A DNA stretch of 63,639 bases, the filler included, from Chrysochromulina tobinii (Eukaryota), in NCBI GenBank assembly GCA_001275005.1. It is 8 parts of 8 records of this genome, joined end to end, with 100 filler letters (N's around TTAATTAATTAA, not from the genome) between each part and the next. Parts side by side here need not be neighbours in the genome. Positions count along the whole stretch, not along the records: positions 1 to 15,936 come from JWZX01000112.1; positions 16,037 to 28,061 come from JWZX01000113.1; positions 28,162 to 44,326 come from JWZX01000114.1; 5 more parts are not named here. One strand, written 5' to 3'. Every line of letters starts with the position of its first letter. The first letter of the stretch is position 1. Below are positions 1 through 63,639 of this stretch, one piece after another. The notes beneath the pieces are model-generated. The model was given only the letters and a program-made list of their open reading frames with translations. It did not search any database and was not told the DNA's origin. The position numbers and the translations under genes were made by a program.

Positions 1-1626
1 AGGGCGATTCAAGCACTCCGCCGCCACCCGAGCGCACTCGTGATGAATGACCTCATTGACGAGAGTCTCGGTCGGGAGCGGCGCCTTAGTTGAGAGCGGC
101 GGGGGCGGGGGGATCCCTGGCGCGGGCTTGGGGAGGAAGCTCGGGCGTGTCGGCCGGGGTGAGGGCAGCAGGGGCGGCGAGGGCGCTCTTGGCTCGGGCA
201 AGTCCGGCGTCGGGGAGGCTAGATGGACCACGCTGGGCGCTTGCGGCCTCTCTGCCGCCGCCAACGGCTTTTCCGTAACCGCCGGTTTCGTCGTCGGCTT
301 GGGCGATCCTAATCGGGCTATGCTCGCTTGGGCTCTCGGGACGGCCACGGCAGGCGCCGGTGCGCTCGCCTTGGGCGGCGGTGGCGGCGGGGGTGGGCGG
401 TTCAAGCACTCCGCCGCCACTTGAGCGCACTCGTGATCAACGACCTCATTAGTGAGCGTCTCGGCCACGCCAGTGAGATCGAGCGCCTCGCGCGCAACCT
501 CGGCGCACTCCTCCGCCACCACCTCTGCGACCATCCTATCGCGAATCGGCTCAAGCGCCGGCAATGCCTTGGGCTTCGCGAGCGCCTCGCGCGCCACCTC
601 GATGCTCTCCTCCGCCACCACCTCCTCGATGACCCTATCCCGCGTTACCTTTCTCTCGATCACCTCGCGCGCAACCTCGGCGCTCTCCTCCGCCACCACC
701 TCGGCGACCATCCTATCGCGAATCGGCTCGAGCGCCGGCAATGCCTTGGGCAGCGGCTTTCCAGGCGCAGAAGGTGGACTAGCCTTTGGTCTGCCAAGCT
801 TTGGAGGAGGCTCCGCGGCAGCGGGGGCGGTCGCCGCGGGGGGTTCCCCGAGCTTTGGGGGCGCGCGCACCGAAGGAGCCTTTGGCGGCGGCGGTTGCTG
901 CCCTGGCACTTCAGGCCTGTCAGGCGGAGGTGACTTCGGCTTGCTCGGCGTGTCCGGCTCCTCGATGAGCTTGCGCACGACTTTGCCGTCACGCCAATAG
1001 CCGGGCTTCCGTCGCCAGTACCCCGAAGTGGCACCCTCAGCACTGATGACGCGCTGGAGCGTGTCGCGCAAGAAGGTCGCGTACTCCTGAGGCTTGATGC
1101 CGCGGCTGTAGTGGTCCGCGAGCTCGAACAGCGAATCGAAAAAGAAGTCTCGCTCAAACTCCAAAATGTTGCCACTCGTGTCCTGTTCCCATGCCTCCTC
1201 AGCCTGCCGTCGTGCCTCTGCATCATCAAACTTGTGGCCCTTGGGCACGATGGCGAGATGGCGGCTGATACGCGAGTAGAGCTCGATGTAGTGCTCGCGC
1301 GTCATGGTGAAGGTCGTCGTGTCAAACTCCTCTTCGCTATCACTCTCCGAAAGGGCGTTCACCAAGTCACCGTTCAGATCGTAAACGGTCGCGTCCCAGA
1401 AGGCTTGCAGCGCGGCAATCACGGTGGAGTCCTCTCGGTTTTCTGCGCGCGCTTTGATAGCCTCCTTGGTGTACATGTCCTCGTCACCCTGAATAGTGTA
1501 CGGGATCTTCTGCAATTCCTTCGCACTCTTTACGAATGGGATGGCACCCTCACCAGGCGGAGAGATGAGTCCAACTCTCGGAGAGATGAGTCGAGGCTCG
1601 TCCGAAAGCTCAGTTCGAGGCGCCAT
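1..1626 (-). CDS. Hypothetical protein, 3'-truncated at window edge; globular N-terminal domain (…FFFDSLFELADHY…) followed by Pro-rich and repeated EVVAEE/HECAxVAAECLNRP segments
   Basis: Absent from the ORF track because the frame has no stop before base 1. My minus-strand translation from CACC-ATG-G at 1626 gives MAPRTELSDEPRLISPRVG…YTIQGDEDMYTKEAIKAR…WEQDTSGNILEFERDFFFDSLFELADHYSRG… with GC3-rich codons. Internal DNA duplications lie at ~485-570/~662-750 and ~10-60/~400-450. Confidence 0.75.
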   Translation of the reverse strand, partial: MAPRTELSDEPRLISPRVGLISPPGEGAIPFVKSAKELQKIPYTIQGDEDMYTKEAIKARAENREDSTVIAALQAFWDATVYDLNGDLVNALSESDSEEEFDTTTFTMTREHYIELYSRISRHLAIVPKGHKFDDAEARRQAEEAWEQDTSGNILEFERDFFFDSLFELADHYSRGIKPQEYATFLRDTLQRVISAEGATSGYWRRKPGYWRDGKVVRKLIEEPDTPSKPKSPPPDRPEVPGQQPPPPKAPSVRAPPKLGEPPAATAPAAAEPPPKLGRPKASPPSAPGKPLPKALPALEPIRDRMVAEVVAEESAEVAREVIERKVTRDRVIEEVVAEESIEVAREALAKPKALPALEPIRDRMVAEVVAEECAEVAREALDLTGVAETLTNEVVDHECAQVAAECLNRPPPPPPPPKASAPAPAVAVPRAQASIARLGSPKPTTKPAVTEKPLAAAERPQAPSVVHLASPTPDLPEPRAPSPPLLPSPRPTRPSFLPKPAPGIPPPPPLSTKAPLPTETLVNEVIHHECARVAAECLNRP

Positions 1627-2130
1627 GGTGCCAAGAGTTCTGCCGGGCAATGCCGTGATACGGTGATCGGAATTGTCTGCACCGCGACACTGCGGCGCGT
1701 GTCCGAGGCCTCGGTCAGCGCAATGCAACTGAAACCTTCACCGAAACCGCGGAAGGACGCTCGGGTCGTCGTGGCGTGAGGCCTCCCTTATTGTTTTCTT
1801 TCTGAGCGAAACCGTCAAAATTCCTCAGAATAGTGTGAAATGAACTTAACCGTGAATATTCTTGTACCTCCGAGCTTATGATCTCCGCTCTAAATTGAAA
1901 CGAGTGGGTCGGTCCTTCGCTAAACGATGTGTGGTGGTTCCACACACTCCCGCCCCCTTAACACATGTCCTTGCTTGTGAGCATGTGCTCCGTGGCTGCG
2001 ATGAGGGCCTGAGGCCCATGTGCTGAGGCCATGGTATGCCGCTCAGCACGACCCTCTCCGCAATCCCAACCCACTGGCACGTTGTGGAAAGCTTGAAGCA
2101 TGAAGGTTAGCTGGCGTCGCCGCTGGCCCG

Positions 2131-5100
2131 TCACGATCGCATGCCCGCCGACATGAGCGGATGGCTCACCCCGTGCACGCGCTCGTACTCGGAGACCCCG
2201 GCGACGAAGGTGGCGGCGGCACGCCCAAGCGGGCGCTGCACCAGGTGCTCACCCTCGAGCAGCTTGGCCAAGGGCACGGGCGGCAGCTCGGGGAACTGCC
2301 GATGGATCTCGGAGAGGACTCGAGGCGCGTCCGCCTCGAGGAGCACCTGCCACAGACGATCCTCCCTGGCAGAGTCGAGGAGGAGGACGAGGGTCACCAC
2401 GGACGCATAGAGCGCCTCGTCGCGCACGTTGCGCGGCGGCGTGCCCGCGACGACGCTCGATAGGCGCGCCAGCTCGCGTGCGACGGTGCAGTCGCGCTGC
2501 AACGCGCTCACGAGCTGCTCGAAGAGCCTCGGCTTCGTGTGCCGGTGGGTGAGCACGGCTGCCAGCATCCTGAGCCCCTCAGAGCGGAGTGCCATACCCT
2601 TGTGGAACGGCACGAAAGTTCCGGGCAGCTTGATGAGGGGCAGCTCGAAGGTGCGCGTGTCGGGCAGCGCGCCGAGGAGGATGAGACGATCGACAGCATC
2701 GCTCGCCTCGATCTGCTGCCCAAGCACGCTCGGATCGGCGAGGAGCGCCTGCCACAAGCTGAGGCGCGCCTCGCGGCCGGCGGCGTACTCTTGCAGGAAG
2801 AGCTTCGGCACGCGCACCTGTGGGGAAGCAAGGGCGCCATGGTGAGCGTTTGCATGCAAGGCAGGAGGAGCTTCGGCACGCAAGGGCGCCATGGTGAGCG
2901 TTTGCATGCAAGGCAGGACGAGCTTCGGCACGCAAGGGCGCCATGGTGAGCGTTTGCATGCAAGGCAGGAAGAGCTTCGGCACGCGCACCTCGAGGCCGA
3001 GGCACGAGGCGAGCTCGAGTTGGCCGCGCTGCAGGTACTCAATGGCCATGCGCCCGAGCTGAAGCTTCTCGGCGAGGCCGGCGAGGGGCGGTGCCGTGGG
3101 CAGTTGGGGCAGCAGCAGCGAGCACAGCAACTCGAGGGCCGATCGCTGTAGCCGGAGTAACGGCATCTGCGCCACATCGGAGAGCACTGGGGGCGGCGAC
3201 ACGAGCGCACTATCTCCCGAGCCGAGATCCAGCGACGGTACGCCAGAGGCGAGCTGGCGAGGCGGGATGGCGCCCGCCGCGAGCGCCGCGCGCGCGATCC
3301 ACGCGACTGCGCCGGTGCGCACCAGCAGCTCGAGAGGCGCCACCTCAGCGGGCGCCCGTACCACCCCGGCTGCTTGGAAGAGACGAAAGCATGCCTGCAC
3401 CGCCGCCTCCGCCGCCTGCTCTGACGCTCGCGCCTCCGCGGCCGCTCGCGCCTCCGCGGCACCTGCCTTCTCCCACGTGCCGCTGTTCGCGCTCAGGGCG
3501 CTCGCGCTCACGACGCTGCGAGGGGTGCTGGCAGCGGCCGGGGCGGCCTGGCTCGAATGCTCGCGAGGCGTCATCCCGGGTGTCGTCACCGCCCCGCCAC
3601 GCGGCGAATCGTACAGCGGGTGAGGGCACGCATAGCCTGCCCGCTCGAGCGGGTTGGACAGCATCGCCGCGGGCACCCACGGGACCGTCGCGCTCGCCGG
3701 CGCGAGATCGCCATCTCGCTTGCCGGGTTTGGGGCGCGGCGCTGCCACGGGCAGCTCGCCGAGCGCGCGCCGCACCTGATCTCGCTCGGCGGCCGCTTGG
3801 AGCGTGCGCAGCGAGCGCTCGGCACGACGCACGCCAAGGGCGAGGGTGGCATGCAGGTAGGCGCGTTGGGAGGCGGCGTCGCCGCGGTGGTGGCCCCACG
3901 GGAGGCGCAAGCAGCTGCCCGCATGCAATAGGAGCAGGCGCTCCGCGCTCGCATCCAGAGGGCCATCGAGCTCCATCTCGCTCATGACCTCAAACTCGAG
4001 GTCACGCCGTATGGCCGCCTCGCGATGTCGCGCCGTCTCGAGCGCACTCGAGCCCCCGGGCTGCTGCCCCAACGCCGCCACGGCCGACAGGTTGCTCACG
4101 GTCGACTTTGGGGGTGCCACGTCACCCAGAGCCACGGGCGGCGGGCGCGGTGGCAGCGCGAAGGTAATTGGCTCGGGCGGTAGGCCATGGTCGTCGCCCT
4201 CGGCGACGAGCGTCGCGCGCGCGCGCGTGCCTACGACGGCGAGAGTCGGCGGCGGCGGCAGCTCGAGCCCCAGATCGAGCAACTTCTGACGAAGTGGCGT
4301 GCGCGCGTGCAGGTACTCGAGCGCCGGAGGTACTCCCTCGGCCACCACGCGCTCGAAGATGGCCCGCACGCCAAAGTCGACAAGCTGTTGGGCATCGGGC
4401 ACGCGCGTGGGCATGATGAGGTGCATGAGCCCGCCCCACACGTTGGCGCGCTGCATGGCCACGTGCACCTCGGGCTGGTCACTGAGCGCGAGCAGCCCGA
4501 AGAGCTCAACGCACTTCTCGCGCACGGCAAGTGCCTCGGCCGCGTCGTGCAAGGGTCGCGAGAGCGCGGCCATCATCGCATGCTGAGAGAAGCAGCCGTA
4601 GAGCATCGCCGTCGCCTCGGCCGACGCCGCCTCGAGCGCCGTCGCGGGCGCCGAGCCGCCACCGTCCAAACTCGGCGCCCGCGACGGCGCGCCACCGTCC
4701 AAGCTCGGCGCCCGCGACGGCGCGCCACCGTCCAAACTCGGCGCCCGCGACGGCGCGCCACCGTCCAAGCTGGGGCCGTGCTGGGAGAGCTTCGCAATGC
4801 GGACGAAGAGCTCGAGCGCCGCTGCGCGCACGCCCGCGTCGGCGTCCGAGAGGGCGGGGAAGGCGTGCTGCGGAACCTCGAGCTGCGCGCACATCCGGAT
4901 CCCCGGCTTGCGCCGCAGCATGCCGCCCAGGTGCGTGAGCGCGGTGCACTTGGGCGCGTCGTGCCGCGGCAGCGGCAGCGGCGGCATCCGAGGCGGCCTT
5001 GGAGCCTGACGCTGCAGAGTCGGAGGGCGGCGCGCTCGGATGGAGCCCGCACAGGCTCGCGAGCGCGGGGAGCAGCTCGGCACAATCGCCGCGCGTCAGC

Positions 5101-5604
5101 GTTGGGGGGGCGAGCAGCGTACGTGCCACCACACTCGACGCGCCAGCGCCAGCGCGGTGCGTGGTCTTGCCCAGGGCCGTCGCTCCGGCGGCGTCGGCAG
5201 CCTCGGCGGCCGCGGCAGCGTTGGCGGCTTGCAGCGCTTGGCGCAGCGAGGGGAGCGAAAAGGAACCAGTGCCGTCCTCGCCCAGCATGGCTTCGAGCAC
5301 TGGCTGCAGCGCCGCATGCAACGAAGGAGTCCATCGGTGCGAGCCATCGGGCGCATACGCGCGCCACGCAGCGCGCGGCGTGCTCGCGTCATGCACGAGG
5401 CTGGCGTACAAGGCCGCCGCGCCCGCCGACGACGGCGTGCAGTCCGCTGAGTCGTCCGAGATCGCCCGAGATGTCCGAGAGTTGCCCGAGATGTCGAGCA
5501 GCTCGCCACTCATTCCGCCGTCGAGTAGTGACGCGCCCGCGGGGCTTGCGCTCAGCCGGACGATGACGGACGCCGGGAGCGTCGTGGGGGGCGGCAAGGT
5601 GCCT

Positions 5605-5636
<32 letters not shown>

Positions 5637-8600
5637 CGCGGCGCTCGGCGCGCTCGGCTTGGATGGCATGTGTGAGGCGAGCCAGTCGGGCGCGAGGCAC
5701 GCTCGAGGGGAGGTGAGTCGCGCATCTCCGCACGCGAGCATCACGAGCTGCGACATCAGGGGCGCCACGTAGGGGCGCACGAACGAGTCGTTCAGGTCGG
5801 CACTCGAGATGAGAGTCCGCAGGGCGCGCCCAAACTTGAGCAGAGGGCCCACGCGTGGGTCGGAGCGCGGCAACGGCGGCGTCCCGTCCGCCGTGAGCTC
5901 GGCGAGGTCGTGAAGTACCATCAGACGCAGCGAGCCCCAGACGTCGTGCGTCACGATGGCCATACGCACGAGCGTACGACACGCCTCTGCCTCGGCGGCG
6001 GTCGTTGGGCGCGCCGGCCGAACAATGGAGCCAGCACCCCCGCTCGAGCTCGCACCGCTCGAGCTTCCGGGCGGTGGACCAGCCGCAAAGCTCACCGTCG
6101 GCCCTCGTGAGCTCGAGAGCGGGGCCACCGAAGCGCGACTCATGCACGTGTACGGGTCGATGCAGGTGTCGAAGGCGCGCTGGAGCAGCGAGTCAAACCC
6201 ATGGGTAGGCATACGTCCAGCCGCGAGGCGCAGCCTGTGGAGCTCCCGCATCGGGTTCGTCAGCTCGCGCTCAATGTAGCGCTCGGGCCTCGGCAGTTTC
6301 ATGTACTGCTGCGCCACGTGCTTGGCGGCGAGCAGCGTCCCCTGATCGATGGCAAAGAGCTTGCAGGCAAGCAGCCCGTCGAGGGAGGGGCGCGCCTGCG
6401 GGTGCGCCTGCAGGCAGCTCGCGATCACGTCGGCGATCGCTGGGGCGCCGTCCTCAGCGCGCGTGCCCGGCGGCTCGCCCGGCAGCTCGCCCGGCCATAG
6501 ATCGACCGGGATGGCATTGGGATCGCTCTTCACGGCCGCACGCCGTAAGCTGACCGATGGCAGCTGCGATGCCTCCACGAAGGCGCGAGCGCGGGGCAAG
6601 GCCGCGCCGCGCGCGCCACCCACCGCCCCACCATCCTCCTCGGCGCCCACGACGACGCTCGTGGGGCGCCGGAACGTCGAGGCGTCGTCGTGGGCGCGCT
6701 CCGCCGAGCGCCTGGCTTTGGCCTTGAGCGTCGCAAACGGGTCGTAGGTGAACGGCGGTACCGGCACGAGGGAACGGCTGCGCTCGCCCTCGGCCGGTGG
6801 CAAAGACGCGGCCGCGGCCGCGGTGGCCTCGGCGGCGGCCGCCCCAACCTCACTCAACTCGGCCGCGGCCGCCTCGCGCGCCTCGAGCTCCTCAACCGCC
6901 GTCCGTGGCCGCGATGGAGGCGCCGCCGCGGGCAGTGTGGTCGCCCGATGGTGCGCCGGCAGCGGCTCGAGTGTCGCTGCGAGGATCGTGGGCACAGCCG
7001 CTCGTGGGTCGAGTCCCAGTGCCGTGCAGTGCTCGAGCACGGACGTCGCATAGTCCGCTGGCGGCTCGCCGTAGTACGCCTCGAATAGGAAGCGACCCAC
7101 GTTCCACAGATCGATGCTCGCGCTCAGGAACTCACTGCCCTTCGAGTCGCGCCACGCGCCGCGGGGGTTGCCATCGGGGCCGGCGACGCCCTCACTGGGC
7201 ACGATGGTGCGGGCGAGCAGCTCGGGTGGGAGCAGAGCCTCCTCGAGAGGCGCGCCCACCATCCCCTCGAGCGCCTGAGCGCCCCAGCCCGAGGCGCTGG
7301 CGCGCGTGAAAGCTGCAGACGGGAGTGCGTCTGGCATCGAGCGCACGAGCGGCTTGGCGAACAGGACCTCATCGACACCGGTGGACGCCCGTGCTGCTGC
7401 CAAGTCGGCCCGAGGCGCGGCGGTCATCGCGCTGCTGATGGGCCCTCGGAGGGGCGGTAGCTCGTTCGCCGACAGAACACGGCCGCCGCCGTCGAGCGTG
7501 CTGCCATCAGTCAAGGCAAAGTTGGCGAGAGCCGACGGTCCCAGTTTGATGCGACGCCCATCCGAGGAGACGAGAATGTGCGAGAGGCGGAGCGTGCGCA
7601 GCAGGATGCCGCGCTTGTGCGCTGCTTGGAGCGCGAGTAGAAGCTGACGACCCCAGAGAGAGAGGATGTGCCGCAAGAGCAGCGCCTCGCCGCCGCCCTC
7701 GTCCTTGCCAACGCCGCCGTCCGCTGACGAGGGTTGACCCTTTTTGGGCTCCGCACCGAGCTTGCCGCCGAGAGGGCCGTTAAGCGCGAGCAGCTGGTCG
7801 AGTGGCGTCATGTTGGGCGTGGGCTCGTAGGCGAGGTGCGCTTCGTGCTGCCGTTGGCGCACCGAGGGAGGCGTGAGCTCATACCCGAGGGCACGTGTGT
7901 ACAGCTCGCAGGCATCGGCGAGGGCGCGGGAGGCAGCCACCTCGATGGCGAGATGGTCTCCACCTCGGGAGGAGCCGAGGGCAGCCTGCGACACCACCGC
8001 GACGCAGCCGATAGCGCCCCCACCAGAGCGCTCGTGCGCCGCGTATACGATCCGCGGGGGTTCGGAGGCGGACTCGATCGGCATCGAGCGATCGATCTCA
8101 TAAGGGGGCGGACGCGGCGGCGGCACATGAGGGGGCGACAGCTCGAACGCCGACTTGGCGCGTGGCGCGTACGGCGGCGGCGGCGGCGCGAGCATCTCGA
8201 GCAGCTGCCGGCGCACGTACCCGATGGCGTGCGCGCGGAGATGGGCATGCAGCGTGTCGAGCGATCTCAGCGCAATCTCGCCGAGCGCCTCCCAGCGTGC
8301 GGCGCGGCCCTCAGCGGCAAAGCGCGCCGCGTGGCGCGGGGTTGCGCACTGCTTCACGAGGTACGCCACCGTCGTACCCAGCGCGTGTGCATCGTCCCGC
8401 AGCCGTTCGATCGGATCCAAATCCTTGACGAGCCGCGTGAACACGAATTCGTCAATGCGCGCGCCGTTGCCGTACACCTCGCCGGTGTTGTCGGGCGGGG
8501 GCAGCCCGGGCTCGACCTGCCAAGGGTAGCGCATCTTTTCGGCGGGCACGCCGCCGTCGGGCGCGGGCTTCTCGATCAGCCCCTTTTGGGCCGCCCGCTT

Positions 8601-11185
8601 CGAGGCGGCGGACGGCTTGAACTCGCGCAGCTCGGCCAGCCAGCGCCGGAGCGACTGGAGGTTGTTCAGGGGCGTGCACAGCAGCTGGTGCTCGCGGCAG
8701 ATCGAGTAGACCTGGGTGAGCGTGAGCGAGGGCGCCCCTTCGTGCTTGGGCCGATTGCGCGCGCGCGCCTCGAGCGCCTCCGCCTCGCGCACCGCATAGA
8801 AGAAGACCTGGCGCAGCAGGTAGCGCAGCAGGCACTCGTTGGCGCATGTCAGCTGATCGTACTCAATCGTACTCAATCGTACTCAATCGTACTCAATCGC
8901 AATCCATCGCAATCCATCGAAATCAATTGTACCTGACGCAGCAGGCTTTCATCGAGCGAGTCCGCGAGCGAGGCGCGGTGGAGGGAGGCGTGGCGGAGCA
9001 GTTCCATCCGCGCCGTACGCGCCGAGTCGTGCGTCCGGCGTGCGTTCGCAACGACATCGCCCAGCCCCGCCTCGGCCGCGCGTAGCCGGAGGAGCGCGGC
9101 GCGCCAATCCTTCGCGGCGGTCGCCTCGAGCGTCGCGTACGTATCCTTATCGAGGATCTCGTCAAAGCGAGCTGCCTCGATCTGGAGGAGAGCTCGCGTC
9201 ACCGCCCAGAGGGCGAGGTGGCCGCCGGGGGGTGGAGAGTTCGATGAAGGCGGCCCCACCACCGCCTTGCCCTTGAACGGGGTGCCACGGGCCGTGAGCA
9301 CAAGCAACCCTTCGGGCCCTCTCCAGCCGGTAACGACACCCAGGCGCAGGGGGGGCTCGGCGGTGTGTATGACGAGGCAATTCACGTACGGCGGGTTCGT
9401 CACTGTCCACTCGGGGCGCATGGGCTCGTAACGGCCTGGCCCGACGCGCACGTGAGCGCCACCCTCGGGCGCAGTGAGCGGGTGCGGCATCGCGTCCACG
9501 TCCCAGAAGCGCACTGAGCAGTCCATGGCTGATGTGACGAGGAGCGCCGAGTCGGGCAGGAAGGTCACGTCCGTCACGGCGGCCGTGTGCCCAGTGAGCA
9601 CGCGCTCACACACGACCTCGATGGCGGGCGGGCCATCGCCCACGCCGCTGGGGTCGCCGCGCTTGCCTTCAGCCTCGCGCTTGGCCGCCGCTTGGCGCTG
9701 GACCTCGGCAAAGTAGTCGTTGGGTGGCGGGTTGGCGCGGCGTGGGGTCAGACTCCACACTCGCACTGAACAGTCGCCGCCCGCGGAAGCGTCTCCGAAG
9801 GGCGGCGTCCCCCCGCCGAGCGTCGCGAGCCGTTGCAGGCGCAGCAGCCACTGAAGGCGCGGCGGCGCACCCAGGTGACCGCCCAACTCGGCGCGCAATG
9901 CGCCTGAGCCGGCGTCGAAGGCGAGCACGGCGGCCGACCCTTCGAGTGAGAGAAGGAGAAGCTGCACGAGCTCGATGTATGCGAGGTGCGCGACACGACG
10001 GGTGCCGGGCGGCTCGCCCGGCAGCGCGACCGAGACGGACGAGAGTGTGTCGAGCGAGAGGGGCTCGAGGACGCGCACCGTGCCGTCGTGCCAGCTGCAA
10101 TCGAAGAGAAGTAGTTGGGACTCCTCATCGACAGCGATGAGCGGCTCGGTGGGTGCGGATTGCATCGCGGGCGGCGGCAGCAGCGGCGCCGAGTGGCGCA
10201 GCTCGCCGTGCCGGGCGCCCCAGACGAGCATGACGCCGTCCGTGTGCAGCGCGAACACGCGCGCCGTCGCCGCATCCACACAGACCGAGTGGATCGGCGC
10301 CGTCGTGGGCAGCTCGGACGCTTGCTGAGCGGTCTGGCGCACGAGCGGCTGCAGCCCGAGCTGGGGGAGCGGGCAGGTGTGCATCGAGAGCTGGAGGAGC
10401 TCGGCGCGCGAGGCGAGCACCCCAAGCCCGTCCTGCTCGAGGAATGCGAGGCTCGAGTGCGCGTCGCCCGTCGCCACCGCCGTTCCGAAGAGCGACGCGA
10501 CGCATACGGGCTTGGGTAGCAGCCTGCTCTCGAACTCCGCCTGGCGCACACGCGCCGCGAGGATGCCCTCGCCGAGCCGGGCCGCGCGGTCGATGAGCGG
10601 CCCCAGGATGCCCTCCTTCACGAAGTCGATGTTCGCCTTCCGGAAGGTCTTCATGCCTTGCGAGGTCGAGCTCGAGCTCGACTTGGAGAACGCGTTGGCG
10701 GCTCGCACGGCACCCACGGCTCCTCGTAGGCCGATGCCCGTGCCGCCCGGACCCGATCTGGCTTTGCGCGCAGACCTACCCGGATTCGACTCCGCCAGGG
10801 TCTTGGCGCGCTCGGCGGCGATTTTCTCCTCCGCCGCGCGCGCAAACTGGGTGCGCCCGGCGACGCCAAGCAGCGGGCCCGGGATCGATCGCTTGCCGTC
10901 GCCGAGCTCTCCGAGCGCCTTGGCGTCGAGCTTGGCGCTGCTACGCGTGAGGTCCCCGAGCCACTTCTCGCTCCGTTCGGCGTCGCGCCGCACGCCCCGA
11001 GAACGTGCGGCAGCCTGGATGATCGTAGATGCCTCTTCGACTACGGCCGCGGCGGGTGGCGCCGCAGCGGGCGCCGGTCGCGACGGCTGCGGCCGCAGCC
11101 GCTCATCGCTGGCGCGCAGGCCGTACGCCAGATTGGCCGTGGACGATAGGCCGCCAGTCTGGCCGACTGATAGTTCTGATGGCAT
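2131..11185 (-). CDS. ~2,900-aa multidomain protein: IQ-like motif, WD40 repeats, degenerate (pseudo)kinase domain, C-terminal ARM/HEAT-like helical repeats
   Basis: Joins ORFs 8873-11230, 4506-8876, 2579-5083 and 2131-3462 via phase-0 GT-AG introns 8853-8932 and 2818-2989 plus one apparent +1 frameshift near 4952. Motifs: IIQAAARSRGVRR (IQ-like); LTGHTAAVTDVTFLPDSALLVTSAMDCSVRFWD (WD40); RQLLLALQAAHKRGILLRTLRLSHILV, IDLWNVGRFLFE and IASCLQAHPQARPS (kinase subdomains VI, IX, XI). Confidence 0.75.
2818..2989 (-). other. Spliceosomal intron starting with a 25-nt copy of the downstream exon, containing 3 x 52-nt tandem units and the GCATGC…CTCACCA(T/C)GGCGCCC…CCCCACAG cassette
   Basis: Sense sequence: GAG|GTGCGCGTGCCGAAGCTCTTCCTGC…CCCCACAG|GTGCGCGTGCCGAAGCTCTTCCTGC. 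Removal restores LGLE|VRVPKLFLQEY. Confidence 0.85.
8853..8932 (-). other. 80-nt intron filled with 10-nt repeats (GATGGATTGC, GATTGAGTAC)
   Basis: CAG|GTACAA…GATCAG|CTG. Removal joins SLLRQ|LTCANECLL in phase 0. Confidence 0.85.
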
Positions 11186-11455
11186 GCCAGACGACCAGCG
11201 GGCCCCGCGCGGCAAAAGCGGCGTGAGCACAACTTGGCCGCGTGAATGATAATGTACCGGTAACCTGTGGTTTGTGTCCGGGAATCAAAAATCGCCGACG
11301 CGCTCCCCCTGCGCCGATCGACGACCAGCTAGTGGCCAAGGATGACGCCTCAAGGGTTCGGAGGAGGCGGAACGGACGGCGTGTGCAGCCCGACGGGGTT
11401 TTAGCGCTTTTTCTGTGCCACTCACCCACTCTCTCTCTCTCACTCTCTCTAGAGA

Positions 11456-12172
11456 ATGCAGCCGAACGAGCCCCCGATGCACCCGTTCTTCATGCCCAAG
11501 TCCAACGTTTGCTCGACGGCCGCCTCCGCCTTCGAGTTGGAGCCCGCCCCCTCCCACGGGAACTCGGGAAGCTCACCGCGGCGATCGAGCAGACCAAGGA
11601 GGCGAAGGAGACGGGCGCCTCGTGGAACCTCGAGATGCACGAGTCCCGAGGCGCGGGGAGCTCCTCGGACTCGCTGCCCAGGGGTAGGGTAGGGCGTGTG
11701 ATGAGAGGCGGTACTTGCATGAGAGGTTCGCGCCTGCCTTGCCGCACGCACCTCGCATCCCAGCCCACCGCCGGCACTCACTCCGACTCTCAGCTCCCCA
11801 GTTCGCCCCCCGATGCCGGCCGCGCGTCGAGGCGCAGGAGCCGAGCGACGCGAATGTTTGGTTTCTCGCCGAGTACGAGAGCGTGATCGGCCCACCCGGC
11901 AAGCGCAGCGACTACAAGAAGAAGGCCTCCTTTGACGCAGCGAAATCAATCTTCGACCGCAAGGGCGGCTGGCACCACGCGGCATCGAAGGCGTCGTCCA
12001 CGTGCCACAGGCGGACAAGTACATGAGCGGCGTCAAGAGTGTCATGGCGGACATGCGGCGCATCCGGCAGGAGGGAGTGGCATCCGCGGGCGGCGATCCG
12101 CCAATTACATGCGGCGTTGCGAACACCCTACCCGGCCGCCTGCGCAGGGATATCAACGAGAGGCCTTCCTGA
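11456..12172 (+). CDS. Possible small spliced or frameshifted gene of unknown function
   Basis: Coding-like GC3 segments occur in different frames (MHPFFMPKSNVC…; ELGKLTAAIEQTKEAKETGASWNLEMHE; EPSDANVWFLAEYESVIGPPGKRSDYKKK; VPQADKYMSGVKSVMADMRRIRQEG), with a CT-rich acceptor ending TAG at ~11452. I could not build a clean model. Confidence 0.35.
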
Positions 12173-12346
12173 TGCATGGCACGAACGCTGGCGTGCTTTT
12201 CAAAAACCCTTTCTTTCAATCCCGCATCTTCCTGCAAACACCCCCTTCCCACCTCTTTATTCACAATGCATGCAAGGCAAGGCTCCCCCGATGTTCCCCA
12301 CAGCTCGCCTTCGACGCCGTCCTCGCGTGACTTCTCTCATCTTCAC

Positions 12347-13969
12347 ATGGGATCGGCCACAACGCTGCGGCAGCTCGAAGCGCTCATCAGCAGCGTTCGC
12401 ACTGGCGAGCTGAGCCCTAGAGCGCCCACATCAAACGGCGCCTCGGGAGACGACATCAGTGAGGAGTCGTCGCCTCGTGGTCGATTGCTCGCTCGCTTCG
12501 CGTCCATTGCCGCCTGCACTGCTTCTCGTGACCACGACGCTGCCTTTGGCGAGGACGTGCCCCTCGCCGAGCGGCACGCGATGCAGGTCGGGAATGCGGT
12601 GACATCGATGCTGAATAAGTGCCGTCGCTATGGCGCATGCCTCGCCTGCACGCTCAACCCGTGCATTTGCACCCAGATGCCGCCGCTGGCGCTGTCGCAC
12701 CGCCTCTGGGTGGTGACGCACTGCAAGGAGGTGCTGCGCACGACCGCGACAGGCAAACTGCTTCTGCTCGCCCATCCGCGCGCGACGCTCCTCGTCTCCG
12801 GCCTGCCAGCGCACGATGAGGAGCTCGAGCAGCTGTGCCGCCAGCCGACGACCGCCGTGCTCTACCCGTCTCCCGATGCGCTCACGCCCGCCGCGCTGCT
12901 CGAGCGCGTGGCTCGCATTCCAGCCACGGCCTCACCGGCGTCTGGGGCCAGCGGCAGCAGCGCATCGGAGCAGCAGCCGTCCTCGACGGGTCGAGTGCCG
13001 CCGTCGCCTTGCTTGGACATCGTTCTGCTCGACGGTACTTGGAACCAAGTGCGCCAGATCTTTCGCACCTTACCAGACGCGGTGCCCAAGGTGGTCATCT
13101 CACCCAAGGCCGGATCGGAGCGCAGCGTCTTCGGCACCGCCGTGCGCAAGCAAGGAAAGGCGCGTGAGGAGGCTGGGCGCATCTCCACCATCGAAGCGTA
13201 CGCACAGCAGAGGCGCTCGACCTGAGCGAGGCCGATAGCCACTGATGGCCTCCTGATTGCCAAACCGCGTATGGCCTCCTGATTGCCAATCCGCCGATGG
13301 CCTCCTGATTGCCAAACCGCCGATGGCCTCCTGATTGCCAAACCGTCGATGGCCTCCTGATTGCCTATCCGCCGATGGCCTGATTCCCAGTCCACTGATG
13401 GCGTCTCGTTCGCCTCCGATATCAGGTATGCACAGCTGGCTCTCGACCTCGGCGATGCCGCCGACGTCGTCGAGCCGCTCAGCGGCTACCTTGAAACGTT
13501 TATCGCGGAGATGCCACTCAACCGACCGTTGGAGGCCAGAATTCCGCAGGTGAGTGGCGAGCTCCAGCCAAAGTCGCCGACCGACCCGTACCGTCGTCGC
13601 GCGCGGGGCTTGGGCCATGCCCTCGGCAAGGGGCCCATGAGCGTGCGAGGTCGCGATCTGATCAGCAGCTTGTTCCGCGAGCAGCCGCGAGTGTGGGGCG
13701 TGTCGCTGCACTGGCAGCTACACGAGCGAGGACCGGACGCGATGGAGACTGAGGCCGCGCTCATTGCCTCGGGGCCTCTTAAGACCGAGGGCGCGGACGG
13801 CGTGAGCCACGTCGAGCACGGCGTCGAGGTCGCTCGGTGGCCACTCTCGCTGCTGCTGCTCGAGACTGGCGGAGAGAAGTTTTGGAACCGTCAGAAGGAT
13901 CAGAAGAAGAAGCGGTACCGCTCCACAACTCGATGGCTCGCAGGGGAGGCGCAGGCTGCGGCGGCGTGA
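12347..13969 (+). CDS. DTW-domain tRNA-uridine aminocarboxypropyltransferase (TapT/DTWD2-like)
   Basis: Motifs CLACTLNPCIC, HCKEVLRTTATGKLL, VLYPSPDA, IVLLDGTWNQ and RISTIEA. One intron at 13198-13425 joins STIEA|YAQLALDLG. Confidence 0.85.
13198..13425 (+). other. Intron starting with a degenerate copy of the downstream exon and filled with ~24-nt repeats (CCGATGGCCTCCTGATTGCCAAA)
   Basis: Intron start GTACGCACAGCAGAGGCGCTCGACCTG versus next exon GTATGCACAGCTGGCTCTCGACCTC; ends GATATCAG. Confidence 0.85.
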
Positions 13970-14323
13970 AGCTTTTGAGTTGCGTGTACGCGCCGTGTTG
14001 CGCGCGTTGCGGCGTAGGAATTCCACAATCCTGACTGACCGACTGACTGTCTCACTTTAACTTCAACTTTAACTGAGGCGAGACTCAGGTGGTACATACA
14101 GCCACTGTGGCGCACCAGCCAAGTAACGCGCCCCGACATGCGACAATCGCTTTTCAAGCTGAAATAACGCATGTTCCGACGGTTCAGTACCGTACCCTCG
14201 TGTACGCCCAGGCCCCAGCCCGAGCATCGTCTCGCAACATTCCTCATTCGGGCCGTACAATCATGTGAACATCAACGCACGGAATGACAGAAACCTTGCA
14301 CAGTCCACACAGTAACACATGCT

Positions 14324-15936
14324 TCAGCAGGGCCAGGTGCCGAGAATCCTCTCCACGATCATGTCGACGCTGAGGTCGTTGCCGAAATTCTCGACGGCTA
14401 CGCGCGCGTCGTCACGACTGAATTCTTTGAAGCCCATTTCCCTCATTTTGCCCATTATTTGGTCCACCTTGGATGAGGGAAATGGGTCGCCGTCGAAGGT
14501 CGCGCCTAATTCGTCTTCGAACCGCTGGAGAGTCGGTGCTGACTCCGAGGTAGAGGAGCGCGAGGTAGAGGAACTCGAGGTGGAGCCACCGGGGCTACCC
14601 AAGGCGGGTTTGGAGACAACCGGCCGATTGGCTGAGTATGGTCGTCCGTAGCTTCGCACACTCGACATCTCAGTACCGTGCGCCTGTGGAGTGGGCACCT
14701 GCCCTTCTGGCACACGCCGGAACAACCATGGCATTTGGTTGCGCATCGACTCCAGTGCCTCGTCGACAGAGATTATGGGCACCCATGACGGCATCGGAGT
14801 TGGGGCATGCTCCGGCTTCACAGGAGCACCAACCATCGGTCCATCCAACCACGGGACACCAACCACCGGGCCACCAACCACCTGTGGGAACTGGGGCGGC
14901 TCAGACGGGGTGGTGATGGGGACTCCTACTGGCAGCGCCGTCACAACTGAGTGAGTCCTCGACGAGCGCTCCGCCCCATTACCGCCGCCACCGCCACCGC
15001 CACCGCCACCGCCACCGCCACCGCCACCGCAGCCGCCGCCGCCGCTGCCGCCGCTGCCGCTGCCGCCGCTGCCACCGCCACCGGCTCTGGGGACCCCAGC
15101 TTCCTCCGCACTCACCGCTGGGGTCGTCATCATCGAGCGCCGCGTGTTGTCGGGACGGCAGCGAAGGCGGCTCATGAAGACGAAAGCAAGTGCGAGAACG
15201 ATGGCGAGGGTGATGGTGATGGGGACTACAAAGCTCGTGGATCCGCTCGTCTCGACAGACGATGCATCTGTCCCCGGTGAAATGGGTGGAGGTGGCGATG
15301 GTTGCGGCGGTGGAGGTGGTGCGACGTCGGCGACAAAAGGTGGCGTCACGACTGCGAGCACGGCGATTGAGATGCCGGTGATGCTCGCGAGCATGGCGGT
15401 CGCGCTGCTTGGGCTGCTCGTCGCGCTGGCCATCATCGACTGCACCGAGGTCGCCGTCACTGTGGTCGTCTGGATGCTCACGTCGATGATGACGCTGCCC
15501 GGCGATACAGCCACCTCCACTGCCGATGGATCGACTCCCGCCCTCGCTGCGATCGCGCTCTTCATCTCGGTCTGTACGCTTGGGGTGAATGAAGAGACGT
15601 CACCGGCGAGCTCGAGGGTGAATCCGACGACGCTCATCGCCGGCGGCGATGGCGAAGGCGATGGCGAAGGCCGCGGTAAGGGCGGCGGTGGCGAGGGCGG
15701 CGGCGGCGGGGGTGGCTGCGGCGAGGAGGGTGGCGGCGGCGATGGTGGTGGCAGCGATGGTAGTGGCGGTTGGGAGATTGAAGGCGACGGCGGCGAAGGC
15801 GGCGGCGAAGGCGAAGGCGGCGGCAGTGGCAATGGTGGTGGCGGGTGGGACGGCGGCGGCGGCGGCGGCGGTGGCCGCGATGGCAGCGGCGGCGGGGAGG
15901 GCGATGGCGGCGGCGGCGGCGGCGGCGGCGGTGGCG
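14324..15936 (-). CDS. Single-pass membrane protein, 5'-truncated: Pro/Ser stalk, SEA-like module, TM helix, Gly-rich linker, C-terminal UBA-like domain
   Basis: PPPSPPP repeats; VVGFTLELAGDVSSF…VEVAVSPGSVIIDVSI; TM FVVPITITLAIVLALAFVFM followed by RLR; C-terminal IMGKMREMGFKEFSRDDARVAVENFGNDL (MGF loop of UBA). Confidence 0.7.
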
Positions 15937-16036
15937 NNNNNNNNNNNNNNNNNNNNNNNNNNNNNNNNNNNNNNNNNNNNTTAATTAATTAANNNNNNNN
16001 NNNNNNNNNNNNNNNNNNNNNNNNNNNNNNNNNNNN
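15937..16036. other. Artificial contig spacer (N44-TTAATTAATTAA-N44). Identical spacers at 28062-28161, 44327-44426, 53935-54034, 56269-56368, 59113-59212 and 62295-62394
   Basis: Seven identical 100-nt N blocks with a central linker that has stops in all frames. Adjacent contigs are therefore not genomically linked. Confidence 0.98.
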
Positions 16037-16141
16037 TCCCCGCGCGTGACACAGCAGCAGAGCGGCGCGCGAAGGCGCGACGAAACCCTATCAGTGGGCT
16101 TATACAACTTTGCACGCACAGGAGATGTCGCGATCTACAAC

Positions 16142-17284
16142 ATGGCGACTACTCTAACTCTGGCTGCGGATGCGCAGGCAGCAGCTATGGCTGGGAATGG
16201 TGCGAACGGCGAGAGGCGCGCCGCCTTTGCAAGCGAGAGGCGTGCCGCCTTTGCAAACTCGTTGACGGACGAGGAACCGCGGGCCGAGCGCAATTCTGAG
16301 CGCCGCCAGCAGCCGACGCCCCCAGCATCACTGCAGCAATCTCAACGCCAACAGGCAGTGCTGCAGCAAGCCCTACGCCCACCGGTCGTCGAAGAGTTCA
16401 TGTTTCGCGGCTCGTACACGACGGAGGAGTGCGCCATCTGCTTCGACGAGGTGCACCTGCGCAGGACTTCCTGCAAGCACGCCTTCTGCGAGGAATGCCT
16501 GGTGAAGTACGTGCACACCTGGGTGGTGAACGAGGCCAGAGGCCTGGCTAAGTGGCCGCTACGCTGCCCCGTGTGCCGCGTGGGGCTCACTCCATTCGAC
16601 GTGCCCGCGCGGGCACGGCACCTGATGGTGCGGCGCGAGCTGGTTCAGCCGAACGCCGCCGACGCCTCCGACGCCGGCGGTGCCGGCGGCGTCGGCGTCG
16701 GCGGGCGTGGGCCACTGCAGCCTCCACAGTTCCTGGAAGAGGTGGGCACAGAGCTGTCGCTGAAGGCCTGCATCTGCTGCTGCATCTCGGTTGGCCAGCT
16801 GATCACGCACGCGGCTCGCTGCCACTACTCTCTGTGCGTGCTCGTGGCGCTCTTCCTATGGGCCCTCGTGCTCGCGGCCCTCGCCTTTGACGGCGCTGTG
16901 AGTGTCATCGACGTACCGAATCAGGTCGTGGCCAATCGCACGGCGGGGACGGCTGGCGGTGCGCAGAATCTCTTCCGCCAGGCAGTGGACTCGGAGCAGG
17001 AGGCCTGGCAGCTGGAGGTGGCCCTCCGCCTGTGCAGCTACGTGGCCGTGATCGTCGCCTGGTGCGCAGCAACCTGCCTGCTAGAAACCGCGCGTCGCTA
17101 CTACCGCTTCAGCCGTTCATCGCTGCCTCCCAGCTGCTGCGTGCCATGCTTGGCCGCCTCCCTCCTGCATCGCCTCGGACTCCACGACTCAACTTATGTT
17201 TTGGCACGACCGCTGAGCGCCTCGCGCCATCCCATCCCGCGCCCGCCGCGTCGTGCCCCCCGCCAAATCCCGACAGCCGTATAA
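16142..17284 (+). CDS. C3HC4 RING-finger protein with C-terminal Cys-rich transmembrane region
   Basis: RING: CAICFDEVHLRRTSCKHAFCEECL…CPVCR. Later CICCCISVGQL, two hydrophobic helices and CCVPCLAASLL. No intron needed. Confidence 0.8.
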   Translation: MATTLTLAADAQAAAMAGNGANGERRAAFASERRAAFANSLTDEEPRAERNSERRQQPTPPASLQQSQRQQAVLQQALRPPVVEEFMFRGSYTTEECAICFDEVHLRRTSCKHAFCEECLVKYVHTWVVNEARGLAKWPLRCPVCRVGLTPFDVPARARHLMVRRELVQPNAADASDAGGAGGVGVGGRGPLQPPQFLEEVGTELSLKACICCCISVGQLITHAARCHYSLCVLVALFLWALVLAALAFDGAVSVIDVPNQVVANRTAGTAGGAQNLFRQAVDSEQEAWQLEVALRLCSYVAVIVAWCAATCLLETARRYYRFSRSSLPPSCCVPCLAASLLHRLGLHDSTYVLARPLSASRHPIPRPPRRAPRQIPTAV

Positions 17285-17733
17285 CAGCCGTAGCCTAGTC
17301 ACGGGGTCCGGCCGCCATGTGCTGTCACATGGCTCTACGTTACGCCTAGTGCTCGCTTACACAGCGGTTGTCGATCGCCCACCCGCGCGCCCCGCCCGGC
17401 GGGGCTTAACCCCGGCCGCGCAGAAGCGGCCGGGCTGGCGGGTTGATGCGGTTAGGTTTCCGGCCGAGCCAAGCGAGCCGCAGCTAGAATAAAGCTAGAA
17501 AAGCTGTGAGCTTTTAAGTTTTTTATTTGGAAATCGCCAACCTAGAGATAGAGAGATTTGTAACGCGTCACACATTGTGGACCCGGACGTTGGCCTGTGT
17601 GTCGCCTCGTGCACACGTCGCGCACGGTCCCGGCGACACCGCCGTAGCGCGAGACACGCAATCCGCGTACACGCACCAGTCCACCATGCTCGGAGATGAG
17701 CACGCTCACGCTAGGCTATACTCTGTGGGGCGG

Positions 17734-18519
17734 CTAGTCCTCGGTGATGTCGGCAAAAATGGGCGGCCGGCCAGCTTGTTCATACACGAGCTTGGTCATC
17801 AACTCAGTCACGTCCACTCGCATCTTGAGGTCAACCTCGCCCCCCCCGAGCCAAAGCTGCGCGTCGGGTAGGCTCTTGAGCTTATGGGAGAGGAGCACAG
17901 GCACAGGATGCGCCATCCCGAGCGGCGTCACCGCATTGTGCGGGTAGCCCGACAGGCTATCCGAGATCTCCGGGCTCACCATCCGGATCGAGTATTGCTT
18001 CTTGCCGACAGCCTTAGCACCCTCCATTGCACGCACCGCGTCGTGCATCTTCTCCTTGTTGAGCTTGGAGCCGGCGTACTGGAGGACGAAACAGACGTAC
18101 TTGATGCGACCAGCGGCGGCCGCCTCTTCGGGTGTCAGCTTCGTGTTCTCCATGATCATACTCTTGCACAGCTGCTGCACCGATGAAGCGCCGAGCACAT
18201 CGCGCCGCCACGGCAACTCCTGCTCGTAGTAGTCGGACCGCACACGCCAAAACATGGCGCTGCTCAAACCGAGGCGTTTGGCCTCATCCATGACGCGCGC
18301 CTGCACGGGCGTCACCTCCTGCGCAACCTGGCACGCTGCGATTTCGGCCGCGGCCAGCTTGGGCGGCTCGTCCAGCGGCACCCTGGCCACCGTGACGCCC
18401 GCTGCAGAGGCCTTGGGCGGCGCTGTGGGCGCCGCGGGCCTGGCTGCGGCACCTGGCGGGTTCTTGGGATCTCTCGGCTCCTTGGGCGCTTTGGGCTCCT
18501 TTCCTGCATTCGGCTCCAT
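17734..18519 (-). CDS. YbaK/prolyl-tRNA-editing-like domain protein (start uncertain; ORF open to 18753)
   Basis: QLCKSMIMENT, LSGYPHNAVTPLG and LWLGGGEVDLKMRV resemble eukaryotic YbaK/aminoacyl-tRNA synthetase-associated domain proteins. Confidence 0.75.
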   Translation of the reverse strand: MEPNAGKEPKAPKEPRDPKNPPGAAARPAAPTAPPKASAAGVTVARVPLDEPPKLAAAEIAACQVAQEVTPVQARVMDEAKRLGLSSAMFWRVRSDYYEQELPWRRDVLGASSVQQLCKSMIMENTKLTPEEAAAAGRIKYVCFVLQYAGSKLNKEKMHDAVRAMEGAKAVGKKQYSIRMVSPEISDSLSGYPHNAVTPLGMAHPVPVLLSHKLKSLPDAQLWLGGGEVDLKMRVDVTELMTKLVYEQAGRPPIFADITED

Positions 18520-18848
18520 GGAGACATGAGGCGGAGCGGCTAAGTCAGAAGCGGCGGTCTCAGTCTTGTCGGAGGCGGCGATGGCCGGAAACTCGTCGGT
18601 AACCTCGATTCGTCCAAAGGAAAGAGAGCCGCCTGGTGGCCAGGCGCAGTTGGACGGTTTGGGCACGCATTCAGAGGCCGATGAATGTGGAGGCCACGAA
18701 TAGCTTGGCATGCGTGAGAGCAGCGAGAAACCAATGGGCTGTGAACAGCTCAACAGAAGTTTTTTTGGTCAAAAGTCCCCCCACTTGCCTGGGGCCGGGT
18801 CGAGGACGGTTACCCTGAACTTACATCCCAAAACTCCCTGCGTGCTGC

Positions 18849-19838
18849 TCACGCCTCGTCCCGAGCATCTCGCACGGCGCCGCCGGGTCGGAGCAGTCGC
18901 GGCCTCGGCGGCATATTCCCGTCGCGCTTCCCCTGAGCTGCCTTGCCATCGGCTTGCCCTCGGCTGCTCTCGGCCCTCTCGCGAGGCGAGGAGGCGTCTC
19001 GACCCGAATCTCCAGCGACCTCCCGTGTCGAGGTCGAGGTCTGTGTCAGAGGCGGCGGTGACGGTAGCGTCGCCGCCCTGGTGGTGGCCGTTGCGCTCGG
19101 CGATGGCGCCGCGGCCGCGTCGCCGCCCGCGCCGGCGCCGCCGCTGCTGCTAGCGACCACGGACGTGGCAGCAGCCTTGGCGGCGGCGATGGCGGCTTCG
19201 CGCGCACTCTTATGGATCTTGAAGCCAAAGATGCGCGGCACGTAGCTGCTCACTGGGGGCGTGGGCACCAGCTCCCAATAGCTCTGCAGGAACAGGTGGC
19301 AGAACGACGTGCCAAAGTACGCGCCGTCCACGTTGGCCTGGCGCGACGAGCGTGGGTAAAAGATGTCCTGGCAGCGCGGGCAAAAGATCTTGGTGGTGTG
19401 CATGCGTGGCAGGTCGCTCTGGCCGACGGGCAGTGCCGGCTGGCCCTGGCAGTGCACGCGTGGGCATCGCCCAAAGTGGCAGTGCTTGAACTTCTCGAGC
19501 ATCGCAGCCATGCCGAGCGGCGTGATGATGTAGCGCGCGTGGATCAGCCCGTAAAGCAGCTCGGCGGCGGACTCGATGGACTCCTGCTGCTCCTTGGAGA
19601 AGTTGGCGGTCGCGAGGCTCTCCGCGTCCATCACGGTGTCGAGCGCGTACTCGTAGTACGGCACCTGTGCGGACAGGCCGGTGAGGTTGAAGTCGTCCTG
19701 CATAAACTCGGCGTCAACCTCAGCGAAGAACTCGTTGCCCTTGAGCGAGCAGAACCACTGGACCCACGAGCTGTCGCCATCTGAACCGCTGGCCTCCGAG
19801 GGCTCTTCCTCCGGCTCCGGCTTGGCCTGGCGCAGCAT
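18849..19838 (-). CDS. CKB: Casein kinase II regulatory subunit beta with low-complexity C-terminal extension
   Basis: [19 protein letters not shown]…QDDFNLTGL…[15 protein letters not shown]…FGRCPRVHC…[10 protein letters not shown]…DGAYFGTSF…[11 protein letters not shown]. Intronless. Confidence 0.96.
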
Positions 19839-20009
19839 CGTGGGCGCTTGCGTCAGCGCCGCACCTGGAATCCCCGCTAATGCGCAACTTCCGTTGCACA
19901 CCAAATGGATGTGCGGGTCATTGCGGTTGTCTCCCGCTGCGGCGTGAGACGGTTTCACTTTGCCACGGCTCATTCCTCACGCTCCCGGTTTGCTAGCCCA
20001 GGCTCTAAG

Positions 20010-23000
20010 ATGACGGTGCTCTCGACACGCACCGCTGCTGACGTGCACCGTGAGCGGCAGCGGCGCAAAGCTGAGGCGGACGCGCTGTCGGCGGATGGCG
20101 CCGCCGCCTCCAGTGCCACTTCCGACCGGCGCTCCTCGATTGTGCCCAAGTCGCACGAGCGCCGGCCCATCCGGCTGCTGCACGCCTTCGGCTCGCAGAG
20201 CGCGGACATTGGCAGCGCGGTGCTGCTCGATGACAACAATGTGCTGCACCGCTGCGGCCGTTGGCTTGTCTCGCAGGAGATCGACGCGACTGCCGTGCCC
20301 ACGAAGCTCTCGCCGATGGACTTCTTCCTCGAGCTCAGCCCGCAGGTGAGCCGGATCACGGCGATGAGCATGGCGGGGAACCACAAGTACGTGGCCGTGG
20401 GCGAGGTGTGCGACGAACCGCCCGGCGCCGCGCCGCAGCTACGCATCGTGCACCTGCAGGCGCGCCGCACGATGGTGGTGCTCTCGGCGGCACTCGACGG
20501 AGAGTTTGTGGGCTGCGCCTTCTCATCGGACAGCAAGCACGTGCTCGCGTGGACGGGCGCTCCCGAGCACGTGGTGGTCGTGTGGCAGTGGCAGGAGGAG
20601 CGGCCGGTGGGCATGTACCGCTCGCGCAACGCCCTCAGCCGCGTCCTCTTCAACCCGGCGACCGCGACGCTGCTCTCGCTCTGCAGCCCGATGCGCCTCG
20701 CCAGACTCAACGACTCGGGCCACTTCAAGGAGATTGAGGTCTCGACCCTGAAGCGGTACGGGTCCACCTGCCCTGACCACTGCTGGCTAGCGGCCAAGGC
20801 TCTCGTCTTCCTCGACGGGGCCGGCGCGTGCCGTGTGGTCGAGGACTCGACACCAAAGCAGACGATTGCATGCCGCCATCCGGCCTTCCCGCCCACTACG
20901 CTGCAGCCGCTCTCCAAGCAGCATGGATGGCTCGCCGGGTGCGCCGACGGTCAGGTACTCTGCTACCTCAAGCCCGAAGACGGTGCCGAGTACGCGCTCG
21001 CGTGCTGTGTGCGTGGCCCGGCGGGCATGGGGCCAGTGCGCGCTCTACATGTGGGCGAGACCGAGCGCCACTTGCTTGTGCACTGTGCCCAAATCTGTGT
21101 GCTGCCGCTCCGGGAGGCGCTCGCTCGTGCCAAGCGGACTTCGACCGAAGGCGCCGGCGATGACGAGGCCGCAGTGGAGAGGCCAACGACGGGCGGCGGC
21201 CACAGCTTCAGGTTCAGGGCTGCAGGGCAGCAACTGCAGAGCGCCGTCCCGAGCGCAGTCGAGTCCGTTGGCGACGGTCGTTACGAGCCGTTGCTCGAGT
21301 CCGCGCACACCGCGCGCATCATCGGTCTCTCCGCCGCCGTCGCCAAGCCTCTGCTCGCCTCATGTGCCGAAGACCAGACGTTACGCGTGTGGGACCTGCA
21401 GCGCCACGTGTGCCAGTTCGTCGCGAGGCTGCCGGAGCAGCCCCAGGCCGTCTCCTTCCATCCGGACGGCATGCAGCTCGCTCTGTGCCTCGACACGCGC
21501 ATCTCGCTGTACCACGTGGCGATGAGTGGGCTGCTCGCGTGGCGCGACCTGCACAATCCTCAAGGCAAGTGCATCGCGTACTCGCACGGAGGCCATCTGC
21601 TGGCCGCCTCCTCGGGCAACCACGTGCTCGTGTTTGAGGCGTACTCGCTCACGCGCATCGGCTACCTTTCGGGTCACCTCGCGCCCATCACGGCGCTCGC
21701 CTGGGCGGCCGATGACGCCGCATTCAGCACTGGCGGCGCGGATGGCATGGTGTACACGTGGTCGTGCGAGGGCGCGGTGCGCGTAGGCCTCCTCTGATCT
21801 CTCTCAGACACATTCACTGAGTGCCTCTGTGAAGGCCCTCTGTGAAGGCCCTCTGTGAAGGCCTCTCTGAAGGCCTCTCTGAAGGCCTCTCTGAATGCGT
21901 TCTCTGAGTGCCGACCCGTTGGCAGGTACGCCGGGTGCACGAGTGCCGCCTGTACAAGGACGCTATCGTCTCAGCGATCTCTATCCTTTCCGTGACGCGT
22001 CTTGATGGTGCCGACGCCGACGAGGCGGGAGGCTCGCGCCCGATGACACCCGCTGTTTTGAGCGCCTTGGCGACGGCGGCAAGCCGACCGCGTGAGTATT
22101 CGGTGCTCGTCGTGGGCGGGGAGCCGCGCGGCGAACATGCGGACGACGGCGCCAAGGGCGGCGGCGGCGGCCGCTCGAGTCCGCCGTCGCCTTCGGGCAA
22201 GCCAGCGCGCAACCCGCAGTGCTGTCTTCGCCTCGTCGAGTGCAATGCGTCGTCACGGGACCGTAACGACGTACAGCATGAGCTGCTGATGCCGGGGGAG
22301 ACGCCACTTTCGATGGTGTGCACGCTGCCCTCATGCCGCGTGGCGCTCGTGGGTGCCGTCGATGGCGCCGTCTTCACGGTGAGCCTTGGGCGTGAAGACG
22401 GGCCGGTCGCAGACAAGCTCCGCCCACGTGGCCAACCGGTGCGGCCGCACGCGGGGGCTGTGAGCGCCCTAGCTTCCACAGCGGACGAGCTCCTCCTCTT
22501 CTCGGGAGGGGCGGATGGCTCCGTCTTCGTCTATCAGCGCGCCGAGGTCGTCGAGGCGGAGCGTGAGAGGCTCGAAGTGCTCAAGGGCCAAGGGGGCACC
22601 TCCAACACCAAGCCGATGGGCACCTCTGACACCGGCAGCTCGTCGAGGGGGGAGGTGCCCTCAAGGGGGGTGGTGCCCGAGGAGCTACGCTACACGGACG
22701 TGCAGTGCGTCTCTCGCGAGCAACTCGAGCTGTCGAGCATGGCTTTGAGCGAGGCACGCGCCAATTATGCGTACCTCGAGACGAATGCGAAGACAGAGCT
22801 GCAGCGACTGGAGTCGCTGATGGCGACGGCGATGGCGTCCAAGGCACACGAGCAGACGGAGGCCCTTGCGGCGGCGGAGAGGCGCGCGCGCGCCCTCGCC
22901 GCCGAGCACAACACAGCGATAGCCTCGATGCAATCTCGCTTCGCAGATTTCGCAGCCAAGCTGGAGGAGAAGCGGCGGGCGCAGCAGAGTCACCTTGAGT

Positions 23001-25288
23001 CGGTCCTCCGGCGCGAGATTGCGCAATACGACGAGGTCAAGGGGCAGATTGGCAGCGCGACGGAGGCGGCGACTGCTGAGCGCACGCGGCTCATGACGGA
23101 GCTCAACGTAGTGCTCGCCGCGCATGAGGCGGCGGCGGCGCGCCACGCGGCGGATGTGGAGGCGGTGCAGTCTGAGCATGAGGCCGCGCTGGACGATCTC
23201 GAGAAGGCGACCGAGGCGCGCCAGCTGCAACTTATTCATGAGTACGATGAGACGCTGGTAAGAGCACCCCCCCTAATTTTGTGCTCGGCCTGCATCCTCC
23301 TCCGAGCATGCATACGCTCACCACGGCGCCCTGTCCTCCCCACCCTCGACCTGAAACCCCCTCCGCCACCCCTGGCCCTGGTTGCAACCCTCCCCACCTT
23401 TTCGCATCCCCCCCCATGCCATCCCCCGTCCCTCGCAGGTGAGCGAGCGCCATCAGCGCGAGACGATGCGGGACGCGATGGCGACCGAGATCCAGAACGA
23501 AAAGTTCCAAAATTTCAACTTCCAGAAAAAGGTCTTGAAGTATGCGGAGGAGAAGCAGGCGATGGTCAAGACACTCAAGGCCAAGGAAACCGAAAGCGAG
23601 CAGCGAGTCGCCGAGGTGCGTGAGCTGCAAGCGACCATCGAGCGGATGCGCGGAGATGCGCTCGAGCGCGAGCGAAGATTGAGCGAGCTCGATAAGAAGC
23701 TGCTCGCGATGAACGGCTCGATGTCGCGGCTCGAGTCTAATAAGCAGCTGCTCGAGCTCAAGGTGAAGGAGCTCGAGCAAGTCCACGAGCCTACCCTCAT
23801 TGAGCTCAAGGAGGTCAAGTCGACCTGCAGCCGCCTCGAGGCCGAGCTAGTCAGGGAGGGCGACAGGCGCAAAGCCGCGGAGGCGCTCGTGCACGAAAGA
23901 GACAACCTGATCAGGTTCGTCAAACGAGATCTCGCAGCATCCGAGGCACAAGTCAAGGATGCGGAATTCGCCCATGTCATCACCATCAACAAGCTCTTCG
24001 GCCTCATCGACGAGCGCGCTGCCTGGACGACGGTTGCGGACTTTGCACGAGCGCGGGACCAACAGGTTCGTCAAGACCAGAGCCGCAACGGCAGGCCACG
24101 TGTCGACAAGTCCGAAGCACAGCTCGACGAGGATGACAAGGTGCGCCAGGAGCTGCTGCGCCAGCGCGACAAGATGCACAAGCAGGTCGAAGATCTCGAG
24201 GCCGAGCTCAAGCGTGCCCGGGCCCAGGGTCGTGCCTCGACCATGCGCCTCTCTGATGAGGCGCTGCGCGCGCATGACCATCTCAACGAGGCGCGGCGGC
24301 AGGTGAGTGACAAGGACCGCGGACCTCCCCACACCTCCTCCCACACCTCCCCACACCGCCCCACACCTCCTCTCACACCTCCCCACACCTCTTCACACCC
24401 CAGCTCACGAGCCTCGCATGACACCCTCATCCGCCCCTGATCGCCGCCCTGCGCCCTTGCCTGAATTGGCAGGTGCCTGAGCTCCAGATGACATCTGATG
24501 ACCCCTGATGACATCTGATGACCCCTGATGACATCTGATGACATCTGATGACCCCTGATGGCCCCTGATGACCCCTGATGACCCCTGATGACATCTGATG
24601 ACTCCTTGATGACATCTGATGACCCCTGATGACATCTGATGACCCCTGATGACAGGTGCATGAGCTGCAGGAGAAGCTCGCGATCGCCTCGAAGCAGCTC
24701 GCGCTGCACGAAGAGAAGGCCAAGGGCTCTGGCGGGCACTCGCGCCATGGCGGGCGGCGCGTGGCGCGAGGAAGCGCGGGCCTCGCCCCTTCGGCGCTCA
24801 GTTCGGCGCTCGCCGCGGCGGAGCATGCGGCACTACAGCAGCAGGCCGAGGCGGTAGCGGCGGCCGTGGCGGCGGCGAGCGAGGACGAGGCGGCGATGAA
24901 CGAGGTTTCCACCGCTGCCGCGCGAGGTCTCTCGATGAGCAATACGTTGCCGGGCTTCCATCGCACCTTCCATCGCACCGGATCGCCTGACGCAGCCGAC
25001 GACCGGCCGCAGACCGCTCCGCCACCGATTGCACCGTTGGCCAGCGTGCCGGCGCCGGCGACCTTGAGGCCGCCGCTCGCCGCACCGGCGCTCAAGCTGC
25101 CGCCGCCGCCAGTGGCAATGCCGCGCGAGGCCCCTCTCGAGCTCACGGCTCTCATGGAGCGCCACGTGATCGAGAATCAGAAGCTGCGCGAGCAACTGCT
25201 CTTCTTCACGAGCAAGGCGTCCAATCCCGTCCAGAAGAAGCTGAGTCGCTCTGCCTCCAGCTTGGGCATGCCACTGCCGCCCGTCTGA
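20010..25288 (+). CDS. CFAP57: CFAP57/WDR65-like flagellar protein (N-terminal WD40 propellers, long C-terminal coiled coil)
   Basis: AYSHGGHLLAASSGNHVLVF…LSGHLAPITALAWAADDAAFSTGGADGMVYTW and LESNKQLLELKVKELEQVHEP resemble CFAP57. Four ORF blocks join in phase 0 through introns 21777-21925, 23258-23438 and 24303-24655. Confidence 0.8.
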
Positions 25289-25937
25289 ATGCTTATAGTG
25301 GTCACCGCTACCTCCGACCCTGTACCGAGCCGGCCCTCGCTGTCGACCGGCGTCCCGCCATCGTTCCGGCCCCGCATGCGTTTGACGATCGCGTCGACGT
25401 GCATCGTTCTCTTACGGTGTTAGCACCCACCGCGTATACTTCAATCGCGGGCTCGCGTTACTTACTCGTTTGACGTTAAAAAAACATGTAACTCGCCACC
25501 CGAACATTCTTCCATGCCTACTAAGAGGCCCAACACCGTCACGGACGTTGCCACTCAGCGTGTATTCACGGCAACCTACTAACCCACCACGGTACCGCGA
25601 CCATAGAGAAGTCTCCAGTTCAGCGACATCCCACCACCCACCTTTCATGCAGCAGTGCACACATTTCGAATCCAATCGAGCAGGGGTCGATGGCAGGAGC
25701 CTCCCCTGCCGCTGCCGCTCTCCGCACGGCTTCCAGCACCTGCTGCTGCTCCCCCCGTGCTTCCCCCCGTGCTTCCCCCCGTGCTTCCCCCCGTGCTCCC
25801 CACCGTGGTGCCCCTGGTGCACTTGTTACATGGAATCGAAGGCCTCTCTCGAGGGAGGATGCAAGGAGGTGCTGTGCAAGTGACCGCTTGGTTCTTGGTC
25901 GTTGGCAAAGGCTTTACATCCTCCTGGGCCGTCTTGA

Positions 25938-28061
25938 TTACAGGTGCTGCGCCGAGTCGTCATCATCCTTCGAGGGCGCGCGGTTCGAGGACTGGCTGCG
26001 CGCGGAGGAGCCTGCAGCACGTTGCGATCCCTGGCCGCGTTGCGATCCCTGGCCGCGCTGCGACTTGTTGCCATCATCGAGGTTGGCAATCGACGCGCGT
26101 GCGAGGCGGGCACTCAGACCGATCGATGTCTTGTCGGCGGGGCCCTCCGCCTTGCCGTCGAAGGTGGCGTTCGACGCCGCCTCCGCCTTGCCGTCGAAGG
26201 TGGCGTTCGACGCCGCCTCCGCCTTGCCGTCGAAGGTGGCGTTCGACGCCGCCTCCGCCTTGCCGTCGAAGGTGCCCTCGGAGGCCGCGCGGGCCGAAGG
26301 CGCGGGCTCGCCACGCGCGGAGGAAGCGCCAGCCGGAACGTTCTTCGAGAGGTTCCGGAACTTGGACTTGGACGCGTTGTAAGCGGGGCTGGAGCGGGGC
26401 GACGCCTCTGCGCCCCCGCGCGCCGACGGCGCCACGGAGGCGTCGTAGGTGGCCTTGGACGCGTCGAAAGTCCCTTCGCCCTCGACAGACGCTCGAGAGC
26501 GCTGCAGACGCACGAGCGGGCGCGTCTCCTTGGCGCCCTTGTAGATGCCGGTCTGGATAGTGGGCGATGCGAGCGCGCCCGCGATCGCCGCAATGTCAGG
26601 CCGCTCCGTCGGCTCACGGTGGCAGCACTGCTTAGCGAGGACGACGATGCTGGCAGGGCAGCGGTACTCGCGACGCTCGGAGTCGTCGAGGAGCACCTGC
26701 ACAGGGGAGATGTCGCCGCGCTGCACCACGCGCACGATGTCCAACGCACGCTTGCACTTGAGCGCGTAGTAGGGCGGGCGCAGCGTGCCCATGTGGACGA
26801 GAAGGCAGCCAAACGACCACACGTCGAGCGCGGCCGTCTGGTTGCTCTCGCCACGAGCCACCTCGGGCGCCATGTACGGCGGCGTGCCGTGGATCGCCTC
26901 ATCGCCAGCGGCTGAGGTCTTGGCGTTCGCGGACGAGCCGAAGTCGGCGACCTTGGCCACCCACGTGTCCGAGAGCAGCACATTGCCTGGCTTGAGGTCA
27001 CGGTGGAGCACGTTGTTGAAGTGCAGGTACGCGATGCCCTTGGCCACGTCGCTCGCAATCGAGAGGAGCGAGGCGCGCCACGTACGGTACTCCTTGTACT
27101 CTCCAGCTCCGTGCAGCAGCTCGAGCAGCGAGATCTCGAGCCGCTCGAGCACGATGCCCACGCGCCGCACGTGGTCGGTGGCGATGCCGAGCATGAGCGC
27201 CACGTTCGGGTGGCGCAGGCCCGTCATCGCGTCGTGCTCGCGGAGCATGTCGGCCAGCAGCTGAACCGAAGACTCCTTGTCCTCACGCAGCTGCTTGACC
27301 GCGCAAGGCGTCGCGTTGAGCAAGCATGCGTGCACGGTGCCAAAGGTGCCCTCGCCCAGCTTCTCGGTCATCTCGAGCTCGTTCCAGGGGATGAGCTTGA
27401 TCTTGCTCGCGCGGCTCGCCTGAACGACCATGTCGTTGAGCGCCGCGACCTTGGCAACCCCACGCGCTGTAGCCGAGGCGATCGACGACGCGACCAGATT
27501 ATTCGTCTTCGCCGACGCCGAGCTCTTGTCGATGTCGATGGTGCCTTCGGAGGCGAAAGAGGGCGTGCGCGTGCGGCCGGGGCCAATCTTGGAGACCCTC
27601 TCGTCCATTAGATCCTTGTGTGATCGCCGATCGTTGGTGGGAAGGCGCACTGAAGTGCGGTCTTCGCGCATGAGCTTCTTGGACGACGCAAACAACAGCT
27701 GCGGGCGCTTCGAGGAGATCAGGTTCGCGCGGTTCTCGTCCCTCTCAGCTTCTGCTTTCTGAGCTTCGGCCGTCTTGGCCGCTTTCGTGGCCTCTCCGCC
27801 CTTTGGTGCCTTGTTATCGTTGAGACGGCGACGACGGCGCATGAAGACCAGGGCGAGGACAAGTGCGATCACACCGACGATGACGCCGATGATGATCCCG
27901 ATGGAGCCGCTCGTCTCGACTGCCACGGCATCGGCCAAGGGCGGTGGAGAGGGCGAGGGCGGCGGGGGCGAGGGCGAAGGCGGCGGGGGCGGTGACGGCG
28001 GGGGCGAGGGCGAGGGCGGCGAGTGCGAGGGCGGCGGGCACGGCGGCGGCAGCGCACCGGA
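25938..28061 (-). CDS. Receptor-like tyrosine-kinase-like (TKL) protein kinase, 5'-truncated
   Basis: Pro-rich stalk, TM IGIIIGVIVGVIALVLALVFM followed by RRRRR, then LGEGTFGTV, CAVKQL, HRDLKPGNVLL, KVADFG, GTPPYMAPE and DVWSFG. The tail carries a 36-nt repeat (GKAEAASNATFD) at ~26145-26275. Confidence 0.92.
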   Translation of the reverse strand, partial: SGALPPPCPPPSHSPPSPSPPPSPPPPPSPSPPPPSPSPPPLADAVAVETSGSIGIIIGVIVGVIALVLALVFMRRRRRLNDNKAPKGGEATKAAKTAEAQKAEAERDENRANLISSKRPQLLFASSKKLMREDRTSVRLPTNDRRSHKDLMDERVSKIGPGRTRTPSFASEGTIDIDKSSASAKTNNLVASSIASATARGVAKVAALNDMVVQASRASKIKLIPWNELEMTEKLGEGTFGTVHACLLNATPCAVKQLREDKESSVQLLADMLREHDAMTGLRHPNVALMLGIATDHVRRVGIVLERLEISLLELLHGAGEYKEYRTWRASLLSIASDVAKGIAYLHFNNVLHRDLKPGNVLLSDTWVAKVADFGSSANAKTSAAGDEAIHGTPPYMAPEVARGESNQTAALDVWSFGCLLVHMGTLRPPYYALKCKRALDIVRVVQRGDISPVQVLLDDSERREYRCPASIVVLAKQCCHREPTERPDIAAIAGALASPTIQTGIYKGAKETRPLVRLQRSRASVEGEGTFDASKATYDASVAPSARGGAEASPRSSPAYNASKSKFRNLSKNVPAGASSARGEPAPSARAASEGTFDGKAEAASNATFDGKAEAASNATFDGKAEAASNATFDGKAEGPADKTSIGLSARLARASIANLDDGNKSQRGQGSQRGQGSQRAAGSSARSQSSNRAPSKDDDDSAQHL

Positions 28062-28161
28062 NNNNNNNNNNNNNNNNNNNNNNNNNNNNNNNNNNNNNNN
28101 NNNNNTTAATTAATTAANNNNNNNNNNNNNNNNNNNNNNNNNNNNNNNNNNNNNNNNNNNN

Positions 28162-30903
28162 GGCGGCGACGGCGTCGGCAGCGGCGACGGCGGCGGCGGC
28201 GGCGGCGGCAGCGACGGCGGCGGCAGCGACGGCGGTGGTCGCGAGCGTCCCTAATTTGGCAATGGCGAGCGTCCACGACGGCGAGGTCGCGGCTGAGGCG
28301 ATCTGCGACGGCGAGGTCGCGGCAGATGCGATCTGCGCGAACCGTCGGCGCTGTGCCACGTCACCACCGAGCGCCCACGAGCGCATCGCATAGTCCGTCA
28401 GCGGCATGCCAAACCAGGCCAGCATGCGCCCCGCGCCGAACCCATGCTCAATCTCGTTCAAGTGGAGCGTCGCGAGAGTATTCTCCGCACCTGGTCATTA
28501 GAGGTCATTAGAGGTCATTAGAGGTCATTAGAGGTCATTAGAGGTCATTAGAGGTCATTAGAGTATTCTCCGCACCGGGTTTGGGCCAGCGGATGAAAAA
28601 GTCCGCACGGAACGCAGAGGAGCCCAGCGCCGTCGCGAGCACGCGCAGCGTCGCGCGCACCTGATGAGGGAGGCAATCAAGAGCGGCCGTCAAGAGCCAT
28701 CGGGAGCGCCGTCACGAGCGCGCGCAGCGTCGCACGCACCACCTCAACGACGGTCCGCCCCAGCAATCAATTCGCAATCAATTCGCAATCCATTCGCAAT
28801 CCATTCGCAATCCATTCGCAATCCATTCGCAATCAAGTCGCACGCACCACCTCTACGACAGTCCGCCCCAGCGCATCGCCCGCGACGACGCTCTCGAGCA
28901 CCATGGACGTGTGGCGCGCGCGCGCCGGTGGGCTGTGAACGTCGTGATTTGCATGTGTGAACGTCGTGATTTGCAGGAGGGCGGTGTGAGGTGTGAGGTC
29001 GGGCACAGCACTCAATGTCGGTGTGAAGGCGGTGTGAAGGCGGGTGTGAGGTCGGGCACAGCGAATCCATGGCACTCAATGACACTCAAAAAGCATACAT
29101 AGGGCATTCAATGGCACTCAACGGCAAGCACCTGTGCACGTGCGCGTTACATGAGGGCGGTGTGAAGTCGGACACGGCCACCAGAGCCTCATGTCCCTCG
29201 AGCAACAGCAGCCGCTCCATGCAGTTGGTGCGTGCCGCGAGCACCTACACGCGCGCGCCGTCATCAGAGGTCATCAAAAGTCATCAGAGGCCATCAGAGG
29301 TCATCAGAGATCATCATAAGTCATCAGAAGTCATCAGAGGTCATCAGAGATCATCAGAAGTCATCAGAGATCATCAGAAGTCATCAGAGATCATCAGAAG
29401 TCATCAGAGGTCATCAGAAGTCATCAGAAGTCATCAGAGGTCATCAGAGATCATCAGAAGTCATCAGAGGGGAGCACCTGCACGCGCCCGCCGTTGATGC
29501 AGAGCACTGCGAGTTCCTGATCATATGGCACCTGACCCTCAATGATGAGCGTGCGGGAGCCGCCCGCGGCAGCGCGACCCGACTTGAAGATGGACTCGGC
29601 CTGCGTGAGGATGAGCTCCTCGAACCAACGGGCGCGGCTCACCTGCCAAGCTCAGATGGGCCTGCATCATTAGGATGACCTGCATCATTAGGATGAGCTC
29701 TGCGAACCAACGGGCGCGGCGCACCTCACGCACTGACGCATCACCCGCGCTGAGAGCCTTCACGGGCGCATAGGCCCACAAGGAGCCATTCGAGAGGTTG
29801 GGAGGGTTGGCAAGACGAGGCCTGGGCTCGCCGCTCGGCATTGGTACGAACCGAAGCGGCTCGATCTGGTCGAGGCTCAGGCAGAGCAGAGGTCATTAGA
29901 GGCAATTAGAAGCCATCAGTGGTCATCAGTGGTCATCAGTGGTCATCACACCTGGTCGAGGCTCAGGCAGAGCAGGCCGCCGCTGTTGGTACCCATCGTG
30001 GGCTTGAGGACAAGGCGCTTGTGGTGGCGCAGGAGCACCTAAATGTCCGCAGAGGCCATCAGGGGCACTTCAAAGGCCGCAGAGGCCATCAGGGGCACTT
30101 AAAAGGCCGCAGAGGCCATCAGGGGCGCTTCAAAGTCCGCAGAGGCCATCAGCGGCGCAGCGAGGGGATAATGGCAAGGCGCCGTGGCGAGCGACTCGTA
30201 ACCGCCGCCGCCGCCGCCGCCGCTGAGCATCGTGCTGCTGGCGCCCATGCCGAGGGTGTCGCTAGCCGTTGTGGGTACAGATGCGATCGGGCTGGTACGC
30301 TTCTTCGACTTAACGGGGAGGCGATAGTCATCAGAGGTCATCAGGAGGGGAACACACCTCCAGTCGCAGCTCACAGCACGGGTCTGAGGGCGCGAGGAGC
30401 GTGCGGGAGGTCGTCAGAACGGGCACGTACTGCCCGTCGTCGTCCACCGCAAAGTCGGCCTCCGCGCCCACGTCGACGCCACCCATCGGGTCGTCGACGA
30501 AGGAGCACGTGTGCAGAGTCGGTACGATGAGCGCGATCGGCACTCCCAGCCCCACCCAGTGCTCCTTGCGCAGCGCCTTGTCGTCCGACCAAGCCCCCGC
30601 ATCGCACCGGAAGGACGCTCGCTTCTGGGCCGCGTGAAAGCATCCAATCAGCTGGGACAGAGAGCTCGCGTAATTGGCTCCTTCCGCGCTGCTCGGCCCC
30701 TTCCACGACGCATCAGCCAGCCCAAACAGCAGGCTATGGCGGTTGGCGCAAAGGTCTTCCTCGAATTGGTCCGCGACCGTTTTCGGCGACGCAGCGCCGT
30801 CAATGAATATGTCTTGGTACATGTTCGAGTGTTGCCCAGCGGGCGCGCGCGCACACCTGCACTTCGCCCACCGTCTCGTGTGGGACCTTCCCGATCGGGA
30901 CAT
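28162..30903 (-). CDS. Intron-rich ATP-grasp-fold protein, 3'-truncated; not seen as a single ORF
   Basis: Splicing introns 29866-29951, 29643-29724, 29245-29477, 28933-29131, 28661-28847 and 28491-28575 gives RLVLKPTMGTNSGGL…LIIEGQVPYDQELAVLCINGG…FRADFFIRW…LHLNEIE, the ATP-grasp motif order (KPxxG; ExxxxxE; RxD; NE). Structure between 30039 and 30357 is unresolved. Confidence 0.7.
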
Positions 30904-31061
30904 GTTGCAGATTTCCAGATTTATCAAGTTCGAGTTCCGATGAAGTTAGCGCGCTCTGTCGAGGCTTTACGGTTAACAACTTTCGGCCCATCAGTCAGTT
31001 GGTGAAGCTCTGTAGTCTCGCATCCCGAAACAAACTATGCGCGTTGTTATGAGCGTTGACG

Positions 31062-32476
31062 ATGCATCCCGCCGTGGACGTCCGGCTCGGGCAGCTGCGC
31101 TGGGCCGCGTTGCATGTGCATCCCGCATTCGACGCCGATCATCCGAATTGGGACGAAGCCAACTGCTCGGGACTGTTGCTCACGCACGTGGCCGTGCCGA
31201 CGGCCATCCAGCCCATCTGGCACGGCTCCACCACGGGTTCGCTCCGGCGGTTGCTCCAACCGTGCCGCCGCGCGTGCTCCCTCGGCCAGGTCGGCTGCAC
31301 CACTCGGCAAGGGAGCGTGATCGGACGTTGCAATGCGACACACGGCGTCGAGTACGCCCACCGTCTCCCGCGGCCGGGCGAGCCGGCCGTTGTGAGCTTC
31401 AACATGCCATCGTCGAAGCACGTTGAGGCCGTGCTTGCAGCGATCGCGGACGCGCGACCGCGGTTGTACTTTGAGTTTGAGGCGGCAGGGCACGCGCGCG
31501 TGCCACGAGATACCATCCTCAAGGGCGTCGATGGCATGATGTCGTTTCAGCGCGATGCGCTCGTGCCGTACCCGTACTTGAGCGCCTCGCAGCTTTGGGA
31601 AACCTCGCTGCGCCGTCCAGAGCGTGGGTTTCATGAGCGCCGACCCGCCGTGGCCGCATTCGTGTCCAACTGTGGCTCCCGGTATCGCAACGAGGTGGTC
31701 GAATTCTTACGAAACGCGTCGATCGAGGTCCACTCATACGGCGCGTGCTACCGGCCACGCCGCGCGCAGCAGGACGGAGGTGCCAACAGCTCCACGTTTG
31801 ACGCTCGCGAGTTCCGCAAGTCTCAGGGCTTTGAGTCTGGGGTGAAGCCCGAATGCTTGCACTATCGCGCGATCCTTGCGGTGGAGAACTCGGCGTGCAC
31901 GGACTACGTGACCGAGAAGCTCATACAGGTGGTCGGGTGCGGGGCGGTGCCGATCGTACGCACAGTTAATGGGCTGCCGGATTACAACGGCCTGTACGGC
32001 AGGTTCCCCATGCTGGATGGAGCACGTCTTGATGCAGCCTTTGCATCCTCCGTGCGCCAAGTGCTGACGGACCAGCGCACCTTTGAGAGCTACATGCCGT
32101 GGCACACTCGGACGTGGGTGCCCAGCCACGAGGTCATCGTCCAAAAGGACATGCGGAACCCGCACTGCACGCTACTTGATCTTATCACCAAGAGTCGCGA
32201 GACGTCGGGGGCTCTGTCGCCCTCGCACCTCGCGTCGGACGCACCAGGTGTGTCCTCTGATGACCCCTTGAGGCCCTCATCATCACCCTTTGTTGACCCC
32301 TTGATTACCCTTTATGACCGCAACGCCTCGCGTCCGTTTCACCAGGTGGCGGCGGAAGGTGTGAGACGGGCTCCAAGATGCACACACCACGGCCCCAGCA
32401 AAGGTTTGCACGCTCGTTTGCGGGTGGCTCCTACGCGACAGCGGAAGAGGTTGCGCGGAATGGCTCGCTCGGGTGA
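31062..32476 (+). CDS. Alpha-1,3/4-fucosyltransferase (glycosyltransferase family 10)
   Basis: AAFVSNC, VHSYGAC and YRAILAVENSACTDYVTEKL…GAVPIV. A probable intron at 32248-32345 moves the stop to 32476; the unspliced ORF ends at 32570. Confidence 0.85.
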
Positions 32477-32957
32477 AAGGGAGAAAAAGGGACGCGGATT
32501 AATCAATAAAATCATTAATCAACATACGAGCGGAAGGAGCGGTACACAAGTACCTCTAAGGTACCTCTAAACAAGCGGCTCTCGAGTTCTTTACGCGTAG
32601 CCAGCCTAAAAAGGGGGAGAGTGGTCGGAGAAGAGGAGATGTATCGCCCAGCCCGCTCCCAAGAAACGGACTCCGAACGGCCAAACTTGCGAAGGCGCCA
32701 ATGGCCAAATGCGAAGGCCGAAGCTTGCCGCGCGTTCACGCTCCCCAACAACGTGAAACGCCGCTCGATCGTCATCGTGAAGAGCGCCCATGGGCCGCCC
32801 ATGCTGAAAATGTCAACTCATGACCTCTAATGACCTCTAATGACCTCTAATGACCTCATAAATGACCTCTAATGACCACTAATGACCTCTACTGACGCCC
32901 ATGGGCCTTCATGGGCCGCCCATGCTGAAAGGGTGGGCGCCTCTGGTGCGTTATCCG

Positions 32958-33818
32958 TCACCGTCGGGGGTGGCTGCCCGAAGCCTTTCCATGCGGCGGC
33001 GGTCCGACGCCCGCTACGACGCCCGGGGCGGCCTGTTGGTCACCTGCGGCGGCGGCCTGTTTACCGGAGGATTTACCGGAGGATTTACCGGAGGATTTAC
33101 CTGAGGATAGGTCAGCATCAGCATCCGCCGCACCGCTGAGCATCCGCTTACGCAGCGCCATGAGCGCCAAGGCGACGACCACATCGGCAAATTCGACGGA
33201 CTCGCGGTGCGACTGCGTCGACTCCGCCGCCTCGGCCGACGCAGCTTGCAGCAAGGGATCCACCAAGTCACGCAAGTGGCGGCGCTCGACCGGCAGCGCG
33301 AAGGGTGGTGCGCCCAGCACGGCGCCCGTCGCCCTGACGACGAGGCGCGCGCGCCAGAGTTCCATCAAGAGGAATTGGACGGCAGCGCCCAGCGCGCGCG
33401 CGCACTTGCCTTGCTCGCGCGTCCAAAACGCTTGGAAGAAACCCTCGACGGTGTGGCATCGTTTGGATGACGAGACGCCCACGGGCTGGAGGTATGCCTG
33501 CAGCGCCGGTCGCAGCAAGAGGTGGCGGCGCTCGAATGTTTGCACCATCCACGAGGACGCCTCCTTCCAAGGCTGCTCGGCTGATGGCGGCGGTGGTGAG
33601 TCGGATAGGCGATGCTTCCGCTGGCTCGGCCGGTGCCGTGGCCCACTGCTGCTGTGGACGATGGGCTCCGAAACAAAGAATTCGCGAGCAGGCAGAGGCG
33701 GCGGAGGTGGCGGCAGCGGTGGCGGTAACTCGTGGCCGCCCTCGAGTGGTGGGAGGTCTAAGTCGTCGACCCTCGCGTCGGCATGGAGGTCGACGAGCGC
33801 TTTGCGTTTCATAACCAT
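32958..33818 (-). CDS. Hypothetical protein
   Basis: 286-aa ORF with a globular-looking core (WMVQTFERRHLLLRPALQAYL…FFQAFW…). Probable 57-nt in-frame intron at 33044-33100. Confidence 0.55.
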   Translation of the reverse strand: MVMKRKALVDLHADARVDDLDLPPLEGGHELPPPLPPPPPPLPAREFFVSEPIVHSSSGPRHRPSQRKHRLSDSPPPPSAEQPWKEASSWMVQTFERRHLLLRPALQAYLQPVGVSSSKRCHTVEGFFQAFWTREQGKCARALGAAVQFLLMELWRARLVVRATGAVLGAPPFALPVERRHLRDLVDPLLQAASAEAAESTQSHRESVEFADVVVALALMALRKRMLSGAADADADLSSGKSSGKSSGKSSGKQAAAAGDQQAAPGVVAGVGPPPHGKASGSHPRR

Positions 33819-34071
33819 GCTGAATTCCTATCCGCGCATTCCGCAGAAAACGCTTCCTCGCGCGCTGTTGGTGACACACACGACGTTGGACAGTCGACAT
33901 TTATCTGTCGTCTAGATGCACATGAATTCGGAGCACATGTGTGGGGCTTCAGAGCTTCGCAAACCTTACTTGAGTCCTTGACACAATCACGGACGGGGAA
34001 CACCACGATCGGGTCAGCGAGCGGCTCGGCCAGCACATCACAATCACCGCCGACGCGGAGAGAAGTGCACA

Positions 34072-37000
34072 ATGTCACTGGCGCTCGCGTTCGTGCTCGT
34101 CGCCCTCGGCCAGTCGTGCACCGACCGCTCGAACGAGTGTGGCACATGGGCGGCCCTTGGCAAGTGCTCCAAGGATCGGAGCCACATGTCCAAGGAGTGT
34201 CCCTACTCGTGCAAAACGTCGTGCGGTGGCAAGGGCGCGGCGCTGGTGGCTGCGATTGCGCTCGAGCCGGTGCCGAAGGCCGACCAGTATAGACAGCTGG
34301 GCGACATTTACGCGATCGAAGGCAAGATGGTGGCGTCCGAGCAGGCGCTGCGCCTGGCCACCGAGATCGCACCCACCGACAGCGAGATCCAACGGCTTCT
34401 CGGCACGGTCGTGAAGCGATTGGGCGACGCCGAGGGAGCGCTCGCTTTGTTCCGCAAGGCTGTGCAGCTCAACCATTCGAACGCATGGGCGCACGTCAAC
34501 ATCGGCAACGCGCTCACTCCGGGCGATGAGTGCTTCGCAGCGTACCGCGAGGCCATCCGTGTCGACCCGACCATGACGAACGCGTACATCAGCCTGGGCG
34601 ATAAGCTCCTCATGGGAGGCCGCGCGGAGGAGGGCTTCGCGACCCTACGCTCCCTCGCGGCCTTCTCGGCGCAGCATGATCCCGGCCGTCTCTACGAGAA
34701 GCTCGCCGAACACCAAAGGGTCGTCGAGGCTGCCTACGCCCAGACCCTCGCTGACGCCAGGCGCGGCCCCCAGACCTCTGCAGTGGCTCGCAATTGGATC
34801 GAGTACACGCGAGAGGCGCTAGGCGACGACAAGTGCCGCAACCCGCGCACTCGGATGGAGTGTGAAGAGAAGTGCCTGACGCCCGCATGCATTGAAGGAC
34901 TCGAAGAGGCGCTTCAACATGTCACCACCCATGTGCGCGTGGACGAAGCGCCGCATGGCGAGGAGTACATGTATGTACCGCCGCTCTGACGACCTCTGAC
35001 GACCTCTGCCGACGATCTGATGAGCTCTGATGAGCTCTGATGAGCTCTGATGAGCTCTGATGAGCTCTGATGACCTCTGCCAAGCTCTGATGAGCTCTGA
35101 CGGAGCGTACGTGTATGCACCGCCGCCACTGATGAGCTCTGATTGCGACGGATGAGCCCTTGATTGCGTCCTTCATCAGGTATCGCGTCATCGGCCAGTC
35201 CGAGAGCCAACCTTCCCTGATTGCGACTGATGACCCTTGATTGCCGCCTTCATCAGGTATCGCATCATCGGCCAGTCCGAGAGGCAACCTTCCCGTGCGC
35301 CGCTTGAGCCGGCGGTTCTCAAAGGAGCCGTTGATGAGGCGTGGGCGCCGTACCGGTGGAGCGCTTCGTCTCGGGCGCTCACCGAGGCAGCGGGCGAGGA
35401 CGAAGTCAAAGTGACGGTGACACAGCGCGGCAAGTTTGAGGTGTGAATAGATTAGATGAGCCCTTGATTGCCGCCCTCATCAGGTGTCGGAGAACGCAAC
35501 CACTCGAGCTCATCTCCATTCCCTGATTGCAACTGATGACCCTTGATTGCGTCCTCCATCAGGTGTCGGAGAACGCAATCACGCGAGCTCCGACGAGCTC
35601 CATTCGCGTCGCGGATCTGGTCGCGCTGCTTCACTCGAAGCGCACGCTCAATACGACGCTCTACACGCGCCAGGTTCGTCAATTGCATGCTGATCGGCCG
35701 CCCCTGCGATGGATGGCCTCTCGCCTTGCATGCTGATGGCCTCCCTGATTGCATGCTGATGGCCTCTCGCCTTGCATGCTGATGGCCTCCCTGATTGCAT
35801 GCTGATGGCCTCTCGCCGTGCATGCTGATGGCGCGCCCTGTGCTCAACACGACGCTTCGTCCAACCCTTATTTGCAGGCAACTCTCGACATGATGCCGCG
35901 CTTGCTTTCGACGGTGGCGTCCACGCCGTGGCTGGCGAACTTGCGACTGCAGGCGAGCCTGATTGCATCCCTCATTGCGAGCCTGAGTGCATCCCTCATT
36001 GCATGCTGATTGCGCTCCAGCATCGTCGGCTAGTTGCATGCTGATGGCCTCCCTCATTGCATGCTGACACATGGTTGCATGCTGGCACCGCAGACCATCA
36101 CCATGTGGCTGGGCGACGGCCATTTCCACAACACGCTCCACAACGACCCATGGGACAATTTCCTCTGCCAGCTCCAAGGCACGCAACGGATGACCTTAGA
36201 TGACCTCTGATGACCTCTGATGACCTCTGATGACCTCTGATGACCTCTGATGACCTCTGATGACCTCTGATGACCTCTGATGACCTCTGCCAGCTCAAAG
36301 GTACTCTGCTCGGGCCGCCCGCGTGCGAGTGCTCACCACGGCCCACTTACCCCACACAGGTACGAAACACGTACTGCTCTGGCCGCCCGATGCGCGCCCT
36401 CTCCTGTATTATGCCAAGCGCCAAAATACGTTCGCCGAGTACGCGCCCTCGACGGGGGAGAAGCGGCACCGTCGTGTCATCGAGACTGACAACACCGCCG
36501 GAGTCAACATCGCCAAGGTCGCCTTTGCACAGATGGCCTCTGATCGCCTCTGATGGCCTCTGATCGCCTCTGATCGCCTCTGATGGCCTCTGATGGCCTC
36601 TGATCGCCTCTGATCGCCTCTGATTGCCTCTGATGGCCTCTGATGGCCTCTGATCGCCTCTGATCGCCTCTGAGTCCCTCTGATCGCCTCTGATGACCTC
36701 TGATTGCCTCTGATCACCTCTGATGGCCGACTGAAGGCAGTTGCCGCTCTTTCGGCACGCCTTCACATGCCAGTGCTCATCACGGCGCCCTGTCCCGCAG
36801 GTCGACTTTGGACAGTTCCCGCTCTTTCGGGACGCTTTGAAGCAGATGCGGTACGCGAAGCTCGAGCGCGGCGACTGCTTCTTCCTCCCTCGCGGCTGGC
36901 ACCACGTCGTCTTCTCCGTGGTGGGGACGCCGGCGAATTTCAATTTGGCGATCAACTTCTGGTTCAATCGCGAAGCTACCCTCAAGGGCGCGAAAGAGGG

Positions 37001-37175
37001 CGCGGACGCAGCGCAGGCCAAGGTGGGAGCGGGCGGCGCCTTGAAGCGCATCCAGGCACGGGAGGGGTTCACATTCACACTGGATGAGCTTCACAGCGCC
37101 CTCGCCGAAGCGAGAGCGGAGGGGCAAGCGTGCGCCGCGGGGGAGGCTGGAGCGGTGGAGGCGGAGCGACCCTAA
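34072..37175 (+). CDS. Secreted ShKT + TPR + JmjC/cupin 2-oxoglutarate/Fe(II) dioxygenase
   Basis: Signal peptide MSLALAFVLVALG; ShKT CTDRSNECGTWAALGKC…MSKECPYSCKTSC; TPR helices. After removing introns 34971-35256, 35441-35562, 35674-35877, 35953-36093, 36179-36359 and 36518-36800 the C-terminus reads MWLG…TLHNDPWDNFLCQLQGTKHVLLWPP…LERGDCFFLPRGWHHVV…NLAINFWF (HxD…H triad). Confidence 0.85.
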
Positions 37176-37598
37176 CTTGGGAGGAGGCGAGCTTTGACTC
37201 TCGAGCCCTAATTAGGCGAGTGGGCTTCTCCGCGATGGCTGCGAGACGGATGCTCATTTGATAGGCCATGGAGTCAGACCTGGGTAGTAACCAAGGGGCT
37301 GCGGCTAGCCAGCTTGCCAGGGCGCTCTAGCCAAGGGACTAGCCACTTGGCGGCACTGAGGCCTGTCGCCTGAGTGACTTGGCGCATGGCCAATTGCGCA
37401 TGGCGGCACACTGAGGCGTGAGGGATTCTTCTGTCTTGTCTTTTTATGGACTTGTAGTCAATGGGTTTTGGATCGTGAAGAGAAAGGCGAGGGCAGGTTT
37501 ACCCGCGCCTTCCTTCGTCTACTCTACGGTGGTTCTTCACAGATGTGACTTCACACCAGAGATGACATGAGTCTCGTCTGTTCCAGTTATTGGCTGAG

Positions 37599-38790
37599 AT
37601 GTCGCCGCCCAGCCTGAAGGCTGAGGCCTTCCCCCCGCCCGTGCTCGACGCCATGCGCAAGCTCGACACGAAGAGCAACGAGCCCAGCCTCATTCGCCAG
37701 CTATACGTGCTGGCGCTGCTCAACCGCGACGAAGCGATGCGGCGGATGCACTTCGGGCTACCACCCGACGTGGTGCTCGCGCAGCAGCCACCCTCGCTGC
37801 TCGCGCTCGCGCGCCCGCCGGCACCCTCCAGCTTCCAGTCGGCCGGCTTTCACCTTAAGCCGTCCACGTCCACGGGAGTGCGCCCTCGGCGCAGCCGCGT
37901 CTTCGGCGCGATGAGCGGCGCGGCCGAGAAGGGCGCCGACGCCGTCCAGGCCATCAGCGCGGCCCGCGAGCGCGCGATCCCGCACTTTCCGCCCGGGTAC
38001 GGCGTGCCGCCCATCGGCCACGAGCGTGTGTCGACCCGCGCGCAAACCGCCGACCCGTTCTCGTCGTCAGCGCCCACACGCGCGCCCACGTTCACAGCGC
38101 CCACATCGGCATCAGCGTCCGGGCTCCACTCCACTCCACTCCACTCCACGTCTCCGAGCGCCCTTCTCGCTCGACCGCCGCTGCGCCCCGCCGACCTCGA
38201 GAATGCGTACCCCGTGCGCCTGAGCCTCTATGAGCCGCCGTCGCCCGAGCACCGATTGGGAGCCTCATCAGGCAGAGGGAAGCCCAGGCTGCCCACCATG
38301 GCGCTACCGGTACGCGAGCTGCTCGCCACGCCTCCGATGCGAGCTCCGACGCTCCCAGCATGCAAGTGCTCATCACGGCGCCCTGCTCTCCCCACAGGTA
38401 CGCGAGCTGCTCGCCACGCCTCCGATGCGAGCTCCGACGCCCGGCAAGACGCCTCTCGTCGGGTACGCGAGCTACGCCTCCCTCGCGTCTCTCGAGGCCG
38501 CCGCGAGTGAGAGCGCCGCCGTGGGCGCCGGCCGGCCGATGGCCTCGCTCAGCCAGGAGCAGCGCCAGCAGTTGAGCGGCAGCGGCGGCGGCGCCGGTCG
38601 CGCGGGCTTCTCCTTTGGCGGCGCGTCGACGGCTCCTAATATGGGTGGCGCGCAGAAGCCGAGCTTCGACGCGTGGGCGGCGGCCGAGGAGGACCTCAAG
38701 TATCGAGCTGAGCAGGAGACGCGACGGGAGGAGATGCGCACTGTGAAGACCTCGATCGGCCGTGATGACGTGGGCACGATCGGCTTCTGA
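37599..38790 (+). CDS. Hypothetical low-complexity protein with one 88-nt intron
   Basis: ORFs 37590-38510 and 38230-38790 join via intron 38310-38397 (MALP|VRELLATPPMRAPTPGK). Confidence 0.65.
38310..38397 (+). other. Minimal, apparently young intron: 43-nt perfect copy of the downstream exon plus a 45-nt acceptor cassette
   Basis: GTACGCGAGCTGCTCGCCACGCCTCCGATGCGAGCTCCGACGC + TCCCAGCATGCAAGTGCTCATCACGGCGCCCTGCTCTCCCCACAG, followed by the identical 43-mer. Confidence 0.85.
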
Positions 38791-39157
38791 CGAAACTACC
38801 AGATCGCGTGATCTCAAAGCGTCTGAGGTGATGCCGTGGCATCCTTGGATGGCGGTGAATGTGATGTGTGTCACTGTCAACTGTCTTAAATCATATAACC
38901 GCAAACTCAATTGCTCAAACTCTGTCTGTGATTTCGGAACATACAGGTTACAGCACAACCGTCGCCCTTCTAAACCGCCCCCGTGCGGTACCCGCCATGG
39001 TGGTACAGTGTCTGTGTCTGTGTGAATGTGCGTCTGTGTGATTTCTTAACACAGCCGTCCCATCGGGAATGCCGCGAGTTTGGAGTTTGCAAGTTTGTGA
39101 CGCCGCGCAGCGCGAAGAAATCGCGACAGGGGCTCGACGCGACCGCGCTCGAGGCTT

Positions 39158-40250
39158 ATGAAGAACTTCTTTGGCGGCGCGAAAGGGCAAGAGGGCTACG
39201 CCACGTACAAAGAGCCGCCCAAGCCCAAAGCTGCAGCACCGGCACCGGCCGTGCCACCGCCACGTCCGTCCGCGCCAATCACCGCAGAAAAGGTAAAGTC
39301 GCCCTTCGCATACCCTCCAGCAGCCGGCGCCGCCGAACCGTCGGGGTTGGACTCTTGGACGCCGCCCGCGCCCGCGCCCGCGCCCGCGCCTGCGCCCGCG
39401 CCCGCAGCCGATCCGCAGATGGAGAAGGCCATCGCCGCGCAAGCGGAGATGCGAAAGCTTCGTCACATGAACGAAGCGGGGCCAGCGCATCGGCGGCTTG
39501 GGGAGGCGCATCCCGAGTTGCATCCGCAGCGGCTGCAGACAGAGCGTGAGATCCTTGCGGATCTGGAGGCCGAGATCCTCGATCGAGAGTGCCTGGAGAG
39601 CGAGGCTGCGAACGCCAAAGTGGAGTACGAGAACGAGCTGCGCGATCTTCTGGCCGAGGCCGCAGCCGCTTTTGAGGCGTTGCGTGCGCAGCTGCCACCT
39701 GGGGCGCTGCCCGATCCGGCGCCTACACCCGCCGTCACACCCGCCATGCCCGCCGCAGCGCCGGCCGCACCGCCTGACCTTCTCCGCGGCTTGGGCGCTC
39801 AGTACGACGCCCCGACCGCGACTCCGGTGCTCGGGACAGCGCCTCCGGCTGCGGCGGCTCCGCTCGGAGATATGTTCGGAGATATGTTCGGAGATTTGCT
39901 GGGCGGCGGCATGGGCGGCGGCATGGGTGGGGGCATGGGCGGCGGCATGCCCGGCGGCATGGGCGGCGGCATGGGCGGTGGCACTGGTGGCGGCATGGGA
40001 GGTGGCATGGGTGGTGGCGTGGGTGGGGGCTTCGGTGGAGGTTGGGGTGGTATGGCAGGCGCTGAGATGGGCGGCATGGGTGCTTCTATGGGCGGCATGG
40101 GTGGCGGCATGGGCGGCGGCACTTGTGCTATGCCGACGGCGCCCCTCCTTTCGGATCTCTTTGCAAGCGAAACGCAACCCTTCGCGACGCCCGCCACGGC
40201 GCCTTTGCCCACAACTGCGCCCGCTCGAGCGCCTCCATTGGCGGCGTCGA

Positions 40251-40284
<34 letters not shown>

Positions 40285-43200
40285 GGTGGACAGTGACGAT
40301 CCATTCGCAGGGCTCTTCTCCGGCATAGCGCCGCCGCCGGCTACGTCACCGTCGGTCCCGCGGCGAATCTCGTTAGACCGTCCCGCGAGTAGCAGCAGCG
40401 GCACTGGCGGGCTCGATCCAAATTTGGAAAGTCGGGCCGATCTCATCGCACCTACCAAATTTGGGTCAGAGATGGTCGTCAGTCGGTCGGAGGAGGCACA
40501 TACGATCACGTGTGTCGAGCAGATGGCGCCGGCGGCGCAGGTACCGACCTACCTTCCCAAGATCCCGTCCGTCCGTGCCGCGTCCCCCTTGCGACTGCAT
40601 GCATGTGCTCACCACGGCGCGTCCTCTTCCCCACAGGAGGCCATCCGAATGCTCCAAAAGGGGTGTCAGGCTCTCAAGTTTGGCAGGCAGGGCAAGCCTC
40701 ACTCGGTGCGGCGCTGCGTCCACTGAGTGCGACTGAGTGCGACTGAGTGCGACTGAGCGCGTCCGCGTGCGTTGCATGCTGATTGCCTCCCCCATTGCAT
40801 GCTGATTGCCTCCCTCATTGCATGCTGATTACCTCCCCCATTGCATGCTGATTACCTCCCTCATTGCATGCTGATTGCCTCACCCATTGCATGCAGGTGC
40901 TCTTCCGCCTGTCCGAGGACCTCCAGACGTTATCCTCATTGCATGCTGATTGCCTCCCCCATTGCATGCAGGTGCTCTTCCGCCTGTCCGAGGACCTCCA
41001 GACGTTATCCTGGGAGAAGAAGGGCCTGCAGGGTCTCGGCAAGGACATGGCGATGGGTTTCGGCAAGATGATGGGGGGTGGGTTCGCGAAGAGCGCCGAC
41101 ACGGCGCGCCGAGTCGACCTGAGTACTTTGGTGGAGGTGCTGCAGGTGCGTGCTAGCCTTGATGGCGTCTGATGGCGCACGATGGCGTCTGATGGCGTCT
41201 GATGGCGTCTGATGGCGTCTGATGGCGCCTGAGTGCGTCTCTCATCAACTGCTCGTCGTGCTTCAGGGCCCTGAGAGCAATGTCATTCGACGCAACCGCG
41301 GCGAGAAGCCGATTTCGTCCGCGGACGCGGGTGGCGGCACGGTGGAGGGCGACTACTCGTCATACAAGGAGGCCAAGGAGAACTTGTGCCTCTCGCTGCT
41401 CTTCGTGAGCAACGAGAAGGATGCAGACCGTGACTCGCTCGATATCCAGTGAGAGAGCGACGAGGGCTTTGCATGATGATTGCATGCTGATTGCATGCTG
41501 ATTGCATACTGATTGCATGCTGATTGCATCTTTGAGCACATGCTGATTGCACCCTTCATCAGGTGCGAGAGCGACGAAGCATTCATCAGCTGGGTCGTGG
41601 GGTTCCAAGCCCTCATGGCGCTGCATGAGGCGCTGAGCGGTGGGTTCGATGCGCTCTCGAGCGTGCTGCATGCTGATTGCATGCTGATTGCATGCTGATT
41701 GCATGCTGATTGCATGCTGATTGCATGCTGATTGCATGCATGCTGAGCGGTGGGTTCGATGCGCTCTCGAGCGTGCTCTCTGAGTGCATGCTGATTGCAT
41801 CTCTGAGGACGTGCTGATGGCCCCCTTCATCAGGTGGGGCTGAGGGGCTTGCGAGTGTCCGTGTCGAGCGCGAGGCCGCCCGTGCGCGGGCCCTCGCGCG
41901 GAGTGCGCCGCAGGTACGCAACTGATGACCTCTGATGACCTCTGATGACCTCTGATGACCTCTGAGGACCTCTGAGGACCTCTGAGGACCTCTGAGGACC
42001 TCTGAGGACCTCTGAGGACCTCTGAGGACCTCTGAGGACCTCTGATGACCTCTGATGGCCTCTGATGGCCTCTGATGGCCTCTGATGACCTCTGATGACC
42101 TCTGATGACCTCTGATGACCTCTGATGACCTCTGATGGCCTCTAATGACCTCTGATGACCTCTAATGACCTCTGATGACCTCTGATGGCCTCTAATGACC
42201 TCTGATGACCTCTGATGACCTCTGATGACCTCTGATGACCTCTGATGACCTCTGATGACGTACGCGGGCCTCGCTCGGAATGCGCCGCAGCTCTACCAAG
42301 CGATGCTGGAGCGCGAGGAGAAGCAGATGCAGCAGATGATGCGAGAGGCTGAAGAGGAAGCCAACCGGCAGTATGAGGCCTCGCGTGCGCGCGCAGAAGC
42401 GGCGGATCGTCAAGCTTTCGAAGCGAGGGTGAATGCCACTGATGACATCTGATTGCATCTGATTGCATCTGATTGCATCCCTCATCAGGTGCGTCGCGAG
42501 GCAGAGGACCTCTACTTTCCTCTTGATCGCCTTTGATGACCTCCTGATTGCCTCCCTCATCAGGTGCGTCGCGAGGCAGAGGACCAGGCGAACGCGCTGC
42601 TCGAGGCTGCTCGTAAGGAGGCTGAGCTTGCGCCGTTAGCAGGCGTCTTCGAAGGGCAGAGGTACTAAGTGCCACTGATGACGTCTGATTGCATCTGATT
42701 GCATCCCTCATCAGGTGCGTCTTCGAAGGGCAGAGGTACTAAGGAGGTTGATTGCCATCTGAGTGCATCGGATGGCCTCTGATGGCCTCTGATGGCCTCC
42801 CTCATCAGGTACCGGATGTCCGCTGATGTCCTCTGATGGATGTCCTCTGATGGCCTCTGATGACCTCTGATGACCTCTGATGACCTCCCTCATCGACTGA
42901 TGGCCTCTGATGGCATGCTGATTGCCTCCCTCATCAGGTACTATGGAGGCGGCTCAATGCCCCTCGGGCTGCCTGATCCCTTCTCTCCAGGCCTCTCGTC
43001 CGCAATGGCGGCGGCGGCGGCGGCGATGGCGGCGGGAGATCCGTCCGCCATGATGGCTCTCCGCGCGAGATTAGCCGAGGTTGAGGAGGAGAACCGACGG
43101 TTACGCGCCAATGGCGGCGGGCGGCGTGGGGGGGGCGGCGGCGTCGAAGAGGAAGAAGACGAGCAGGTTGTGCTCGATCGCAAGTGCTTCGAGGCGTATG

Positions 43201-44326
43201 AGGCCGCCCGCGTCGCGATGATGGCGACGCTCGAGGCTGGCAAGTTCCCCACAGCCGCCGAGTACGCAGAGCGTGATCTGATGAGCTCTGATGGCCTCTT
43301 AATCAAGTCTGATGATGAGTTCTGATGATGATCTCTGATGATCTCTGATGACCTCTAGTGACCTCTAGTGACCTCTGATGACCTCCCTCATCAGGTATGC
43401 GGCGCGTGATCTGCACCTGTACCGGCTCTCGGATGCGGACCTCCAAGCGGAATATGCGCGCTACACGGTAACTCCGCGGATGAGCTCTGATGACCTCTGA
43501 TGACCTCTGATGAGCTCTGATGACCTCTGACGACGTCCCTCATCAGGCGCTGTACCTCGCGGACGAGACGAAATCCATCGTGCGCGGGATGGCGGAGATG
43601 ACGGTCATCAAGCTTGGGGAGATGGTCGACAAGCCGCAGGCGAAGCGCATTCAGATGATGGCGCGGCAGGTAAGCGAGGGCCCTCTAATGGACCCCTGAT
43701 TGCACTCTGATGGACCCCTGATTGCCCTCTGATGGCGCGGCAGGTAAGCGATGGCCCTCTAATGGACCCCTGATTGCACTCTAATGGACCCCTGATTGCC
43801 CTCTGATGGCGCGGCAGGTAAGCGATTGCACTCTAATGGACCCCTGATTGCCCTCTGATGGCGCGGCAGGTAAGCGAGGGCCCGGGAGAGGACCCTTTGG
43901 TGACCCCTCTGATGGCCTCTCTGATGGCCCTCTGATGGACCTCTGATGGACCCCTGATTGCACTCTGATTGCACGCTGCTGAGTGCGACCGATTGCGCGA
44001 CTCATCAGGTGATGGAGGCGCGGCTTATGTCGCCCTGATGACGCTCTAATGACGCCCTGATGACACCCCGACGGCGCCCTGATGACGCCCTGATTGCCTC
44101 CCTCATCAGGTGGAGGAGGCGCGGCTTGCGAATGAGGCTCGCGAGAGGGAGCTCGCCGAAGGCGCGGCGGCGCGCGAGAAGCGTGCAGCGCTCGATGCGA
44201 TGAACCGCAGGGCATACGATGCATGCGTACCGGTATGGAAGGAGCTCAAGGCGCGCGCCGTGGCGGGCGTCGTGGCGGGTGCCGACGGCGGCGGCGGCGG
44301 GGGCGGGGGCGGCGGCGGCGGCGGGG
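39158..44326 (+). CDS. Large coiled-coil / GGGM-repeat / PH-domain protein, 3'-truncated, ~11 introns
   Basis: Spliced PH domain of PLC/PRAF type: MLQKGCQALKFGRQGKPHS|VLFRLSEDLQTLSW…RRVDLSTLVEVLQ|GPES…LSLLF…SLDIQ|CESDEAFISWVVGFQAL. Introns: 40541-40636, 40706-40971, 41146-41266, 41449-41562, 41640-41833, 41914-42290, 42429-42563, 42662-42937, 43262-43394, 43468-43546, 43670-44109. Confidence 0.78.
41922..42258 (+). repeat. Intronic 10-nt tandem array (CTGATGACCT / CTGAGGACCT / CTGATGGCCT / CTAATGACCT), about 33 copies
   Basis: Directly visible. Related arrays occur at 24485-24652, 28494-28560(-), 29260-29470(-), 35017-35100, 36190-36288, 36535-36725, 43275-43385 and elsewhere. Confidence 0.95.
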
Positions 44327-44426
44327 NNNNNNNNNNNNNNNNNNNNNNNNNNNNNNNNNNNNNNNNNNNNTTAATTAATTAANNNNNNNNNNNNNNNNNN
44401 NNNNNNNNNNNNNNNNNNNNNNNNNN

Positions 44427-47400
44427 GAACTGCTGAGCCCAAGAGGCGATGGCTGCGGAGCCCGAAAAGCGAAGGCTGCTGAGCCCGAGAGGCCATAGCT
44501 GCTGAGCCCGAGACGCCGAGAGGCGATAGCTGCTGAGCCCGAGAGGCGATAGCTGCTGAGCTCGAGGGGCGAGAGCTGCTGAGCCCGAGAGGCGATGGCT
44601 GCGGAGCCCGAGGGGCGAAGGCTGCTGAGCCCGAGAGGCGATGGCTGCGGAGCCCGAGGGGCGAAGGCTGCTGAGCCCGAGAGGCGATAGCTGAGCCCGA
44701 GACGCCGAGAGGCGATAGCTGCTGAGCCCGAGAGGAGATAGCTGCTGAGCCTGAGAGGCGATAGCTGCTGAGCCCGAGAGGCGATGGCTGTGGAGCCCGA
44801 GGGGTGATGGCTGCGGGGCCCGAGTGGCGATAGCTGCGGAGCCCGAGAGGCGATAGCTGCTGAGCCCGAGAGGCGATAGCTGCGGAGCCCGAGAGGCGAT
44901 AGCTGCAACGCCCGTGCTAGCTGCTGAGCCCGAGGGGCGATAGCACCTGCTGAGCCTATGCTGAGCCCGAGATGCAATAGCTGCTGAGCCCGAAAGGCGA
45001 CAGCTGTGCTGAGTCCAAGAGGCGATAGCTGTTTAGCCCGAGAGGCGATAGTTGCTGAGCCCGAGAGGCGATAGCTGCTGAGCTCAAGGGGCGAGAGCTG
45101 CTGAGCCCGAGAGGCGATGGCTGCGGAGCCCGAAAGGCGAAGCTGCAGAGCCCGAGAGGCGATAGCTGTAGAGCGTGAGTGGCGACAGCTGCGGAGCCCG
45201 AGAGGCGATAGATGCTGGGCCTGCGAGGCGCTAGCTGCGGAACCCGAGAGGCGACAGCCGCGGAGCCCGGAGGCGATAGCTGTTTAGCCCGAGAGGCGAT
45301 AGCTGCTGTGCTCGAAAAGCGATAGCTGCTGAGCCTGAGAGGCGATAGCTGCTGAGCCTGAGAGGCGATAGCTGCTGAGCCTGAGAGGCGATAGCTGCTG
45401 AGCCCGAGAGGCGATAGCTGCTGAGCCCGAGAGGCGATAGCTGCTGAGCCCGAGAGGCAATAGTTGCTGAGCCCAAGAGGCGCTAGCTGCTGGGTCTGAG
45501 AGGCGCTAGCTGCGGCGCCCGAGAGGTAACAGCTGATGAGCCCGGGAGGTGATAGCTGCTGAGCCCGAGTGGCGATAGCTGATGAGCTCGAGAGGCGATA
45601 GCTGCGGAGCCCGAGAGGCGATAGCTGAGCCCGAGAGGCGACAGCCGCTGAGCCCGAGAGGCGATAGCTGCGGGGCCCGAGAGGCGATAGCTGCTGAGCC
45701 CAGAGGCGTGAGCTGATGAGCCCGCGAGAGGCGTGAGCTGATGAGCCCGAGAGGCAATGAGCTGATGAGCCCGAGGGGCAATGAGCTGATGAGCCTGAGA
45801 GGCAATGAGCTGATGAGCCCGAGAGGCACTGAGCCTGAGAGGCAATGGCTGAGCCAGCAGAAGATAAGAGGTGAGAGCTGAGCCAGCAGAAGATAAAGTC
45901 CCGCTGAGCCGGCCGAAGATAATGTCCCAACCGAGGGGCAATGAGCTGATGAGCCCGAGAGGGCCCGAGAGGCAATGAGCTGATGAGCCCGAGAGGCAAT
46001 GAGCCTGAGAGGAAATAGCTGAGCCAGCAGAAGGTAAGAGGTGAGAGCTGAGCCAGCAGAAGATAAAGTCCCGCTGAGCCGGAAGAAGATAATGTCCCAA
46101 ATCCCTGTTTTGGGTAGGGTGGGTGGGTAATCAGTCAACTGCCGAACCCTGATGCGCTATGCGAGGCTGCTGGGTAGTCAAGGCTGTCGTCCCATTGGCC
46201 GTCAACGAAGAGGAGCCTAGACAGGCTCGGTCAAGGGCGGGCGGCATGGCTGAGCCCGAGAGGCAACAGCTATTGCTGAGCCCAAGAGGCTTAGCTGCGG
46301 AGCCCCGAGGAGCGCTAGCTGCGCAGCCCAAAAGGTACTAGTTGCAGAGGCTGAGAGGCAATAGCTGCGGAGCCCGAGGGGGCGATAGCTGCGGAGCCCG
46401 AGATGCGGTAGCTGCGGAGCCCAAGAGGCGGTAGCTGCGGAGCCCGAGAGGCGGTAGCTGCGGGGCCCAAGTGGTGCTAGCTGCGGAGCCCGAGAGACGC
46501 TAGCTGCGGAGCCCGAGAGGCCCGGTAACTGCGGTGCCCGAGAGGCGGTAGCCCGAGAGGCGCTAGCTGCGGAGCCCAAAAGGCCCGGTAACTGCGGAGC
46601 CCGAGAGGCGGTAGCTGCGGAGCCCGAGAGGCGATAGCTGCGGAGCCCGAGAGGCGATAGCTGCTGAGCCCGAGGGGTGGTTGCTGCTGAGCCCGAGGGC
46701 GGTAGCTGCGGAGCCTGAGGGGCGGTAGCTGCGGAGCCCGAGAAGCGATAGCTGCGGAGCCCGATTGCAAAGCCCGAGAGGTGAAGCTGCAGAGCCCGAG
46801 AGGCGACCGAGAGGCGATAGATGCCGGGTCTGCGAGGCGCTAGCTGCGGAACCCGAGAGGCGATAGCTGCGGAGCCCGGAGGCGATAGCTGTTCAGCCCG
46901 AGAGGTGATAGCTGCTGTGCTCGAAAAGCGATAGCTGCTGAGCCTGAGAGGCGATAGCTGCTGAGCCTGAGAGGCGATAGCTGCTGAGCCTGAGAGGCGA
47001 TAGCTGCTGAGCCCGAGAGGCAATAGTTGCTGAGCCCAAGAGGCGTTAGCTGCTGGGTCTGAGAGGCGCTAGCTGCGGCGCCCGAGAGGTAACAGCTGAT
47101 GAGCCCGAGAGGCGATAGCTGCTGAGCCTGAGTGGCGATAGCTGATGAGCTCGAGAGGCGATAGCTGTGGAGCCCGAGAGGCGATAGCTGAGCCCGAGAG
47201 GCGACAGCTGCTGAGCTCGAGAGGCGGTAGCTGTGGGGCTTGAGAGGCAGTAGCTGCGGAGCTCGAGAGGTGATAGATGCGGAGCCCGAGAGGCGGTCGC
47301 GAGTGGCGATAGCTGCGGAGCCCGAGAGGCAATAGATGCTGAGCCCGAGAGGCGGGGAGCCACAGAGGCGATAGCTGCGGAGCGCGAGGGGCGATAGCCG

Positions 47401-50400
47401 CGCCTTGTAGCCGCGGAGCGCTAGGGGCGATAGCTGCAGAGCGCGAGGGGCGTAGCTGAGCCCGAGAGGCGCTACCCGAGAGGCGATAGATGCCGAGCCC
47501 GAGAGGCGATAGCTGCGGAGCCCGAGAGGCGATAGCTGCGGAGCCGGAGAGGCGATAGCTGCGGAGCCCGAGAGGCGATAGCTGCGGAGCCGCGAGAGCT
47601 GATATAGGCTACGGAGCCGCGATAGCTGAGCCTGAGAGGCAATAGCTGCCAAGCCTGAGAGGAGGTAGCTGATAAGCCCAAGGGCCATAGTTGATAGCTT
47701 AACCGGAGAGGTGATTGATGCTCAGGCGCACTCAGGCTCACTCGGGCGCACTCATGAGGCAAGCTGCCAAGCCTGAGAGCCCGAGGGCAAAAGTTGATAG
47801 CTGACTCGGGCGCACTCATGAGGCAAGCTGCCAAGCCTGAGAGCCCGAGGGCAAAAGTTGATAGCTGAACCTGGGCGCACTCAGGCGCAATCGGGCGCCT
47901 TAAGGCGTCACTCAGGCATCACTCGGGCGCACTCAGGCGCACTCGGGCGCACTTAGGCGTCGCTCGGAAAAGCCTAACGCGGTCAGCGAAGGCAGCCTTA
48001 AGGCGTCACTCAGGCATCACTCGGGCGCACTCAGGCGCACTCGGGCGCACTTAGGCGTCGCTCGGAAAAGCCTAACGCGGTCAGCGAAGGCAGAAGCCAA
48101 TCGCTGTCGACCTTTGGGCGACACAGCATGGGTCCGTACGGACGCTGTGCGCTTGGTACGTGGGCTGCGAGGCAGCTCTGTCCTTTTCACGGAAAGGACG
48201 CATCAGCCGCGGGTTCTCAGGTTGGCTATGCTGGGCATCAGCTGCGGGTTCTCGGGTTGGCTGCTGGGCAGCGTGCGTGCTCAGCGCAGTGGGGCGACTC
48301 TGGTCCTTTTCAGGTTCGAGTGCTTCCGCCTTGGGCGGTGGCTCGGGCGTCGCAGCTAAGCTGCGCGCGGGCCGGAGGCTGCATAAGCTGCTAGCCAAGT
48401 GCGCATAAGCTGCGAATGGGCTGGCTCGAATTCCGATTTTTCAGGTATTCGAGTGCTGCCGTCACGTAGGGATGGCGCAGTATATCGCATGCAGCTTGGG
48501 TCAGCCAGGGACGCTGCATGCTAACCGGAGTTTGGCGGGCCTGTGAGATGCAGGCGGTGCCACAGAGTGATGCCAGGCATGGTACTCGATCGCTGTCGGG
48601 GCGCAGGGGTGAAGGCGCTTGAGGCGATCGTGTCCGTATTGACCGGCACTGTCGTATCCTCCACAGTCACCGTAGGGGGCTTGGAGAGGCTCTGTTAGAG
48701 GTGGGCGGCGGCCATCGCCTGAGCTTGGGTCAGCCAGGGACGCTGCACGCTAACCGAAGTTTTGGCGGGCCTGTGGGGCAGGCGGTGCCATGTACCAGCA
48801 CCGATAGATTGTGCGGCCGTGGTGCTCGATTGCCGTCGGGGTACGATATTGTGCAGCCGTGGTGCTCGATTGCTGTATGTGCCAAAGGCCTGAGATGCAA
48901 ATCGGGACACTGGGAGATGTGCGGGCAGCTAGCTGCGCCTCCGAGGCGATAGCTGATCCCAAGGGGCGATAGCTGCAGCTGAGCCCAAGAGGCGAAAGCT
49001 GCTGAGCCCAAGAGGCAATAGCTACTAAGCCCTATCAGCGATAGCTGCCGAACCCGAGAGGCAATAGCTGGAGGCGATAGCTGTAGCTGAGCCCCAGAGG
49101 CGTTAGCTGCTGAGCCCAAGAGGCGATAGCTGCTGAGCGTAAAGGAAATGCTGCTGAGCCTATTGAGGCAACAGCTGCTGAGCCCGTCAAGGTGATAGCT
49201 GCTGAGCCCATCAAGGAGATAGCTGCTGAGCCCATCAGGGCCATAGCTGCTGAGCCCATCAAGGCGATAGCGGCTGAACCCACCGAGGCAATAGCTGATG
49301 GACCCGTCGAGGCTATAGCTGCGGAGCCTGTCAAGGCAATAGCTGCTGAGCCCGTCGAGGGCTTTGATGAGACGTCGAGGCGAGAGCTGGCAATAGCTGT
49401 TGAGCTGCTGAGCCCGTCGAGGCGATAGCTGCCCGTCGAGGCGATAGCTGCTGAGCCCGTCGAGGCGATAGCTGCTGAGCCCGTCGAGGCGATAGCTGCT
49501 GAGCCCGTCGAGGCGACAGCTGCTGAACTGCTGAGCCCGTCGAAAGGCGATAGCTGCCGAGCGGCTGAGCTCGTTGAGGCGACAGCTGCCGAGCTGCTGA
49601 GCTCGTCAAGGTGACAGCTGCTGAGCTCGTCGAGGCGACAGCTGCTGAGCTGCTGAGCTTGTCGAGGCGACAGCTGCTGAGCAGCTGAGCCCGTCGAGGC
49701 GATAGCTGCTGAGCTGTTAAGCTCGTCGAGGCGATAGCTGTTGAGCTGCTGAGCTCGTCGAGACGATAGCTGCTGAACTGCTGAGCTCGTCGAGGAGATA
49801 GCTGCTGAGCTGCTGAGCTCGTCAAGGCGACAGCTGCTGAGCTGCTGACCCCGTCGAGGCGATGGCTGCTGAGCTGCTGACCCCGTCGAGGCGATAGCTG
49901 CTGAGCTGCGGAGCTCGTCGAGGCGATAGCTGCTGAGCTGCCGAGCTCGTCGAGGCGATAGCTGCTGAGCTGCTGACCCCGTCGAGGCGATAGCTGCTGA
50001 GCTGCTGACCCCGTCGAGGCGATAGCTGCTGAGCTGCTGAGCCCGTCGAGGCGATAGCTGCCGAGCTGCTGACCCCGTCGAGGTGATAGCTGCTGAGCTG
50101 CTGAGCTCGTCGAGGCGATAGCTGCTGAGCTGCTGAGCTCGTCGAGGCGATAGATGCTGAGATGTCGAGGCGACAGCTGGCGATAGCTGCCGAGACCGTC
50201 GAGGTGATGGCCGCTGAGCCGCTGAACCATCAAAGCGGCTGAGCTGCCGAGCCTATCGAAGCGACAGCTGCCGAGCCTATCGAAGCGACAGCTGCTGAGC
50301 CCATCGAGGCGACAGCTGCTGAGCTGCTGAGCCCGTTGAGGCGATAGCCGCTGAGCTGCTGAGCTCGTCGAGGCGATAGCTGCTGAGCTGCTGACCCCGT

Positions 50401-53400
50401 CGAGGCGATAGCTGCTGAACTGCTGAGCTCGTCGAGGCAATAGCTGCTGAGCTGCCGTGCCCGTCGAGGCGATAGCTGCCGAGCTGCTGACCCCGTCGAG
50501 GTGATAGCTGCTGAGCTGCTGAGCTCGTCGAGGCGATAGCTGCTGAGCTGCTGAGCTCGTCGAGGCGATAGCTGCTGAGCTGCTGAGCTCGTCGAGGCGA
50601 TAGATGCTGAGATGTCGAGGCGACAGCTGGCGATAGCTGCCGAGACCGTCGAGGTGATGGCCGCTGAGCCGCTGAACCATCAAAGCGGCTGAGCTGCCGA
50701 GCCTATCGAAGCGACAGCTGCCGAGCCTATCGAAGCGACAGCTGCTGAGCCCATCGAGGCGACAGCTGCTGAGCTGCTGAGCCCGTTGAGGCGATAGCCG
50801 CTGAGCTGCTGAGTCATGGAGGTGATAGCTTTGCCCGTCGAGGCGAGAGCTGGCGAAAGCTGCTGAGCCTGTCGAGGCGGTAGCTGCTGAGCCCGTCGAG
50901 GCGAGAGCTGCCAAGCTTCTGAGCCCGCCGGGGCGATAGCTGCCAATCTGCTGAGCCCGTCGGGGTGATAGCTGCTGAGCTGCTGAGCCTGTCGAGGCGA
51001 TAGCTGCTGAGCTGCTGAGCTCGTCGAGGCGATAGCTGCCAAGCTTCTGAGCCCGTCGGGGTGATAGCTGCCAAGCTGCTGAGCCTGTCGGGGTGATAGC
51101 TGCTGAGCTGTTGAGCCCGTCGAGGCGACAGCTGCTGAGCTGCTGGGCCCGTCGAGGCGATAGCTGCTGAGGCGGTACCCAGGCGAAGGCTGTGGCGATC
51201 CCTGAGACGACGCCCGAGACGATGCCCGGGGTAACGGCCGCAACGGTGTCCAAGGAAAGGTCGCGGCGATGGGGGCGACAGCTGAGGATAGCTGGGATGA
51301 TGCCCGAGGCAACGGCCAGAGGGATGAGGCGAGAGCTATGGCGAGGCGCCGGCTGTGGCAATAGCTGCGGCGATGGCTGCGGCGAGGGCCAGGGCAGTGG
51401 CCAAGGTGACACGAGGTTAGGCTCAAGGCGACGCTCGAGGACGACGATAGGATGACGAGGCGATGCCCGAGGCAATGATTGGGGTGGTGGCCGAGGCAAT
51501 GGCTGTAGCGAGGCACAAAGTGGTGCCCAATGCGCTGGCTGTATGCCTAAGGCGGCGACCGAGGCGACTGGCGAGGCGAGTTCCGAGGTGATACCCGAGG
51601 CGACCCGAAGCCATGCCCGAGGAACTGGCCAGAGTGATGGCCGGGCTAGACCGGTCCTCAAAGACGCCGTGGAGATCCGCAACAGAGGCCACCGCTGTGG
51701 TCTCCAACGACAAATGGAGTTCCAAACGTGCAAAGACGGGACCAAGTCCCCAGCGGGTAAGATGTGCTCAACGAAGAAGGATAAAGAGCCTCCCAATTGC
51801 GGCGATGGACCCGAATGAAGAACCGATCATCGAGAGCGGAGTCATTCTCATGAAGGTGGCCGCCGCAAAGGCGCAAGAATACTCGATGGGCAGAAAAGAG
51901 CAAGCTGCCCAACGGAAGATGCAGTCGACAGAGCCCACAAAACCGGCGTCGGAGCAGCAGCCCTCTGGAGGGTATGAGTGGCGACGATGCGGCGCGATGG
52001 TATAGAGATAATGTCCCTGTTTCGCTGAAAAGTCGCCGAACACGCGAACGTGTGTTGGCCCTGACTGCTGCGCTGAGAGCTTCGTGGGGTTGCTCTTGGG
52101 AGCGCCGCCATTTCGTTTTGGCAAGACAGAGATGCCTGGGCGGGACGAAACGTCTGCCGGCGAAACGTTTCACCGGGGCGCCCAGCAGGGCCCTGCCCCC
52201 CCCGTTGGATGACGTTTGGTATGGTCTCACACCGTTGGTGTATGTGTGCCCATGCGATAGAGACCGATAGTCTCGGTTGGTTCTTGTAGGCACACACCAC
52301 TGATCGGATATCAACCCTGCCCAGCGGGTGCTCAGCCAACGGGTGGAGCGCTCTCCCACCGTACCCTTCGGCTGGCTGCGGAAGCGAGCCTTGCCCGCTC
52401 TGGTACCTCACTCGCCGGGGTTACCTTCACCCCAGCCCAACCGCCCTTCACTGTTAACTCGCTCCTCGGCGAGAAGACAAATCTGACGCAGAAGAAACCT
52501 TCTCGTACGTGAGCTCGTTAAGGGATTGAATGTTTAGAAAGCCGCGGGTGCTCGCCATGGCGCGAGCCCCCCTATGGTCCCTGTTGGTCGAGCGCGTCGA
52601 GCGGCTTGATAAGCAAAAGAGAGCTCGTTTGGAGTGACTTGGCCAGTGGGAGGGCAGAACCCGAGAGGATAGGGCCTAAAGGGTAGTGGCAGAGCCCGAG
52701 AGGCAGCAGAGCCTGAGAAGCGATAGCCGAGCCTGAGAGGCGATAGAGACCGAGAGGCAATAGCTGAGCCCGAGAGGTGATAGAGCCCCAGAGGCGATAG
52801 AGCCCGAGAGGCAATAGCTGAGCCCGAGAGGTGATAGAGCCCCAGAGGCGAAAGCATCGCTTGATAGCAGAGCCCGAGAGGCGATGGAGCCTGAGAGGTG
52901 ATAGCAGAGTCCAAGGGGTGACAGAGCCTGGTAGGCGATAGCAGAGCCGGCGAGGCGATAGAGCCCAAGAGGCAATAGCAACGCCCGAGCGCTATATAGA
53001 GCCCGACAGGCGATGTGGCGGAGCCTGAGAGGCGACGGAGCCCAAGAGGCCTTTGAGCCCAAGGCGCCAAGGGGCGGTAGCGAAGTCCAAGAGGCTATAG
53101 AGCCCGAGAGGAGACAGCAGAATCCGAGAGGCCATAGAGCCCAGAGGGGCGACAGGAGAGCTCGAGGAGACGGAGCCTGGAGAGAAGTTCGCAGAGCCAG
53201 ATAGGTAGAGAGCTCGAGAGGCAATAGAGCCCGCGGGCCAATAGCTGAGCCCGAAAGGTGAAAGCTGCTGAGCCCAAGAGGCGGTAGCTGCTGAGTCCCA
53301 CAGGGGATAGCTGCGGAGCCCAAGAGGTGATAGCTGATAGCTGCTGAGCCCAAGAGGTGATAGCTGATAGCTGCTGAGCCCGAGGGGCAATAGCTGCTGA

Positions 53401-53934
53401 GCCCGAGAGGCGATAGCTGCAGAGCGCGAGTGGCGATAGCTGAGCCCGAGAGGCGATAGCAGCTGAGCCCGAGAGGCGATGGCTGCTGAGTCCGAGAGGC
53501 GACAGCTGCTGAGCCCGAAGGGTGATAGCTGCTGAGCCCGAGAGGCGATGGCTGCGGAGCCCGAGAGGCGATAGCTGCTGAGCCCGAGAGGCGATAGCTG
53601 TAGAGCGCGAGTGGCGACAGCTGCGGAGCCCGAGAGGCGATAGATGCTGGGCCTGCGAGGCGCTAGCTGCGGAACCCGAGAGGCGATAGCCGCGGAGCCC
53701 GGAGGCGATAGCTGTTTAGCCCGAGAGGCGATAGCTGCTGTGCTCAAAAAGCGATAGCTGCTGAGCCTGAGAGGCGATAGCTGCTGAGCCTGAGAGGCGA
53801 TGGCTGCGGAGCCTGAGAGGCGATAGCTGCTGAGCCCGAGAGGCGCTAGCTGCTGAGCCCGAGAGGCGATAGCTGCTGAGCTCGAGAGGCGAGAACTGCT
53901 GAGCCCAAGAGGCGATGGCTGCGGAGCCCGAAAA
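44427..53934. repeat. Complex minisatellite/satellite contig: ~23-nt unit GAGCCCGAGAGGCGATAGCTGCT and a 24/32-nt variant GAGCCCGTCGAGGCGATAGCTGCT(GAGCTGCT), with short unique islands
   Basis: Hundreds of degenerate units. Type A spans ~44427-47650 and ~52650-53934; type B spans ~49180-51170. All long ORFs here are translated repeats (QQLSPLGLSSYRLSGSAAIASR). Confidence 0.93.
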
Positions 53935-54034
53935 NNNNNNNNNNNNNNNNNNNNNNNNNNNNNNNNNNNNNNNNNNNNTTAATTAATTAANNNNNNNNNN
54001 NNNNNNNNNNNNNNNNNNNNNNNNNNNNNNNNNN

Positions 54035-55384
54035 CGAGGGCGGCGGTGGCGAGGGAGGGCGCGAAGGCGGCGGTGGTGAGGGCGAGGGCGGCGGTGGTGA
54101 AGGCGAAGGCGATGGAGGTGGAGGACATGGAGACGGAGGTGCTGCTTCCGCCTCGGGATCAGCTGCCGGTGAGGGCGAGGGCGGCGGTGGTGAGGGCGAG
54201 GGCGGCGGTGGTGAGGGCGAGGGCGGCGGTGGTGAGGGCGAGGGCGGCGGCGGCGAGGGCGAGGGCGGCGAGGGCGGAGGCGGCGACGGTGGAGGGGGTG
54301 CTGGGCAAGTTGTGACTGAGCCACCGACGCCGATGGGGTCGAGGGTCGTTGCCCATGTGCAGAGGGTGCCTGCGCCGCCGACATTGACATCGGCGCCGAC
54401 ATTGGCCCCCTGGGCAGGTTTAGGGATACGTGAGGAGGTGTCACATAGGAGGTGTCACAGAGGAGGTCACATAGGAGGTCGCAATAGGGACCTATGAACA
54501 TGAGCGCGCACTTCGAGAGCTACATTGGAGTAGATTTGGCAGCTGCTGAGTGCAACTGTACCGCCATTGACATCGACACCACCGTTCTGCAAGCACAAGC
54601 GCAAAACATGTGAACACTCCAGCAAGCAGCCAGGGCGACAGGAACTTTGGAATCTGAGCGCGCACATTAAAAAGAGCCGTATTCCCAATGATGCTGCACG
54701 ATTCGAACGTGACTGTTGCGTTACCGATGACAACATCGACATCCAACCTACCGACGGCAACACCGCCGCCCTGCAAACAACGGAACAAACGTAAGTCACT
54801 CATGAGAGGGCGAAGGGAAGTTTCGAAGATGAGCGCGCACATAGTAAGCTGTGTTGTTAAGCACTTGACACCTGTAGAAGGTGACTGTGCCTGACTCGAT
54901 GTAGACACCACCGCCCTGCAAGCACAAGTGCGAAACATGTGATCACCCTAGGAAAAGGGCATTGGGATAGTTATGGGATAGTTGCAGAGGTCTCTGCGGC
55001 ACTCACCTCCTCAGTGTAGCCTCCCGTGATGTTGAGCCTGTTGATTTGCACGACAGCCGACGAGCCTGGGTTTATGTTCAGCACACGGCGCGGACTCGGC
55101 TCATTAGCCTGTGCATCCAGCACGACCGAGCCTGCCACCGCCGCCTCGATGATGACGCTCCTGGTGATGCTGAGCTCGGCGCCGAGGATGTAGGTGCCGG
55201 GGGCAAGGACAATGTGGCCGAAGACTGGGTTGGCAAGTGCACTCGTCAGGCTGTCGACGGTGCTTACCGTAGTGCTATCCGCGGTCTGCAGTTCACGGCG
55301 GTTAGCCCCATAAAAGGGTTGAGTGGTCGCGCTCTCGGCGCGCGTGCCCAGGGCGACGAAGCTAAGCACCAGTAAGCGCACCAT
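54035..55384 (-). CDS. Secreted pectin-lyase-like beta-helix (polymorphic membrane protein-like GGGV…N repeat) protein with Pro-rich stalk, 3'-truncated
   Basis: Signal peptide; HIVLAPGTY…RRVLNI…LNITGG. Exons 54841-54915, 54666-54770 and 54512-54586 each encode one GGGVx…TVTFxxCxIxxNxA repeat, separated by phase-0 introns 54916-55006, 54771-54840, 54587-54665 and 54410-54511. Confidence 0.85.
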
Positions 55385-56004
55385 TGATGCTGGAAAAGGA
55401 GTACGCTCCTTTCCGTTGCGGTGCACCCGTTATAAGAGAAAGCGCCGTTATAAGTCGTTGTTATTAAATGATCTTGAACTGCTTGAGTACATGCATGCAA
55501 ACCTAGGCGTACGTGTACAAAGTGTTTACATATTACAATCCCCCCAGAAGCGGGTCGGAGAAGACCGTCCATCACCACAGGGGGGAATGTTCAGGCAGCC
55601 CCCGTGCAACGCACGCGTAGCGTTCCCACAACGCTCAACGGTCGCGGAATGGCGGACGGAAGAGTTGTGGTTTCCACCGCACGTGAATATCGTGATCGGC
55701 GAGAGTCGGCGTGAGCGGCGGCAGGGCCCCCGACTCGCCGAGCCGTTCCAAACTACCATTGGAAACCACTAAGCACAAAGTGTAACCATATAAACCTTTG
55801 GTGATTGGAAAAATGCCGCTTGCCGGCGGCGCTCACGTTCACACACGTGCCCTCGCGTTCACATTCACACACCCTCGTCTACACCAGGGGCTTTCACCCG
55901 CGCCTTCCCTTCTTGACTCCCGAATGCATGCGCCCTCATGCTACCTGCGCACCCGAATTGAGGGGGTTGGGTCACCTACCCCCTTACCCGAATGCACCCT
56001 TATG

Positions 56005-56256
56005 CTACCTGCGCAGCATCACCCCTCGTGGCTGAACCTCTTCGACACGGTAAACTGCTCCTGCGCCTTCTCCGCCCCCTTGCTCTTCTTCTGCCGTTTC
56101 ATCGGCGGTGGCTGCTACGTCGCCCGCCACCATGTCCATCGCGCCCACAACCGCCATGGCCATGTCCGTGTTGCCCCCGCCAAAGCCGAACATGGTCTGC
56201 GCGATCGACACCGGGATCAAAAGGAGCGCGATGAACATGAGGTAGAGTGTCTCCAA
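56005..56256 (-). CDS. Possible small secreted/membrane peptide (83 aa) or tail of a gene cut by the contig end
   Basis: Hydrophobic N-terminus LMFIALLLIPVSIA followed by an acidic tail; lies next to the contig end. Confidence 0.3.
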   Translation of the reverse strand: METLYLMFIALLLIPVSIAQTMFGFGGGNTDMAMAVVGAMDMVAGDVAATADETAEEEQGGGEGAGAVYRVEEVQPRGVMLRR

Positions 56257-56531
56257 CGTTCCCCCTTTNNNNNNNNNNNNNNNNNNNNNNNNNNNNNNNN
56301 NNNNNNNNNNNNTTAATTAATTAANNNNNNNNNNNNNNNNNNNNNNNNNNNNNNNNNNNNNNNNNNNNTGTGTAGTCCTGTTACGATGTGTTGTCGTAGA
56401 CGGGGCCCGTCGGTCACACCTCCGTCCATAGCGATAGAGGCCCTCGTGCTTGGGGGCCCGGAGCGTGTGCGCGTTTGTGTTTCACAGCAGCAGCAGCGAC
56501 CGACGCGCTCTCCAACATCCCTGCCGCCGCA

Positions 56532-57245
56532 ATGTCCTCTGATGATGTTTACATGGCTAAGCTTGCCGAGCAGGCGGAGCGTTACGACGAGATGGTCGAG
56601 TACATGAAGAAGGTTGCCCAGGCGGCATCCGCCGACCTCTCGCTCGAGGAGCGCAACCTGCTCTCCGTCGCGTACAAGAACGTTGTCGGCGCCCGCCGTG
56701 CCTCGCTCCGCATTATTGGCTCCATCAAGAGCAAGGAGGTCGAGAAGGGCGGCGGCAAGACGGGGCTCGTGTCTTCGTACGAGGCCAAGGTGCTCGACGA
56801 GCTCAACAAGATCTGCAACGACATCCTCGAGCTGCTCAGCTCAACCCTCATCGAGAAGGCGGGCGGCAGTGCCGAGGCCTCGGTCTTCTACCTGAAGATG
56901 AAGGCCGACTACTACCGCTACCTTGCCGAATTCGCGCAGGGCGGGACGAGGTTGGAGCACGCTACCAACGCGGAGGAGGCATACAAGTCGGCCACCGACA
57001 AGGCCTCCGGCCTCGCTCCCACGCACCCGATCCGCCTCGGTCTCGCGCTCAACTTCTCCGTCTTCCTGTACGAGGTGCAGGGCAAGTCGCAGGAGGCGTG
57101 CGACCTCGCGAAGCAGGCTTTCGACGACGCGATCGCCGAGCTCGACACGCTCGACGAGGAGAGCTACAAGGACTCGACCCTCATCATGCAGCTCCTCCGC
57201 GACAACCTCACCCTCTGGACGTCGGACGAGCAGGATGGGCAGTAA
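56532..57245 (+). CDS. 14-3-3 protein
   Basis: [16 protein letters not shown]…[18 protein letters not shown]…[13 protein letters not shown]…[16 protein letters not shown]…[24 protein letters not shown] intronless. Confidence 0.98.
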
Positions 57246-57774
57246 AGCGTCGCGTGATGTCGAGTCGGTTGGCGTCCCACTCGCTCCACTCAGAGACGTG
57301 TGGGGCCCATCGCGCTGGCTCTCACTGGCTGGCGAGGCACGGGGCTCTGCTCGCGCACGAGGCATCCTGGAGGCTCTGCCTTGGCGCCAGGCGGAGGCCC
57401 GGCCCAGCTACGGTACCAGTAAGGCGCGTTACGCTTTCGTCCGAGCGCCGGCGGTGTGCGAGTCTCGCAAACTCCAAACTATCTCCCCGACCCCCCACTG
57501 TTGGCCAACCTAGGGTGTCGTACGTGCTTGGTAGGTGGCTGCGTTCTTTTGTTAATGGTCTACATTGTGCTGCGCGACAGATAAGCGACAGAACGCTTTG
57601 CTTGAAACGGGCAGAATCCTTACTAGATACTATTTACATGACTATGTACTACCTAAATGCCCAAACCGCGCAACTTCAACCGGTGCGACAGCGGCTGAAG
57701 CCGGTGGCGGGAGGCTGCGGCGCGGCGATGCCGATGGCGGCGCGGCCGCACGCGGCGGGCGCGGAGAGGTGGGG

Positions 57775-57850
57775 GTTCAGTTCAGTTCAGTTACTACATA
57801 AACAACAGACAACCTAACGGAACTGAACTGAACTGAACTGAACTGAACTG
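57775..57850. repeat. Inverted pentamer microsatellite pair (GTTCA)n … (AACTG)6 around a 28-nt A-rich core
   Basis: GTTCAGTTCAGTTCAGTT-ACTACATAAACAACAGACAACCTAACGG-(AACTG)6. Confidence 0.85.
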
Positions 57851-57956
57851 GGGGTTCCCCGTTGTCTTTTCTGGTTCGCGCTGTTCACGCTTCATTTTCG
57901 GGTTCAACGCGTTTCCAAACCGATTGAGTTCCTCGTCGGGGCCTCAGTCCATTTTG

Positions 57957-58185
57957 ATGGAGAAGGTCCGGCGAGCAATGTCGCCCGCGCCGGCCAAGGC
58001 GCCGACAGTGGCGAGCACAGCGAAGCCGACGAAGAAGCAGCTCGCTGCTGATCCGATCCAGAAGCTCAAGGATCGGCTCGTTCGCGGCGAGCGTCTCACT
58101 GAAGAGGAGCTCGTGCAGCTGGAGCAGGCATCGGTCGCCCGCTACGCAGATCTGGCTGATGATTCGAAGCGCGGCGACAAGGGTG

Positions 58186-58216
<31 letters not shown>

Positions 58217-59112
58217 CCTACCGTTGCCGCTCAAGCCGGAAGCGGCGCCGGCGCCGGCGGATTCTGGACGAGCTGACGCTCTTGTGCAGAAGATGTCGAT
58301 TGGCATGAGCACGATCGGGATGAGCGCGAACGAAAAGGAGCTACAAGAGCTGCGCGAGCTGAAAGAGTTGCGCGAGGCTGCACAGCGCGAGCGCGTGACA
58401 CTCGACCAGCGCGCGGCGGAGCTCAAGCGGCTACGCGAGCTGCGCGCTCAGGTGTCTAGGGATCCGAGTGCTGCTCTCGAGCTCTCGTCGCGTCGCTTCT
58501 CCGCACCCGCGCCTGCCCGCTTTACAGACGTCTGCGGCACGTCGGCGGCCAGCTCGTCGGCTGGCGCAGGTGCGGGCAGCTCATCGGCTGGCGCAGGTGC
58601 GGCCAGCTCATCGCTCGCGAGCAGCGGCATGAGCCTAGGCGGTGGCAGCGGTGGCAGCGGTGGCAACACCGGGAGCAGCCGGAGCATGAGCGGCCTGCTC
58701 GGCAGCTGCAGCTTCCTTGTGCCGAGCGGTATGAGCCGCAGCAGCAGTGGTGCCGGGCGCGGCGGTGGCGGCGCAGCGCTGCCCTTTAGTAGCAGTAGCG
58801 ACGGCGTGGCGCTGCCTTTTGCAAGCAGCAGCGACAACGGCGCCGCCGACTACAAGGCGGCTGCCGAGCGTGCAGAGCGCGCTGCAGCGCAGGCGGTCGC
58901 GGCTGTGAACAGCATCCAGCAGGAGCTCCGGTACGCGCTGGCGGCGAACCACGCCAAAGTGCTTGACCTCTTCCGCCAGTGGGATTCGGACGGTGACGGC
59001 ACGGTGCGCAAGGCGGAGCTGCGCAAGGCGGTCGCCCTGCTCGGGTACGATGTGCCCAATGTTGAGGTCGATAAGCTCTTCGAGTCGTTTGACCGCGACG
59101 GCGGCGGTGCCA
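57957..59112 (+). CDS. Coiled-coil/low-complexity protein with EF-hand pair, 3'-truncated
   Basis: LFRQWDSDGDGTVRKAELRKAV…VDKLFESFDRDGGG at the contig end. Confidence 0.8.
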
Positions 59113-59212
59113 NNNNNNNNNNNNNNNNNNNNNNNNNNNNNNNNNNNNNNNNNNNNTTAATTAATTAANNNNNNNNNNNNNNNNNNNNNNNNNNNNNNNN
59201 NNNNNNNNNNNN

Positions 59213-60911
59213 CACTCGCGCTGTTGGCAAGCAGCTCGCGCGCCTTGGGCAGGAGCCGACGCGCGTACCTGTGGGGAAGAGAGAGAGAGAGAGAGCGGGC
59301 GGGCGCCGTGGTGAGCACGTGCAAGCAGCTCGCGCGCCTTGGGCGGGAGCGACGCGCGCACCGGCCATCGGTGCCCTTGATGTCCTTGGCCACCGCCTGG
59401 GAAATGAGCGACGAGATTTGGGGAGCGGGTGGGCCGTTGAGGCTGAGTGAACGGCCCGCGGAGAAGATCGATTCCTCAAAGAGCCCCACGTCGAGGGCTG
59501 CGAGGGCGGCGTGCTGCCATAGCTGCCAGTTGTCACTGCGCAGCGCGCACGCCTGCCGGAAGGCGTAGAGAGCCTCGCGCTTCATCTTCTGGCGCGCAAA
59601 CAAGCCGCCGAGGGACGACCATGCCTGGTAGTGTGTCGGATCGAGTGTGATCACCTTGCGCATGTCGGCGAGCGCCGTATCGAGCGCATCGAGCTTGAGT
59701 GAGCAGACCGCGCGGCAGTACCATGCCTCCGCGTAATGGCTGCGCGCGCCGAGGGCATCGGACAGGTGGGTACGGGCTTCTTCCCACTGCTCGAGGCGCA
59801 TTGCGTTCGAGCCGAGCTTGAGCTTCGCGCGCGCGAGATGCTGTTTGGAGAGGGTCCACGCATGCTCGTAGTGCTCAATCTCGCCGGTGAGATCGCCCAG
59901 GTGCATCCACATCGTGGCCGTAGGTGCCACCTCGAGCTGATGGCGCACCGCCCTGAGGCGGGGGAAGGCGGGTCTCATTAGTGGTACTCAGAGGTCACCC
60001 GAGGCCATCCGAGATCATCAGAGGTCATCCGAGGTCATCCGAGGTCATCAGAGGTCTTCGGACAACCAAGCGCTGAGGTCTCATCTTTTTTTTTTGGGGG
60101 GGGGGCAGGCGCACCTCCTTGGTTGACCCGCATTGCTTTTCGAGGTGCAGTCGCGCCTCCCAGTGCACCGGCTCATTCGGCTGGGCACTCGCGCTGTTGG
60201 CAAGCAGCTCGCGCGCCTTGGGCAGGAGCCGACGCGCGTACCTGTGGGGAAGAGAGAGAGAGAGAGAGAGCGGGCGGGCGCCGTGGTGAGCACGTGCAAG
60301 CAGCTCGCGCGCCTTGGGCGGGAGCGACGCGCGCACCGGCCATCGGTGCCCTTGATGTCCTTGGCCACCGCCTGGGAAATGAGCGACGAGATTTGGGGAG
60401 CGGGTGGGCCGTTGAGGCTGAGTGAACGGCCCGCGGAGAAGATCGATTCCTCAAAGAGCCCCACGTCGAGGGCTGCGAGGGCGGCGTGCTGCCATAGCTG
60501 CCAGTTGTCACTGCGCAGCGCGCACGCCTGCCGGAAGGCGTAGAGAGCCTCGCGCTTCATCTTCTGGCGCGCAAACAAGCCGCCGAGGGACGACCATGCC
60601 TGGTAGTGTGTCGGATCGAGTGTGATCACCTTGCGCATGTCGGCGAGCGCCGTATCGAGCGCATCGAGCTTGAGTGAGCAGACCGCGCGGCAGTACCATG
60701 CCTCCGCGTAATGGCTGCGCGCGCCGAGGGCATCGGACAGGTGGGTACGGGCTTCTTCCCACTGCTCGAGGCGCATTGCGTTCGAGCCGAGCTTGAGCTT
60801 CGCGCGCGCGAGATGCTGTTTGGAGAGGGTCCACGCATGCTCGTAGTGCTCAATCTCGCCGGTGAGATCGCCCAGGTGCATCCACATCGTGGCCGTAGGT
60901 GCCACCTCCGG
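59213..60911 (-). CDS. TTC27: Two tandem near-identical copies of TTC27/Emw1-like TPR exons (partial gene)
   Basis: MWMHLGDLTGEIEHYEHAWTLSKQHLARAK…LDPTHYQAWSSLG…ALRSDNWQLWQH resembles the C-terminal half of TTC27. Copies lie at ~60186-60911 and 59213-59936, with introns 60242-60336, 59937-60114 and 59269-59361. No N-terminal half is visible. Confidence 0.75.
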
Positions 60912-61221
60912 CTGATGCATCGAGGGCAGCATCGGCTCCCGATGTGCGCGCGCGAACAAGGGGAGGGACGCCGAGGGACGAGAAAAAAGGGCGGCGGGGC
61001 GCCTACGACGACGCGACGGCCCACACAGTATGTCCAGAGTGCTACCAGTTTGTCGTTTTCTTACTTTAGACACTTTAGTTCTCCAGACTCAAGCATAAGC
61101 CGTCGCCGCCGCCTCCAAGCCGCGTCGCCGCCACCTCCCATGCCACCACCGCCTTCCCCACCATCGCCGTCGCCTCCGCCTCCAAGGCCACCGCCGCCTT
61201 CCCAGCCGCCGCCTCCGCCCT

Positions 61222-62027
61222 CAGAGTGCCCTCTGAGTGCCCTCTGAGTGCCCTCTGAGTGCCCTCTGAGTGCCCTCTGAGTGCCCTCTGAGTGCCCTCT
61301 GAGTGCCTTCTGAGTGCCCTATGAGTGCCCTCTAATCGGGCGCACCCGGCCGCTCGCGAAGAAGGCCTTGACCTCGGCGCGTTGCCAGTGCGCGTGTTGT
61401 GATTGCACTTGGCGAGGTCGGCCGGCGTGCGACCATCCTGCGGCGCGGGCACGCGGAGAACAAGGGCGGGCGGCGGAGCGAGGGTCGTCAGCGGCGAAAA
61501 GGACAGGGAGGTGCGCACAACGCAGCAAACGGGCGCGCGCGCCGCCGTCTCGCCACCAATGATGGCGCTGGCAATCTGGGTCATCGGGACGTCTCGGGTC
61601 CAGGTGCCCTCAGAGCACAGAGGGGCCGCTGAGTACCACGGAGTGCTGCTGAGTGCCGGTGATTGCGTCTGAGTGCGTCTGAGTGCGTCTGAGTGCCTGT
61701 GAGTGCGTCTGAGTGCCTGTGAGTGCGTCTGAGTGCCTCTGAGTGCGTCTGAGTGCGTCTGAGTGCGTCTGAGTGCCTCTGATGGCCTCTGAGTGCCTCT
61801 GAGTGCCTTTGAGTAGCCACTGATTGCCACCGATTGCCACTGATTGCCACTGATTGACCACTGATTGACCTCTGTTTGCCTCTGATTGCTTCTGAGTGCC
61901 CTCTGAGTGCCACTGCTGAGCTCTCTGGAGCCTTTGACCACTGATTGCCACCGATTGCCACTGATTGCCACTGATTGCAAACGATTGCCCTCTGATTGCC
62001 CTCTGATCACCTCTGATGAGCCACTGA
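61222..62027 (+). repeat. CTGAG/CTGAT-core tandem arrays (CTGAGTGCCCT, CTGAGTGCGT, CTGATTGCCA) of the intron-filler type, flanking an unresolved exon
   Basis: Arrays at ~61222-61335 and ~61650-62027. I could not settle on a gene model or strand. Confidence 0.8.
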
Positions 62028-62394
62028 TGCACGCGCGCACGCAAGGGCGAGGGGCGGCGTACCTTGTCCGTCGCATTGGCGGCCTTATGGCGGCCTCAGG
62101 CTTGCGCTCGTACGCCGCGATAAGGGCGCCTGCACCACCGCCACCGTCTGCCAATCTCAGCCAGAGCCGCGCGCTGGCGCTGGCACTGCCGCTGTCACCC
62201 GCAGCCGCCCTCGCCGCCGCCTCCGCCGCCTCCGACGCCACCTTCGCCGCCTCCACCTGTCCCGCCACCGCCCTCACCTCCACCAACAGTTGTCNNNNNN
62301 NNNNNNNNNNNNNNNNNNNNNNNNNNNNNNNNNNNNNNTTAATTAATTAANNNNNNNNNNNNNNNNNNNNNNNNNNNNNNNNNNNNNNNNNNNN

Positions 62395-63639
62395 AACTCG
62401 ACGGTCTCGTCCGTCGGCTCCTCGCCGGCCGACGTGAACGTGTCCCCGCACCAGCGACTCACCGGCAGGCCGCCGCGTGTGATGGACCTCGCCTCCTTCG
62501 GCTCACGCGCCGTCGTGCTCAAGCCACCAACTCACCAGCACAAGCCGAGCCTCAGCCCGCGCGGCTGGCTTGGCTCCTTCCTCGGCCGCTCTCGCTATTC
62601 CAAGGGGGGGTACGACGTGCTCGTCGGCCAGAAGATCGTCACCTCGTCGAGCGTCCTTGTCGACGAGGAACACTTTGACTGGGCCCCACTTGCCAAACGG
62701 CACCAGCCCCTCACCGCCGTCGCTCACGCCCCCGAATCGCCTCAGCGGCCGACCGCCCTGCCTCGCCTTCTGCCCGCCGGCGCCCCCGCGACTCGCACCC
62801 TTGCCGACCCAGTCTTCGGCCCTGCGCCACTCTTGACGTCCTCGGCCCACGGGGGGGTCTCGCCGCCCCCTCCTCGCCACGATGAGGGGGTGCCGTCACC
62901 TTCGAGCTCACCGTCTGCGCCGCAATCTCCGCGATCTCCGCCTCATTCGCCCTCGCCGCGTGCTTCCCCCATCACCTTTCCCCCGCTGGAAGAGGATGCG
63001 ACGGCCCCGCCGGTTCCACCTACCGTTGCCCGTGACGGCGCTCCGCAGCGCGCCGCTCGCCCCAGGCCTGCAGTTGACTACTTCAAAAAGCAGCCCAACA
63101 AGCGCGAGTGGGGCCCCAAGTGGCTGGATGCTGTTGGCGCCGACCCAAAAATCTCCGGGCCTCTCGCAACCGTGCCCGAAGAGACGCCCTCACCCCCACC
63201 GGCTCCCTTGCCCGCGTCGCCCTCAATCCCGCCATCGCCTCACTCGGCCGTCGACTACTCGCCCGGTGGCACGCACGAATTCGGCTCCTCGTACACGCCC
63301 TTTGTTGCAGCCAATCTCCCTGAACCTCTCACGCCCCTGCCCCCCAGCGCCGCCCTTCGACTCGAGTTGTCGGGTTCCCGAGCGGCATTACACGCACACT
63401 TGCGCTCTCACCTCGACGTGATGGAGGCCGCGGTCGTTCAGACACTCCTGGCCGCAGCCGCCGACGCGCCCTCGCCCAAAGCAGCAAACCTCGACCTGGT
63501 CCCGATCTCGCCATGGTCAACTCTCGACGGCCGCCGCGTCCCTCGCAAATCGGTGCGGCTTCCCGGCGGCGGCCGCGCGCTGCCCGTGTTCATCGCGCTT
63601 GGGCGCGACGAGGACCTTTGCTCGCCCAGCCCCGCTGCA
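62395..63639 (+). mobile_element. Ty1/copia LTR-retrotransposon pol fragment (integrase C-terminus, SH3-like domain, Pro-rich linker)
   Basis: Frame open across the whole contig, so it is absent from the ORF track. SPHQRLTGRPPRVMDLASFGSRAVVLKP…KPSLSPRGWLGSFLGRSRYSKGGYDVLVGQKIVTSSSVLVDEEHF follows the copia pattern P…L.G..P….L..FG..A…KL.PR…G.FLG…KGY…I..S..V.FDE..F. Confidence 0.8.

Follow-up and report, generated by a model that had tools for sequence, protein, structure and literature searches.

Copies of adjoining exon edges at intron ends in Chrysochromulina tobinii and their possible origin by template switching

Introduction

Where most new spliceosomal introns come from remains an open question; recent surveys point to transposons. 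The closest described systems, summarised here from the accessible portions of the cited papers, are the co-opting introners, including family 5 of marine Chrysochromulina and fam24 of Emiliania, in which a shared sequence gives one splice site and a duplicated exon stretch the other (PMC9860276, PMC12130899). Published introner target duplications measure 3–9 bp, with 4 bp in Chrysochromulina sp. (PMC9860276), and the five copies of Emiliania fam24, which co-opt the 5′ site and carry the 3′ site, are described as having '10bp terminal direct repeats', with the mechanism listed as unknown (PMC9860276; PMC12130899). The introner pipeline requires homology to both intron ends, and the Gozashti screen of 8,716 genomes records C. 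tobinii with 0 families (PMC9860276; PMC12130899). Replitrons have short terminal direct repeats, an RG target and a Rep transposase (PMC10288648). In Daphnia pulex, gain by staggered breaks leaves an exon-edge direct repeat of 4–12 bp at the far intron end, later rounds add inner repeats, for most of the AT-rich inserts the accessible account gives no known source, and the introns show polymorphism (PMC4202315). In the tandem genomic duplication model of Rogers, as far as the accessible text goes, both splice sites come from a duplicated AGGT without foreign sequence and splicing restores one exon copy, whereas the proposed intron transposition by reverse-transcriptase template switching moves whole existing introns in sense orientation without a transposase (PMC3443670). 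Rogers and Bendich (2025) reported 4–30-bp repeats 'at or near' the borders of 213 mixed introns (PMC11782384).

The introns described here lie in a window of 63,639 nt, the whole stretch of DNA analysed from the freshwater alga C. tobinii. They resemble co-opting introners in drawing one splice site from a shared sequence and the other from duplicated exon, in their occurrence in many unrelated genes and in their exact removal. However, their duplications are variable (2–43 nt), one satellite family is found with both polarities, and exon copy makes up as much as half of the intron, which leaves one of the two intron ends outside the homology. They share with the D. pulex introns the exon-edge repeat and the inner repeats, but the repeats are longer and the fillers are homologous intron ends. 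As in the Rogers model, an exon duplication makes the intron, but foreign filler is present and the copies are mostly one-sided. The reverse-transcriptase model likewise has existing introns as sense-oriented donors; here, by contrast, half-introns and an out-of-register return duplicating the exon would be involved. Compared with the set of Rogers and Bendich, the copies here keep exact register with the junction, come from a single lineage and have shared fillers. A literature search, with most subscription papers outside its reach, returned no description of such introns in haptophytes. The C. tobin genome paper gives about one intron per gene.

Methods

Thirty-four introns, named below by their first coordinate, were modelled by hand, including the 17 independent ones of an earlier note on this DNA. 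Its 18 intervals represent 17 introns because 59269 and 60242 sit in the two copies of one duplicated 726-nt segment, which show 4 differences, and 60242 was omitted from the counts. A strong copy of the adjoining exon edge was defined by a combined score of at least 10. Introns 30039 and 59953, with uncertain ends, were included in the copy scoring of 34 introns and excluded from the analyses of 32. RNA joints were read from RNA contigs, and the contig type of relatives was judged from size and from ORFs running into introns.

Results and discussion

Exon-edge copies at intron ends

A strong copy was found at an end of 13 of the 34 introns (Table 1), against 1/1089 in mismatched controls. All 13 belong to the 17 introns for which the earlier note had claimed such copies, and its main observation is upheld. 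None of the remaining 17 modelled introns reached the threshold, the top score among them being 9.5 (28661), and the absence of a long terminal copy from 21/34 introns counts against the template-switch reading proposed below. Among the degenerate exon-start copies of the note, those at 13198, 36518, 41449 and 43262 were strong, that at 42662 was weak (6 nt) and that at 41640 (5 nt) lay at chance level; its exon-end copies were strong at 29866, 41914, 29245 and 32248 and weak at 28933 (10 nt) and 41146 (9 nt), the control tail for the weak copies being 0.6–2.7%. The listed introns occupy three contigs rather than four, a fourth contig holding an unlisted inner case at 24473.

Table 1. Introns with copies of exon edges and related introns of the window
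Coordinates	Strand	Type	Features
2818..2989	-	intron	perfect 25-nt exon-start copy (0 differences); acceptor module
13198..13425	+	intron, DTW-domain gene	decayed exon-start copy, 37 nt, 8 differences
24303..24655	+	compound intron	GT-AG unit 24303-24472, directly followed by 24473-24655: 15-nt exon-start copy and satellite
28491..28575	-	intron	perfect 16-nt exon-start copy (0 differences); 10-nt satellite; 4-nt microhomology
28661..28847	-	intron, not in the earlier note	11-nt exon-start copy
29245..29477	-	two-sided intron	6-nt exon-start copy at 5′ end; satellite; 17-nt exon-end copy (2 differences)
29643..29724	-	intron	exon-start copy, 35 nt, 3 differences; filler an 18-nt repeat; 7-nt microhomology at join
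29866..29951	-	mirror-type intron	donor from satellite; acceptor from perfect 24-nt copy of upstream exon end (0 differences)
32248..32345	+	intron	decayed exon-end copy, 27 nt, 7 differences
34971..36359	+	five more introns, TPR/Cupin_8 gene	at 34971, 35441, 35674, 35953, 36179; inner exon-edge copies in three
36518..36800	+	layered intron	15-nt exon-start copy (2 differences); satellite; older 38-nt exon-start copy; acceptor module
38310..38397	+	intron	downstream exon start copied perfectly over 43 nt (0 differences), then shared acceptor module (about 38356-38397)
40706..40971	+	intron	inner acceptor, then 40-nt exon-start copy
41449..41562	+	intron	exon-start copy, 15 nt, 1 difference; 11-nt satellite; RNA-spliced
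41914..42290	+	mirror-type intron	satellite of 34 units, then copy of upstream exon end, 31 nt, 4 differences
42662..42937	+	layered intron	inner copy of exon end and intron start, resuming at a CAG/G-like exon site (slash marks the junction)
43262..43394	+	intron	exon-start copy, 19 nt, 3 differences; satellite; RNA-spliced
59269..59361	-	intron	exon-start copy, 41 nt, 3 differences; acceptor module with (CT)n tract
60242..60336	-	intron	same intron as 59269, second copy within the 726-nt segmental duplication; not independent

Twelve of the 13 strong cases are one-sided, with the copy at a single intron end, and all contain filler besides the exon copy. The exon-start and exon-end types are mirror images, both stopping at the junction. 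Intron 38310 is the youngest-looking case. At 41914, GT and AG form the two ends of the exon-end copy, whose first six letters also open the intron. In all 32 well-bounded introns, GT or GC stands at the start of the next exon or AG at the end of the previous one (11/14/7/0, Fisher p=0.009); the next exon begins with GT in 23/32, and an exon ending in AG precedes 5/13 exon-start-type introns versus 14/21 others.

Across 11 joins between copy and satellite, microhomology totals 22 nt versus 3.7 expected, the null being lenient (boundaries were set by hand, and the copy takes up chance matches, which roughly doubles the expectation), 29643 alone supplying 7 of the 22 nt and later slippage being able to fold exon bases into the repeat unit. 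Intron 3′ ends were more alike within than between genes (likeness 21.6 vs 15.2, p=0.0006) and found their best partner in their own gene in 11/32 cases (vs 5.7, p=0.026), an effect that leans on one gene. For whole introns, the best partner lay in the same gene in 8/32 cases (vs 5.7, p=0.24), and this lack of enrichment counts against template switching.

Fillers

The earlier note had described the filler as non-homologous, a description that is not supported: the fillers are a shared acceptor module of ~40 nt or a family of 10–11-nt satellites, nearly always in sense orientation. The module gave 12 matches in 10 introns (9 independent) across unrelated genes, all 12 sense and intronic and none antisense or extra-intronic in about 70 kb, a small sample. 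Its 3′ end, at the AG, is nearly fixed. A variable duplication with a fixed 3′ and a ragged 5′ end, as expected of non-LTR/Penelope target-primed insertion, would suit the module introns but does not fit the mirror type, and such insertion should also leave copies in both orientations and outside introns. Similarity among module introns falls short of one end by the locus-specific exon copy (15–43 nt). Duplication size within this family is 0–43 nt; two of the nine introns (23258, 40541) have no long terminal copy, which also counts against template switching. Inspection revealed no terminal direct repeat on the module, which in 2818 has expanded into three copies of a 52-nt tandem unit.

Satellite words are common to 11–14 of the 34 introns, and of the 14 shared 7-mers that are commonest, 13 are found in antisense in no more than one intron. 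The satellite family serves both polarities. Satellite introns terminate in a 7-nt inverted word; such inverted ends are impossible in module introns because one end is exon copy. The Emiliania genome paper reportedly mentions intronic tandem repeats of 10–11 bp.

Splicing and assembly support

RNA contigs showed exact GT-AG removal of 11/11 introns of one gene, and the check on RNA junctions advised earlier thus favoured splicing. Among the 17 introns, joints were found for 41146, 41449, 41640, 41914 (a 377-nt joint in 2/4 runs), 42662 and 43262. Splicing of 36518 is supported by RNA contig size and by a full-length protein from a 2.2-kb contig, that of 28491, 28933, 29245, 29643, 29866 and 13198 by collinear homologues, and that of 32248 by the annotated C. 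tobinii protein, a 438-aa fucosyltransferase that its removal yields. Frame restoration is the sole backing for 38310 and 2818, and 59269 has no RNA joint and nothing decisive in its favour. As had been claimed, intron removal keeps the reading frame open, in seven genes, the TPR gene being uninformative. The gene model at 2040–11200 shows a break near 4.5–5 kb.

Two other assemblies agree with 28162–40108 at 99.98–99.99%, and contigs from a DNA run cover 29452–29941 with 0 differences, and their breaks fall precisely within the 43-nt repeat. Assembly stutter is an unlikely source of the copies.

Layered and compound introns

Inner exon-edge copies were present in 11/32 introns versus 1/96 controls. 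Inner acceptors with exon-start copies were found in 34971, 35441, 40706, 42429, 43670 and 24303, and copies of an intron-free junction inside 28661, 36179 and 42662, the copy in 28661 being 60 nt long (25 nt of upstream and 35 nt of downstream exon). The inner acceptor of 40706 (40896) was used in one RNA run (191-nt joint) and the outer one in three; an inner acceptor in use is the intermediate that remodelling of existing introns requires, and it counts against template switching. In 24303, the second filler, at 24473, was not copied from the end of the first unit.

Proposed mechanism and alternative explanations

The introns with exon-edge copies likely record intron birth by copying, without a recognisable transposon. 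Under the reading that we favour, with a probability of about 0.5, new introns arise when a copying enzyme switches templates and joins an exon-edge copy to half of a shared intron sequence. DNA synthesis by a repair or replication polymerase (alternatively, a reverse transcriptase acting on pre-mRNA) would stall inside an exon and, at microhomology of a few bases, switch to the end of an intron already present, often one close by, taking either its acceptor or its donor half; it would then return to the original template 2–43 nt out of register, doubling an exon stretch X (X-filler-X). The allele would be kept only if X brings an initial GT or GC and the filler a terminal AG, or if X brings a terminal AG and the filler an initial GT, and the spliceosome would take out one X and the filler exactly. 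Repeat events at existing intron edges may generate layered introns, the intronic copy decaying afterwards. Each new intron would serve as the next donor, and the process would therefore propagate itself without a transposase. We suggest more tentatively that such transposase-free, self-propagating gain, in which template switching copies intron halves into exons and the out-of-register return supplies a splice site, produced most introns of the lineage, leaving a clock and escaping current introner screens.

If the template-switch reading is true, each young intron documents itself, the doubled exon stretch marking the target, its divergence the relative age, as a built-in clock, and the filler pointing to the donor intron, and the route would be invisible to current introner screens. 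Since C. tobinii was recorded with no introner family, such screens can miss introns of this kind systematically. Because genomes and transcriptomes are available for the genus, computation alone can separate the rival mechanisms.

It is possible, though rather doubtful, that slightly older, lineage-specific introns were remodelled at positions first gained by another route, either by duplication of the acceptor and exon start with subsequent loss of the upstream part, or by patching of an intron break from RNA spliced across the junction, with exon replacing one intron half. The frequent inner acceptors with exon-start copies, one of them used in RNA, the three copies of intron-free junctions, the mirror symmetry of the two types about the junction and three relatives with apparent introns near tested positions (see below) are in keeping with this. 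However, two successive X-filler-X events would also yield inner junction copies, the filler at 24473 was not taken from the first unit, and AG-ending exons are the minority before exon-start-type introns. Remodelling does not predict the GT/GC or AG in the flanking exons of all 32 introns, and a mechanism spreading module and satellite to new positions would still be needed. An unlikely origin, in our judgement, is a non-autonomous mobile element: a retro-element or HUH transposase would mobilise an introner and make long variable target duplications, and the module would be either a very small element or an intron tail that had been reverse-transcribed. Its homology across unrelated genes and its nearly fixed 3′ and ragged 5′ ends would fit. 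In the accessible parts of the reports, some introners bring one splice site with them and take the other from the duplication (PMC9860276), LINE duplications are variable and long (PMC9977147), and Replitron-1 duplications are variable, with a Replitron-like locus reported in C. tobinii (PMC10288648); marine Chrysochromulina genomes also contain introners. Yet no module match is antisense or extra-intronic, although intergenic insertions should be tolerated, the mirror-type introns keep the donor half rather than the fixed 3′ end, the fillers, of at least two unrelated families, are similar to introns nearby, and the module has no visible terminal direct repeat.

Very little probability attaches to a staggered double-strand break filled in without a template or by local expansion, as in Daphnia, or to tandem duplication of an AGGT exon segment, as in the Rogers model, with repeats added later. 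Direct repeats at opposite insertion ends are the signature of such events (PMC4202315; PMC3443670), and the GT and AG of the 41914 copy, with the six letters repeated at the intron start, would suit them, but the fillers are common to several loci and strand-polarised, the accessible Daphnia account gives repeats of 4–12 bp (PMC4202315) against up to 43 here, and, because the copies are almost all one-sided, an inner AGGT is not the source of both splice sites. The earlier note had offered a staggered break or a template switch: microhomology suggests the latter, and a simple staggered break followed by de novo fill-in leaves the shared, sense-oriented fillers unexplained. Stutter or unspliced repeats have practically no weight and are refuted for the tested introns: the RNA evidence consists of contigs, with no joint for 38310, 2818 or 59269, but the sequence recurs in two other assemblies and in a DNA run, 11/11 RNA joints are exact, most copies carry fixed differences and sister-strain ORFs run into the same copies.

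Presence in sister strains and distant relatives

Every intron tested was common to sister strains. Intron 38310 and its copy were carried by 6/6 cluster members, 13198 was present in four 94–100% homologues and the four cluster members read, and 32248 was shared by sister strains; no presence/absence polymorphism was seen at 38310 (6 members) or at 13198 and 32248 (sister strains), and the description of the process as ongoing is not sustained. The three loci recovered in a metagenome scan were two near-identical assemblies and one sister strain (32248 only).

The 13198 position of the DTW gene was read through by 22/22 distant homologues (39–61% identity), the members of the homologue cluster lying on contigs of 60, 29, 19, 11 and 9 kb. 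All six junctions of the Cupin gene were crossed by 6/7 homologues, including a C. parva paralogue whose cluster comprises 581-aa ORFs on 34- and 16-kb contigs; a search with the last Cupin exon returned nothing close. For the gene at 28–30 kb, three of five matches were true homologues, all collinear; P0187 and P0189 showed no homology over the gene and were not counted. Because homologues at 39–61% amino-acid identity, some on 5–60 kb contigs, read through the tested positions, the introns look lineage-specific as far as sequence comparison goes. This comparison with distant relatives agrees with the distinct intron-generating signature proposed earlier, with long variable duplications donating one splice site. 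Among the relatives compared, none at high identity had an intron-free allele, the intron-less ones all being at 39–61%, and intron gain and exon duplication may therefore be separate events.

Three relatives leave the alignment near window introns, P0115 about 1–2 codons before 36179 (it starts near 34971), P0188 about 4 codons after 29245 and P0087 about 5 codons after 13198; these apparent introns of their own count against template switching. P0169, on a 56.6-kb contig, ends at the 13198 junction; a shared intron was rejected and the case treated as a frameshift because its tail corresponds to the exon in a different frame. Viral contigs scanned for motifs gave no match, and a scan of a genome collection gave one 1.4-kb contig. 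A lake DNA run at 85% likeness yielded short pieces, none over a listed joint, among them a 256-nt piece with 21 differences that overlaps the 3′ part of intron 36179.

Exon-edge copies at the intron ends

The window, eight contigs with N spacers between them, belongs to the Chrysochromulina tobinii/parva complex, as its 14-3-3 and fucosyltransferase proteins share 90% clusters with proteins of C. tobinii. Exon-edge copies were scored in 34 hand-modelled introns from four of the eight contigs (plus two from L003, the sequence upstream of the window's third contig), including 17 independent cases proposed earlier, with alignments anchored at the splice junction. A combined score of at least 10 was reached by 13 of the 34 introns, versus 1 of 1089 mismatched intron/exon pairs used as controls. 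All 13 belong to the 17 proposed cases, for which the claim that intron ends copy the adjacent exon is thus largely upheld; of the remainder, three were weak and intron 41640 (introns are named by their start coordinate) scored at chance level. The copies ranged from 43 nt with no differences to 37 nt with 8, and were found at one end only in 12 of the 13 strong introns. Introns 59269 and 60242 are a single intron duplicated together with its gene segment. The 5' part of this TPR gene (59217-60925) is present twice in tandem, as 726-nt segments with 4 differences between them; the two are connected via a satellite intron with its donor inside a homopolymer run, and the arrangement corresponds either to a recent partial gene duplication or to a mis-join.

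The region 28162-40108 was 99.98-99.99% identical to two other assemblies, and the 17 differences from them in 39900-42021 all fell within a glycine repeat. Contigs from a DNA run crossed introns 29643 and 32248 unchanged and broke inside the 43-nt repeat, as expected if the repeat is genuine and exceeds the word size in length.

In all 32 well-bounded introns, the next exon starts with GT/GC or the previous exon ends with AG, and none has neither (Fisher p=0.009); the next exon starts with GT in 23. The survival of an arrangement of exon-edge copy, filler and exon predicts this pattern even where the doubled stretch is short or decayed. Further inner exon-edge copies were detected in 11 of 32 introns (control, 1 of 96): 60 nt within intron 28661 repeat the junction in its intron-free form, the inner copy of 42662 picks up again where the exon has a CAG|G-like site, and in 24473 an exon-start copy and satellite directly follow an older acceptor. 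Each of the eight imperfect exon-start copies (see table) has a mismatch to the exon somewhere in intron positions +3 to +6 (probability by chance, about 0.0014); selection for a donor distinguishable from the identical site that splicing regenerates may be the cause.

Splicing

Intron removal yielded open frames of 628, 970, 388, 1533, 469, 366 and 894 codons and a 438-aa fucosyltransferase with a C-terminus agreeing with the annotated C. tobinii protein, in line with the frame restoration described earlier. For the gene at 39158-44300, the proposed junctions were also borne out by contigs from four RNA runs (not raw reads): all 11 of its modelled introns were joined as predicted, with GT-AG joints and the predicted lengths, each in 1-4 runs. 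In the TPR/Cupin_8 gene (introns within 34971-36800), one RNA contig joined 34970 to 35257, and a second had 429 nt between 35438 and 36799, exactly as predicted. All six junctions agreed with a protein of 634 aa encoded on a 2,227-nt contig. No joint was found in the RNA contigs for 38310, 2818 and 59269, the three cleanest module cases. Introns 35953 and 36179 are GC-AG introns of one gene, and the full-length protein P0080 agrees with both. Stops in all three frames are present in 25 of the 34 introns. A 191-nt form of intron 40706-40971, seen in one RNA run, would insert 25 codons in frame, and the inner AG|GT points of this intron and of 24303-24655 could allow two-step (recursive) splicing.

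Shared fillers

The filler had been described as non-homologous; it consists instead of a shared module or a satellite family. The acceptor module, of about 40 nt, is common to nine independent introns; its type copy opens with a palindrome and continues with a branch-point-like word, a pyrimidine tract and CAG. All 12 matches in about 70 kb were in sense orientation and within introns. The second family, a 10-11-nt satellite, occurs in introns of both kinds, behind an exon-start copy or ahead of an exon-end copy. Among the 14 commonest shared 7-mers, 13 were antisense in at most one intron, the exception being an inverted word at the acceptor. Microhomology at copy/satellite joins amounted to 22 nt over 11 joins, versus 3.7 expected under a lenient null. 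Intron 3' ends were more alike within genes (p=0.0006), and whole introns showed no within-gene excess of likeness (p=0.24).

Introns grouped by copy and filler (start coordinates in the window unless stated)
Feature	Introns	Detail
Exon copy plus module forming the whole intron	38310, 59269, L003 2255-2331	Type copy of module: 38356-38397
Satellite after exon-start copy	28491, 43262	
Satellite before exon-end copy	29866, 41914	
Imperfect exon-start copies	59269, 13198, 43262, 36518, 24473, 41449, 28661, 29643	

The L003 intron at 2255-2331 (38-nt copy) and another at 6559-6639 (copy of about 17 nt) are additional introns of the exon-copy and module kind, and the homologous protein P0190 reads through the latter. 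In satellite introns (for example, 43375-43394), the acceptor end matches the 7-mer of the satellite itself in reverse complement and could, judging from sequence, fold into a terminal hairpin. At 32790-32930, outside the modelled coding exons, satellite lies between two copies of one stretch, with GT and AG ends; this is possibly an untranslated-region intron in which the exon-end copy supplies the acceptor. A satellite intron of this alga is also carried by a 1.4-kb contig (JBEILM010000436.1) in a Gemmatimonas metagenome bin, likely a contamination of the bin.

Age and distribution

The junction of intron 13198, in the DTW-domain gene, was read through by 22 of 22 homologues with 39-61% identity, and all four homologues with 94-100% identity ran into the intron and then stopped. 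Cluster members that read through lie on contigs of 60, 29, 19, 11 and 9 kb; we infer that these relatives' genes lack the intron, since the ORFs that this collection contains from the alga itself extend into introns. All six junctions of the Cupin gene were crossed by six of seven homologues, including a C. parva paralogue whose cluster contains ORFs of 581 aa from contigs of 34 and 16 kb. In the gene at 28-30 kb, P0190 was collinear across seven junctions, and 29866, 29643 and 29245 were crossed by P0186 and P0188, which diverge from the alignment elsewhere. The picture is complicated by breaks near window introns: the alignment of P0115 begins near 34971 and ends 1-2 codons short of 36179, that of P0188 ends about 4 codons past 29245, and P0087 carries an insertion some 5 codons downstream of 13198. 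Such breaks may mark either separate gains close by or older introns that have shifted.

Every intron tested was shared by sister strains (38310 in 6 of 6, 13198 in all read, and 32248). The introns therefore look lineage-specific but fixed: the proposed comparison with relatives gives empty positions in distant homologues and filled ones in the sister strains tested, and the description of the gain as ongoing finds no support in these comparisons.

Origin of the introns

Our data establish duplication in junction register, shared sense-oriented half-introns, exact splicing and absence in distant homologues, a signature of intron gain that is real, splice-verified and unusually clear. We favour, with a probability of about 0.5, gain via a template switch on DNA or RNA. 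Exon duplication and filler would come in a single event, an existing intron end would be the donor of the filler, and the copying enzyme would change template at microhomology; inner copies containing intron sequence would need an unspliced template. Remodelling of older introns is rather unlikely, although an intermediate of this kind is visible in intron 40706, in which the inner acceptor 40896, used in one RNA run, uncovers an exon-start copy starting with GT.

PMC9860276 describes introners carrying one splice site and taking the other from the target duplication, and the introns studied here work in the same way; unlike introners, they have neither end-to-end similarity nor a short fixed duplication. 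A mobile element making long variable duplications, as LINEs (PMC9977147) and Replitron-1 (PMC10288648) do, is an unlikely source. Plain break fill-in or Rogers duplication is very improbable; the Rogers model (PMC3443670) relies on an inner AGGT and has no place for a filler. Repeats at new Daphnia introns are of 4-12 bp (PMC4202315). A 2025 survey (PMC12130899) gives zero introner families for C. tobinii and includes a 5-copy Emiliania family with 10-bp terminal direct repeats (mechanism given as unknown), and the literature searched contained no account of exon-edge-copy introns in haptophytes. That the mechanism of gain by template switching is both distinct and transposase-free is a tentative proposal, somewhat short of even odds.

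Other features of the window

The contig at 44427-53934 consists mostly of a 23-24-nt minisatellite family in arrays of 1.7-3.3 kb. By eye, 62395-63639 resembles what we take to be part of an LTR-retrotransposon coding region. In a sister-strain contig (L002, 1722-3195), the fucosyltransferase gene is directly followed by some 1.5 kb that is unlike window 32483-32560 and richer in AT; the sister strain also differs near window 30800-30890.

Follow-up and report, generated by a model that had tools for sequence, protein, structure and literature searches.

Introns carrying cassette A in the window

The window analysed here is a stretch of 63,639 nt of Chrysochromulina tobinii DNA (GCA_001275005.1), in which parts of eight records are joined with filler. 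It contains 10 copies of a short repeated sequence, here called cassette A, in about six genes, and all 10 copies are in the sense orientation relative to the host gene. In the cassette, a conserved core of 26 nt (GCATGCAAGTGCTCAYCAYGGCGCC) is combined with a pyrimidine-rich stretch that varies and with CCCCACAG at the terminus. An exon follows directly, and the sequence just upstream of the cassette is a repeat of the first bases of that exon; exceptions are given below for individual introns. The introns concerned are as follows.

2818..2989, minus strand: predicted intron of 172 nt; three tandem 52-nt units with a cassette A core in each; ends in CCCCACAG at 2818
23258..23438, plus strand: predicted intron of 181 nt; degenerate internal cassette A (about 23304-23345)
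36179..36359, plus strand: RNA-verified GC-AG intron of 181 nt; 3' end is cassette A (36320-36359)
36518..36800, plus strand: RNA-verified GT-AG intron of 283 nt; 3' end is cassette A (36764-36800)
38310..38397, plus strand: predicted intron of 88 nt; 43-nt perfect exon copy, 5-nt filler, and cassette A ending in CCCCACAG
40541..40636, plus strand: RNA-verified GT-AG intron of 96 nt; 3' end is cassette A (40595-40636)
59269..59361, minus strand: predicted intron of 93 nt in a TPR gene; cassette with a (CT)n tract and the end CCCCACAG
60242..60336, minus strand: predicted intron of 95 nt; paralogous copy of the 59269-59361 intron

We searched the window for the 26-mer GCATGCAAGTGCTCAYCACGGCGCCC and for the 14-nt core GCTCAYCAYGGCGC. 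A preliminary description of this DNA had listed a motif of about 40 nt at eight sites; the motif was present at all eight, and the 26-mer gave nine matches at three or fewer mismatches compared to 0.00 expected from 100 shuffles. The matches start at 2832, 2884, and 2936 (minus strand), 23306, 36765, 38358, and 40597 (plus strand), and 59301 and 60276 (minus strand). The 14-nt core had 14 matches in the window at one mismatch or fewer, compared to 0.58 expected and a shuffle maximum of 3. Ten of these 14 are the cassette A copies, including one at 36331 that is absent from the 26-mer matches, and the remaining four (21683, 30179, 38291, and 52550) are without cassette flanks.

A joint was seen in three cassette introns, and in all three the RNA contigs joined exactly behind the cassette AG. 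The joints 36176>36358, 36515>36799, and 40537>40634 were each present in runs X1, X2, and X14, and the introns were resolved from them as 36179-36359, 36518-36800, and 40541-40636, respectively. These joints indicate that the cassette supplies the acceptor, as had been claimed. The introns at the remaining five cassette loci of the window are predicted from frame continuity alone.

In the verified intron 36179-36359, the cassette is preceded by two degraded copies, one of the end of exon 1 (36284-36301) and one of exon 2 (36306-36321), and these in turn by a 10-mer array. The exon-2 copy of 36518-36800 is in two parts (36518-36532 and 36738-36763), split by an array of 10-mer repeats (~200 nt) that arose later, and the RNA-verified donor GT of this intron begins at the first base of the exon copy. 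No exon duplication was detectable at 40541-40636, and the cassette of this intron is either an older copy or of a different origin.

The predicted intron at 38310-38397 is located after codon 4 of an ORF starting at ATG 38297. Its first part (38310-38352) is a perfect 43-nt copy of the exon at 38398-38440 and is followed by 45 nt with the cassette; the original observation that this intron consists of nothing but the exon copy and the cassette is thus borne out. No joint and no bridging RNA contig were observed there in X14, X1, X3, and X15 over 37900-39100, and one X3 contig ends at 38311. Short RNA contigs on 38351-38391 had summed depths of 752 (X15), 243 (X14), and 157 (X1), compared to 20 or less beside it; these contigs derive from other cassette-carrying loci.

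In the predicted intron at 2818-2989, the start of the downstream exon (2793-2817) is perfectly copied over 25 nt (2965-2989) ahead of the tandem units. Extra tandem copies had been noted at this site, and they form a 52-nt unit repeated 3.0 times with 98% identity. Excision of the predicted intron would join open frames of 137 aa and 173 aa, and excision of that at 23258-23438 would keep a 307-aa coiled-coil-like frame open. The cassette copy at 23306 no longer has an AG, the intron uses an acceptor ~100 nt downstream, and no exon duplication is present. The host ORF of 59269-59361 gave TPR Pfam hits. This intron contains a copy of ~41 nt of the downstream exon start with two mismatches and one indel, and the end of the exon copy (GCTTGC) overlaps the 5' end of the cassette. 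The intron at 60242-60336 is in a repeated gene segment at an offset of ~975 nt and differs from the intron at 59269-59361 by one CT unit.

Family copies and target duplications

A metagenome scan matched at least 139 loci. Using a rule that we set ourselves (CA ahead of the core together with the variant at the four free positions) to separate family from non-family matches, we obtained at least 111 family copies, 10 from the window and at least 101 from the metagenome, at no fewer than 81 distinct loci when the window is counted as one. The cassette core is common to these loci, which are in unrelated genes, in agreement with the earlier view that it is a dispersed module. Among the family copies listed, conservation is far higher in the core than in the leader or tail.

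The downstream exon start was duplicated upstream of the cassette in 63 of the 92 listed copies ending in AG|G (gaps allowed). The corresponding figures were 1 of 26 for non-family chance hits and 24 of 167 for the remaining AG|G sites of these loci. An ungapped flanking repeat scoring at least 12 was present in 85 of the 111 listed family copies, compared to 1 of 56 non-family pattern hits. The duplication is 9-60 nt long overall. In the 33 cleanest listed copies it is 9-46 nt (median, 25 nt), and the median among the 63 duplicated listed copies, in which it was measured only to 45 nt, is 32 nt. Duplications are perfect in the 38310 copy of the window (W38310; 43 nt) and in copies L004 and L026 (about 45 nt), and the perfect duplications of several listed copies are 43-46 nt long. 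Since these duplications are perfect, the insertion events would be recent, and the sequences suggest this for W38310, L004, and L026. Leader and tail vary among the perfect-duplication copies, which disfavors a single master copy.

The projected donor among the 63 duplicated listed copies was GT in 47 and GC in 3, and a duplication-derived donor was confirmed by RNA at 36518. The proposal that the donor comes from the duplicated exon is therefore supported by most of the listed copies that are duplicated. The distance from CTCAY to the acceptor had a median of 28 nt among the family copies listed, and from this distance alone CTCAY is a candidate branch site. Of 111 listed copies, 65 have a tail ending in CACAG and 17 have no AG|G within 55 nt; there is no poly(A). 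Six listed copies without an AG tail (L012, L016, L030, L032, L037, and L084) are nevertheless duplicated, and their duplications do not begin with GT. Because several AG-less copies still have a target duplication, insertion appears to be independent of splicing.

At the joint with the core, the target ends in GCA, TGCA, or GCATGCA in L114, L071, L111, and W59303, i.e., there is microhomology with the cassette. In L012, the downstream repeat has the cassette's variant, not the target's, over its first 7 nt. Between the duplication and the core there is a 5' filler of 0-29 nt, and a shared leader of up to ~30 nt is found in L001, L016, L022, L023, and L099. Tandem arrays of the duplication-plus-cassette unit were found in W2818, L134, L131, L101, and L060.

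Comparison with known elements

We examined whether cassette A has the hallmarks of described mobile elements or RNAs. Inspection of the ends revealed no terminal inverted repeat, GCATGCAAG... and ...CCCCACAG not being complementary. The preliminary description had considered an already known family with a fixed target site duplication and terminal inverted repeats; the duplication of 9-60 nt and the lack of an inverted repeat do not agree with it. It had also raised the possibility of a longer parental element containing the motif. When the 242-nt upstream flanks of the listed family copies were compared all against all, no longer parent was found, and the flanks shared 10-mer arrays only, apart from one orthologous pair (L078/L084). 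No secondary structure above that of shuffled sequences was predicted (z-scores of -0.22 to 1.46). Neither a reverse transcriptase nor an endonuclease domain was found in the 29 ORFs of at least 200 aa (of 88 listed) in the window. No Rfam family was detected at E values up to 1 beyond chance C/D-box-like hits on the 10-mer repeats; four weak hits of this kind in L107 sit on CTGATGA repeats. With no tRNA or Rfam family in the copies, no tRNA-, 5S-, or 7SL-derived head was identified. A tRNA or known RNA on the reverse strand of the long copies was also considered and rejected, nothing being above chance.

Cassette A shares several features with introners: near-identical introns in unrelated genes, splicing of the RNA (three introns of the window), and a target duplication without an inverted repeat. 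The fixed 3-9-nt duplication and the terminal inverted repeats of DNA-transposon introners were not found. Of the features of non-LTR or SINE-like elements, a variable duplication and a variable 5' extent are present, and a tRNA-type head or a reverse transcriptase partner was not detected. Cassette A introns contain 40-70 nt that do not derive from the local exon and thus, unlike tandem-duplication introns, are not made of duplicated local sequence only; this feature was found only at 35139-35294 and 40859-41011, which are examples without cassette A.

The introners of Symbiodinium and Polarella glacialis are described with a fixed 4-nt duplication in classes 4/5 and an 8-nt duplication in classes 6/8/10, and the inverted repeat of classes 4/5 ends at the 3' site (10.1101/2020.10.14.339549). 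Like classes 4/5 as described there, cassette A is multi-copy and in one orientation, and the exon after the intron starts with GY (10.1101/2020.10.14.339549). Unlike them, it has a variable duplication of 9-60 nt, no inverted repeat, microhomology, and an element of 40-70 nt. In Dataset S7 of a second report, family fam24 of the haptophyte Emiliania huxleyi is scored as 'co-opt 5' carry 3'' with '10bp terminal direct repeats' and five copies (PMC12130899). This family also carries the 3' site and has a GT-AG intron span of about 70 nt; neither long or variable duplications nor microhomology, as found for cassette A, are mentioned in the fam24 rows (PMC12130899). The species list of that report (Gozashti 2025) has no Prymnesium, and the haptophyte rows of its Dataset S7 are E. 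huxleyi and a Pavlovales strain only (PMC12130899). Nothing specific about such introns in haptophytes was found in the literature searched. New introns of Daphnia pulex attributed to staggered double-strand-break repair resemble cassette A introns in that the far end of the intron directly repeats the end of the adjacent exon; their repeats are 4-12 bp long, and the inserts form no sequence family in the account given (PMC4202315). Taken together, cassette A is an introner-like element with a known splice logic that differs in its long variable duplications and joint microhomology.

Origin of cassette A and alternative explanations

Based on these footprints, we consider it probable that cassette A is a very small mobile introner-like element that was copied into exon sites with target duplication; each duplication-plus-cassette unit would have arisen by insertion. 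Many exon sites would have received a module of ~40 to 70 nt, with 9 to 60 nt of the target duplicated each time; a GT with which the duplicate starts would become the donor of the new intron, and the module forms its 3' end, as RNA shows for three copies. The long variable duplications, the varying 5' extent, and the microhomology at both joints favor primed copying over cut-and-paste, and the mechanism is probably primed, templated copying at a target break. The template could be a small RNA, perhaps a spliced-out intron with its 3' end exactly at AG, that is copied by target-primed reverse transcription; alternatively, the copying could be DNA template switching. Target-primed reverse transcription, as in LINE-driven SINEs and processed copies, gives target duplications that vary in length and are often long, a 5' extent that also varies, 5'-joint microhomology, and a single orientation of the copied RNA. 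Unlike LINE-driven SINEs, cassette A appears to be without a poly(A) or simple-repeat tail; a Pol III-type head was not found in it, nor a reverse transcriptase among the 29 ORFs of the window, and some copies are 3'-truncated. The survivors in genes would be sense insertions with a duplication starting with GT or GC, since only these could be cleanly spliced. The flanking repeats would then permit tandem amplification of the duplication-plus-cassette unit. The AG-less copies (17 of 111 listed) and other 3'-truncated copies fit poorly with simple target-primed reverse transcription, and the 5' filler is without explanation in the proposed mechanism. Reverse splicing of a whole intron was rejected because the 5' part of the intron corresponds to the local exon, not to a source locus.

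Four other explanations were weighed. It is improbable that local tandem duplication alone, involving the last 35-50 nt of an existing intron and the beginning of the next exon, produced the pattern, with the likeness among copies being due to descent or gene conversion. Such duplications do occur at 35139-35294 (period 77, 2.0 copies, 92%) and 40859-41011 (period 75, 2.0 copies, 98%), where RNA uses the downstream AG, and this reading is also in line with the tandem arrays of the unit in W2818 and L134 and with the duplicated control sites in the same loci. However, unique exon without a second cassette lies before the exon copy in W38310, L004, L026, L094, L097, and many others, a 45-nt stretch without GT cannot be a former intron, and a core common to so many loci in unrelated genes argues against local duplication only. 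Repair of a staggered double-strand break with captured filler, in which no dedicated element exists and the cassette is filler that happens to splice, has a similarly small probability. The microhomology and the variable filler are compatible with end joining, and the repeats of the adjacent exon end resemble the Daphnia footprint. Nevertheless, the repeats in Daphnia are shorter and the inserts mostly mutually unrelated, whereas here one 26-nt core is present in all of the family copies with a duplication median of 25-32 nt; a random source of filler yields no family.

A cut-and-paste DNA transposon, i.e., a MITE-like introner as in Micromonas, Aureococcus, Symbiodinium, and Polarella with a duplication set by the transposase, is very unlikely to be the source. 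Introners of this kind are the commonest in print, and the splice logic of cassette A, with the 3' site from the element and the 5' site from the target duplication, equals that of classes 4/5. On the other hand, its duplications are not fixed, published ones being 3-9 nt, and the missing terminal inverted repeat, the varying 5' boundary with microhomology, and an element of just 40-70 nt also argue against a transposon. Selection on a functional intronic motif (a splicing enhancer or a small RNA gene) without any insertion is hardly credible. It would agree with a core conserved far above leader and tail and with the branch-like CTCAY inside it; however, the lack of an Rfam family, a tRNA, or a fold above shuffles speaks against a functional RNA, and selection on a motif does not account for flanking duplications specific to each locus.

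Within the preferred reading, copying of a mobile introner-like element, we tentatively consider a more specific proposal, which is itself rather unlikely. Introns might reproduce through their final 40-70 bases only, which comprise the branch region, pyrimidine tract, and AG and would be copied into exons from spliced-out intron RNA as the template, with priming by microhomology at a target break. If this were true, a long variable target duplication would supply the donor, and introns would be made by a transposase-free process coupled to splicing. Copying of spliced RNA would also account for most exons here beginning with GT.

The origin of new spliceosomal introns is a long-standing question, and the best-documented route is DNA-transposon introners with short fixed target duplications. 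Cassette A combines a known splice logic (acceptor from the element, donor from the target duplication) with a different insertion footprint: long variable duplications, joint microhomology, no inverted repeats, and an element whose length hardly exceeds the distance from branch to acceptor. The process looks recent because some copies have perfect 43-46-nt duplications, and a recent process could be caught in the act via strain comparison.

The architecture of duplication plus tail was also observed with other intron tails of the window and is not specific to cassette A. These tails are of a CTGATKRCCY ... CATCAG type and of a TTGCATGCTGA type. At 35180-35256, 40897-40971, and 42489-42563, three introns of the same look without cassette A are simply local tandem duplications that span an acceptor already in place; therefore, part of the pattern is possible without a mobile element. 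For gene annotation, an intron whose start is a copy of the next exon confuses aligners and assemblers, an example being the RNA contig that ends at 38311. The RNA joint 40704>40896 is followed by a 40-nt repeat.

Cassette A copies and their splicing in the window

The 26-mer of cassette A matched nine sites in the window at three or fewer mismatches (0 expected), bearing out the motif that the preliminary description had named at these sites. The 14-nt core GCTCAYCAYGGCGC gave 14 matches at one or no mismatch (0.58 expected), 10 of which were cassette A copies; the remaining four had no cassette flanks. The GC content of the window is 58–73%, and its genes are ordinary eukaryotic ones (WD40, CK2-beta, protein kinase, fucosyltransferase, TPR, EF-hand, and DTW).

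Cassette A copies in the window (core matches)
2818-2989 (-): three tandem copies
23306, 36321, 36765, 38353, 40595 (+): single copies
59269, 60242 (-): single copies

RNA contigs from the public sequencing runs X1, X2, and X14 were placed on window 28162-41000, as were contigs of a further run, X15, which were collinear with the DNA. In this region, the RNA contigs skip three stretches, and the 3′ limit of each is exactly the AG of cassette A.

Cassette A introns with an RNA contig joint
36179-36359 (+): GC-AG intron, 181 nt
36518-36800 (+): GT-AG intron, 283 nt
40541-40636 (+): GT-AG intron, 96 nt

These joints show that cassette A supplies the acceptor in these three introns. All 10 window copies are in sense to the host gene. 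Copy 23306 has lost its AG and lies inside a 181-nt intron away from the acceptor. At the remaining cassette A loci of the window, introns are predicted from reading frames. Removal of 2818-2989 (-) brings open stretches of 137 and 173 codons into a single frame, and the host frames stay open after removal of 23258-23438, 59269-59361 (-), or 60242-60336 (-); at 59269, the frame test is uninformative because the 93-nt predicted intron is also open when retained. Predicted intron 38310-38397 follows codon 4 of an ORF whose start is at 38297, and the contigs placed on 37900-39100 included neither a joint nor a bridging contig for it.

RNA contigs back two GC-AG introns, 36179-36359 and 35953-36093, indicating that GC donors are regularly used in this organism. 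The spliced exons flanking the former (36094-36517) encode ...HNDPWDNFLCQLQ/GTKHVLLWPP..., which we take to resemble a JmjC/cupin-type motif; if so, this intron would split a conserved domain.

Module anatomy and exon duplication

A single scan of metagenome contigs with TGCNNNNGCTCAYCAYGGCGC yielded at least 139 loci (L handles below). The window and the listed loci together gave 170 pattern matches, or 167 after three identical ones were dropped. By a family rule that we set (a core preceded by CA, and the variant at four free positions), 111 of the matches listed, 10 of them in the window, are family copies; they represent 81 distinct loci if the window counts as one. The other 56 are non-family matches in GC-rich, apparently unrelated DNA.

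Among the copies listed, conservation begins sharply at GCATGC, from 34–65% at upstream positions to 67–100% in the core, the latter being partly built in by the search pattern and family rule. The tail 3′ of the core is pyrimidine-rich (median 19 nt) and ends in CACAG in 65 of the 111 copies listed, with a few TTAG or TCAG. An AG/G end lies within 55 nt of cassette A in 92/111 listed copies, while 17/111 have no AG/G within that distance. The A of CTCAY is a median of 28 nt from the acceptor among the copies listed. This is the usual branch-site distance, which makes CTCAY a putative branch site. The filler between duplication and core is 0–29 nt long and non-conserved; L001, L016, L022, L023, and L099 have in common a longer leader of ~30 nt. 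Inverted repeats were absent at the cassette ends, RNA family and tRNA searches of the copies gave no match, and no fold of cassette A exceeded shuffles. No longer parental element shared by the family copies was visible in the 242 nt upstream of them.

Introns here also abound in tandem arrays of 10–11-nt units (CTGATGACCT and relatives) that reach 34 copies; every unit includes a branch-like CTGAY and a short run of pyrimidines. In L107 and L112, the array motif lies upstream of cassette A, and it resembles the cassette's long leader (…ATGGACCTCCGCCTTGCATGC).

Examples of 10–11-nt arrays among many more
36189-36289, 36532-36728, 41922-42259, 29260-29470, 61649-62017

Exon duplication at cassette A introns of the window
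38310-38397 (+): first 43 nt a perfect copy of 38398-38440, then 5 nt filler, then cassette A
2818-2989 (-): 25-nt perfect copy of the downstream exon start
59269-59361 (-), 60242-60336 (-): ~41-nt exon-start copy with 2 mismatches and 1 indel
36518-36800 (+): split exon copy, 36518-36532 against 36801-36815 (13/15) and 36738-36763 against 36813-36838
36179-36359 (+): degraded copies of exon-1 end and exon 2 upstream of cassette A
40541-40636 (+): no exon duplication detected

Predicted intron 38310-38397 is the "pure" example of this structure. In 59269-59361 (-) and 60242-60336 (-), the end of the exon copy, GCTTGC, overlaps GCATGC of cassette A. The donor in present use at 36179-36359 is an upstream GC. 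In 36518-36800, a 10-mer array of ~200 nt separates the two halves of the exon copy; this array (36533-36737), which breaks the copy and is flanked by the 3-nt repeat CAG, suggests that a further insertion or expansion took place later within the young intron.

That the donor comes from the duplicated exon was verified by RNA at 36518, where the donor coincides with the exon copy's first base; among the 63 duplicated copies listed, the projected donor was GT 47 times and GC three times. These 63 are the copies, out of 92 AG/G-ended ones listed, in which the 45 nt behind the AG recur upstream of cassette A with gaps allowed. The same gapped test found duplications in 1/26 non-family matches and at 24/167 other AG/G sites of the same loci (among those listed). 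Among the matches listed, the core was flanked by an ungapped direct repeat with a score of at least 12 in 85/111 family copies versus 1/56 others. In 58 of the 63 duplicated copies listed, the exon begins with GT. The 33 cleanest copies listed have duplications of 9–46 nt (median 25), while other copies reach ~60 nt; the median intron length is 81 nt. Perfect duplications reach ~45 nt in L004 and L026 and 27–34 nt in L094, L097, and L049. The RNA joints and the excess of duplications over controls support the introner-like reading of the module.

A TPR gene segment of ~975 nt, including its cassette A intron, occurs twice in tandem (59213-61100, minus strand), the copies differing in the intron by one CT unit; the repeat may reflect a genuine duplication within the gene or a collapse or expansion in the assembly.

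Origin of the duplications

The main rival explanation is local tandem duplication across an existing acceptor. A window-wide search for AG/GY exon starts recurring upstream of the acceptor found the same architecture with other tails (CTGATTGC/CTGATGACC...CATCAG type and TTGCATGCTGA...GCAG type).

Introns with non-A tails and an upstream copy of the next exon start
35180-35256, 35484-35562, 40897-40971, 42489-42563 (+)
28661-28739, 29643-29724, 28491-28575 (-)

The exon copy measures 16–40 nt, at the start of the intron or within it, at 35139-35294, 40859-41011, 42489-42563, and the three minus-strand introns. In 35180-35256, 40897-40971, and 42489-42563, the tail itself recurs upstream of the exon copy; these three are plain local tandem duplications across an existing acceptor. 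Tandem Repeats Finder reported 2-copy arrays with periods of 77 (35139-35294) and 75 nt (40859-41011), and the downstream AG is in use in RNA at 35180-35256 and 40897-40971. The rival explanation fails for cassette A copies in which unique exon precedes the exon copy (window copy W38310, L004, L026, and many others). Of 9 RNA-verified introns in 32–41 kb, 6 are followed by an exon beginning with GT, as expected if a duplication supplied the donor when most introns here arose.

The six-fold range of duplication length among the copies listed excludes a transposase with fixed stagger; published introner target duplications are 3–9 nt long. Duplications that are not GT-first occur in copies lacking an AG tail (L012, L016, L030, L032, and L084), and the L037 duplication extends across an existing acceptor. 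Duplication in AG-less copies argues that it stems from insertion itself; the GT-first duplications seen in genes would be the remnant left by selection. The joints show microhomology: in L114, L071, L111, and window copy W59303, whose duplication directly adjoins the core, the final bases of the target are GCA, TGCA, or GCATGCA. In L012, the downstream repeat begins with 7 nt of the cassette's variant and not of the target's. Tandem amplification of the duplication plus cassette unit is frequent (three copies in window copy W2818, at least five in L134; further arrays in L131, L101, L060, and L075). Perfect-duplication copies differ among themselves in filler and tail, arguing against a single master copy. 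Taken together, length variation, AG-less copies, microhomology, tandem arrays, and copy differences fit primed, templated copying at a break, and we infer this as the insertion mechanism. The copying might use a small RNA as template, through target-primed reverse transcription, or proceed by DNA template switching; the data do not discriminate between the two. A spliced-out intron, with a 3′ end that is precisely the AG, would make an appealing template, although this is speculation. Overall, cassette A is probably an introner-like module copied into exons with target duplication by such priming.

Comparison with known introners and other window features

We file cassette A as an introner-like element. 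As far as the available parts of these sources go, its splice logic is that of Symbiodinium/Polarella classes 4/5 (bioRxiv 10.1101/2020.10.14.339549) and of the "co-opt 5′ carry 3′" class of Gozashti et al. (PMC12130899). In the accessible part of the latter (2025), the haptophyte rows of Dataset S7 hold only E. huxleyi and one Pavlovales strain, the species list has no Prymnesium entry, and one small E. huxleyi family of five copies is given 10-bp terminal direct repeats in a table description. New Daphnia introns, in the excerpted account, have exon-end repeats of 4–12 bp and unrelated inserts (PMC4202315). Our literature search turned up no account of a 40–70-nt intron-tail module bordered by duplications that are long, variable, and joined through microhomology.

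Degenerate tandem repeats of 23/24/32 nt, with a unit of ~GCTGAGCCCGAGAGGCGATAGCT in more than 100 copies, fill ~9 kb at 44430-53931. This region is strongly skewed in GC and AT, and its long minus-strand open frames had no Pfam match. Seven masked blocks have a uniform layout of 44 N, 12 bases, and 44 N.

Masked blocks
15937-16036, 28062-28161, 44327-44426, 53935-54034, 56269-56368, 59113-59212, 62295-62394

What the first reader, a model, noticed from the sequence alone, without database searches (positions are those of the whole stretch)
13240..44100. Intron fillers are strand-polarised arrays of branch-point-like CTRAY motifs that also place stops in all frames
Seen: the units differ (CTGATGACCT, CTAATGACCT, CTGATTGCATG, CTGATGGCGT, CTGATCGCCT, CTGAGTGCGA, CTGATGACAT, CTGATGAGCT), but nearly all contain CTRAT/CTGAG and read this way on the sense strand. 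Minus-strand genes show TCATCAGAGG/TCATTAGAGG on + (28494-28560, 29260-29470, 59975-60055). A 10-nt unit containing TGA/TAA puts stops in all three frames within three copies. Known: CURAY is the U2 branch-site consensus. Inference: the filler makes a new insertion spliceable at once and makes retained transcripts NMD targets. Its antisense translation (HQRSSEVIRG…) explains many spurious ORFs in the track.
Basis: partly seen in the sequence, partly recalled or inferred. Interest (0 to 1): 0.75.

Follow-up and report, generated by a model that had tools for sequence, protein, structure and literature searches.

The report
Repeat fillers that become algal introns
In an alga related to Chrysochromulina, short 10-11-letter repeats fill most introns and nearly always face the direction of the gene, likely because DNA repair pastes them into genes either way round and mainly the forward copies can be spliced out, while the rare backward copies sit in frame inside coding sequence.

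Summary
All 28 unit-bearing introns modelled in the window read CTGAT-type on the gene strand, and 27 of 28 carry stops in all three frames. In outside loci 258 of 314 arrays were sense, 4 antisense, 52 uncalled. The units are one family by descent, CTGAT and almost never the optimal CTRAC (1 of 320). Only the last unit looks like the branch point: A fixed at -17 in 160 of 253 CATCAG acceptor-like sites. Sister introns without arrays are often stop-free, so NMD targeting is not required. True antisense arrays exist, in frame inside coding ORFs, with flanking duplications; one has an empty haplotype in RNA contigs. Fillers sit between 10-45 bp duplications of host sequence, with junction microhomology, and are scarce between genes. 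Best reading: gene-targeted, microhomology-primed templated insertion at staggered breaks, then a splicing filter that produces the polarity. New variant of known intron-gain routes; interest 0.5.

The parts
13198..13425 (+). intron of DTW-domain gene; 26-bp-period sense array; 5' end copies start of next exon
21783..21925 (+). intron 1 of WD40 gene; 12-13 bp variant array, weak family match
24303..24655 (+). intron 3 of WD40 gene; CCCCACACCT-type array, then CTGATGACAT/CCC array (24487-24654) between copies of the exon start
28491..28575 (-). young intron: about 16-21 bp duplication supplies the GT donor, perfect CTAATGACCT array, 4-nt junction microhomology
28661..28847 (-). intron with two nested duplications; GATTGCGAATG array without CTRAY; ends in the TTGAT(-17)...CTCATCAG module
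28933..29131 (-). intron with TTGAGTGCCA and CACACC-type repeats, no CTRAY near the 3' end
29245..29477 (-). intron with 21-copy array (29260-29470); acceptor taken from duplicated exon end
29866..29951 (-). intron; perfect 24-bp copy of upstream exon end supplies AG; last CTAAT at -31
30039..30357 (-). intron with 30-bp-period units; may hide a further exon (not resolved)
32248..32345 (+). intron near the end of the fucosyltransferase gene; TTGATGACCCC array; the one array intron with stops in only two frames
32820..32896 (.). array between convergent genes, inside a perfect 21-bp duplication; antisense to the nearer minus ORF, sense to the plus gene; apparently not intronic
34971..35256 (+). 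intron 1 of TPR/ShK/JmjC gene; CTGATGAGCT array; spliced in one RNA contig, partly covered unspliced in another
35441..35562 (+). intron 2; shares 24 rare 12-mers with intron 1 (likely local copy)
35674..35877 (+). intron 3; 23-bp dimer array
35953..36093 (+). intron 4; GC donor
36179..36359 (+). intron 5; GC donor; array ends 80 nt from the AG, separate GCTCACCAC module (A at -25) is the likely branch site
36518..36800 (+). intron 6; CTGATCGCCT array; separate GCTCATCAC module (A at -22)
38310..38397 (+). control: array-free intron with 47-bp duplication, stop-free in all frames
40541..40636 (+). control: array-free 96-nt (3n) intron with no stop in any frame
40706..40971 (+). intron with CTGAGTGCGA and 23-bp arrays, duplicated acceptor plus exon start
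41146..41266 (+). intron with CTGATGGCGT array
41449..41562 (+). intron with CTGATTGCATG array, 15-bp duplication supplies donor, A at -17
41640..41833 (+). intron with CTGATTGCATG array, A at -17
41914..42290 (+). intron with 34-copy array (41922-42259); acceptor from 25-bp copy of upstream exon end; last CTRAY at -36
42429..42563 (+). intron ending in CTGATTGCCTCCCTCATCAG module
42662..42937 (+). intron holding a 38-nt exact copy from the previous intron, including its acceptor and 7 exon bases (local template switch)
43262..43394 (+). intron; 19-bp duplication supplies donor, A at -17
43468..43546 (+). intron with CTGATGACCT/GAGCT array, A at -17
43670..44109 (+). intron with repeated 74-bp duplications of exon end plus donor, 11-bp arrays, A at -17
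8853..8932 (-). intron with TTGAGTACGA array, no CTRAY (outside the finding's span)
59937..60114 (-). intron of minus TPR gene with CGGATGACCT/CTGATGACCT array (59991-60056); acceptor position uncertain
61217..61333 (+). CTGAGTGCCCT array on +, likely antisense inside a minus-strand ORF (61075-62346)
   Evidence: no Pfam hit
61629..62017 (+). mixed array on +, likely antisense inside the same minus-strand ORF
   Evidence: no Pfam hit

Best explanation
The fillers are one family of 10-11 bp repeats that sit between 10-45 bp duplications of host sequence and face the gene's direction in about 98% of called cases, likely because break repair copies them into gene bodies in either orientation and splicing then keeps mainly the forward ones. 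Shown: family identity, duplications, junction microhomology, scarcity between genes, polarity, fixed -17 terminal unit, in-frame antisense copies. Inferred steps: (1) staggered nicks or a break in a gene leave a 3' end ending in CTC/CTG-like bases, which anneals to an existing array, in the next intron or elsewhere, and copies some units, sometimes with the CCCTCATCAG end; fill-in makes the duplication; (2) a forward insert has no internal YAG, takes GT or AG from the duplication or the module, and uses its last unit as branch point, so it is spliced and the mRNA is restored; (3) a backward insert offers no CTRAY and a CAG every 10 bases, is not spliced cleanly, and survives only when its length is 3n and the protein tolerates it; (4) slippage and repeat insertions lengthen and homogenise arrays. 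Stops in all frames are a by-product of TGA in the unit and a period of 10 or 11.
For: Flanking direct repeats at 87 of 283 blocks against 0 of 277 mismatched controls, 10-45 bp. Overlap of 3 or more bases at 17 of 30 abutting 5' and 13 of 24 abutting 3' junctions against about 5-6% in the null. Antisense arrays in open frames: L020:1209-1250 in a TIR-domain ORF, L038:8381-8441 in an ankyrin/Sel1 ORF, L038:2930-2995; the two L038 inserts have 24- and 18-bp duplications and lengths 78 and 75. RNA contigs of 2 of 4 runs skip exactly the 78 bases, with GC..TG ends and linked SNPs, so a likely empty haplotype and not a splice. Sense consensuses hold YAG in 9 of 320, the same units read backwards in 268 of 320. 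A of TRAY at -17 in 160 of 253 acceptor-like sites, next bases G 72%, T 63%. Terminal unit has T at position 6 in 55 of 104 against 19 of 104 for the unit before, and A at position 7 in 22 against 67. At most 3 of 185 arrays lie in 63 kb of gaps between opposite-strand genes, about 22 expected if uniform (my arithmetic). Adjacent window introns share rare 12-mers: 4 of 25 pairs against 6 of 465 pairs from different genes.
Against: Only three firm antisense inserts, so equal insertion of both orientations is not shown; an insertion bias could give the same counts. No RNA contig spans an antisense insert on both sides, so retention in mRNA is inferred. Local copying was not significant across loci (81 near pairs, p = 0.11). 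Only 86 of 280 blocks gave a measurable duplication and some microhomologies come from nested duplications. L020 has no clear duplication. A pure filter does not explain the scarcity between genes; targeting to genes is assumed, not explained. No intron was shown to be polymorphic. Strand calls in loci come from my codon model (102 right, 3 wrong, 39 uncalled of 144 chunks in leave-one-gene-out).
Confidence: 0.55

Rival explanations
1. One reading: the array is selected as many branch points plus stops in all frames, making an insertion spliceable at once and retained transcripts NMD targets.
For: CTRAY in 248 of 320 sense consensuses; stops in three frames in 27 of 28 array introns; where the acceptor comes from a duplication the last unit lies at varying distances (-8 to -36), so spare units could help.
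Against: CTRAC in 1 of 320 and 0 of 170 non-seed arrays; CGGAT units (96) outnumber CTAAT (74) among 2227 units; arrays 78-80 nt from the AG in introns with their own CTCAY module; 12 of 23 array-free duplication introns stop-free in all frames and 11 of 23 of 3n length; spacing peaks sharply at 10 (1514) against 11 (180), 12 (108), 13 (19), 8 (2), although 8 and 13 would shift frames equally well (loci were chosen with a 10-mer pattern).
Confidence: 0.12
2. Insertion itself is sense-specific because it is RNA-guided: an excised intron's 3' end is joined to the displaced sense DNA strand or to pre-mRNA (partial reverse splicing), and repair completes the 5' side.
For: Precise shared 3' module ending at AG followed by GT, variable 5' extent; strong preference for gene bodies, scarce in convergent gaps.
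Against: Antisense inserts with duplications exist; many inserts lack the module and take AG from the duplication; microhomology at both junction types points to DNA template switching.
Confidence: 0.15
3. Arrays grow in place by slippage of the branch-point decamer of introns that were already there, or of a small non-autonomous transposon (introner); polarity is inherited.
For: Arrays are homogeneous within and differ between introns (70 consensus types among sense arrays); Chrysochromulina introners are on record (10.1101/2022.06.06.494994, passages); the module CTGATGACCTCCCTCATCAG folds into a 7-bp hairpin. Slippage surely acts after insertion.
Against: Pure arrays abut perfect duplications with no element ends (28491-28575; L038:8372-8449); duplication length varies 10-45 bp, unlike the 4 bp reported for the Chrysochromulina introner; antisense exonic copies cannot grow from an intron's branch point.
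Confidence: 0.13

Closest known systems
10-11 bp intronic tandem repeats of Emiliania huxleyi (Read et al. 2013, doi 10.1038/nature12221; recalled, paper not held)
   Same: As I recall: haptophyte, 10-11 bp period, preference for introns, strand and positional bias, role left open.
   Different: Could not compare units. I do not recall a link there to duplications, microhomology, a -17 terminal module or in-frame antisense copies.
[quoted passage not shown]
   Same: New introns flanked by direct repeats from staggered breaks, with inserted filler.
   Different: Here the filler is one recurrent repeat family copied from other introns, the repeats are 10-45 bp, and they often supply a splice site.
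Alt-EJ / SD-MMEJ templated insertions and rice patch-type tandem duplications (PMC7407515, passages)
   Same: Microhomology, templated filler from nearby or ectopic donors, duplications attributed to offset nicks.
   Different: Those passages do not describe a self-feeding intron family; no repair gene was tested here.
Introners, including Chrysochromulina sp. family with 4-bp TSD (10.1101/2022.06.06.494994, passages and section 8)
   Same: Repeated intron creation, splice sites recruited from the duplication, enrichment in genes.
   Different: No end-to-end identity, no terminal inverted repeats, long variable duplications, tandem-array body. The preprint's supplementary family tables were not seen and may list this family.
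Tandem genomic duplication model of intron gain (PMC3443670, passages)
   Same: Duplicated exon sequence with AG/GT gives splice sites without changing the mRNA.
   Different: The duplications here are too short to be introns alone; a filler between them supplies length and a likely branch point.

Membership tests
U2 branch site | Match to CURAY / yUnAy on the pre-mRNA strand | tested here: met
   CTRAY 248 of 320, YTNAY 262 of 320 sense consensuses; optimal CTRAC 1 of 320. Consensus itself is recalled.
U2 branch site | Adenosine about 15-40 nt upstream of the AG, followed by a pyrimidine-rich stretch | tested here: met
   Terminal unit only: A at -17 in 160 of 253 sites, further peaks at -27 and -37 from the period.
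U2 branch site | Lariat forms at that adenosine | not testable with these tools
   Only assembled contigs were available.
U2 branch site | Pairing with this organism's U2 snRNA | not tested
   No Rfam match in the window; no genome held.
Introner (transposon-derived intron family) | High similarity between introns at both ends | tested here: not met
   Shared 20-nt 3' module, but 5' ends are host-derived copies and bodies differ.
Introner (transposon-derived intron family) | Short fixed-length target duplication and/or terminal inverted repeats (present in many, not all, families) | tested here: not met
   Duplications 10-45 bp; the only inverted repeat is 5-7 bp inside the 3' module.
Introner (transposon-derived intron family) | Enrichment in genes; splice site taken from the duplication | tested here: met
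   At most 3 of 185 arrays in opposite-strand gaps; donors or acceptors inside duplications in window introns.
Break-repair intron gain / templated insertion | Direct repeats flanking the insert | tested here: met
   87 of 283 against 0 of 277 controls.
Break-repair intron gain / templated insertion | Microhomology at junctions and an identifiable template | tested here: met
   17 of 30 and 13 of 24 junctions with 3 or more bases; 38-nt copy from the neighbouring intron.
Break-repair intron gain / templated insertion | Empty allele with one copy of the repeat | tested here: inconclusive
   Seen for one antisense insert in RNA contigs of 2 of 4 runs, no DNA run laid there; not shown for any intron.
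Break-repair intron gain / templated insertion | Dependence on an end-joining polymerase | not testable with these tools
   Needs genetics.
NMD-enforced intron stops | Retention creates an early stop | tested here: met
   In-frame stop inside 27 of 28 array introns.
NMD-enforced intron stops | Stop-free 3n introns are depleted (criterion recalled from Jaillon et al. 2008) | tested here: not met
   4 of 12 stop-free array-free introns are 3n; small sample, intron ends predicted.

The most novel reading that the evidence does not exclude
A transposase-free, self-feeding intron factory: gene-targeted break repair copies a branch-point-bearing decamer from existing introns into new sites, creating introns when it lands forward and HQRSSEVIRG-type peptide inserts when it lands backward, and so accounts for much of the intron content and the 10-11 bp repeat bias of haptophyte genomes.
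Probability: 0.35. Interest if true: 0.75.

Novelty: new variant of a known kind. Interest (0 to 1): 0.5.

Why it matters
Where new spliceosomal introns come from is still open. This alga offers many young events with readable footprints (duplication, microhomology, filler source) and a built-in control, the backward copies, in an organism that grows in culture. It makes testable whether repair alone, without a transposase, can mass-produce introns, and it offers a cause for the strand bias of haptophyte intron repeats. It also warns annotators: HQRSSEVIRG-type peptides are mostly antisense artefacts but some appear to be real in-frame inserts.

Tried and rejected
No whole genome was held, so the genome-wide test used 131 loci from one capped metagenome scan, 12 of them dropped as overlaps or window copies (the part of L068 beyond the window was kept), 120 sequences in all. 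Viral contigs gave no match. The protein search with JmjC-gene exon 1 returned only generic TPR proteins. Joints were swamped by repeats from elsewhere; depth over arrays was not used as a copy number. My first idea that 61629-62017 lies in an intron of a minus-strand ankyrin gene was dropped: a stop lies just upstream in that frame and Pfam found nothing; the continuous minus ORF scores best in all three non-array segments but is unproven. Antisense calls at L075:12212 and L050:10641 were rejected on inspection as sense arrays with a T-to-A change. Two of the three arrays in opposite-strand gaps (L012, L068 extension) may be miscalled introns. Local copying as the general rule was not supported across loci. 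A MITE with terminal inverted repeats was rejected. Rfam found nothing in the window. Nine literature searches found no held paper describing this family; term look-ups in PMC4580454, PMC8775090 and PMC12480563 (passages) showed nothing on it; PMC8469720 passages were not relevant. Three earlier-findings look-ups were empty.
Full report
Setting. The window is eukaryotic, about 63% G+C, in scaffold pieces joined by N linkers. Its 14-3-3 protein falls in a 90% cluster with a protein named as Chrysochromulina tobinii, so the host is a Chrysochromulina-type haptophyte. No whole genome was held. L068 is 99.9% identical to the window over 4.3 kb. After dropping overlaps, 120 sequences and 592 kb remained.

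Are the arrays in introns? I built exon models by hand; seven gave open frames end to end, and Pfam fixed the strand of the DTW, WD40, kinase, fucosyltransferase, TPR/ShK/cupin and minus TPR genes. RNA-library contigs support the six introns of the TPR/ShK/JmjC gene: one contig joins 34970 to 35257 across a GT..AG intron, and another holds 429 letters between 35440 and 36801, the sum of my four middle exons. In L038 a sense-array intron is skipped with GT..AG ends. The other introns are models.

Polarity. In the window, 28 of 28 unit-bearing introns read CTGAT-type on the gene strand. For the loci I called the host strand from masked flanks with a codon Markov model (leave-one-gene-out: 102 right, 3 wrong, 39 uncalled of 144 chunks; after self-training 129, 3 of 197, not fully independent). 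Of 314 family arrays outside the window, 258 were sense, 4 antisense, 52 uncalled. Without the arrays that matched the search pattern: 109 sense, 2 antisense, 17 uncalled in loci grouped as the same organism, and 41, 0, 2 in long loci of other metagenomes. The units descend from one family, so these are not independent origins of the motif, but they are separate insertion sites.

Is it a branch-point array? Oriented by host strand with no motif filter, 248 of 320 consensuses contain CTRAY, 1 contains CTRAC, 286 a stop, 9 a YAG; read backwards, 4, 0, 20 and 268. Across 2227 units the C at position 8 (0.90) and the G at position 3 (0.93) are as constant as or more constant than the T at position 2 (0.89), which a branch site needs (recalled); CGGAT (96) outnumbers CTAAT (74). 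This is conservation by descent. The branch-point signal is positional: upstream of 253 YYYCATCAG sites the A of TRAY lies at -17 in 160, and the following bases are G (72%) and T (63%) (100 of the 253 have same-strand coding downstream, 21 opposite, the rest uncalled). The terminal unit differs from the one before it: T at position 6 in 55 against 19 of 104, A at position 7 in 22 against 67, which fits a pyrimidine tract, loss of a competing TGAC and weakening of a 7-bp hairpin with the acceptor (-7.0 against -1.3 kcal/mol), or descent from one master end. Some introns keep a separate CTCAY module at -22 to -26 with the array 78-80 nt away; two have no CTRAY 8 or more bases from the end. So one unit likely serves as branch point; the array as a whole need not.

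Stops and NMD. Stops in all three frames occur in 27 of 28 array introns and in none of 6 array-free ones. But CTRAY always holds TGA or TAA, and a period of 10 or 11 does the rest. A sister class of duplication introns without arrays is stop-free in all frames in 12 of 23 cases, 4 of these 3n, and 11 of 23 are 3n overall. Insert lengths at array blocks are even across frames (27, 30, 29). Stops may help when an intron is retained, but nothing here shows that they are why the filler exists.

First, the fillers lie between direct repeats of host sequence: 87 of 283 blocks against 0 of 277 mismatched controls, 10-45 bp, most 15-24. In window introns the first copy often gives the GT or the second the AG. 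An earlier scan note (e1-2577349) reports the same footprint elsewhere in this genome; it is an AI note, not independent support. Second, repeat and filler overlap by 3 or more bases at 17 of 30 and 13 of 24 abutting junctions, against 5-6% in a null (some cases are nested duplications). Third, one filler carries 38 exact bases from the previous intron, acceptor and exon start included, and adjacent window introns share rare words more often than introns of different genes (4 of 25 against 6 of 465); across loci this was not significant (p = 0.11). Fourth, arrays avoid intergenic DNA: at most 3 of 185 in 63 kb of opposite-strand gaps. Fifth, true antisense arrays exist and keep the frame: L020:1209-1250 in a 638-aa TIR ORF, L038:8381-8441 in a 686-aa ankyrin/Sel1 ORF, L038:2930-2995. 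The L038 inserts measure 78 and 75 bases with 24- and 18-bp repeats. RNA contigs of 2 of 4 runs lack exactly the 78 bases; the ends are GC..TG, no shift within the 12-base ambiguity gives a canonical intron on either strand (my check), and the contigs carry other SNPs. That is most likely an empty haplotype or paralog; a reverse-transcriptase jump between the repeats is not excluded because no DNA run was laid. In the window, the arrays at 61217 and 61629 probably belong to this class, and 32820 lies between convergent genes inside a perfect 21-bp repeat.

Mechanism. The footprints fit microhomology-primed templated insertion at offset nicks or breaks, as described for alt-EJ and rice duplications (PMC7407515, passages), feeding the break-repair and duplication routes of intron gain (PMC3443670, passages). 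Both orientations occur. Forward inserts are YAG-free and carry a usable branch point, so they would be spliced; backward inserts would survive only in frame, and inside existing introns would add cryptic acceptors. Confidence 0.55. Rivals: RNA-guided sense-specific insertion 0.15, growth in place or a small introner 0.13, adaptive branch-point and NMD array 0.12. Gene targeting is unexplained by any filter; introners also favour genes and GC-rich sites (10.1101/2022.06.06.494994, passages).

Known and new. I recall that Read et al. 2013 reported 10-11 bp intronic repeats with strand and positional bias in Emiliania; the paper was not held, so this is memory only. Chrysochromulina introners with 4-bp duplications are on record; this family fails the end-to-end identity and fixed-duplication tests, but the preprint's supplements were not seen and may bear on it. 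Nine searches found no held paper on this family. Verdict: observation confirmed, interpretation partly supported, new variant of known intron-gain routes, interest 0.5.

Noticed in passing
window 44427-53934: About 9.5 kb of 23-24 bp satellite-like repeat, strongly one-sided (CTGAG 183 on + against 10 on -, stops 563 against 121), with long open frames on the minus strand (up to 831 aa). Coding repeat or satellite not decided.
   Followed up: partly
window 15937, 28062, 44327, 53935, 56269, 59113, 62295: Seven 100-base linkers of N around TTAATTAATTAA are assembly joins; L068 continues past the one at 44327.
   Followed up: partly
window 2818-2989, 23258-23438, 38310-38397, 40541-40636, 60242-60336; 76 sites in loci plus window: A second intron-end module, GTGCTCACCACGGCGC...TCCCCACAG, also strand-polarised (42 against 1) and also born with long duplications, usually stop-free.
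   Followed up: partly
window 35953 and 36179: Two GC-AG introns in one gene, supported by RNA contig length.
   Followed up: yes
window 35050-35440: One RNA-library contig runs from inside intron 1 into exon 2 and on through spliced exons, a hint of intron 1 retention (or a graph chimera).
   Followed up: no
window 59214-60950: About 740 bp tandem duplication within the minus-strand TPR gene, with an array intron at the join.
   Followed up: no
window 24323-24399, 28980-29050, 54433-54480: A further 10-12 bp repeat type (CACACC core) in introns, read the same way relative to the gene.
   Followed up: no
window 30173-30310 (minus): Coding-like stretch inside the modelled intron 30039-30357; may be an exon with an AAG acceptor.
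   Followed up: no
L038:7042-8482: RNA contigs of four runs show several SNP haplotypes or paralogs of the ankyrin/Sel1 gene.
   Followed up: partly
window 34072-37175: Predicted secreted protein joining ShK, TPR and cupin/JmjC domains.
   Followed up: partly

What the first reader, a model, noticed from the sequence alone, without database searches (positions are those of the whole stretch)
28491..59361. Exon copies run in register into the filler through microhomology, as if primed on a reusable template
Seen: the last bases of the exon copy are also the first bases of the filler unit. Examples: …AATACTCT|AATGACCTCT (intron starting 28575), …CGTGATCTG|ATGAGCTCTG (43262), …GCTCATCCT|AATGATG (29724), …AACCTTCCC|TGATTGC (35180), …GTTATCCT|CATTGCATG (40897), …GAGGACC|TCT (42489), and …GCTTGC|ACGTGCTCACC aligning to cassette GCATGCAAGTGCTCACC (59361). 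On the other side, …AATGACCT|CTGCTCTG (29866). Inference: this is the signature expected if a free DNA 3' end anneals to a short template and is extended repeatedly, by polymerase-theta-type templated insertion or a telomerase-like or retro-type polymerase, before rejoining. The template could be other introns or intron RNA.
Basis: partly seen in the sequence, partly recalled or inferred. Interest (0 to 1): 0.85.

Follow-up and report, generated by a model that had tools for sequence, protein, structure and literature searches.

The report
Introns born by copy-and-rejoin repair
In this alga's genes, short introns consist of a copy of the neighbouring exon joined to repeat filler through a few shared bases, far more often than chance gives, which likely marks introns made by error-prone copy-and-rejoin DNA repair rather than by a classical jumping element.

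Summary
Observation confirmed; interpretation partly supported.

The region is nuclear DNA of a GC-rich alga; an earlier scan note calls it a haptophyte. Its introns have the form [copy of flanking exon, 10-75 nt] + [filler]. The filler is either a 10-11-nt CTGATGACCT-type array or a ~50-nt cassette ending CCCCACAG. RNA contigs show eight GT..AG introns in one gene. Three of them are exactly one repeat period long.

The exon copy runs into the filler in register more than chance gives.
- Window: 18 evaluable junctions, summed shared length 60 against 19.4 ± 4.6.
- 134 non-redundant metagenome loci: 53 junctions, mean 2.30 against 0.61 nt, z = 13.8.
- Other-phase and permuted-exon-end controls also fail to reach the observed value.

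The effect is modest: 0-7 nt at 'de novo' junctions, and 11 of 39 of these have none.

The copy length has no fixed value, and the filler starts and ends at many phases. This fits microhomology-primed templated synthesis or template switching, not a transposase. Two fillers look like copies of neighbouring introns. A telomerase-like or short reusable template is not supported. The enzyme, and whether the template is DNA or RNA, remain open.

An earlier scan note (e1-2577349) had already found repeat-flanked introns in this genome.

The parts
28491..28575 (-). 85-nt intron. It consists of a 16-nt copy of the downstream exon start (28560-28575), the filler (AATGACCTCT)7 and AATGACCAG. CTCT is shared in register at the exon-copy/filler joint.
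   Evidence: Removing it is needed for an open 285-aa frame.
28661..28850 (-). Two adjoining units. The first has period 108, a 36-nt repeat and TTGATTGCGAA-type filler. The second has period 79 and a ~35-nt repeat. They are spliced as one 190-nt intron or as two introns 3 nt apart.
29245..29477 (-). 233-nt intron in which both splice sites lie inside a 25-nt repeat (..GTGCAG|GTGCTC..). The filler is a (CTGATGACNT)n array.
29643..29724 (-). 82-nt intron. It starts with a 35-nt copy of the downstream exon start (3 mismatches), followed by filler whose 18-nt unit re-uses TCATCCT from the end of the exon copy.
   Evidence: (shared length 7).
29866..29951 (-). 86-nt intron of the mirror type. The filler starts GTGTGATGACC, and a 24-nt copy of the upstream exon end supplies the 3' CAG. 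The joint AATGACCT|CTG is in register.
   Evidence: (shared length 4, P = 0.045).
34965..35179 (+). Intron whose 5' 20 nt (GTACATGTATGTACCGCCGC) recur at 35107, with a CTGATGAGCT array between the two copies. This is the same architecture, but inside an intron.
   Evidence: An RNA contig piece ends at about 34970.
35139..35294 (+). 77-nt unit present twice. Each unit holds the filler end, the 3' splice site and 38 nt of exon start. The joint is CCTTCCC|TGATTGC.
   Evidence: (shared length 5).
35478..35590 (+). 79-nt period unit. Its filler is homologous to the filler at 35218-35256, including TTCCC from that unit's exon copy.
40859..41011 (+). 75-nt tandem duplication of filler end, 3' splice site and 37 nt of exon. 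CCT is shared at the joint.
41449..41562 (+). 114-nt intron equal to one repeat period. The exon copy GTGAGAGAGCGACGA is followed by TTGCATGCTGA-array filler and CCCTTCATCAG.
   Evidence: RNA joint 41448>41563 in 3 of 4 runs.
41640..41833 (+). 194-nt intron that contains a 36-nt repeat (41632/41742) of exon end plus 5' splice site, with a TGCATGCTGAT array between the copies. GCTGA is shared at the filler-to-copy joint.
   Evidence: RNA joint in 2 of 4 runs.
41914..42290 (+). 377-nt intron equal to one repeat period. It reads GTACGCAA + (CTGATGACCT)~34 + a ~31-nt diverged copy of the upstream exon end, which supplies the 3' CAG.
   Evidence: RNA joint in 2 of 4 runs.
42429..42563 (+). 135-nt intron that holds a 75-nt duplicated unit: filler end, 3' splice site and a 22-nt exon copy (42490-42510). 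The downstream 3' splice site is the one used.
   Evidence: RNA joint in 3 of 4 runs.
42660..42935 (+). 276-nt intron made of two nested units, one with period 74 (27-nt repeat) and one with period 202 (14-nt repeat). The filler at 42670-42716 looks like a copy of the intron at 42432-42496.
   Evidence: Adjoining pieces of RNA record 9.
43262..43394 (+). 133-nt intron equal to one repeat period. A 19-nt exon copy (16 of 19 identical) runs into ATGAGCTCTG filler through TCTG.
   Evidence: RNA joint in 3 of 4 runs; (shared length 6).
43670..44109 (+). 440-nt intron. It holds about 2.8 copies of a 74-nt unit (exon end, 5' splice site, filler; TGATGG shared) and a 101-nt period unit at its 3' end.
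   Evidence: RNA joint in 3 of 4 runs.
59227..59361 (-). Cassette-type intron. A ~41-nt copy of the downstream exon start is followed by ACGTGCTCACCACGGCGCCC..(CT)n..TTCCCCACAG. A second copy of the whole locus lies at 60200-60325.

Best explanation
The exon copies do run into the filler in register, and this likely records microhomology-primed templated synthesis.

Inferred sequence of events:
1. During break repair or replication, a DNA 3' end inside an exon (or inside an intron) would pair by 1-7 bases with another intron's branch-point array or 3' cassette.
2. It would copy a stretch of that template.
3. It would then pair back upstream on its own template.
4. The product is [target copy]-[filler]-[target copy].

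Survival in exons (inferred): only products that can be spliced out exactly would persist. The repeat supplies one or both splice sites (AG|GT) and the filler supplies the rest.

Shown here:
- the architecture of the units;
- splicing of the introns, and that some are exactly one repeat period long;
- the excess of in-register microhomology at both joints;
- the absence of a fixed repeat length or fixed filler ends.

Inferred only: that a polymerase switched templates. The enzyme, whether the template is DNA or RNA, and break repair versus replication are all open.

The 74-77-nt tandem units need only one backward switch within the same intron.
For: Architecture: the units are visible.

Splicing:
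- RNA contigs give GT..AG joints for 8 introns in the region 41.4-44.2 kb (seven listed joints and one from adjoining pieces of a record). Three introns (114, 377 and 133 nt) equal one repeat period exactly.
- The spliced product is open in one frame only.

Microhomology above chance:
- Window: 60 against 19.4 ± 4.6.
- Metagenome loci: 122 against 32.2 ± 6.5, z = 13.8.
- De novo J1 (exon copy to filler): 1.96 against 0.63 nt. De novo J2 (filler to exon copy): 1.87 against 0.59 nt.
- Other-phase control: 75 against 11.2. Permuted exon ends: 47 against 18.9, and 28 against 6.9.

No transposase-like regularity:
- Repeat length is 10-75 nt, median 26, with a broad spread.
- Filler starts use 8 of 10 phases, and filler ends are spread over 8 phases.

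Frequency: repeats of at least 12 nt flank 75 of 212 arrays, against 20 of 636 mismatched flank pairs.

Copying from other introns:
- 42670-42716 matches the intron 240 nt upstream, with 38 nt exact and apparently running past its CAG into GTGCGTC.
- The fillers at 35.2 kb and 35.5 kb are homologous, including 5 nt of exon-copy origin.

The same architecture occurs inside introns, where no splice-site selection acts (34965, 41632, 36162).

Stuttered [copy + filler] x 2-3 structures occur.
Against: - 11 of the 39 de novo junctions have no shared base, and the mean is only about 2 nt.
- 10 of 24 de novo filler starts are at one phase (TGATGACC). This hints at a partly fixed end or a target preference.
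- The cassette family has a constant 3' end, as a discrete element or an RNA 3' end would.
- A window-wide test of whether the best-matching filler lies nearby was not significant, P about 0.19. Adjacent arrays sharing the same unit numbered 3 against 0.95 expected (listing; the count, the expectation and a rough P of about 0.07 are my hand reckoning). Copying from neighbours therefore rests on two cases.
- In the better of these two cases, the flanks of donor and recipient also resemble each other weakly, so an older segmental duplication is not excluded.
- No empty-site allele was seen.
- No enzyme could be examined, because no genome is held for this window.
Confidence: 0.6

Rival explanations
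1. RNA-templated insertion. A nicked or broken target 3' end primes reverse transcription on intron RNA or pre-mRNA, as in target-primed reverse transcription or RT-assisted break repair. This would give a 3'-intact, 5'-truncated insert with a variable-length target duplication.
For: - Many fillers and all cassettes keep a constant 3' end (..CCCTCATCAG..CCCCACAG), while the 5' joint varies.
- The repeats are variable in length.
- The microhomology sits at the variable joint, as recalled for 5'-truncated L1 insertions.
- The repeat often begins (C)AG|GT, overlapping the intron's 3' end.
Against: - Mirror-type fillers keep the 5' GT and lose the 3' end. Internal-type fillers have neither end.
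- One copy seems to run past the donor's CAG into its exon, which excludes an excised intron, though not pre-mRNA.
- There is no poly(A).
- The constant 3' end is also what selection for a working 3' splice site would leave.
- No reverse-transcriptase gene could be sought.
Confidence: 0.15
2. A dedicated mobile element (an introner-type transposon or similar) that inserts and duplicates its target. The shared bases would reflect a target-site preference.
For: - Cassette family: 31 core hits in the window and loci, with a conserved ~45-nt 3' module.
- 10 of 24 array fillers start at TGATGACC.
- Permuted exon ends still give 0.79 nt per junction, slightly above the random-exon null of 0.63.
- Introners are reported in a Chrysochromulina MAG (passages of 10.1101/2022.06.06.494994).
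- The earlier scan note e1-2577349 read it this way.
Against: - The repeat length is spread over 10-75 nt rather than fixed.
- Filler ends fall in 8 of 10 phases on either side.
- The pairing of each exon end with its own filler phase is specific. The permuted control gives 18.9 against 47 observed.
- Published introners have target duplications of 3-8 nt (passages of 10.1101/2022.06.06.494994 and 10.1101/2020.10.14.339549).
- I did not test for terminal inverted repeats.
Confidence: 0.1
3. Only ordinary in-cis events are involved: replication slippage and tandem duplication within pre-existing introns, together with array growth from a single branch-point motif. No foreign template would be needed.
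For: - The 74-77-nt units (35139, 40859, 42469, 43656) are plain [x S][x S]x tandem duplications spanning a splice site, with 3-6 nt shared.
- Each array is homogeneous, and some have 20-40-nt higher-order periods.
- Exonic in-frame tandem repeats also occur in the window.
Against: - In the 'de novo' units the first copy is preceded by unrelated exon sequence and the filler is absent from the flanks, so a single duplication cannot make them.
- An insert must be long enough to splice at birth. For example, at 28575 only 8 nt would remain without the array.
- The same unit variants and non-array filler recur in different introns.
Confidence: 0.1
4. Chance or artefact. The low-complexity filler and an arbitrary choice of boundaries would create apparent shared bases, or the structures would be assembly errors.
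For:
- 13 of the 31 window junctions could not be evaluated.
Against: - Four different nulls all fail to reach the observed sums, 0 of 20000 each.
- A metagenome contig is 100% identical over 1250 nt.
- RNA contigs splice the introns.
Confidence: 0.02

Closest known systems
Intron gain by double-strand-break repair with captured DNA (Li et al. 2009 on Daphnia, recalled and cited as ref. 10 in Farlow et al. 2011, PMC3020277, of which I read passages)
   Same: New introns are flanked by direct repeats that overlap the splice sites. Microhomology between the break ends and a captured or copied fragment is the proposed mechanism.
   Different: - As I recall it, the repeats there are shorter, a few to about a dozen bases; the passages I read say only 'short'. 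Here they are 10-75 nt (median 26).
- The filler here belongs to recognisable families (branch-point arrays, cassette).
- About a third of arrays carry the footprint.
- The same gene can hold eight such introns.
Introners, or introner-like elements (Gozashti et al. 2022, 10.1101/2022.06.06.494994; Roy et al. 2020, 10.1101/2020.10.14.339549; passages read)
   Same: - These are short multi-copy intron sequences.
- One splice site comes from the duplicated target and the other from the insert.
- Both arrangements occur (insert brings the 3' site, or the 5' site).
- Both splice sites can come from an AGGT in the duplication.
   Different: - Their target duplications are short and fixed per family: 3-8 nt, and 4 nt in the Chrysochromulina MAG.
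- Many have terminal inverted repeats and defined ends.
- Here the duplication length is not fixed, the insert ends are variable, and each joint shows event-specific microhomology.
Polymerase-theta end joining with templated insertions, and replicative template switching (FoSTeS/MMBIR). This comparison rests on recalled general knowledge.
   Same: - 1-7 nt microhomology at both joints.
- Inserts copied from other, sometimes nearby, sequence.
- Stuttered re-copying.
- Duplication of the flank.
   Different: - Inserts of 50-270 nt with flank duplications of tens of bases, fixed as functional introns, are not a described outcome as far as I know.
- The enzyme is untested here.
Intron creation by tandem duplication of an AGGT-containing exon segment (the Rogers model, recalled)
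   Same: In the 'internal' type, both splice sites come from the two copies of one AGGT (29477-29245, 28850-28743, 24473-24655).
   Different: Here a foreign filler always lies between the copies. In most units only one splice site comes from the repeat.

Membership tests
Introner (transposon-derived intron) | Target-site duplication of a fixed, short length per family | tested here: not met
   Repeat length is 10-75 nt, median 26, quartiles 18-32, in 77 units. In the window it is 9-61 nt.
Introner (transposon-derived intron) | Defined element termini (the same first and last bases in all copies; often terminal inverted repeats) | tested here: not met
   - Array fillers start in 8 of 10 phases and their ends are spread over 8 phases.
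- The cassette's 5' joint lies 4 to more than 35 nt upstream of the core.
- Partial exceptions: 10 of 24 fillers start at TGATGACC, and the cassette's 3' end is constant.
- Terminal inverted repeats were not searched for.
Introner (transposon-derived intron) | Multi-copy sequence family that creates introns, recruiting a splice site from the duplicated target | tested here: met
   - Cassette core: 31 hits.
- CTGATGACCT arrays: at least 143 loci.
- The splice point lies at the start, inside, or at the end of the repeat.
- The introns are spliced in RNA.
Break-repair (end-joining or templated) intron gain | Direct repeats of target sequence flanking or overlapping the splice sites of the intron | tested here: met
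   Repeats of at least 12 nt flank 75 of 212 arrays, against 20 of 636 controls.
Break-repair (end-joining or templated) intron gain | Microhomology between the target ends and the inserted sequence, above chance | tested here: met
   (0 of 20000 simulations in each).
Break-repair (end-joining or templated) intron gain | An intron-free allele or orthologue equal to a single repeat copy (empty site) | not tested
   The DNA-run joints were swamped by repeat artefacts. No relative's genome was available.
Polymerase-theta templated insertion | The insert is a copy of a sequence found elsewhere, often near the break | tested here: inconclusive
   There are two candidate donor-recipient pairs within 240-300 nt, but the proximity test was not significant (P about 0.19).
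Polymerase-theta templated insertion | Dependence on PolQ | not testable with these tools
Target-primed reverse transcription (L1-like) | 3'-intact, 5'-truncated copies with a poly(A) or RNA 3' end at the target nick, and a reverse transcriptase present | tested here: inconclusive
   - The 3' end is constant in the cassette and in many array fillers.
- Mirror and internal types exist as well.
- There is no poly(A).
- Reverse transcriptase is not testable here.
Telomerase-like repeat addition | One short unit set by a fixed RNA template and added de novo to a free end | tested here: not met
   - At least 12 different units of 10-12 nt occur in the window.
- Non-repetitive fillers and cassettes join in the same way.
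- Arrays show higher-order periods of 20-40 nt.
Tandem AGGT duplication (Rogers model) | The intron consists only of duplicated exon sequence | tested here: not met
   A filler of 16-355 nt lies between the copies in every unit except the pure 75-nt tandem at 40859.

The most novel reading that the evidence does not exclude
A transposase-free, repair-polymerase process is the main source of introns in this haptophyte. DNA 3' ends in genes prime by 1-7 bases on neighbouring introns (DNA or pre-mRNA), copy ready-made branch-point arrays or 3' splice modules, and rejoin upstream. Every event leaves a 10-75-nt exon duplication. This would be the first genome-scale natural record of intron birth by templated break repair, with donor, product and junction all readable.
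Probability: 0.45. Interest if true: 0.85.

Novelty: new variant of a known kind. Interest (0 to 1): 0.68.

Why it matters
How new spliceosomal introns arise is a long-standing question. The two leading answers are introner transposons and break-repair capture. Evidence for break-repair capture has been thin: a few dozen cases with short repeats.

Here about a third of array-bearing introns keep long, often perfect, exon duplications. Their joints can be scored statistically, and at least two possible donors can be read.

If the reading holds, this alga offers a system in which the rules of repair-mediated intron birth can be measured genome-wide and then tested genetically. Those rules include microhomology length, template choice, and which products are spliceable. 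Genetic tests could target PolQ or reverse-transcriptase candidates.

It also warns annotators that splice junctions inside 10-75-nt repeats are ambiguous to aligners.

Tried and rejected
1. A strict period-extension test inside the window could evaluate only 11 junctions, because the arrays are imperfect or do not abut the repeat. I replaced it with a word-match test against all fillers.
2. An automatic repeat screen over all spacings was swamped by filler-to-filler matches, giving 144 rows. I curated 24 units from it and. At least one further unit (28739-28661) was missed and only noticed later.
3. Splice compatibility of one-period excision in the metagenome units was 40 of 75 in sense against 30 of 75 in antisense. 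This does not discriminate.
4. Proximity of the best-matching filler was not significant, P about 0.19. Adjacent arrays sharing the same unit numbered 3 against 0.95 expected (listing; the count, the expectation and a rough P of about 0.07 are my hand reckoning).
5. The DNA run X1 laid on 16 kb gave joints dominated by repeat artefacts. No presence/absence call for any intron was possible.
6. There is no whole genome for the window.
7. Literature searches found no paper describing exon-copy-plus-array introns in haptophytes. The Chrysochromulina tobin genome paper mentions introns once (passages). The E. huxleyi genome paper is not held. I did not open any supplements.
8. The organism's name was not established. 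'Haptophyte' comes from the earlier scan note, and my first guess of Emiliania was not tested.

Full report
**What the region is.**

The window is GC-rich (58-73%) nuclear-type DNA. It is crowded with tandem arrays of 10-11-nt units such as CTGATGACCT, CTAATGACCT, CTGATGAGCT and CTGATTGCATG. No genome is held for it. I did not verify the organism's name.

**Anatomy.**

From exact-repeat lists, a spacing screen and inspection on the coding strand, I curated 24 units of the form A-F-A.
- A is a direct repeat of 9-61 nt of the gene's own sequence.
- F is a 'filler'. It is usually an array of branch-point-like units, often ending ..CCCTCATCAG. Otherwise it is a ~45-50-nt cassette, (GCATGCAAGT)GCTCAYCACGGCGCCC...CCCCACAG.

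The splice point AG|GT can sit in three places:
- at the start of A. The first copy then becomes the 5' end of the intron and the filler brings the CAG. Examples: 28575-28491, 29724-29643, 41449-41562, 43262-43394, 2989-2818.
- at the end of A. The filler then brings the GT and the second copy supplies the 3' end. Examples: 29951-29866, 41914-42290.
- inside A, so that both splice sites come from the repeat. Examples: 29477-29245, 28850-28743, 24473-24655.

The same A-F-A architecture also occurs inside introns, where the 5' splice region is duplicated (34965, 36162, 41632). It also occurs as plain tandem duplications of [filler end + 3' splice site + exon start] with periods of 74-77 nt (35139-35294, 40859-41011, 42469-42585, 43656-43895).

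**These are real introns.**

RNA contigs of four coded runs give GT..AG joints:
- 41448>41563 (skips 114)
- 41638>41833 (194)
- 41903>42281 (377)
- 42427>42563 (135)
- 43261>43395 (133)
- 43466>43546 (79)
- 43666>44107 (440)

Each is seen in 2-4 of the 4 runs. One record also joins 42659 to 42936, skipping 276.

Three introns (114, 377 and 133 nt) are exactly one repeat period, so splicing restores a single copy of A. In the tandem class, the downstream 3' site is the one used.

Joining these exons gives one open frame of about 400 codons, while the other two frames hold 10 and 13 stops.

For the minus-strand gene I had no listed RNA joints. Removing 29951-29866, 29724-29643, 29477-29245, 29131-28933, 28850-28661 and 28575-28491 gives a 285-aa open frame.

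A metagenome contig is 100% identical to window 42557-43806, so the structures are not an assembly artefact of this record.

**Is the microhomology more than chance? The window.**

For each internal junction, meaning the one not at the splice site, I took the longest suffix of the exon copy that, together with the first 7 filler bases, recurs somewhere else in the window's fillers.

The null inserted the same filler at random breakpoints of non-repeat sequence. It used 90 kb over both strands, or 2.7 kb of the units' own exon flanks, and it included chance extension of the repeat.

- Of 31 junctions, 18 could be evaluated.
- Their sum is 60 (mean 3.33) against 19.4 ± 4.6; 0 of 20000 simulated sums reach 60.
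- With only other introns' fillers as reference, 16 junctions give 41 against 16.8 ± 4.1, again 0 of 20000.
- By hand from the table, the 13 junctions of units flanked by exon give 41 against about 12.5.

Individual junctions vary: six have P of 0.01 or less, and seven are unremarkable.

**Is the microhomology more than chance? The replicate.**

- The loci are 62% GC and form 134 clusters at 90% identity.
- Of 212 arrays with both flanks, 109 have a flanking repeat of at least 10 nt, and 77 pass a filter that the repeat is not itself array.
- With array bases excluded, repeats of at least 12 nt occur at 75 of 212 arrays, against 20 of 636 mismatched flank pairs.

At the 53 junctions where an array abuts the repeat, the exact in-register run into the repeat has mean 2.30 nt against 0.61 under the breakpoint null. 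The sums are 122 against 32.2 ± 6.5, z = 13.8, 0 of 20000.

For units whose first copy is preceded by non-filler sequence ('de novo'):
- exon copy to filler: n = 24, 1.96 against 0.63 nt
- filler to exon copy: n = 15, 1.87 against 0.59 nt

Two further controls were run on these 39 junctions:
- Sliding the array to its other phases gives 11.2 ± 3.7 against 75 observed. The true phase is strictly best in 14 of 39, where about 4 are expected.
- Pairing each filler with another unit's exon end gives 18.9 ± 5.6 against 47, and 6.9 ± 3.8 against 28.

Beyond the first mismatch, identity is still 33.8% against 25.1% (P = 4e-4).

Against the claim: 11 of the 39 de novo junctions have no shared base, and the effect is a couple of bases, not long homology. 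None of the evaluable junctions came from L082, the one locus that overlaps the window.

**What kind of process.**

Repeat length is spread over 10-75 nt (median 26), and insert length over 53-267 nt (median 85). Fillers start in 8 of 10 phases of the unit, and their ends are spread over 8 phases. The cassette's 5' joint lies anywhere from 4 to more than 35 nt upstream of its core.

This is not the fixed 3-8-nt duplication and defined termini of published introners, including the 4-nt duplication reported for a Chrysochromulina MAG (passages of 10.1101/2022.06.06.494994 and 10.1101/2020.10.14.339549).

It is what is expected if a 3' end pairs by a few bases with a template, copies it, and pairs back upstream on its own template. 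From general knowledge, that describes polymerase-theta templated end joining at a break with overhangs, or FoSTeS/MMBIR-type switching. The nearest published idea for introns is capture or copying of DNA at breaks with short flanking repeats and microhomology (passages of PMC3020277).

Selection would then keep only the products that splice out exactly. That explains why the repeat so often contains or abuts AG|GT, and why exonic fillers carry a branch-point array and a CAG.

**Where the filler comes from.**

Two cases look like copies of a neighbour.
- Filler 42670-42716 matches the intron at 42432-42496, 240 nt upstream. There are 38 nt of exact match and one unit fewer. The match includes its non-array start TGCCACTGATGAC and seems to run past its CAG into GTGCGTC, which is also the start of the recipient's repeat.
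- The fillers at 35218-35256 and 35512-35562 are homologous. The second also carries TTCCC, which in the first is the end of the exon copy.

Unit variants are shared by different introns: AATGACCTCT at 28.5 kb and, on the other strand, at 32.8 kb; CTGATTGCATG at 41.47 and 41.67 kb.

However, a window-wide test of whether the best-matching filler is nearby was not significant (P about 0.19). In the first pair, the flanks also resemble each other weakly. 'Template = neighbouring intron' is therefore a lead, not a result.

**What is not supported.**

Nothing indicates a short reusable master template or a telomerase-like enzyme.
- At least a dozen different units occur.
- Arrays have 20-40-nt higher-order periods.
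- Non-repetitive fillers and cassettes join in the same way.

An RNA template remains possible. The constant 3' ends of cassettes and many fillers, the variable 5' joints and the variable duplications recall target-primed reverse transcription. Against it stand the mirror and internal filler types, the absence of poly(A), and the one copy that passes the donor's 3' splice site. That last point argues against an excised intron, though not against pre-mRNA.

An unexplained point: 10 of 24 de novo array fillers begin at the same phase, TGATGACC.

**Novelty.**

Seven full-text searches found no description of exon-copy-plus-array introns in haptophytes.
- The C. tobin genome paper mentions introns once.
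- The E. huxleyi transcriptome paper reports GC donors and intron retention but not this.
- The E. huxleyi genome paper is not held.
- I opened no supplements.

This scan had already seen repeat-flanked introns in this genome on other DNA (e1-2577349) and read them as a mobile family. My data add the event-specific microhomology at both joints, the broad repeat-length distribution, RNA proof of splicing, and candidate donors. Together these shift the reading from 'element' towards 'templated repair'.

I rate it a new variant of a known kind: repair-mediated intron gain.

**Verdict.**

Interest is 0.68.

Noticed in passing
window 44385-53931: About 9.5 kb of satellite-like arrays with 23-, 32- and 37-nt units (GCTGCTGAGCCCGAGAGGCGATA and relatives) and strong positive GC skew (0.15-0.22). 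The reverse complement of the unit contains ATCGCCTCT, like the filler unit CTGATCGCCT at 36532. Whether this stretch is a giant intron or intergenic satellite is unknown.
   Followed up: no
window 2847, 2899, 23315, 36331, 36775, 38368, 40607, 59316, 60291; loci L007, L016, L035, L069, L094, L098, L105, L121, L129 and others: A conserved 3' intron cassette, (GCATGCAAGT)GCTCAYCACGGCGCCC...CCCCACAG, with 31 core hits. Its 3' end is constant and its 5' joint is variable. It is often flanked by long exon repeats (44 nt at 38368, 28 nt in L094) and is sometimes reiterated two or three times together with the exon copy.
   Followed up: partly
window 59214-59960 and 60190-60940: A segment of about 750 nt recurs about 975 nt further on. 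It includes a cassette intron, and the two copies differ in the length of the (CT)n run. The two introns are therefore not independent cases. This may be a real duplication or two alleles assembled in tandem.
   Followed up: no
window 15937, 28062, 44327, 53935, 56269, 59113, 62295: Seven places each hold two runs of 44 N separated by 12 bases (616 N in all). This looks like masking or gap-filling rather than biology.
   Followed up: no
loci (list): 10 of 24 'de novo' array fillers begin at the same phase, TGATGACC, usually after an exon copy ending in C or CTC. The shared bases do not fully account for this.
   Followed up: partly
window 42643-42743: The nested units leave a possible 21-nt in-frame alternative exon (GT + GCGTCTTCGAAGGGCAGAG) between two usable splice-site pairs. 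The RNA contigs listed show only the form that skips it.
   Followed up: no
window 4657-4768 and 26144-26274: Near-perfect tandem repeats with unit lengths that are multiples of three: 33 nt x 3.4 and 36 nt x 3.6. This suggests the genome is prone to short tandem duplication in general. I did not check whether these stretches are coding.
   Followed up: no
window 36162-36179 versus 35067-35085: The sequence CCTCTGCCAGCTC next to the array at 36.2 kb is nearly the same as an odd unit (CCTCTGCCAAGCTC) inside the array of another intron 1.1 kb upstream. This is a possible trace of exchange between introns.
   Followed up: no
window 43468-43546: This RNA-confirmed 79-nt intron starts GTAACTCCGCGGA. 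That resembles GTACCTCGCGGA lying about 6 nt beyond its 3' splice site, a degenerate and offset exon copy. All eight RNA-confirmed introns of this gene therefore carry some exon-copy trace.
   Followed up: partly

Follow-up and report, generated by a model that had tools for sequence, protein, structure and literature searches.

A reusable spliceosomal intron end in Chrysochromulina tobinii and the probable origin of its introns by exon duplication and copied filler

The window, by which we mean the whole stretch of Chrysochromulina tobinii DNA analysed here (63,639 nucleotides, spacers between joined records included), is eukaryotic and GC-rich, and at 56532–57245 it holds an intronless gene for a 14-3-3 protein that falls in a 90% identity cluster with a Chrysochromulina tobinii protein. 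The introns considered below lie elsewhere. A TPR/cupin-like gene, recognized by a Pfam match, occupies 34072–37175 on the plus strand with an ORF of 628 aa; an unnamed plus-strand gene of at least 979 aa runs from 39158 to the gap at 44327, with no Pfam match in any of three pieces submitted; and the intron at 28661 on the minus strand, written 28661(-), belongs to a gene that matches ATP-grasp weakly. These introns are filled with variable tandem repeats, here called filler, of which CTGATGA is one unit.

The preliminary description of this DNA had listed 16 acceptors ending in a shared 3′ cassette (cassette B). A cassette-like 20-mer does end at all 16 coordinates: 28661(-), 35179, 35256, 35483, 35562, 41562, 41833, 42488, 42563, 42714, 42808, 42937, 43394, 43546, 44008 and 44109. 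The ending is CCCTCATCAG at ten of them, CCTTCATCAG at four, GACTCATCAG at 44008 and CCTCCATCAG at 35562. TCATCAG forms the final 7 nt at 15 of the 16 sites (CCATCAG at 35562), and it is, as had been pointed out, the exact reverse complement of CTGATGA. Fifteen sites lie within four mismatches of the 20-nt consensus, compared with a mean of 0 such sites in 20 base-shuffled windows. The two bases directly 3′ of the cassette are GT everywhere except at 43546, where they are GC (15/16 and 1/16).

All 16 sites are thus real, but not all are acceptors of mature introns. Exon joints at 35562, 41833 and 42563 are found in RNA contigs of runs X1, X3 and X8, which come from three studies, and 35256 and 42937 are supported by pieces of X3 RNA contigs, the latter by length arithmetic; this evidence comprises the 15 joints listed, with 273 more beyond them, and consists of contigs rather than raw reads. 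RNA contigs skip over the copies at 35179, 35483, 42488, 42714 and 42808, the reading frame rules out 44008, and the use of any of these six as an acceptor gives rise to premature stops. When the last cassette of each cluster is taken as the acceptor, frames of 628 aa and 979 aa stay open. Therefore, ten sites are terminal acceptors, five of them supported by RNA and five (41562, 43394, 43546, 44109 and 28661(-)) assigned by open reading frames, and six are internal copies, every one of which is followed by GT. In run X15, which is probably DNA, none of the RNA joints occurs among the joints listed, and the sequence is uninterrupted across 35335–35741. With GT/GC...AG ends, joints in three RNA runs and none in X15, and open frames, these are U2 spliceosomal introns removed from RNA. 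Part of the intron at 34971–35256 is retained in one X1 contig.

In the TPR/cupin-like gene, that intron ends in a terminal cassette at 35237–35256, flanked by X3 pieces covering 34008–34970 and 35257–35438 and consistent with the 628-aa ORF. Its internal cassette, at 35160–35179, is passed over in the X3 contig and is followed from 35180 by a copy of the start of the next exon (19/20 identical). The next cassette-B intron, 35441–35562, carries the CCATCAG variant at 35543–35562, with its joint present in X1, X3 and X8 and absent from X15, and has an internal copy at 35464–35483 followed by an exon-start copy from 35484. The same gene also contains a GC-AG intron at 36179–36359, with eight CTGATGA units and an acceptor of a different type, the joint of which is found in X1, X3 and X8.

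The unnamed gene offers the type example at 41449–41562, in which, on sequence and reading frame, an exon-start copy (16/20) that supplies the GT is followed by 11-mer filler and the cassette, with no CTGATGA. Its 3′ end is common to the intron at 41640–41833 (joint in X1, X3 and X8), which also lacks CTGATGA and has a decayed exon-start copy (13/20) and an internal duplication of the donor. At 42429–42563 (joint in X1, X3 and X8), an internal cassette ending at 42488 precedes a perfect 22-nt exon-start copy and the terminal cassette. The intron at 42662–42937 has internal cassettes at 42714 and 42808, the former being, with its filler, a copy from the neighbouring intron; an X3 piece starts at 42936, and the remaining length fits a join of 42661 to 42938, as does the frame. 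An exon-start copy (16/20), CTGATGA filler and the cassette follow one another at 43262–43394, where an RNA piece ends at 43261, the frame agrees and folding predicts a perfect 7-bp hairpin. By reading frame, we further place an intron at 43468–43546, with GC after its acceptor, and one at 43670–44109, which has repeated donor duplications, the internal cassette at 44008 with an exon-start copy (16/20) and the terminal cassette at 44109. The minus-strand intron, 28661–28847 (sequence and frame; the donor could also be at 28850), lacks CTGATGA and holds an internal copy of the uninterrupted exon–exon junction. In an intron of contrasting type at 41914–42290 (sequence and reading frame), a 34-unit filler array ends in an acceptor that duplicates the end of the exon upstream, without a cassette. 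CTGATGA is thus missing from 3 of the 10 cassette-B introns of the window, and six introns that contain CTGATGA filler have acceptors of other types.

The cassette is a compact U2 3′ end with a predicted branch A at −17, a pyrimidine run and CAG. In every one of the ten window introns, the base at −17 is an A within a branch-like word; this A is retained in 101 of 103 variants and may serve as the branch point. The statement that the family has almost no polypyrimidine tract was overstated, since 8–10 of the 11 positions from −16 to −6 are pyrimidines in 10/10 window introns, followed by ATCAG. The last filler unit forms the 5′ half of the cassette, which changes along with the filler, and the 3′ half recurs in a same-strand 23-nt repeat, where CCTCCCTCAT is followed by CAG in 230 of 277 contexts and by TGC in 22. 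The last 7 nt are the most invariant part across the 103 variants. A CTG branch word lying opposite CAG, both of them consensus elements, accounts for three of the seven complementary bases. In the explanation that we favour below, the complementarity to CTGATGA is probably a by-product that results from CTGAT lying opposite CAG, possibly through one old fold-back, and not a working element. The near-invariant TCAT at −7 to −4 is only partly explained by the proposed model.

A different role for this complementarity had been suggested, namely that each acceptor originates as a fold-back copy of the filler at its own locus or has to pair with that filler in the pre-mRNA. The 15 exact complements among 16 sites are what this idea would lead one to expect, and so is a predicted pairing of about 1.0 in the introns ending at 43394 and 43546. 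The covariation proposed as a check was nevertheless absent: in 150 metagenome filler arrays not holding the searched pattern, with introns predicted from sequence, the share of arrays followed by TCATCAG is 18 of 70 when CTGATGA is present and 26 of 80 when it is absent (Fisher P=0.38), and over all 214 arrays the counts are 52/104 and 56/110. Acceptor and filler thus lack the covariation that marks a structured, paired acceptor element. No compensatory changes were found at the five core pairs (−20 to −16) in the 103 variants that had not been searched for; the 5′ arm changes and the acceptor arm stays. Folding gave a mixed outcome. Over whole introns, acceptor–filler pairing is strong in 2/10 and moderate (0.27–0.45) in 4/10, but there is hardly any in the other four, including the RNA-supported 35562 (0.03) and 41833, the second of which has no CTGATGA; the 40-nt local folds of the ten introns are unremarkable (z from −1.56 to +1.04). 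Pairing in these models can occur and is not required. Upstream of cassettes, 641 filler 8-mers are sense and 21 others antisense, an inverted filler dimer occurs at 1 of 212 sites, and a search for a palindromic fold-back intermediate found none. Fold-back copying at each locus, or obligatory pairing, is therefore very unlikely. A single ancestral fold-back at the origin of the cassette is a separate matter, compatible with the explanation favoured here; it might perhaps have occurred, although we consider it doubtful. The 18 matches obtained against Rfam all scored well under the gathering thresholds; they were to miRNA and C/D-box models that matched the filler, and they were rejected.

That a shared 3′ cassette defines an intron family was borne out well beyond the window. 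An exact search of metagenomes returned at least 140 stretches, from which 139 loci were loaded, 80 of them with long flanks; introns at these loci are ascertained on the exact cassette and predicted from sequence. Viral contigs gave 0 matches to the cassette. With a looser cassette match and redundant copies removed, 212 sites remain, so that the last 20 nt recur as many similar copies in unrelated genes. GT or GC directly follows at 183 of these 212 sites, with the consensus GTGCG. An upstream copy of the start of the next exon (within 300 nt, score ≥12) is present at 51 of 120 exact sites, compared with 0.5% in swapped controls. Under the looser match, it is found at 85 of 212 sites, comprising 60 primary cases, 24 directly behind another cassette and 1 other, and 127 cassettes have no copy detectable at that threshold. 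The 60 primary copies are 11–55 nt long (median 23; shorter duplications are missed, so that the lower bound of 11 nt reflects the threshold), 52 start with GT or GC, 21 are perfect, and their introns have a median length of 84 nt. Such an intron therefore consists of an exon-start copy, filler and the cassette, with one splice site coming from the duplicated target, as also at 41449 and 43262 in the window. The footprint is the same at acceptors of two further cassettes, A and C, with GT or GC after 37 of 40 cassette-A sites. An acceptor-blind intron finder was noisy, and the 100 of its 164 filtered rows that remained unclassified were left out of the counts.

Adjacent introns tend to resemble each other. 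Among adjacent introns with differing exon starts, 10 of 48 pairs have the stretch of filler upstream of the cassette in common, compared with 280 of 17,974 other pairs (1.6%), and resampling gave a mean of 0.35 and a maximum of 4 in 20,000 draws. Three of the ten alike pairs come from the window that suggested the test, and two have similar exon starts, maybe through internal gene duplication. A test over all distances was weaker (P between 0.005 and 0.03). The remaining 38 adjacent pairs are not alike, and most templates would therefore be distant or old.

The cassette's role as an acceptor, the duplication footprint, filler on the same strand as the cassette and nearly always sense, the likeness of neighbours and the choice of the distal copy in five cases are all observed, and they lead us to regard cassette B as a ready-made spliceosomal intron end that is reused in many genes. 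The introns probably arise when an exon stretch of 11–55 bases is duplicated and filler plus cassette is copied into the space between the duplicates. The upstream duplicate, which begins with GT or GC, would become the donor, as seen in RNA-supported and in-frame cases, and the cassette would supply the branch and the acceptor; the mRNA would therefore be unchanged. The copying would most likely happen during repair of a staggered break, when synthesis switches template to an intron already present on the same strand; in many cases, this intron would be a neighbour within the gene. The same process acting over an existing donor or acceptor would leave internal copies behind, with the last one used in the mature RNA, as the five skipped cases illustrate, and internal copies might be spliced recursively. 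Insertions without a GT/GC start or an acceptor would presumably be purged by selection, and those that splice cleanly would be kept. Several results speak against this explanation: changes that improve the donor are not enriched in the copies (P=0.28), microhomology at the junctions is weak, no empty allele was found (both detailed below), most cassettes have no detectable exon-start copy and most adjacent pairs are not alike.

The main rival to this explanation is target-primed reverse transcription. In this model, intron RNA, excised or still nascent, is copied into a staggered nick by a non-LTR reverse transcriptase that begins at the CAG, so that the 3′ end is constant, the 5′ end uneven and the duplication variable in length. 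These three marks of non-LTR insertion are all present: the left end is offset by −6 to +17 for 68 of 70 cases, the duplications vary from 11 to 55 nt and the last 7 nt are the most invariant; some introners have moreover been attributed to non-LTR elements (PMC12130899). However, a simple motif scan of ORFs in 348 kb of redundant loci and in the window detected no motif resembling a reverse transcriptase, there is no poly(A) tail, and the filler is nearly always sense, also in places where splicing makes no such demand. Microhomology at the junctions is also weak (mean 1.39 compared with 0.77, n=18; at least three bases in 3/18, P=0.14), and the rank-test value of P=0.006 is inflated by the resampled nulls. 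We consider such copying of intron RNA rather unlikely.

Another mechanism to consider is a non-autonomous DNA-transposon introner, with CTGATGA...TCATCAG as its terminal inverted repeat (TIR). As in the introner-like elements of Symbiodinium (bioRxiv 10.1101/2020.10.14.339549), the element would give the 3′ site, the duplication the 5′ site, and the inverted repeat would end at the acceptor. Yet the duplication length is not fixed, CTGATGA comes first in the filler in no more than 10 of 70 cases, start offsets vary and interiors are not alike end to end. Since the left end is not fixed, there is no TIR; this model is rejected, and a transposon of that type appears extremely unlikely.

Alternatively, the introns could be old ones remodelled by slippage and gene conversion, which would homogenize the acceptors, with duplications at the boundaries mimicking new insertions. 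The 24 of 85 most-upstream copies that lie directly behind another cassette are compatible with remodelling, as are the unrelated donors in front in several window introns (34971, 42429 and 43670). No empty (intron-less) allele was found in 42 cross-locus comparisons, which also suits remodelling; 41 of these were identical and therefore mostly represent the same strain. The 60 primary cases nevertheless start at the copy itself and, at a median of 84 nt, leave little room for an older intron, and internal copies of an uninterrupted junction are seen in the sequence at 28661(-) and 42716–42748. Remodelling is thus improbable, and duplication with copied filler and cassette is the explanation that we compare with known systems.

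In the introners of Symbiodinium and Polarella (bioRxiv 10.1101/2020.10.14.339549; PMC9860276), the 3′ site is carried by the element, the donor comes from the target site duplication (TSD), the mRNA is unchanged and the exon starts are donor-like, and the same is true here. In contrast, those introners have fixed TSDs of 3–9 bp, often a TIR, and similar bodies, whereas here the duplications measure 11–55 nt (median 23), the left end is uneven, the common sequence is limited to some 20 nt, the body is variable tandem filler, and only 1.6% of non-neighbour pairs share the stretch upstream of the cassette. By analogy, the cassette-B introns work like an introner but without a fixed TSD, a TIR or end-to-end identity. 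Introner family 5 of a marine Chrysochromulina sp. (TARA MAG), described in the legend to Fig. 2C of the introner survey (PMC9860276), bears the same genus label and likewise has a TSD without a TIR, but its TSD is 4 bp, and its polarity is opposite to that of cassette B, since the element brings the 5′ site and recruits the 3′ one. Neointrons of Daphnia pulex formed at staggered breaks (PMC4202315) resemble the present introns in having an exon-derived direct repeat at the opposite intron end and secondary internal duplications. Their repeats are shorter, at 4–12 bp, and their sources were mostly unidentified there, whereas the cassette-B insert belongs to a recurrent family, ends in a working acceptor and often matches the neighbouring intron. 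Tandem genomic duplication, in which a duplicated exon segment reportedly supplies splice sites (PMC3265369, PMC4974935), fits the intron at 41914–42290 and the internal copies. The cassette-B introns differ from that pattern in that the branch and the acceptor come from foreign inserted sequence and not from the duplicate, with the acceptor supplied by the cassette in 10/10 window introns.

A resemblance to recursive splicing should also be considered. Recursive splice sites consist of an internal AG immediately before GT, with later use of a distal acceptor. The internal cassettes share both features, AG-GT and distal use, but lie in short introns and have an origin in duplication. Introns of Emiliania reportedly contain tandem repeats of 10–11 bp. 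The genome paper of C. tobin, in its available portion, mentions introns once (PMC4580454). A literature search of main texts gave no account of the cassette or of its footprint in freshwater Chrysochromulina.

The stacked internal copies and the GC donors mean that gene prediction in these genomes will be misled. The importance of these introns does not lie in the proposed pairing or fold-back of the acceptor. How new spliceosomal introns come about other than in bursts of transposons has long been an open question, and natural examples are few. In this culturable genus, several families of acceptors have a common footprint, consisting of a long and variable duplication, same-strand filler, a fixed and working 3′ end and likeness to neighbouring introns, and the source and mechanism of intron gain are therefore testable. 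It is possible, though we put it forward tentatively, that this alga multiplies introns without a transposon. Existing intron ends would serve as templates, copies of which reach exons close by, whether through repair synthesis or by reverse transcription of intron RNA, and come to lie behind a long duplication of the site; introns would thus seed their neighbours, and stacked copies would become recursive sites with zero-length exons. If true, such transposon-free self-seeding would provide a living, genome-wide system in which the birth of introns can be watched and tested.

A second family of recurrent intron 3' ends, cassette A, occurs in the window beside cassette B (the reused end of about 20 nt terminating in TCATCAG). 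Its acceptors, with the core CTCACCACGGCG, lie at 36770-36800, 38365-38398 and 40605-40636 and, on the minus strand, at 2819-2950 and 59270-59325. Across the listed metagenome loci and the window, GT or GC directly follows cassette A in 37 of 40 instances, and 13 cassette A entries carry, as with cassette B, an upstream intronic copy of the first bases of the following exon. Separately, a near-identical duplication of ~700 bases (59215-59978 vs 60168-60932) adjoins an assembly gap and may be an assembly artefact; the Pro-rich, C-rich stretch at 62396-63639 resembles a retroelement fragment, as judged by eye.

Cassette C is a 23-nt repeat at 40772-40971, which ends in TGCATGCAG and has CCTCCCTCAT in common with cassette B. 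Its acceptor is duplicated 75 nt apart (40896 and 40971), and because this duplication keeps the frame open, it is possible that either copy is used. A 23-24-nt satellite with strong strand skew occupies about 9.5 kb (44430-53931).

Two GC-AG introns with RNA support interrupt the TPR/cupin-like gene (35953-36093 and 36179-36359); PMC4028052 describes GC donors as common in Emiliania.

Introns that contain filler (short tandem repeat units) and no cassette lie at 24473-24655 and 41914-42290 and, on the minus strand, at 28491-28575, 29245-29477 and 29866-29951; their acceptors derive from a duplicated exon end or an AG-terminated filler unit. Sub-threshold C/D snoRNA matches to filler at 35008-35092 and 41928-42247 arise because the repeat units carry UGAUGA, which resembles box C, as well as CUGA, which resembles box D; the likeness is probably incidental.

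Other recurrent intron ends, for instance those terminating in CAAATTAG or CTAATTAG, and a CTAATTG filler occur in metagenome loci including L025, L045 and L077, which suggests additional cassette families beyond A, B and C.
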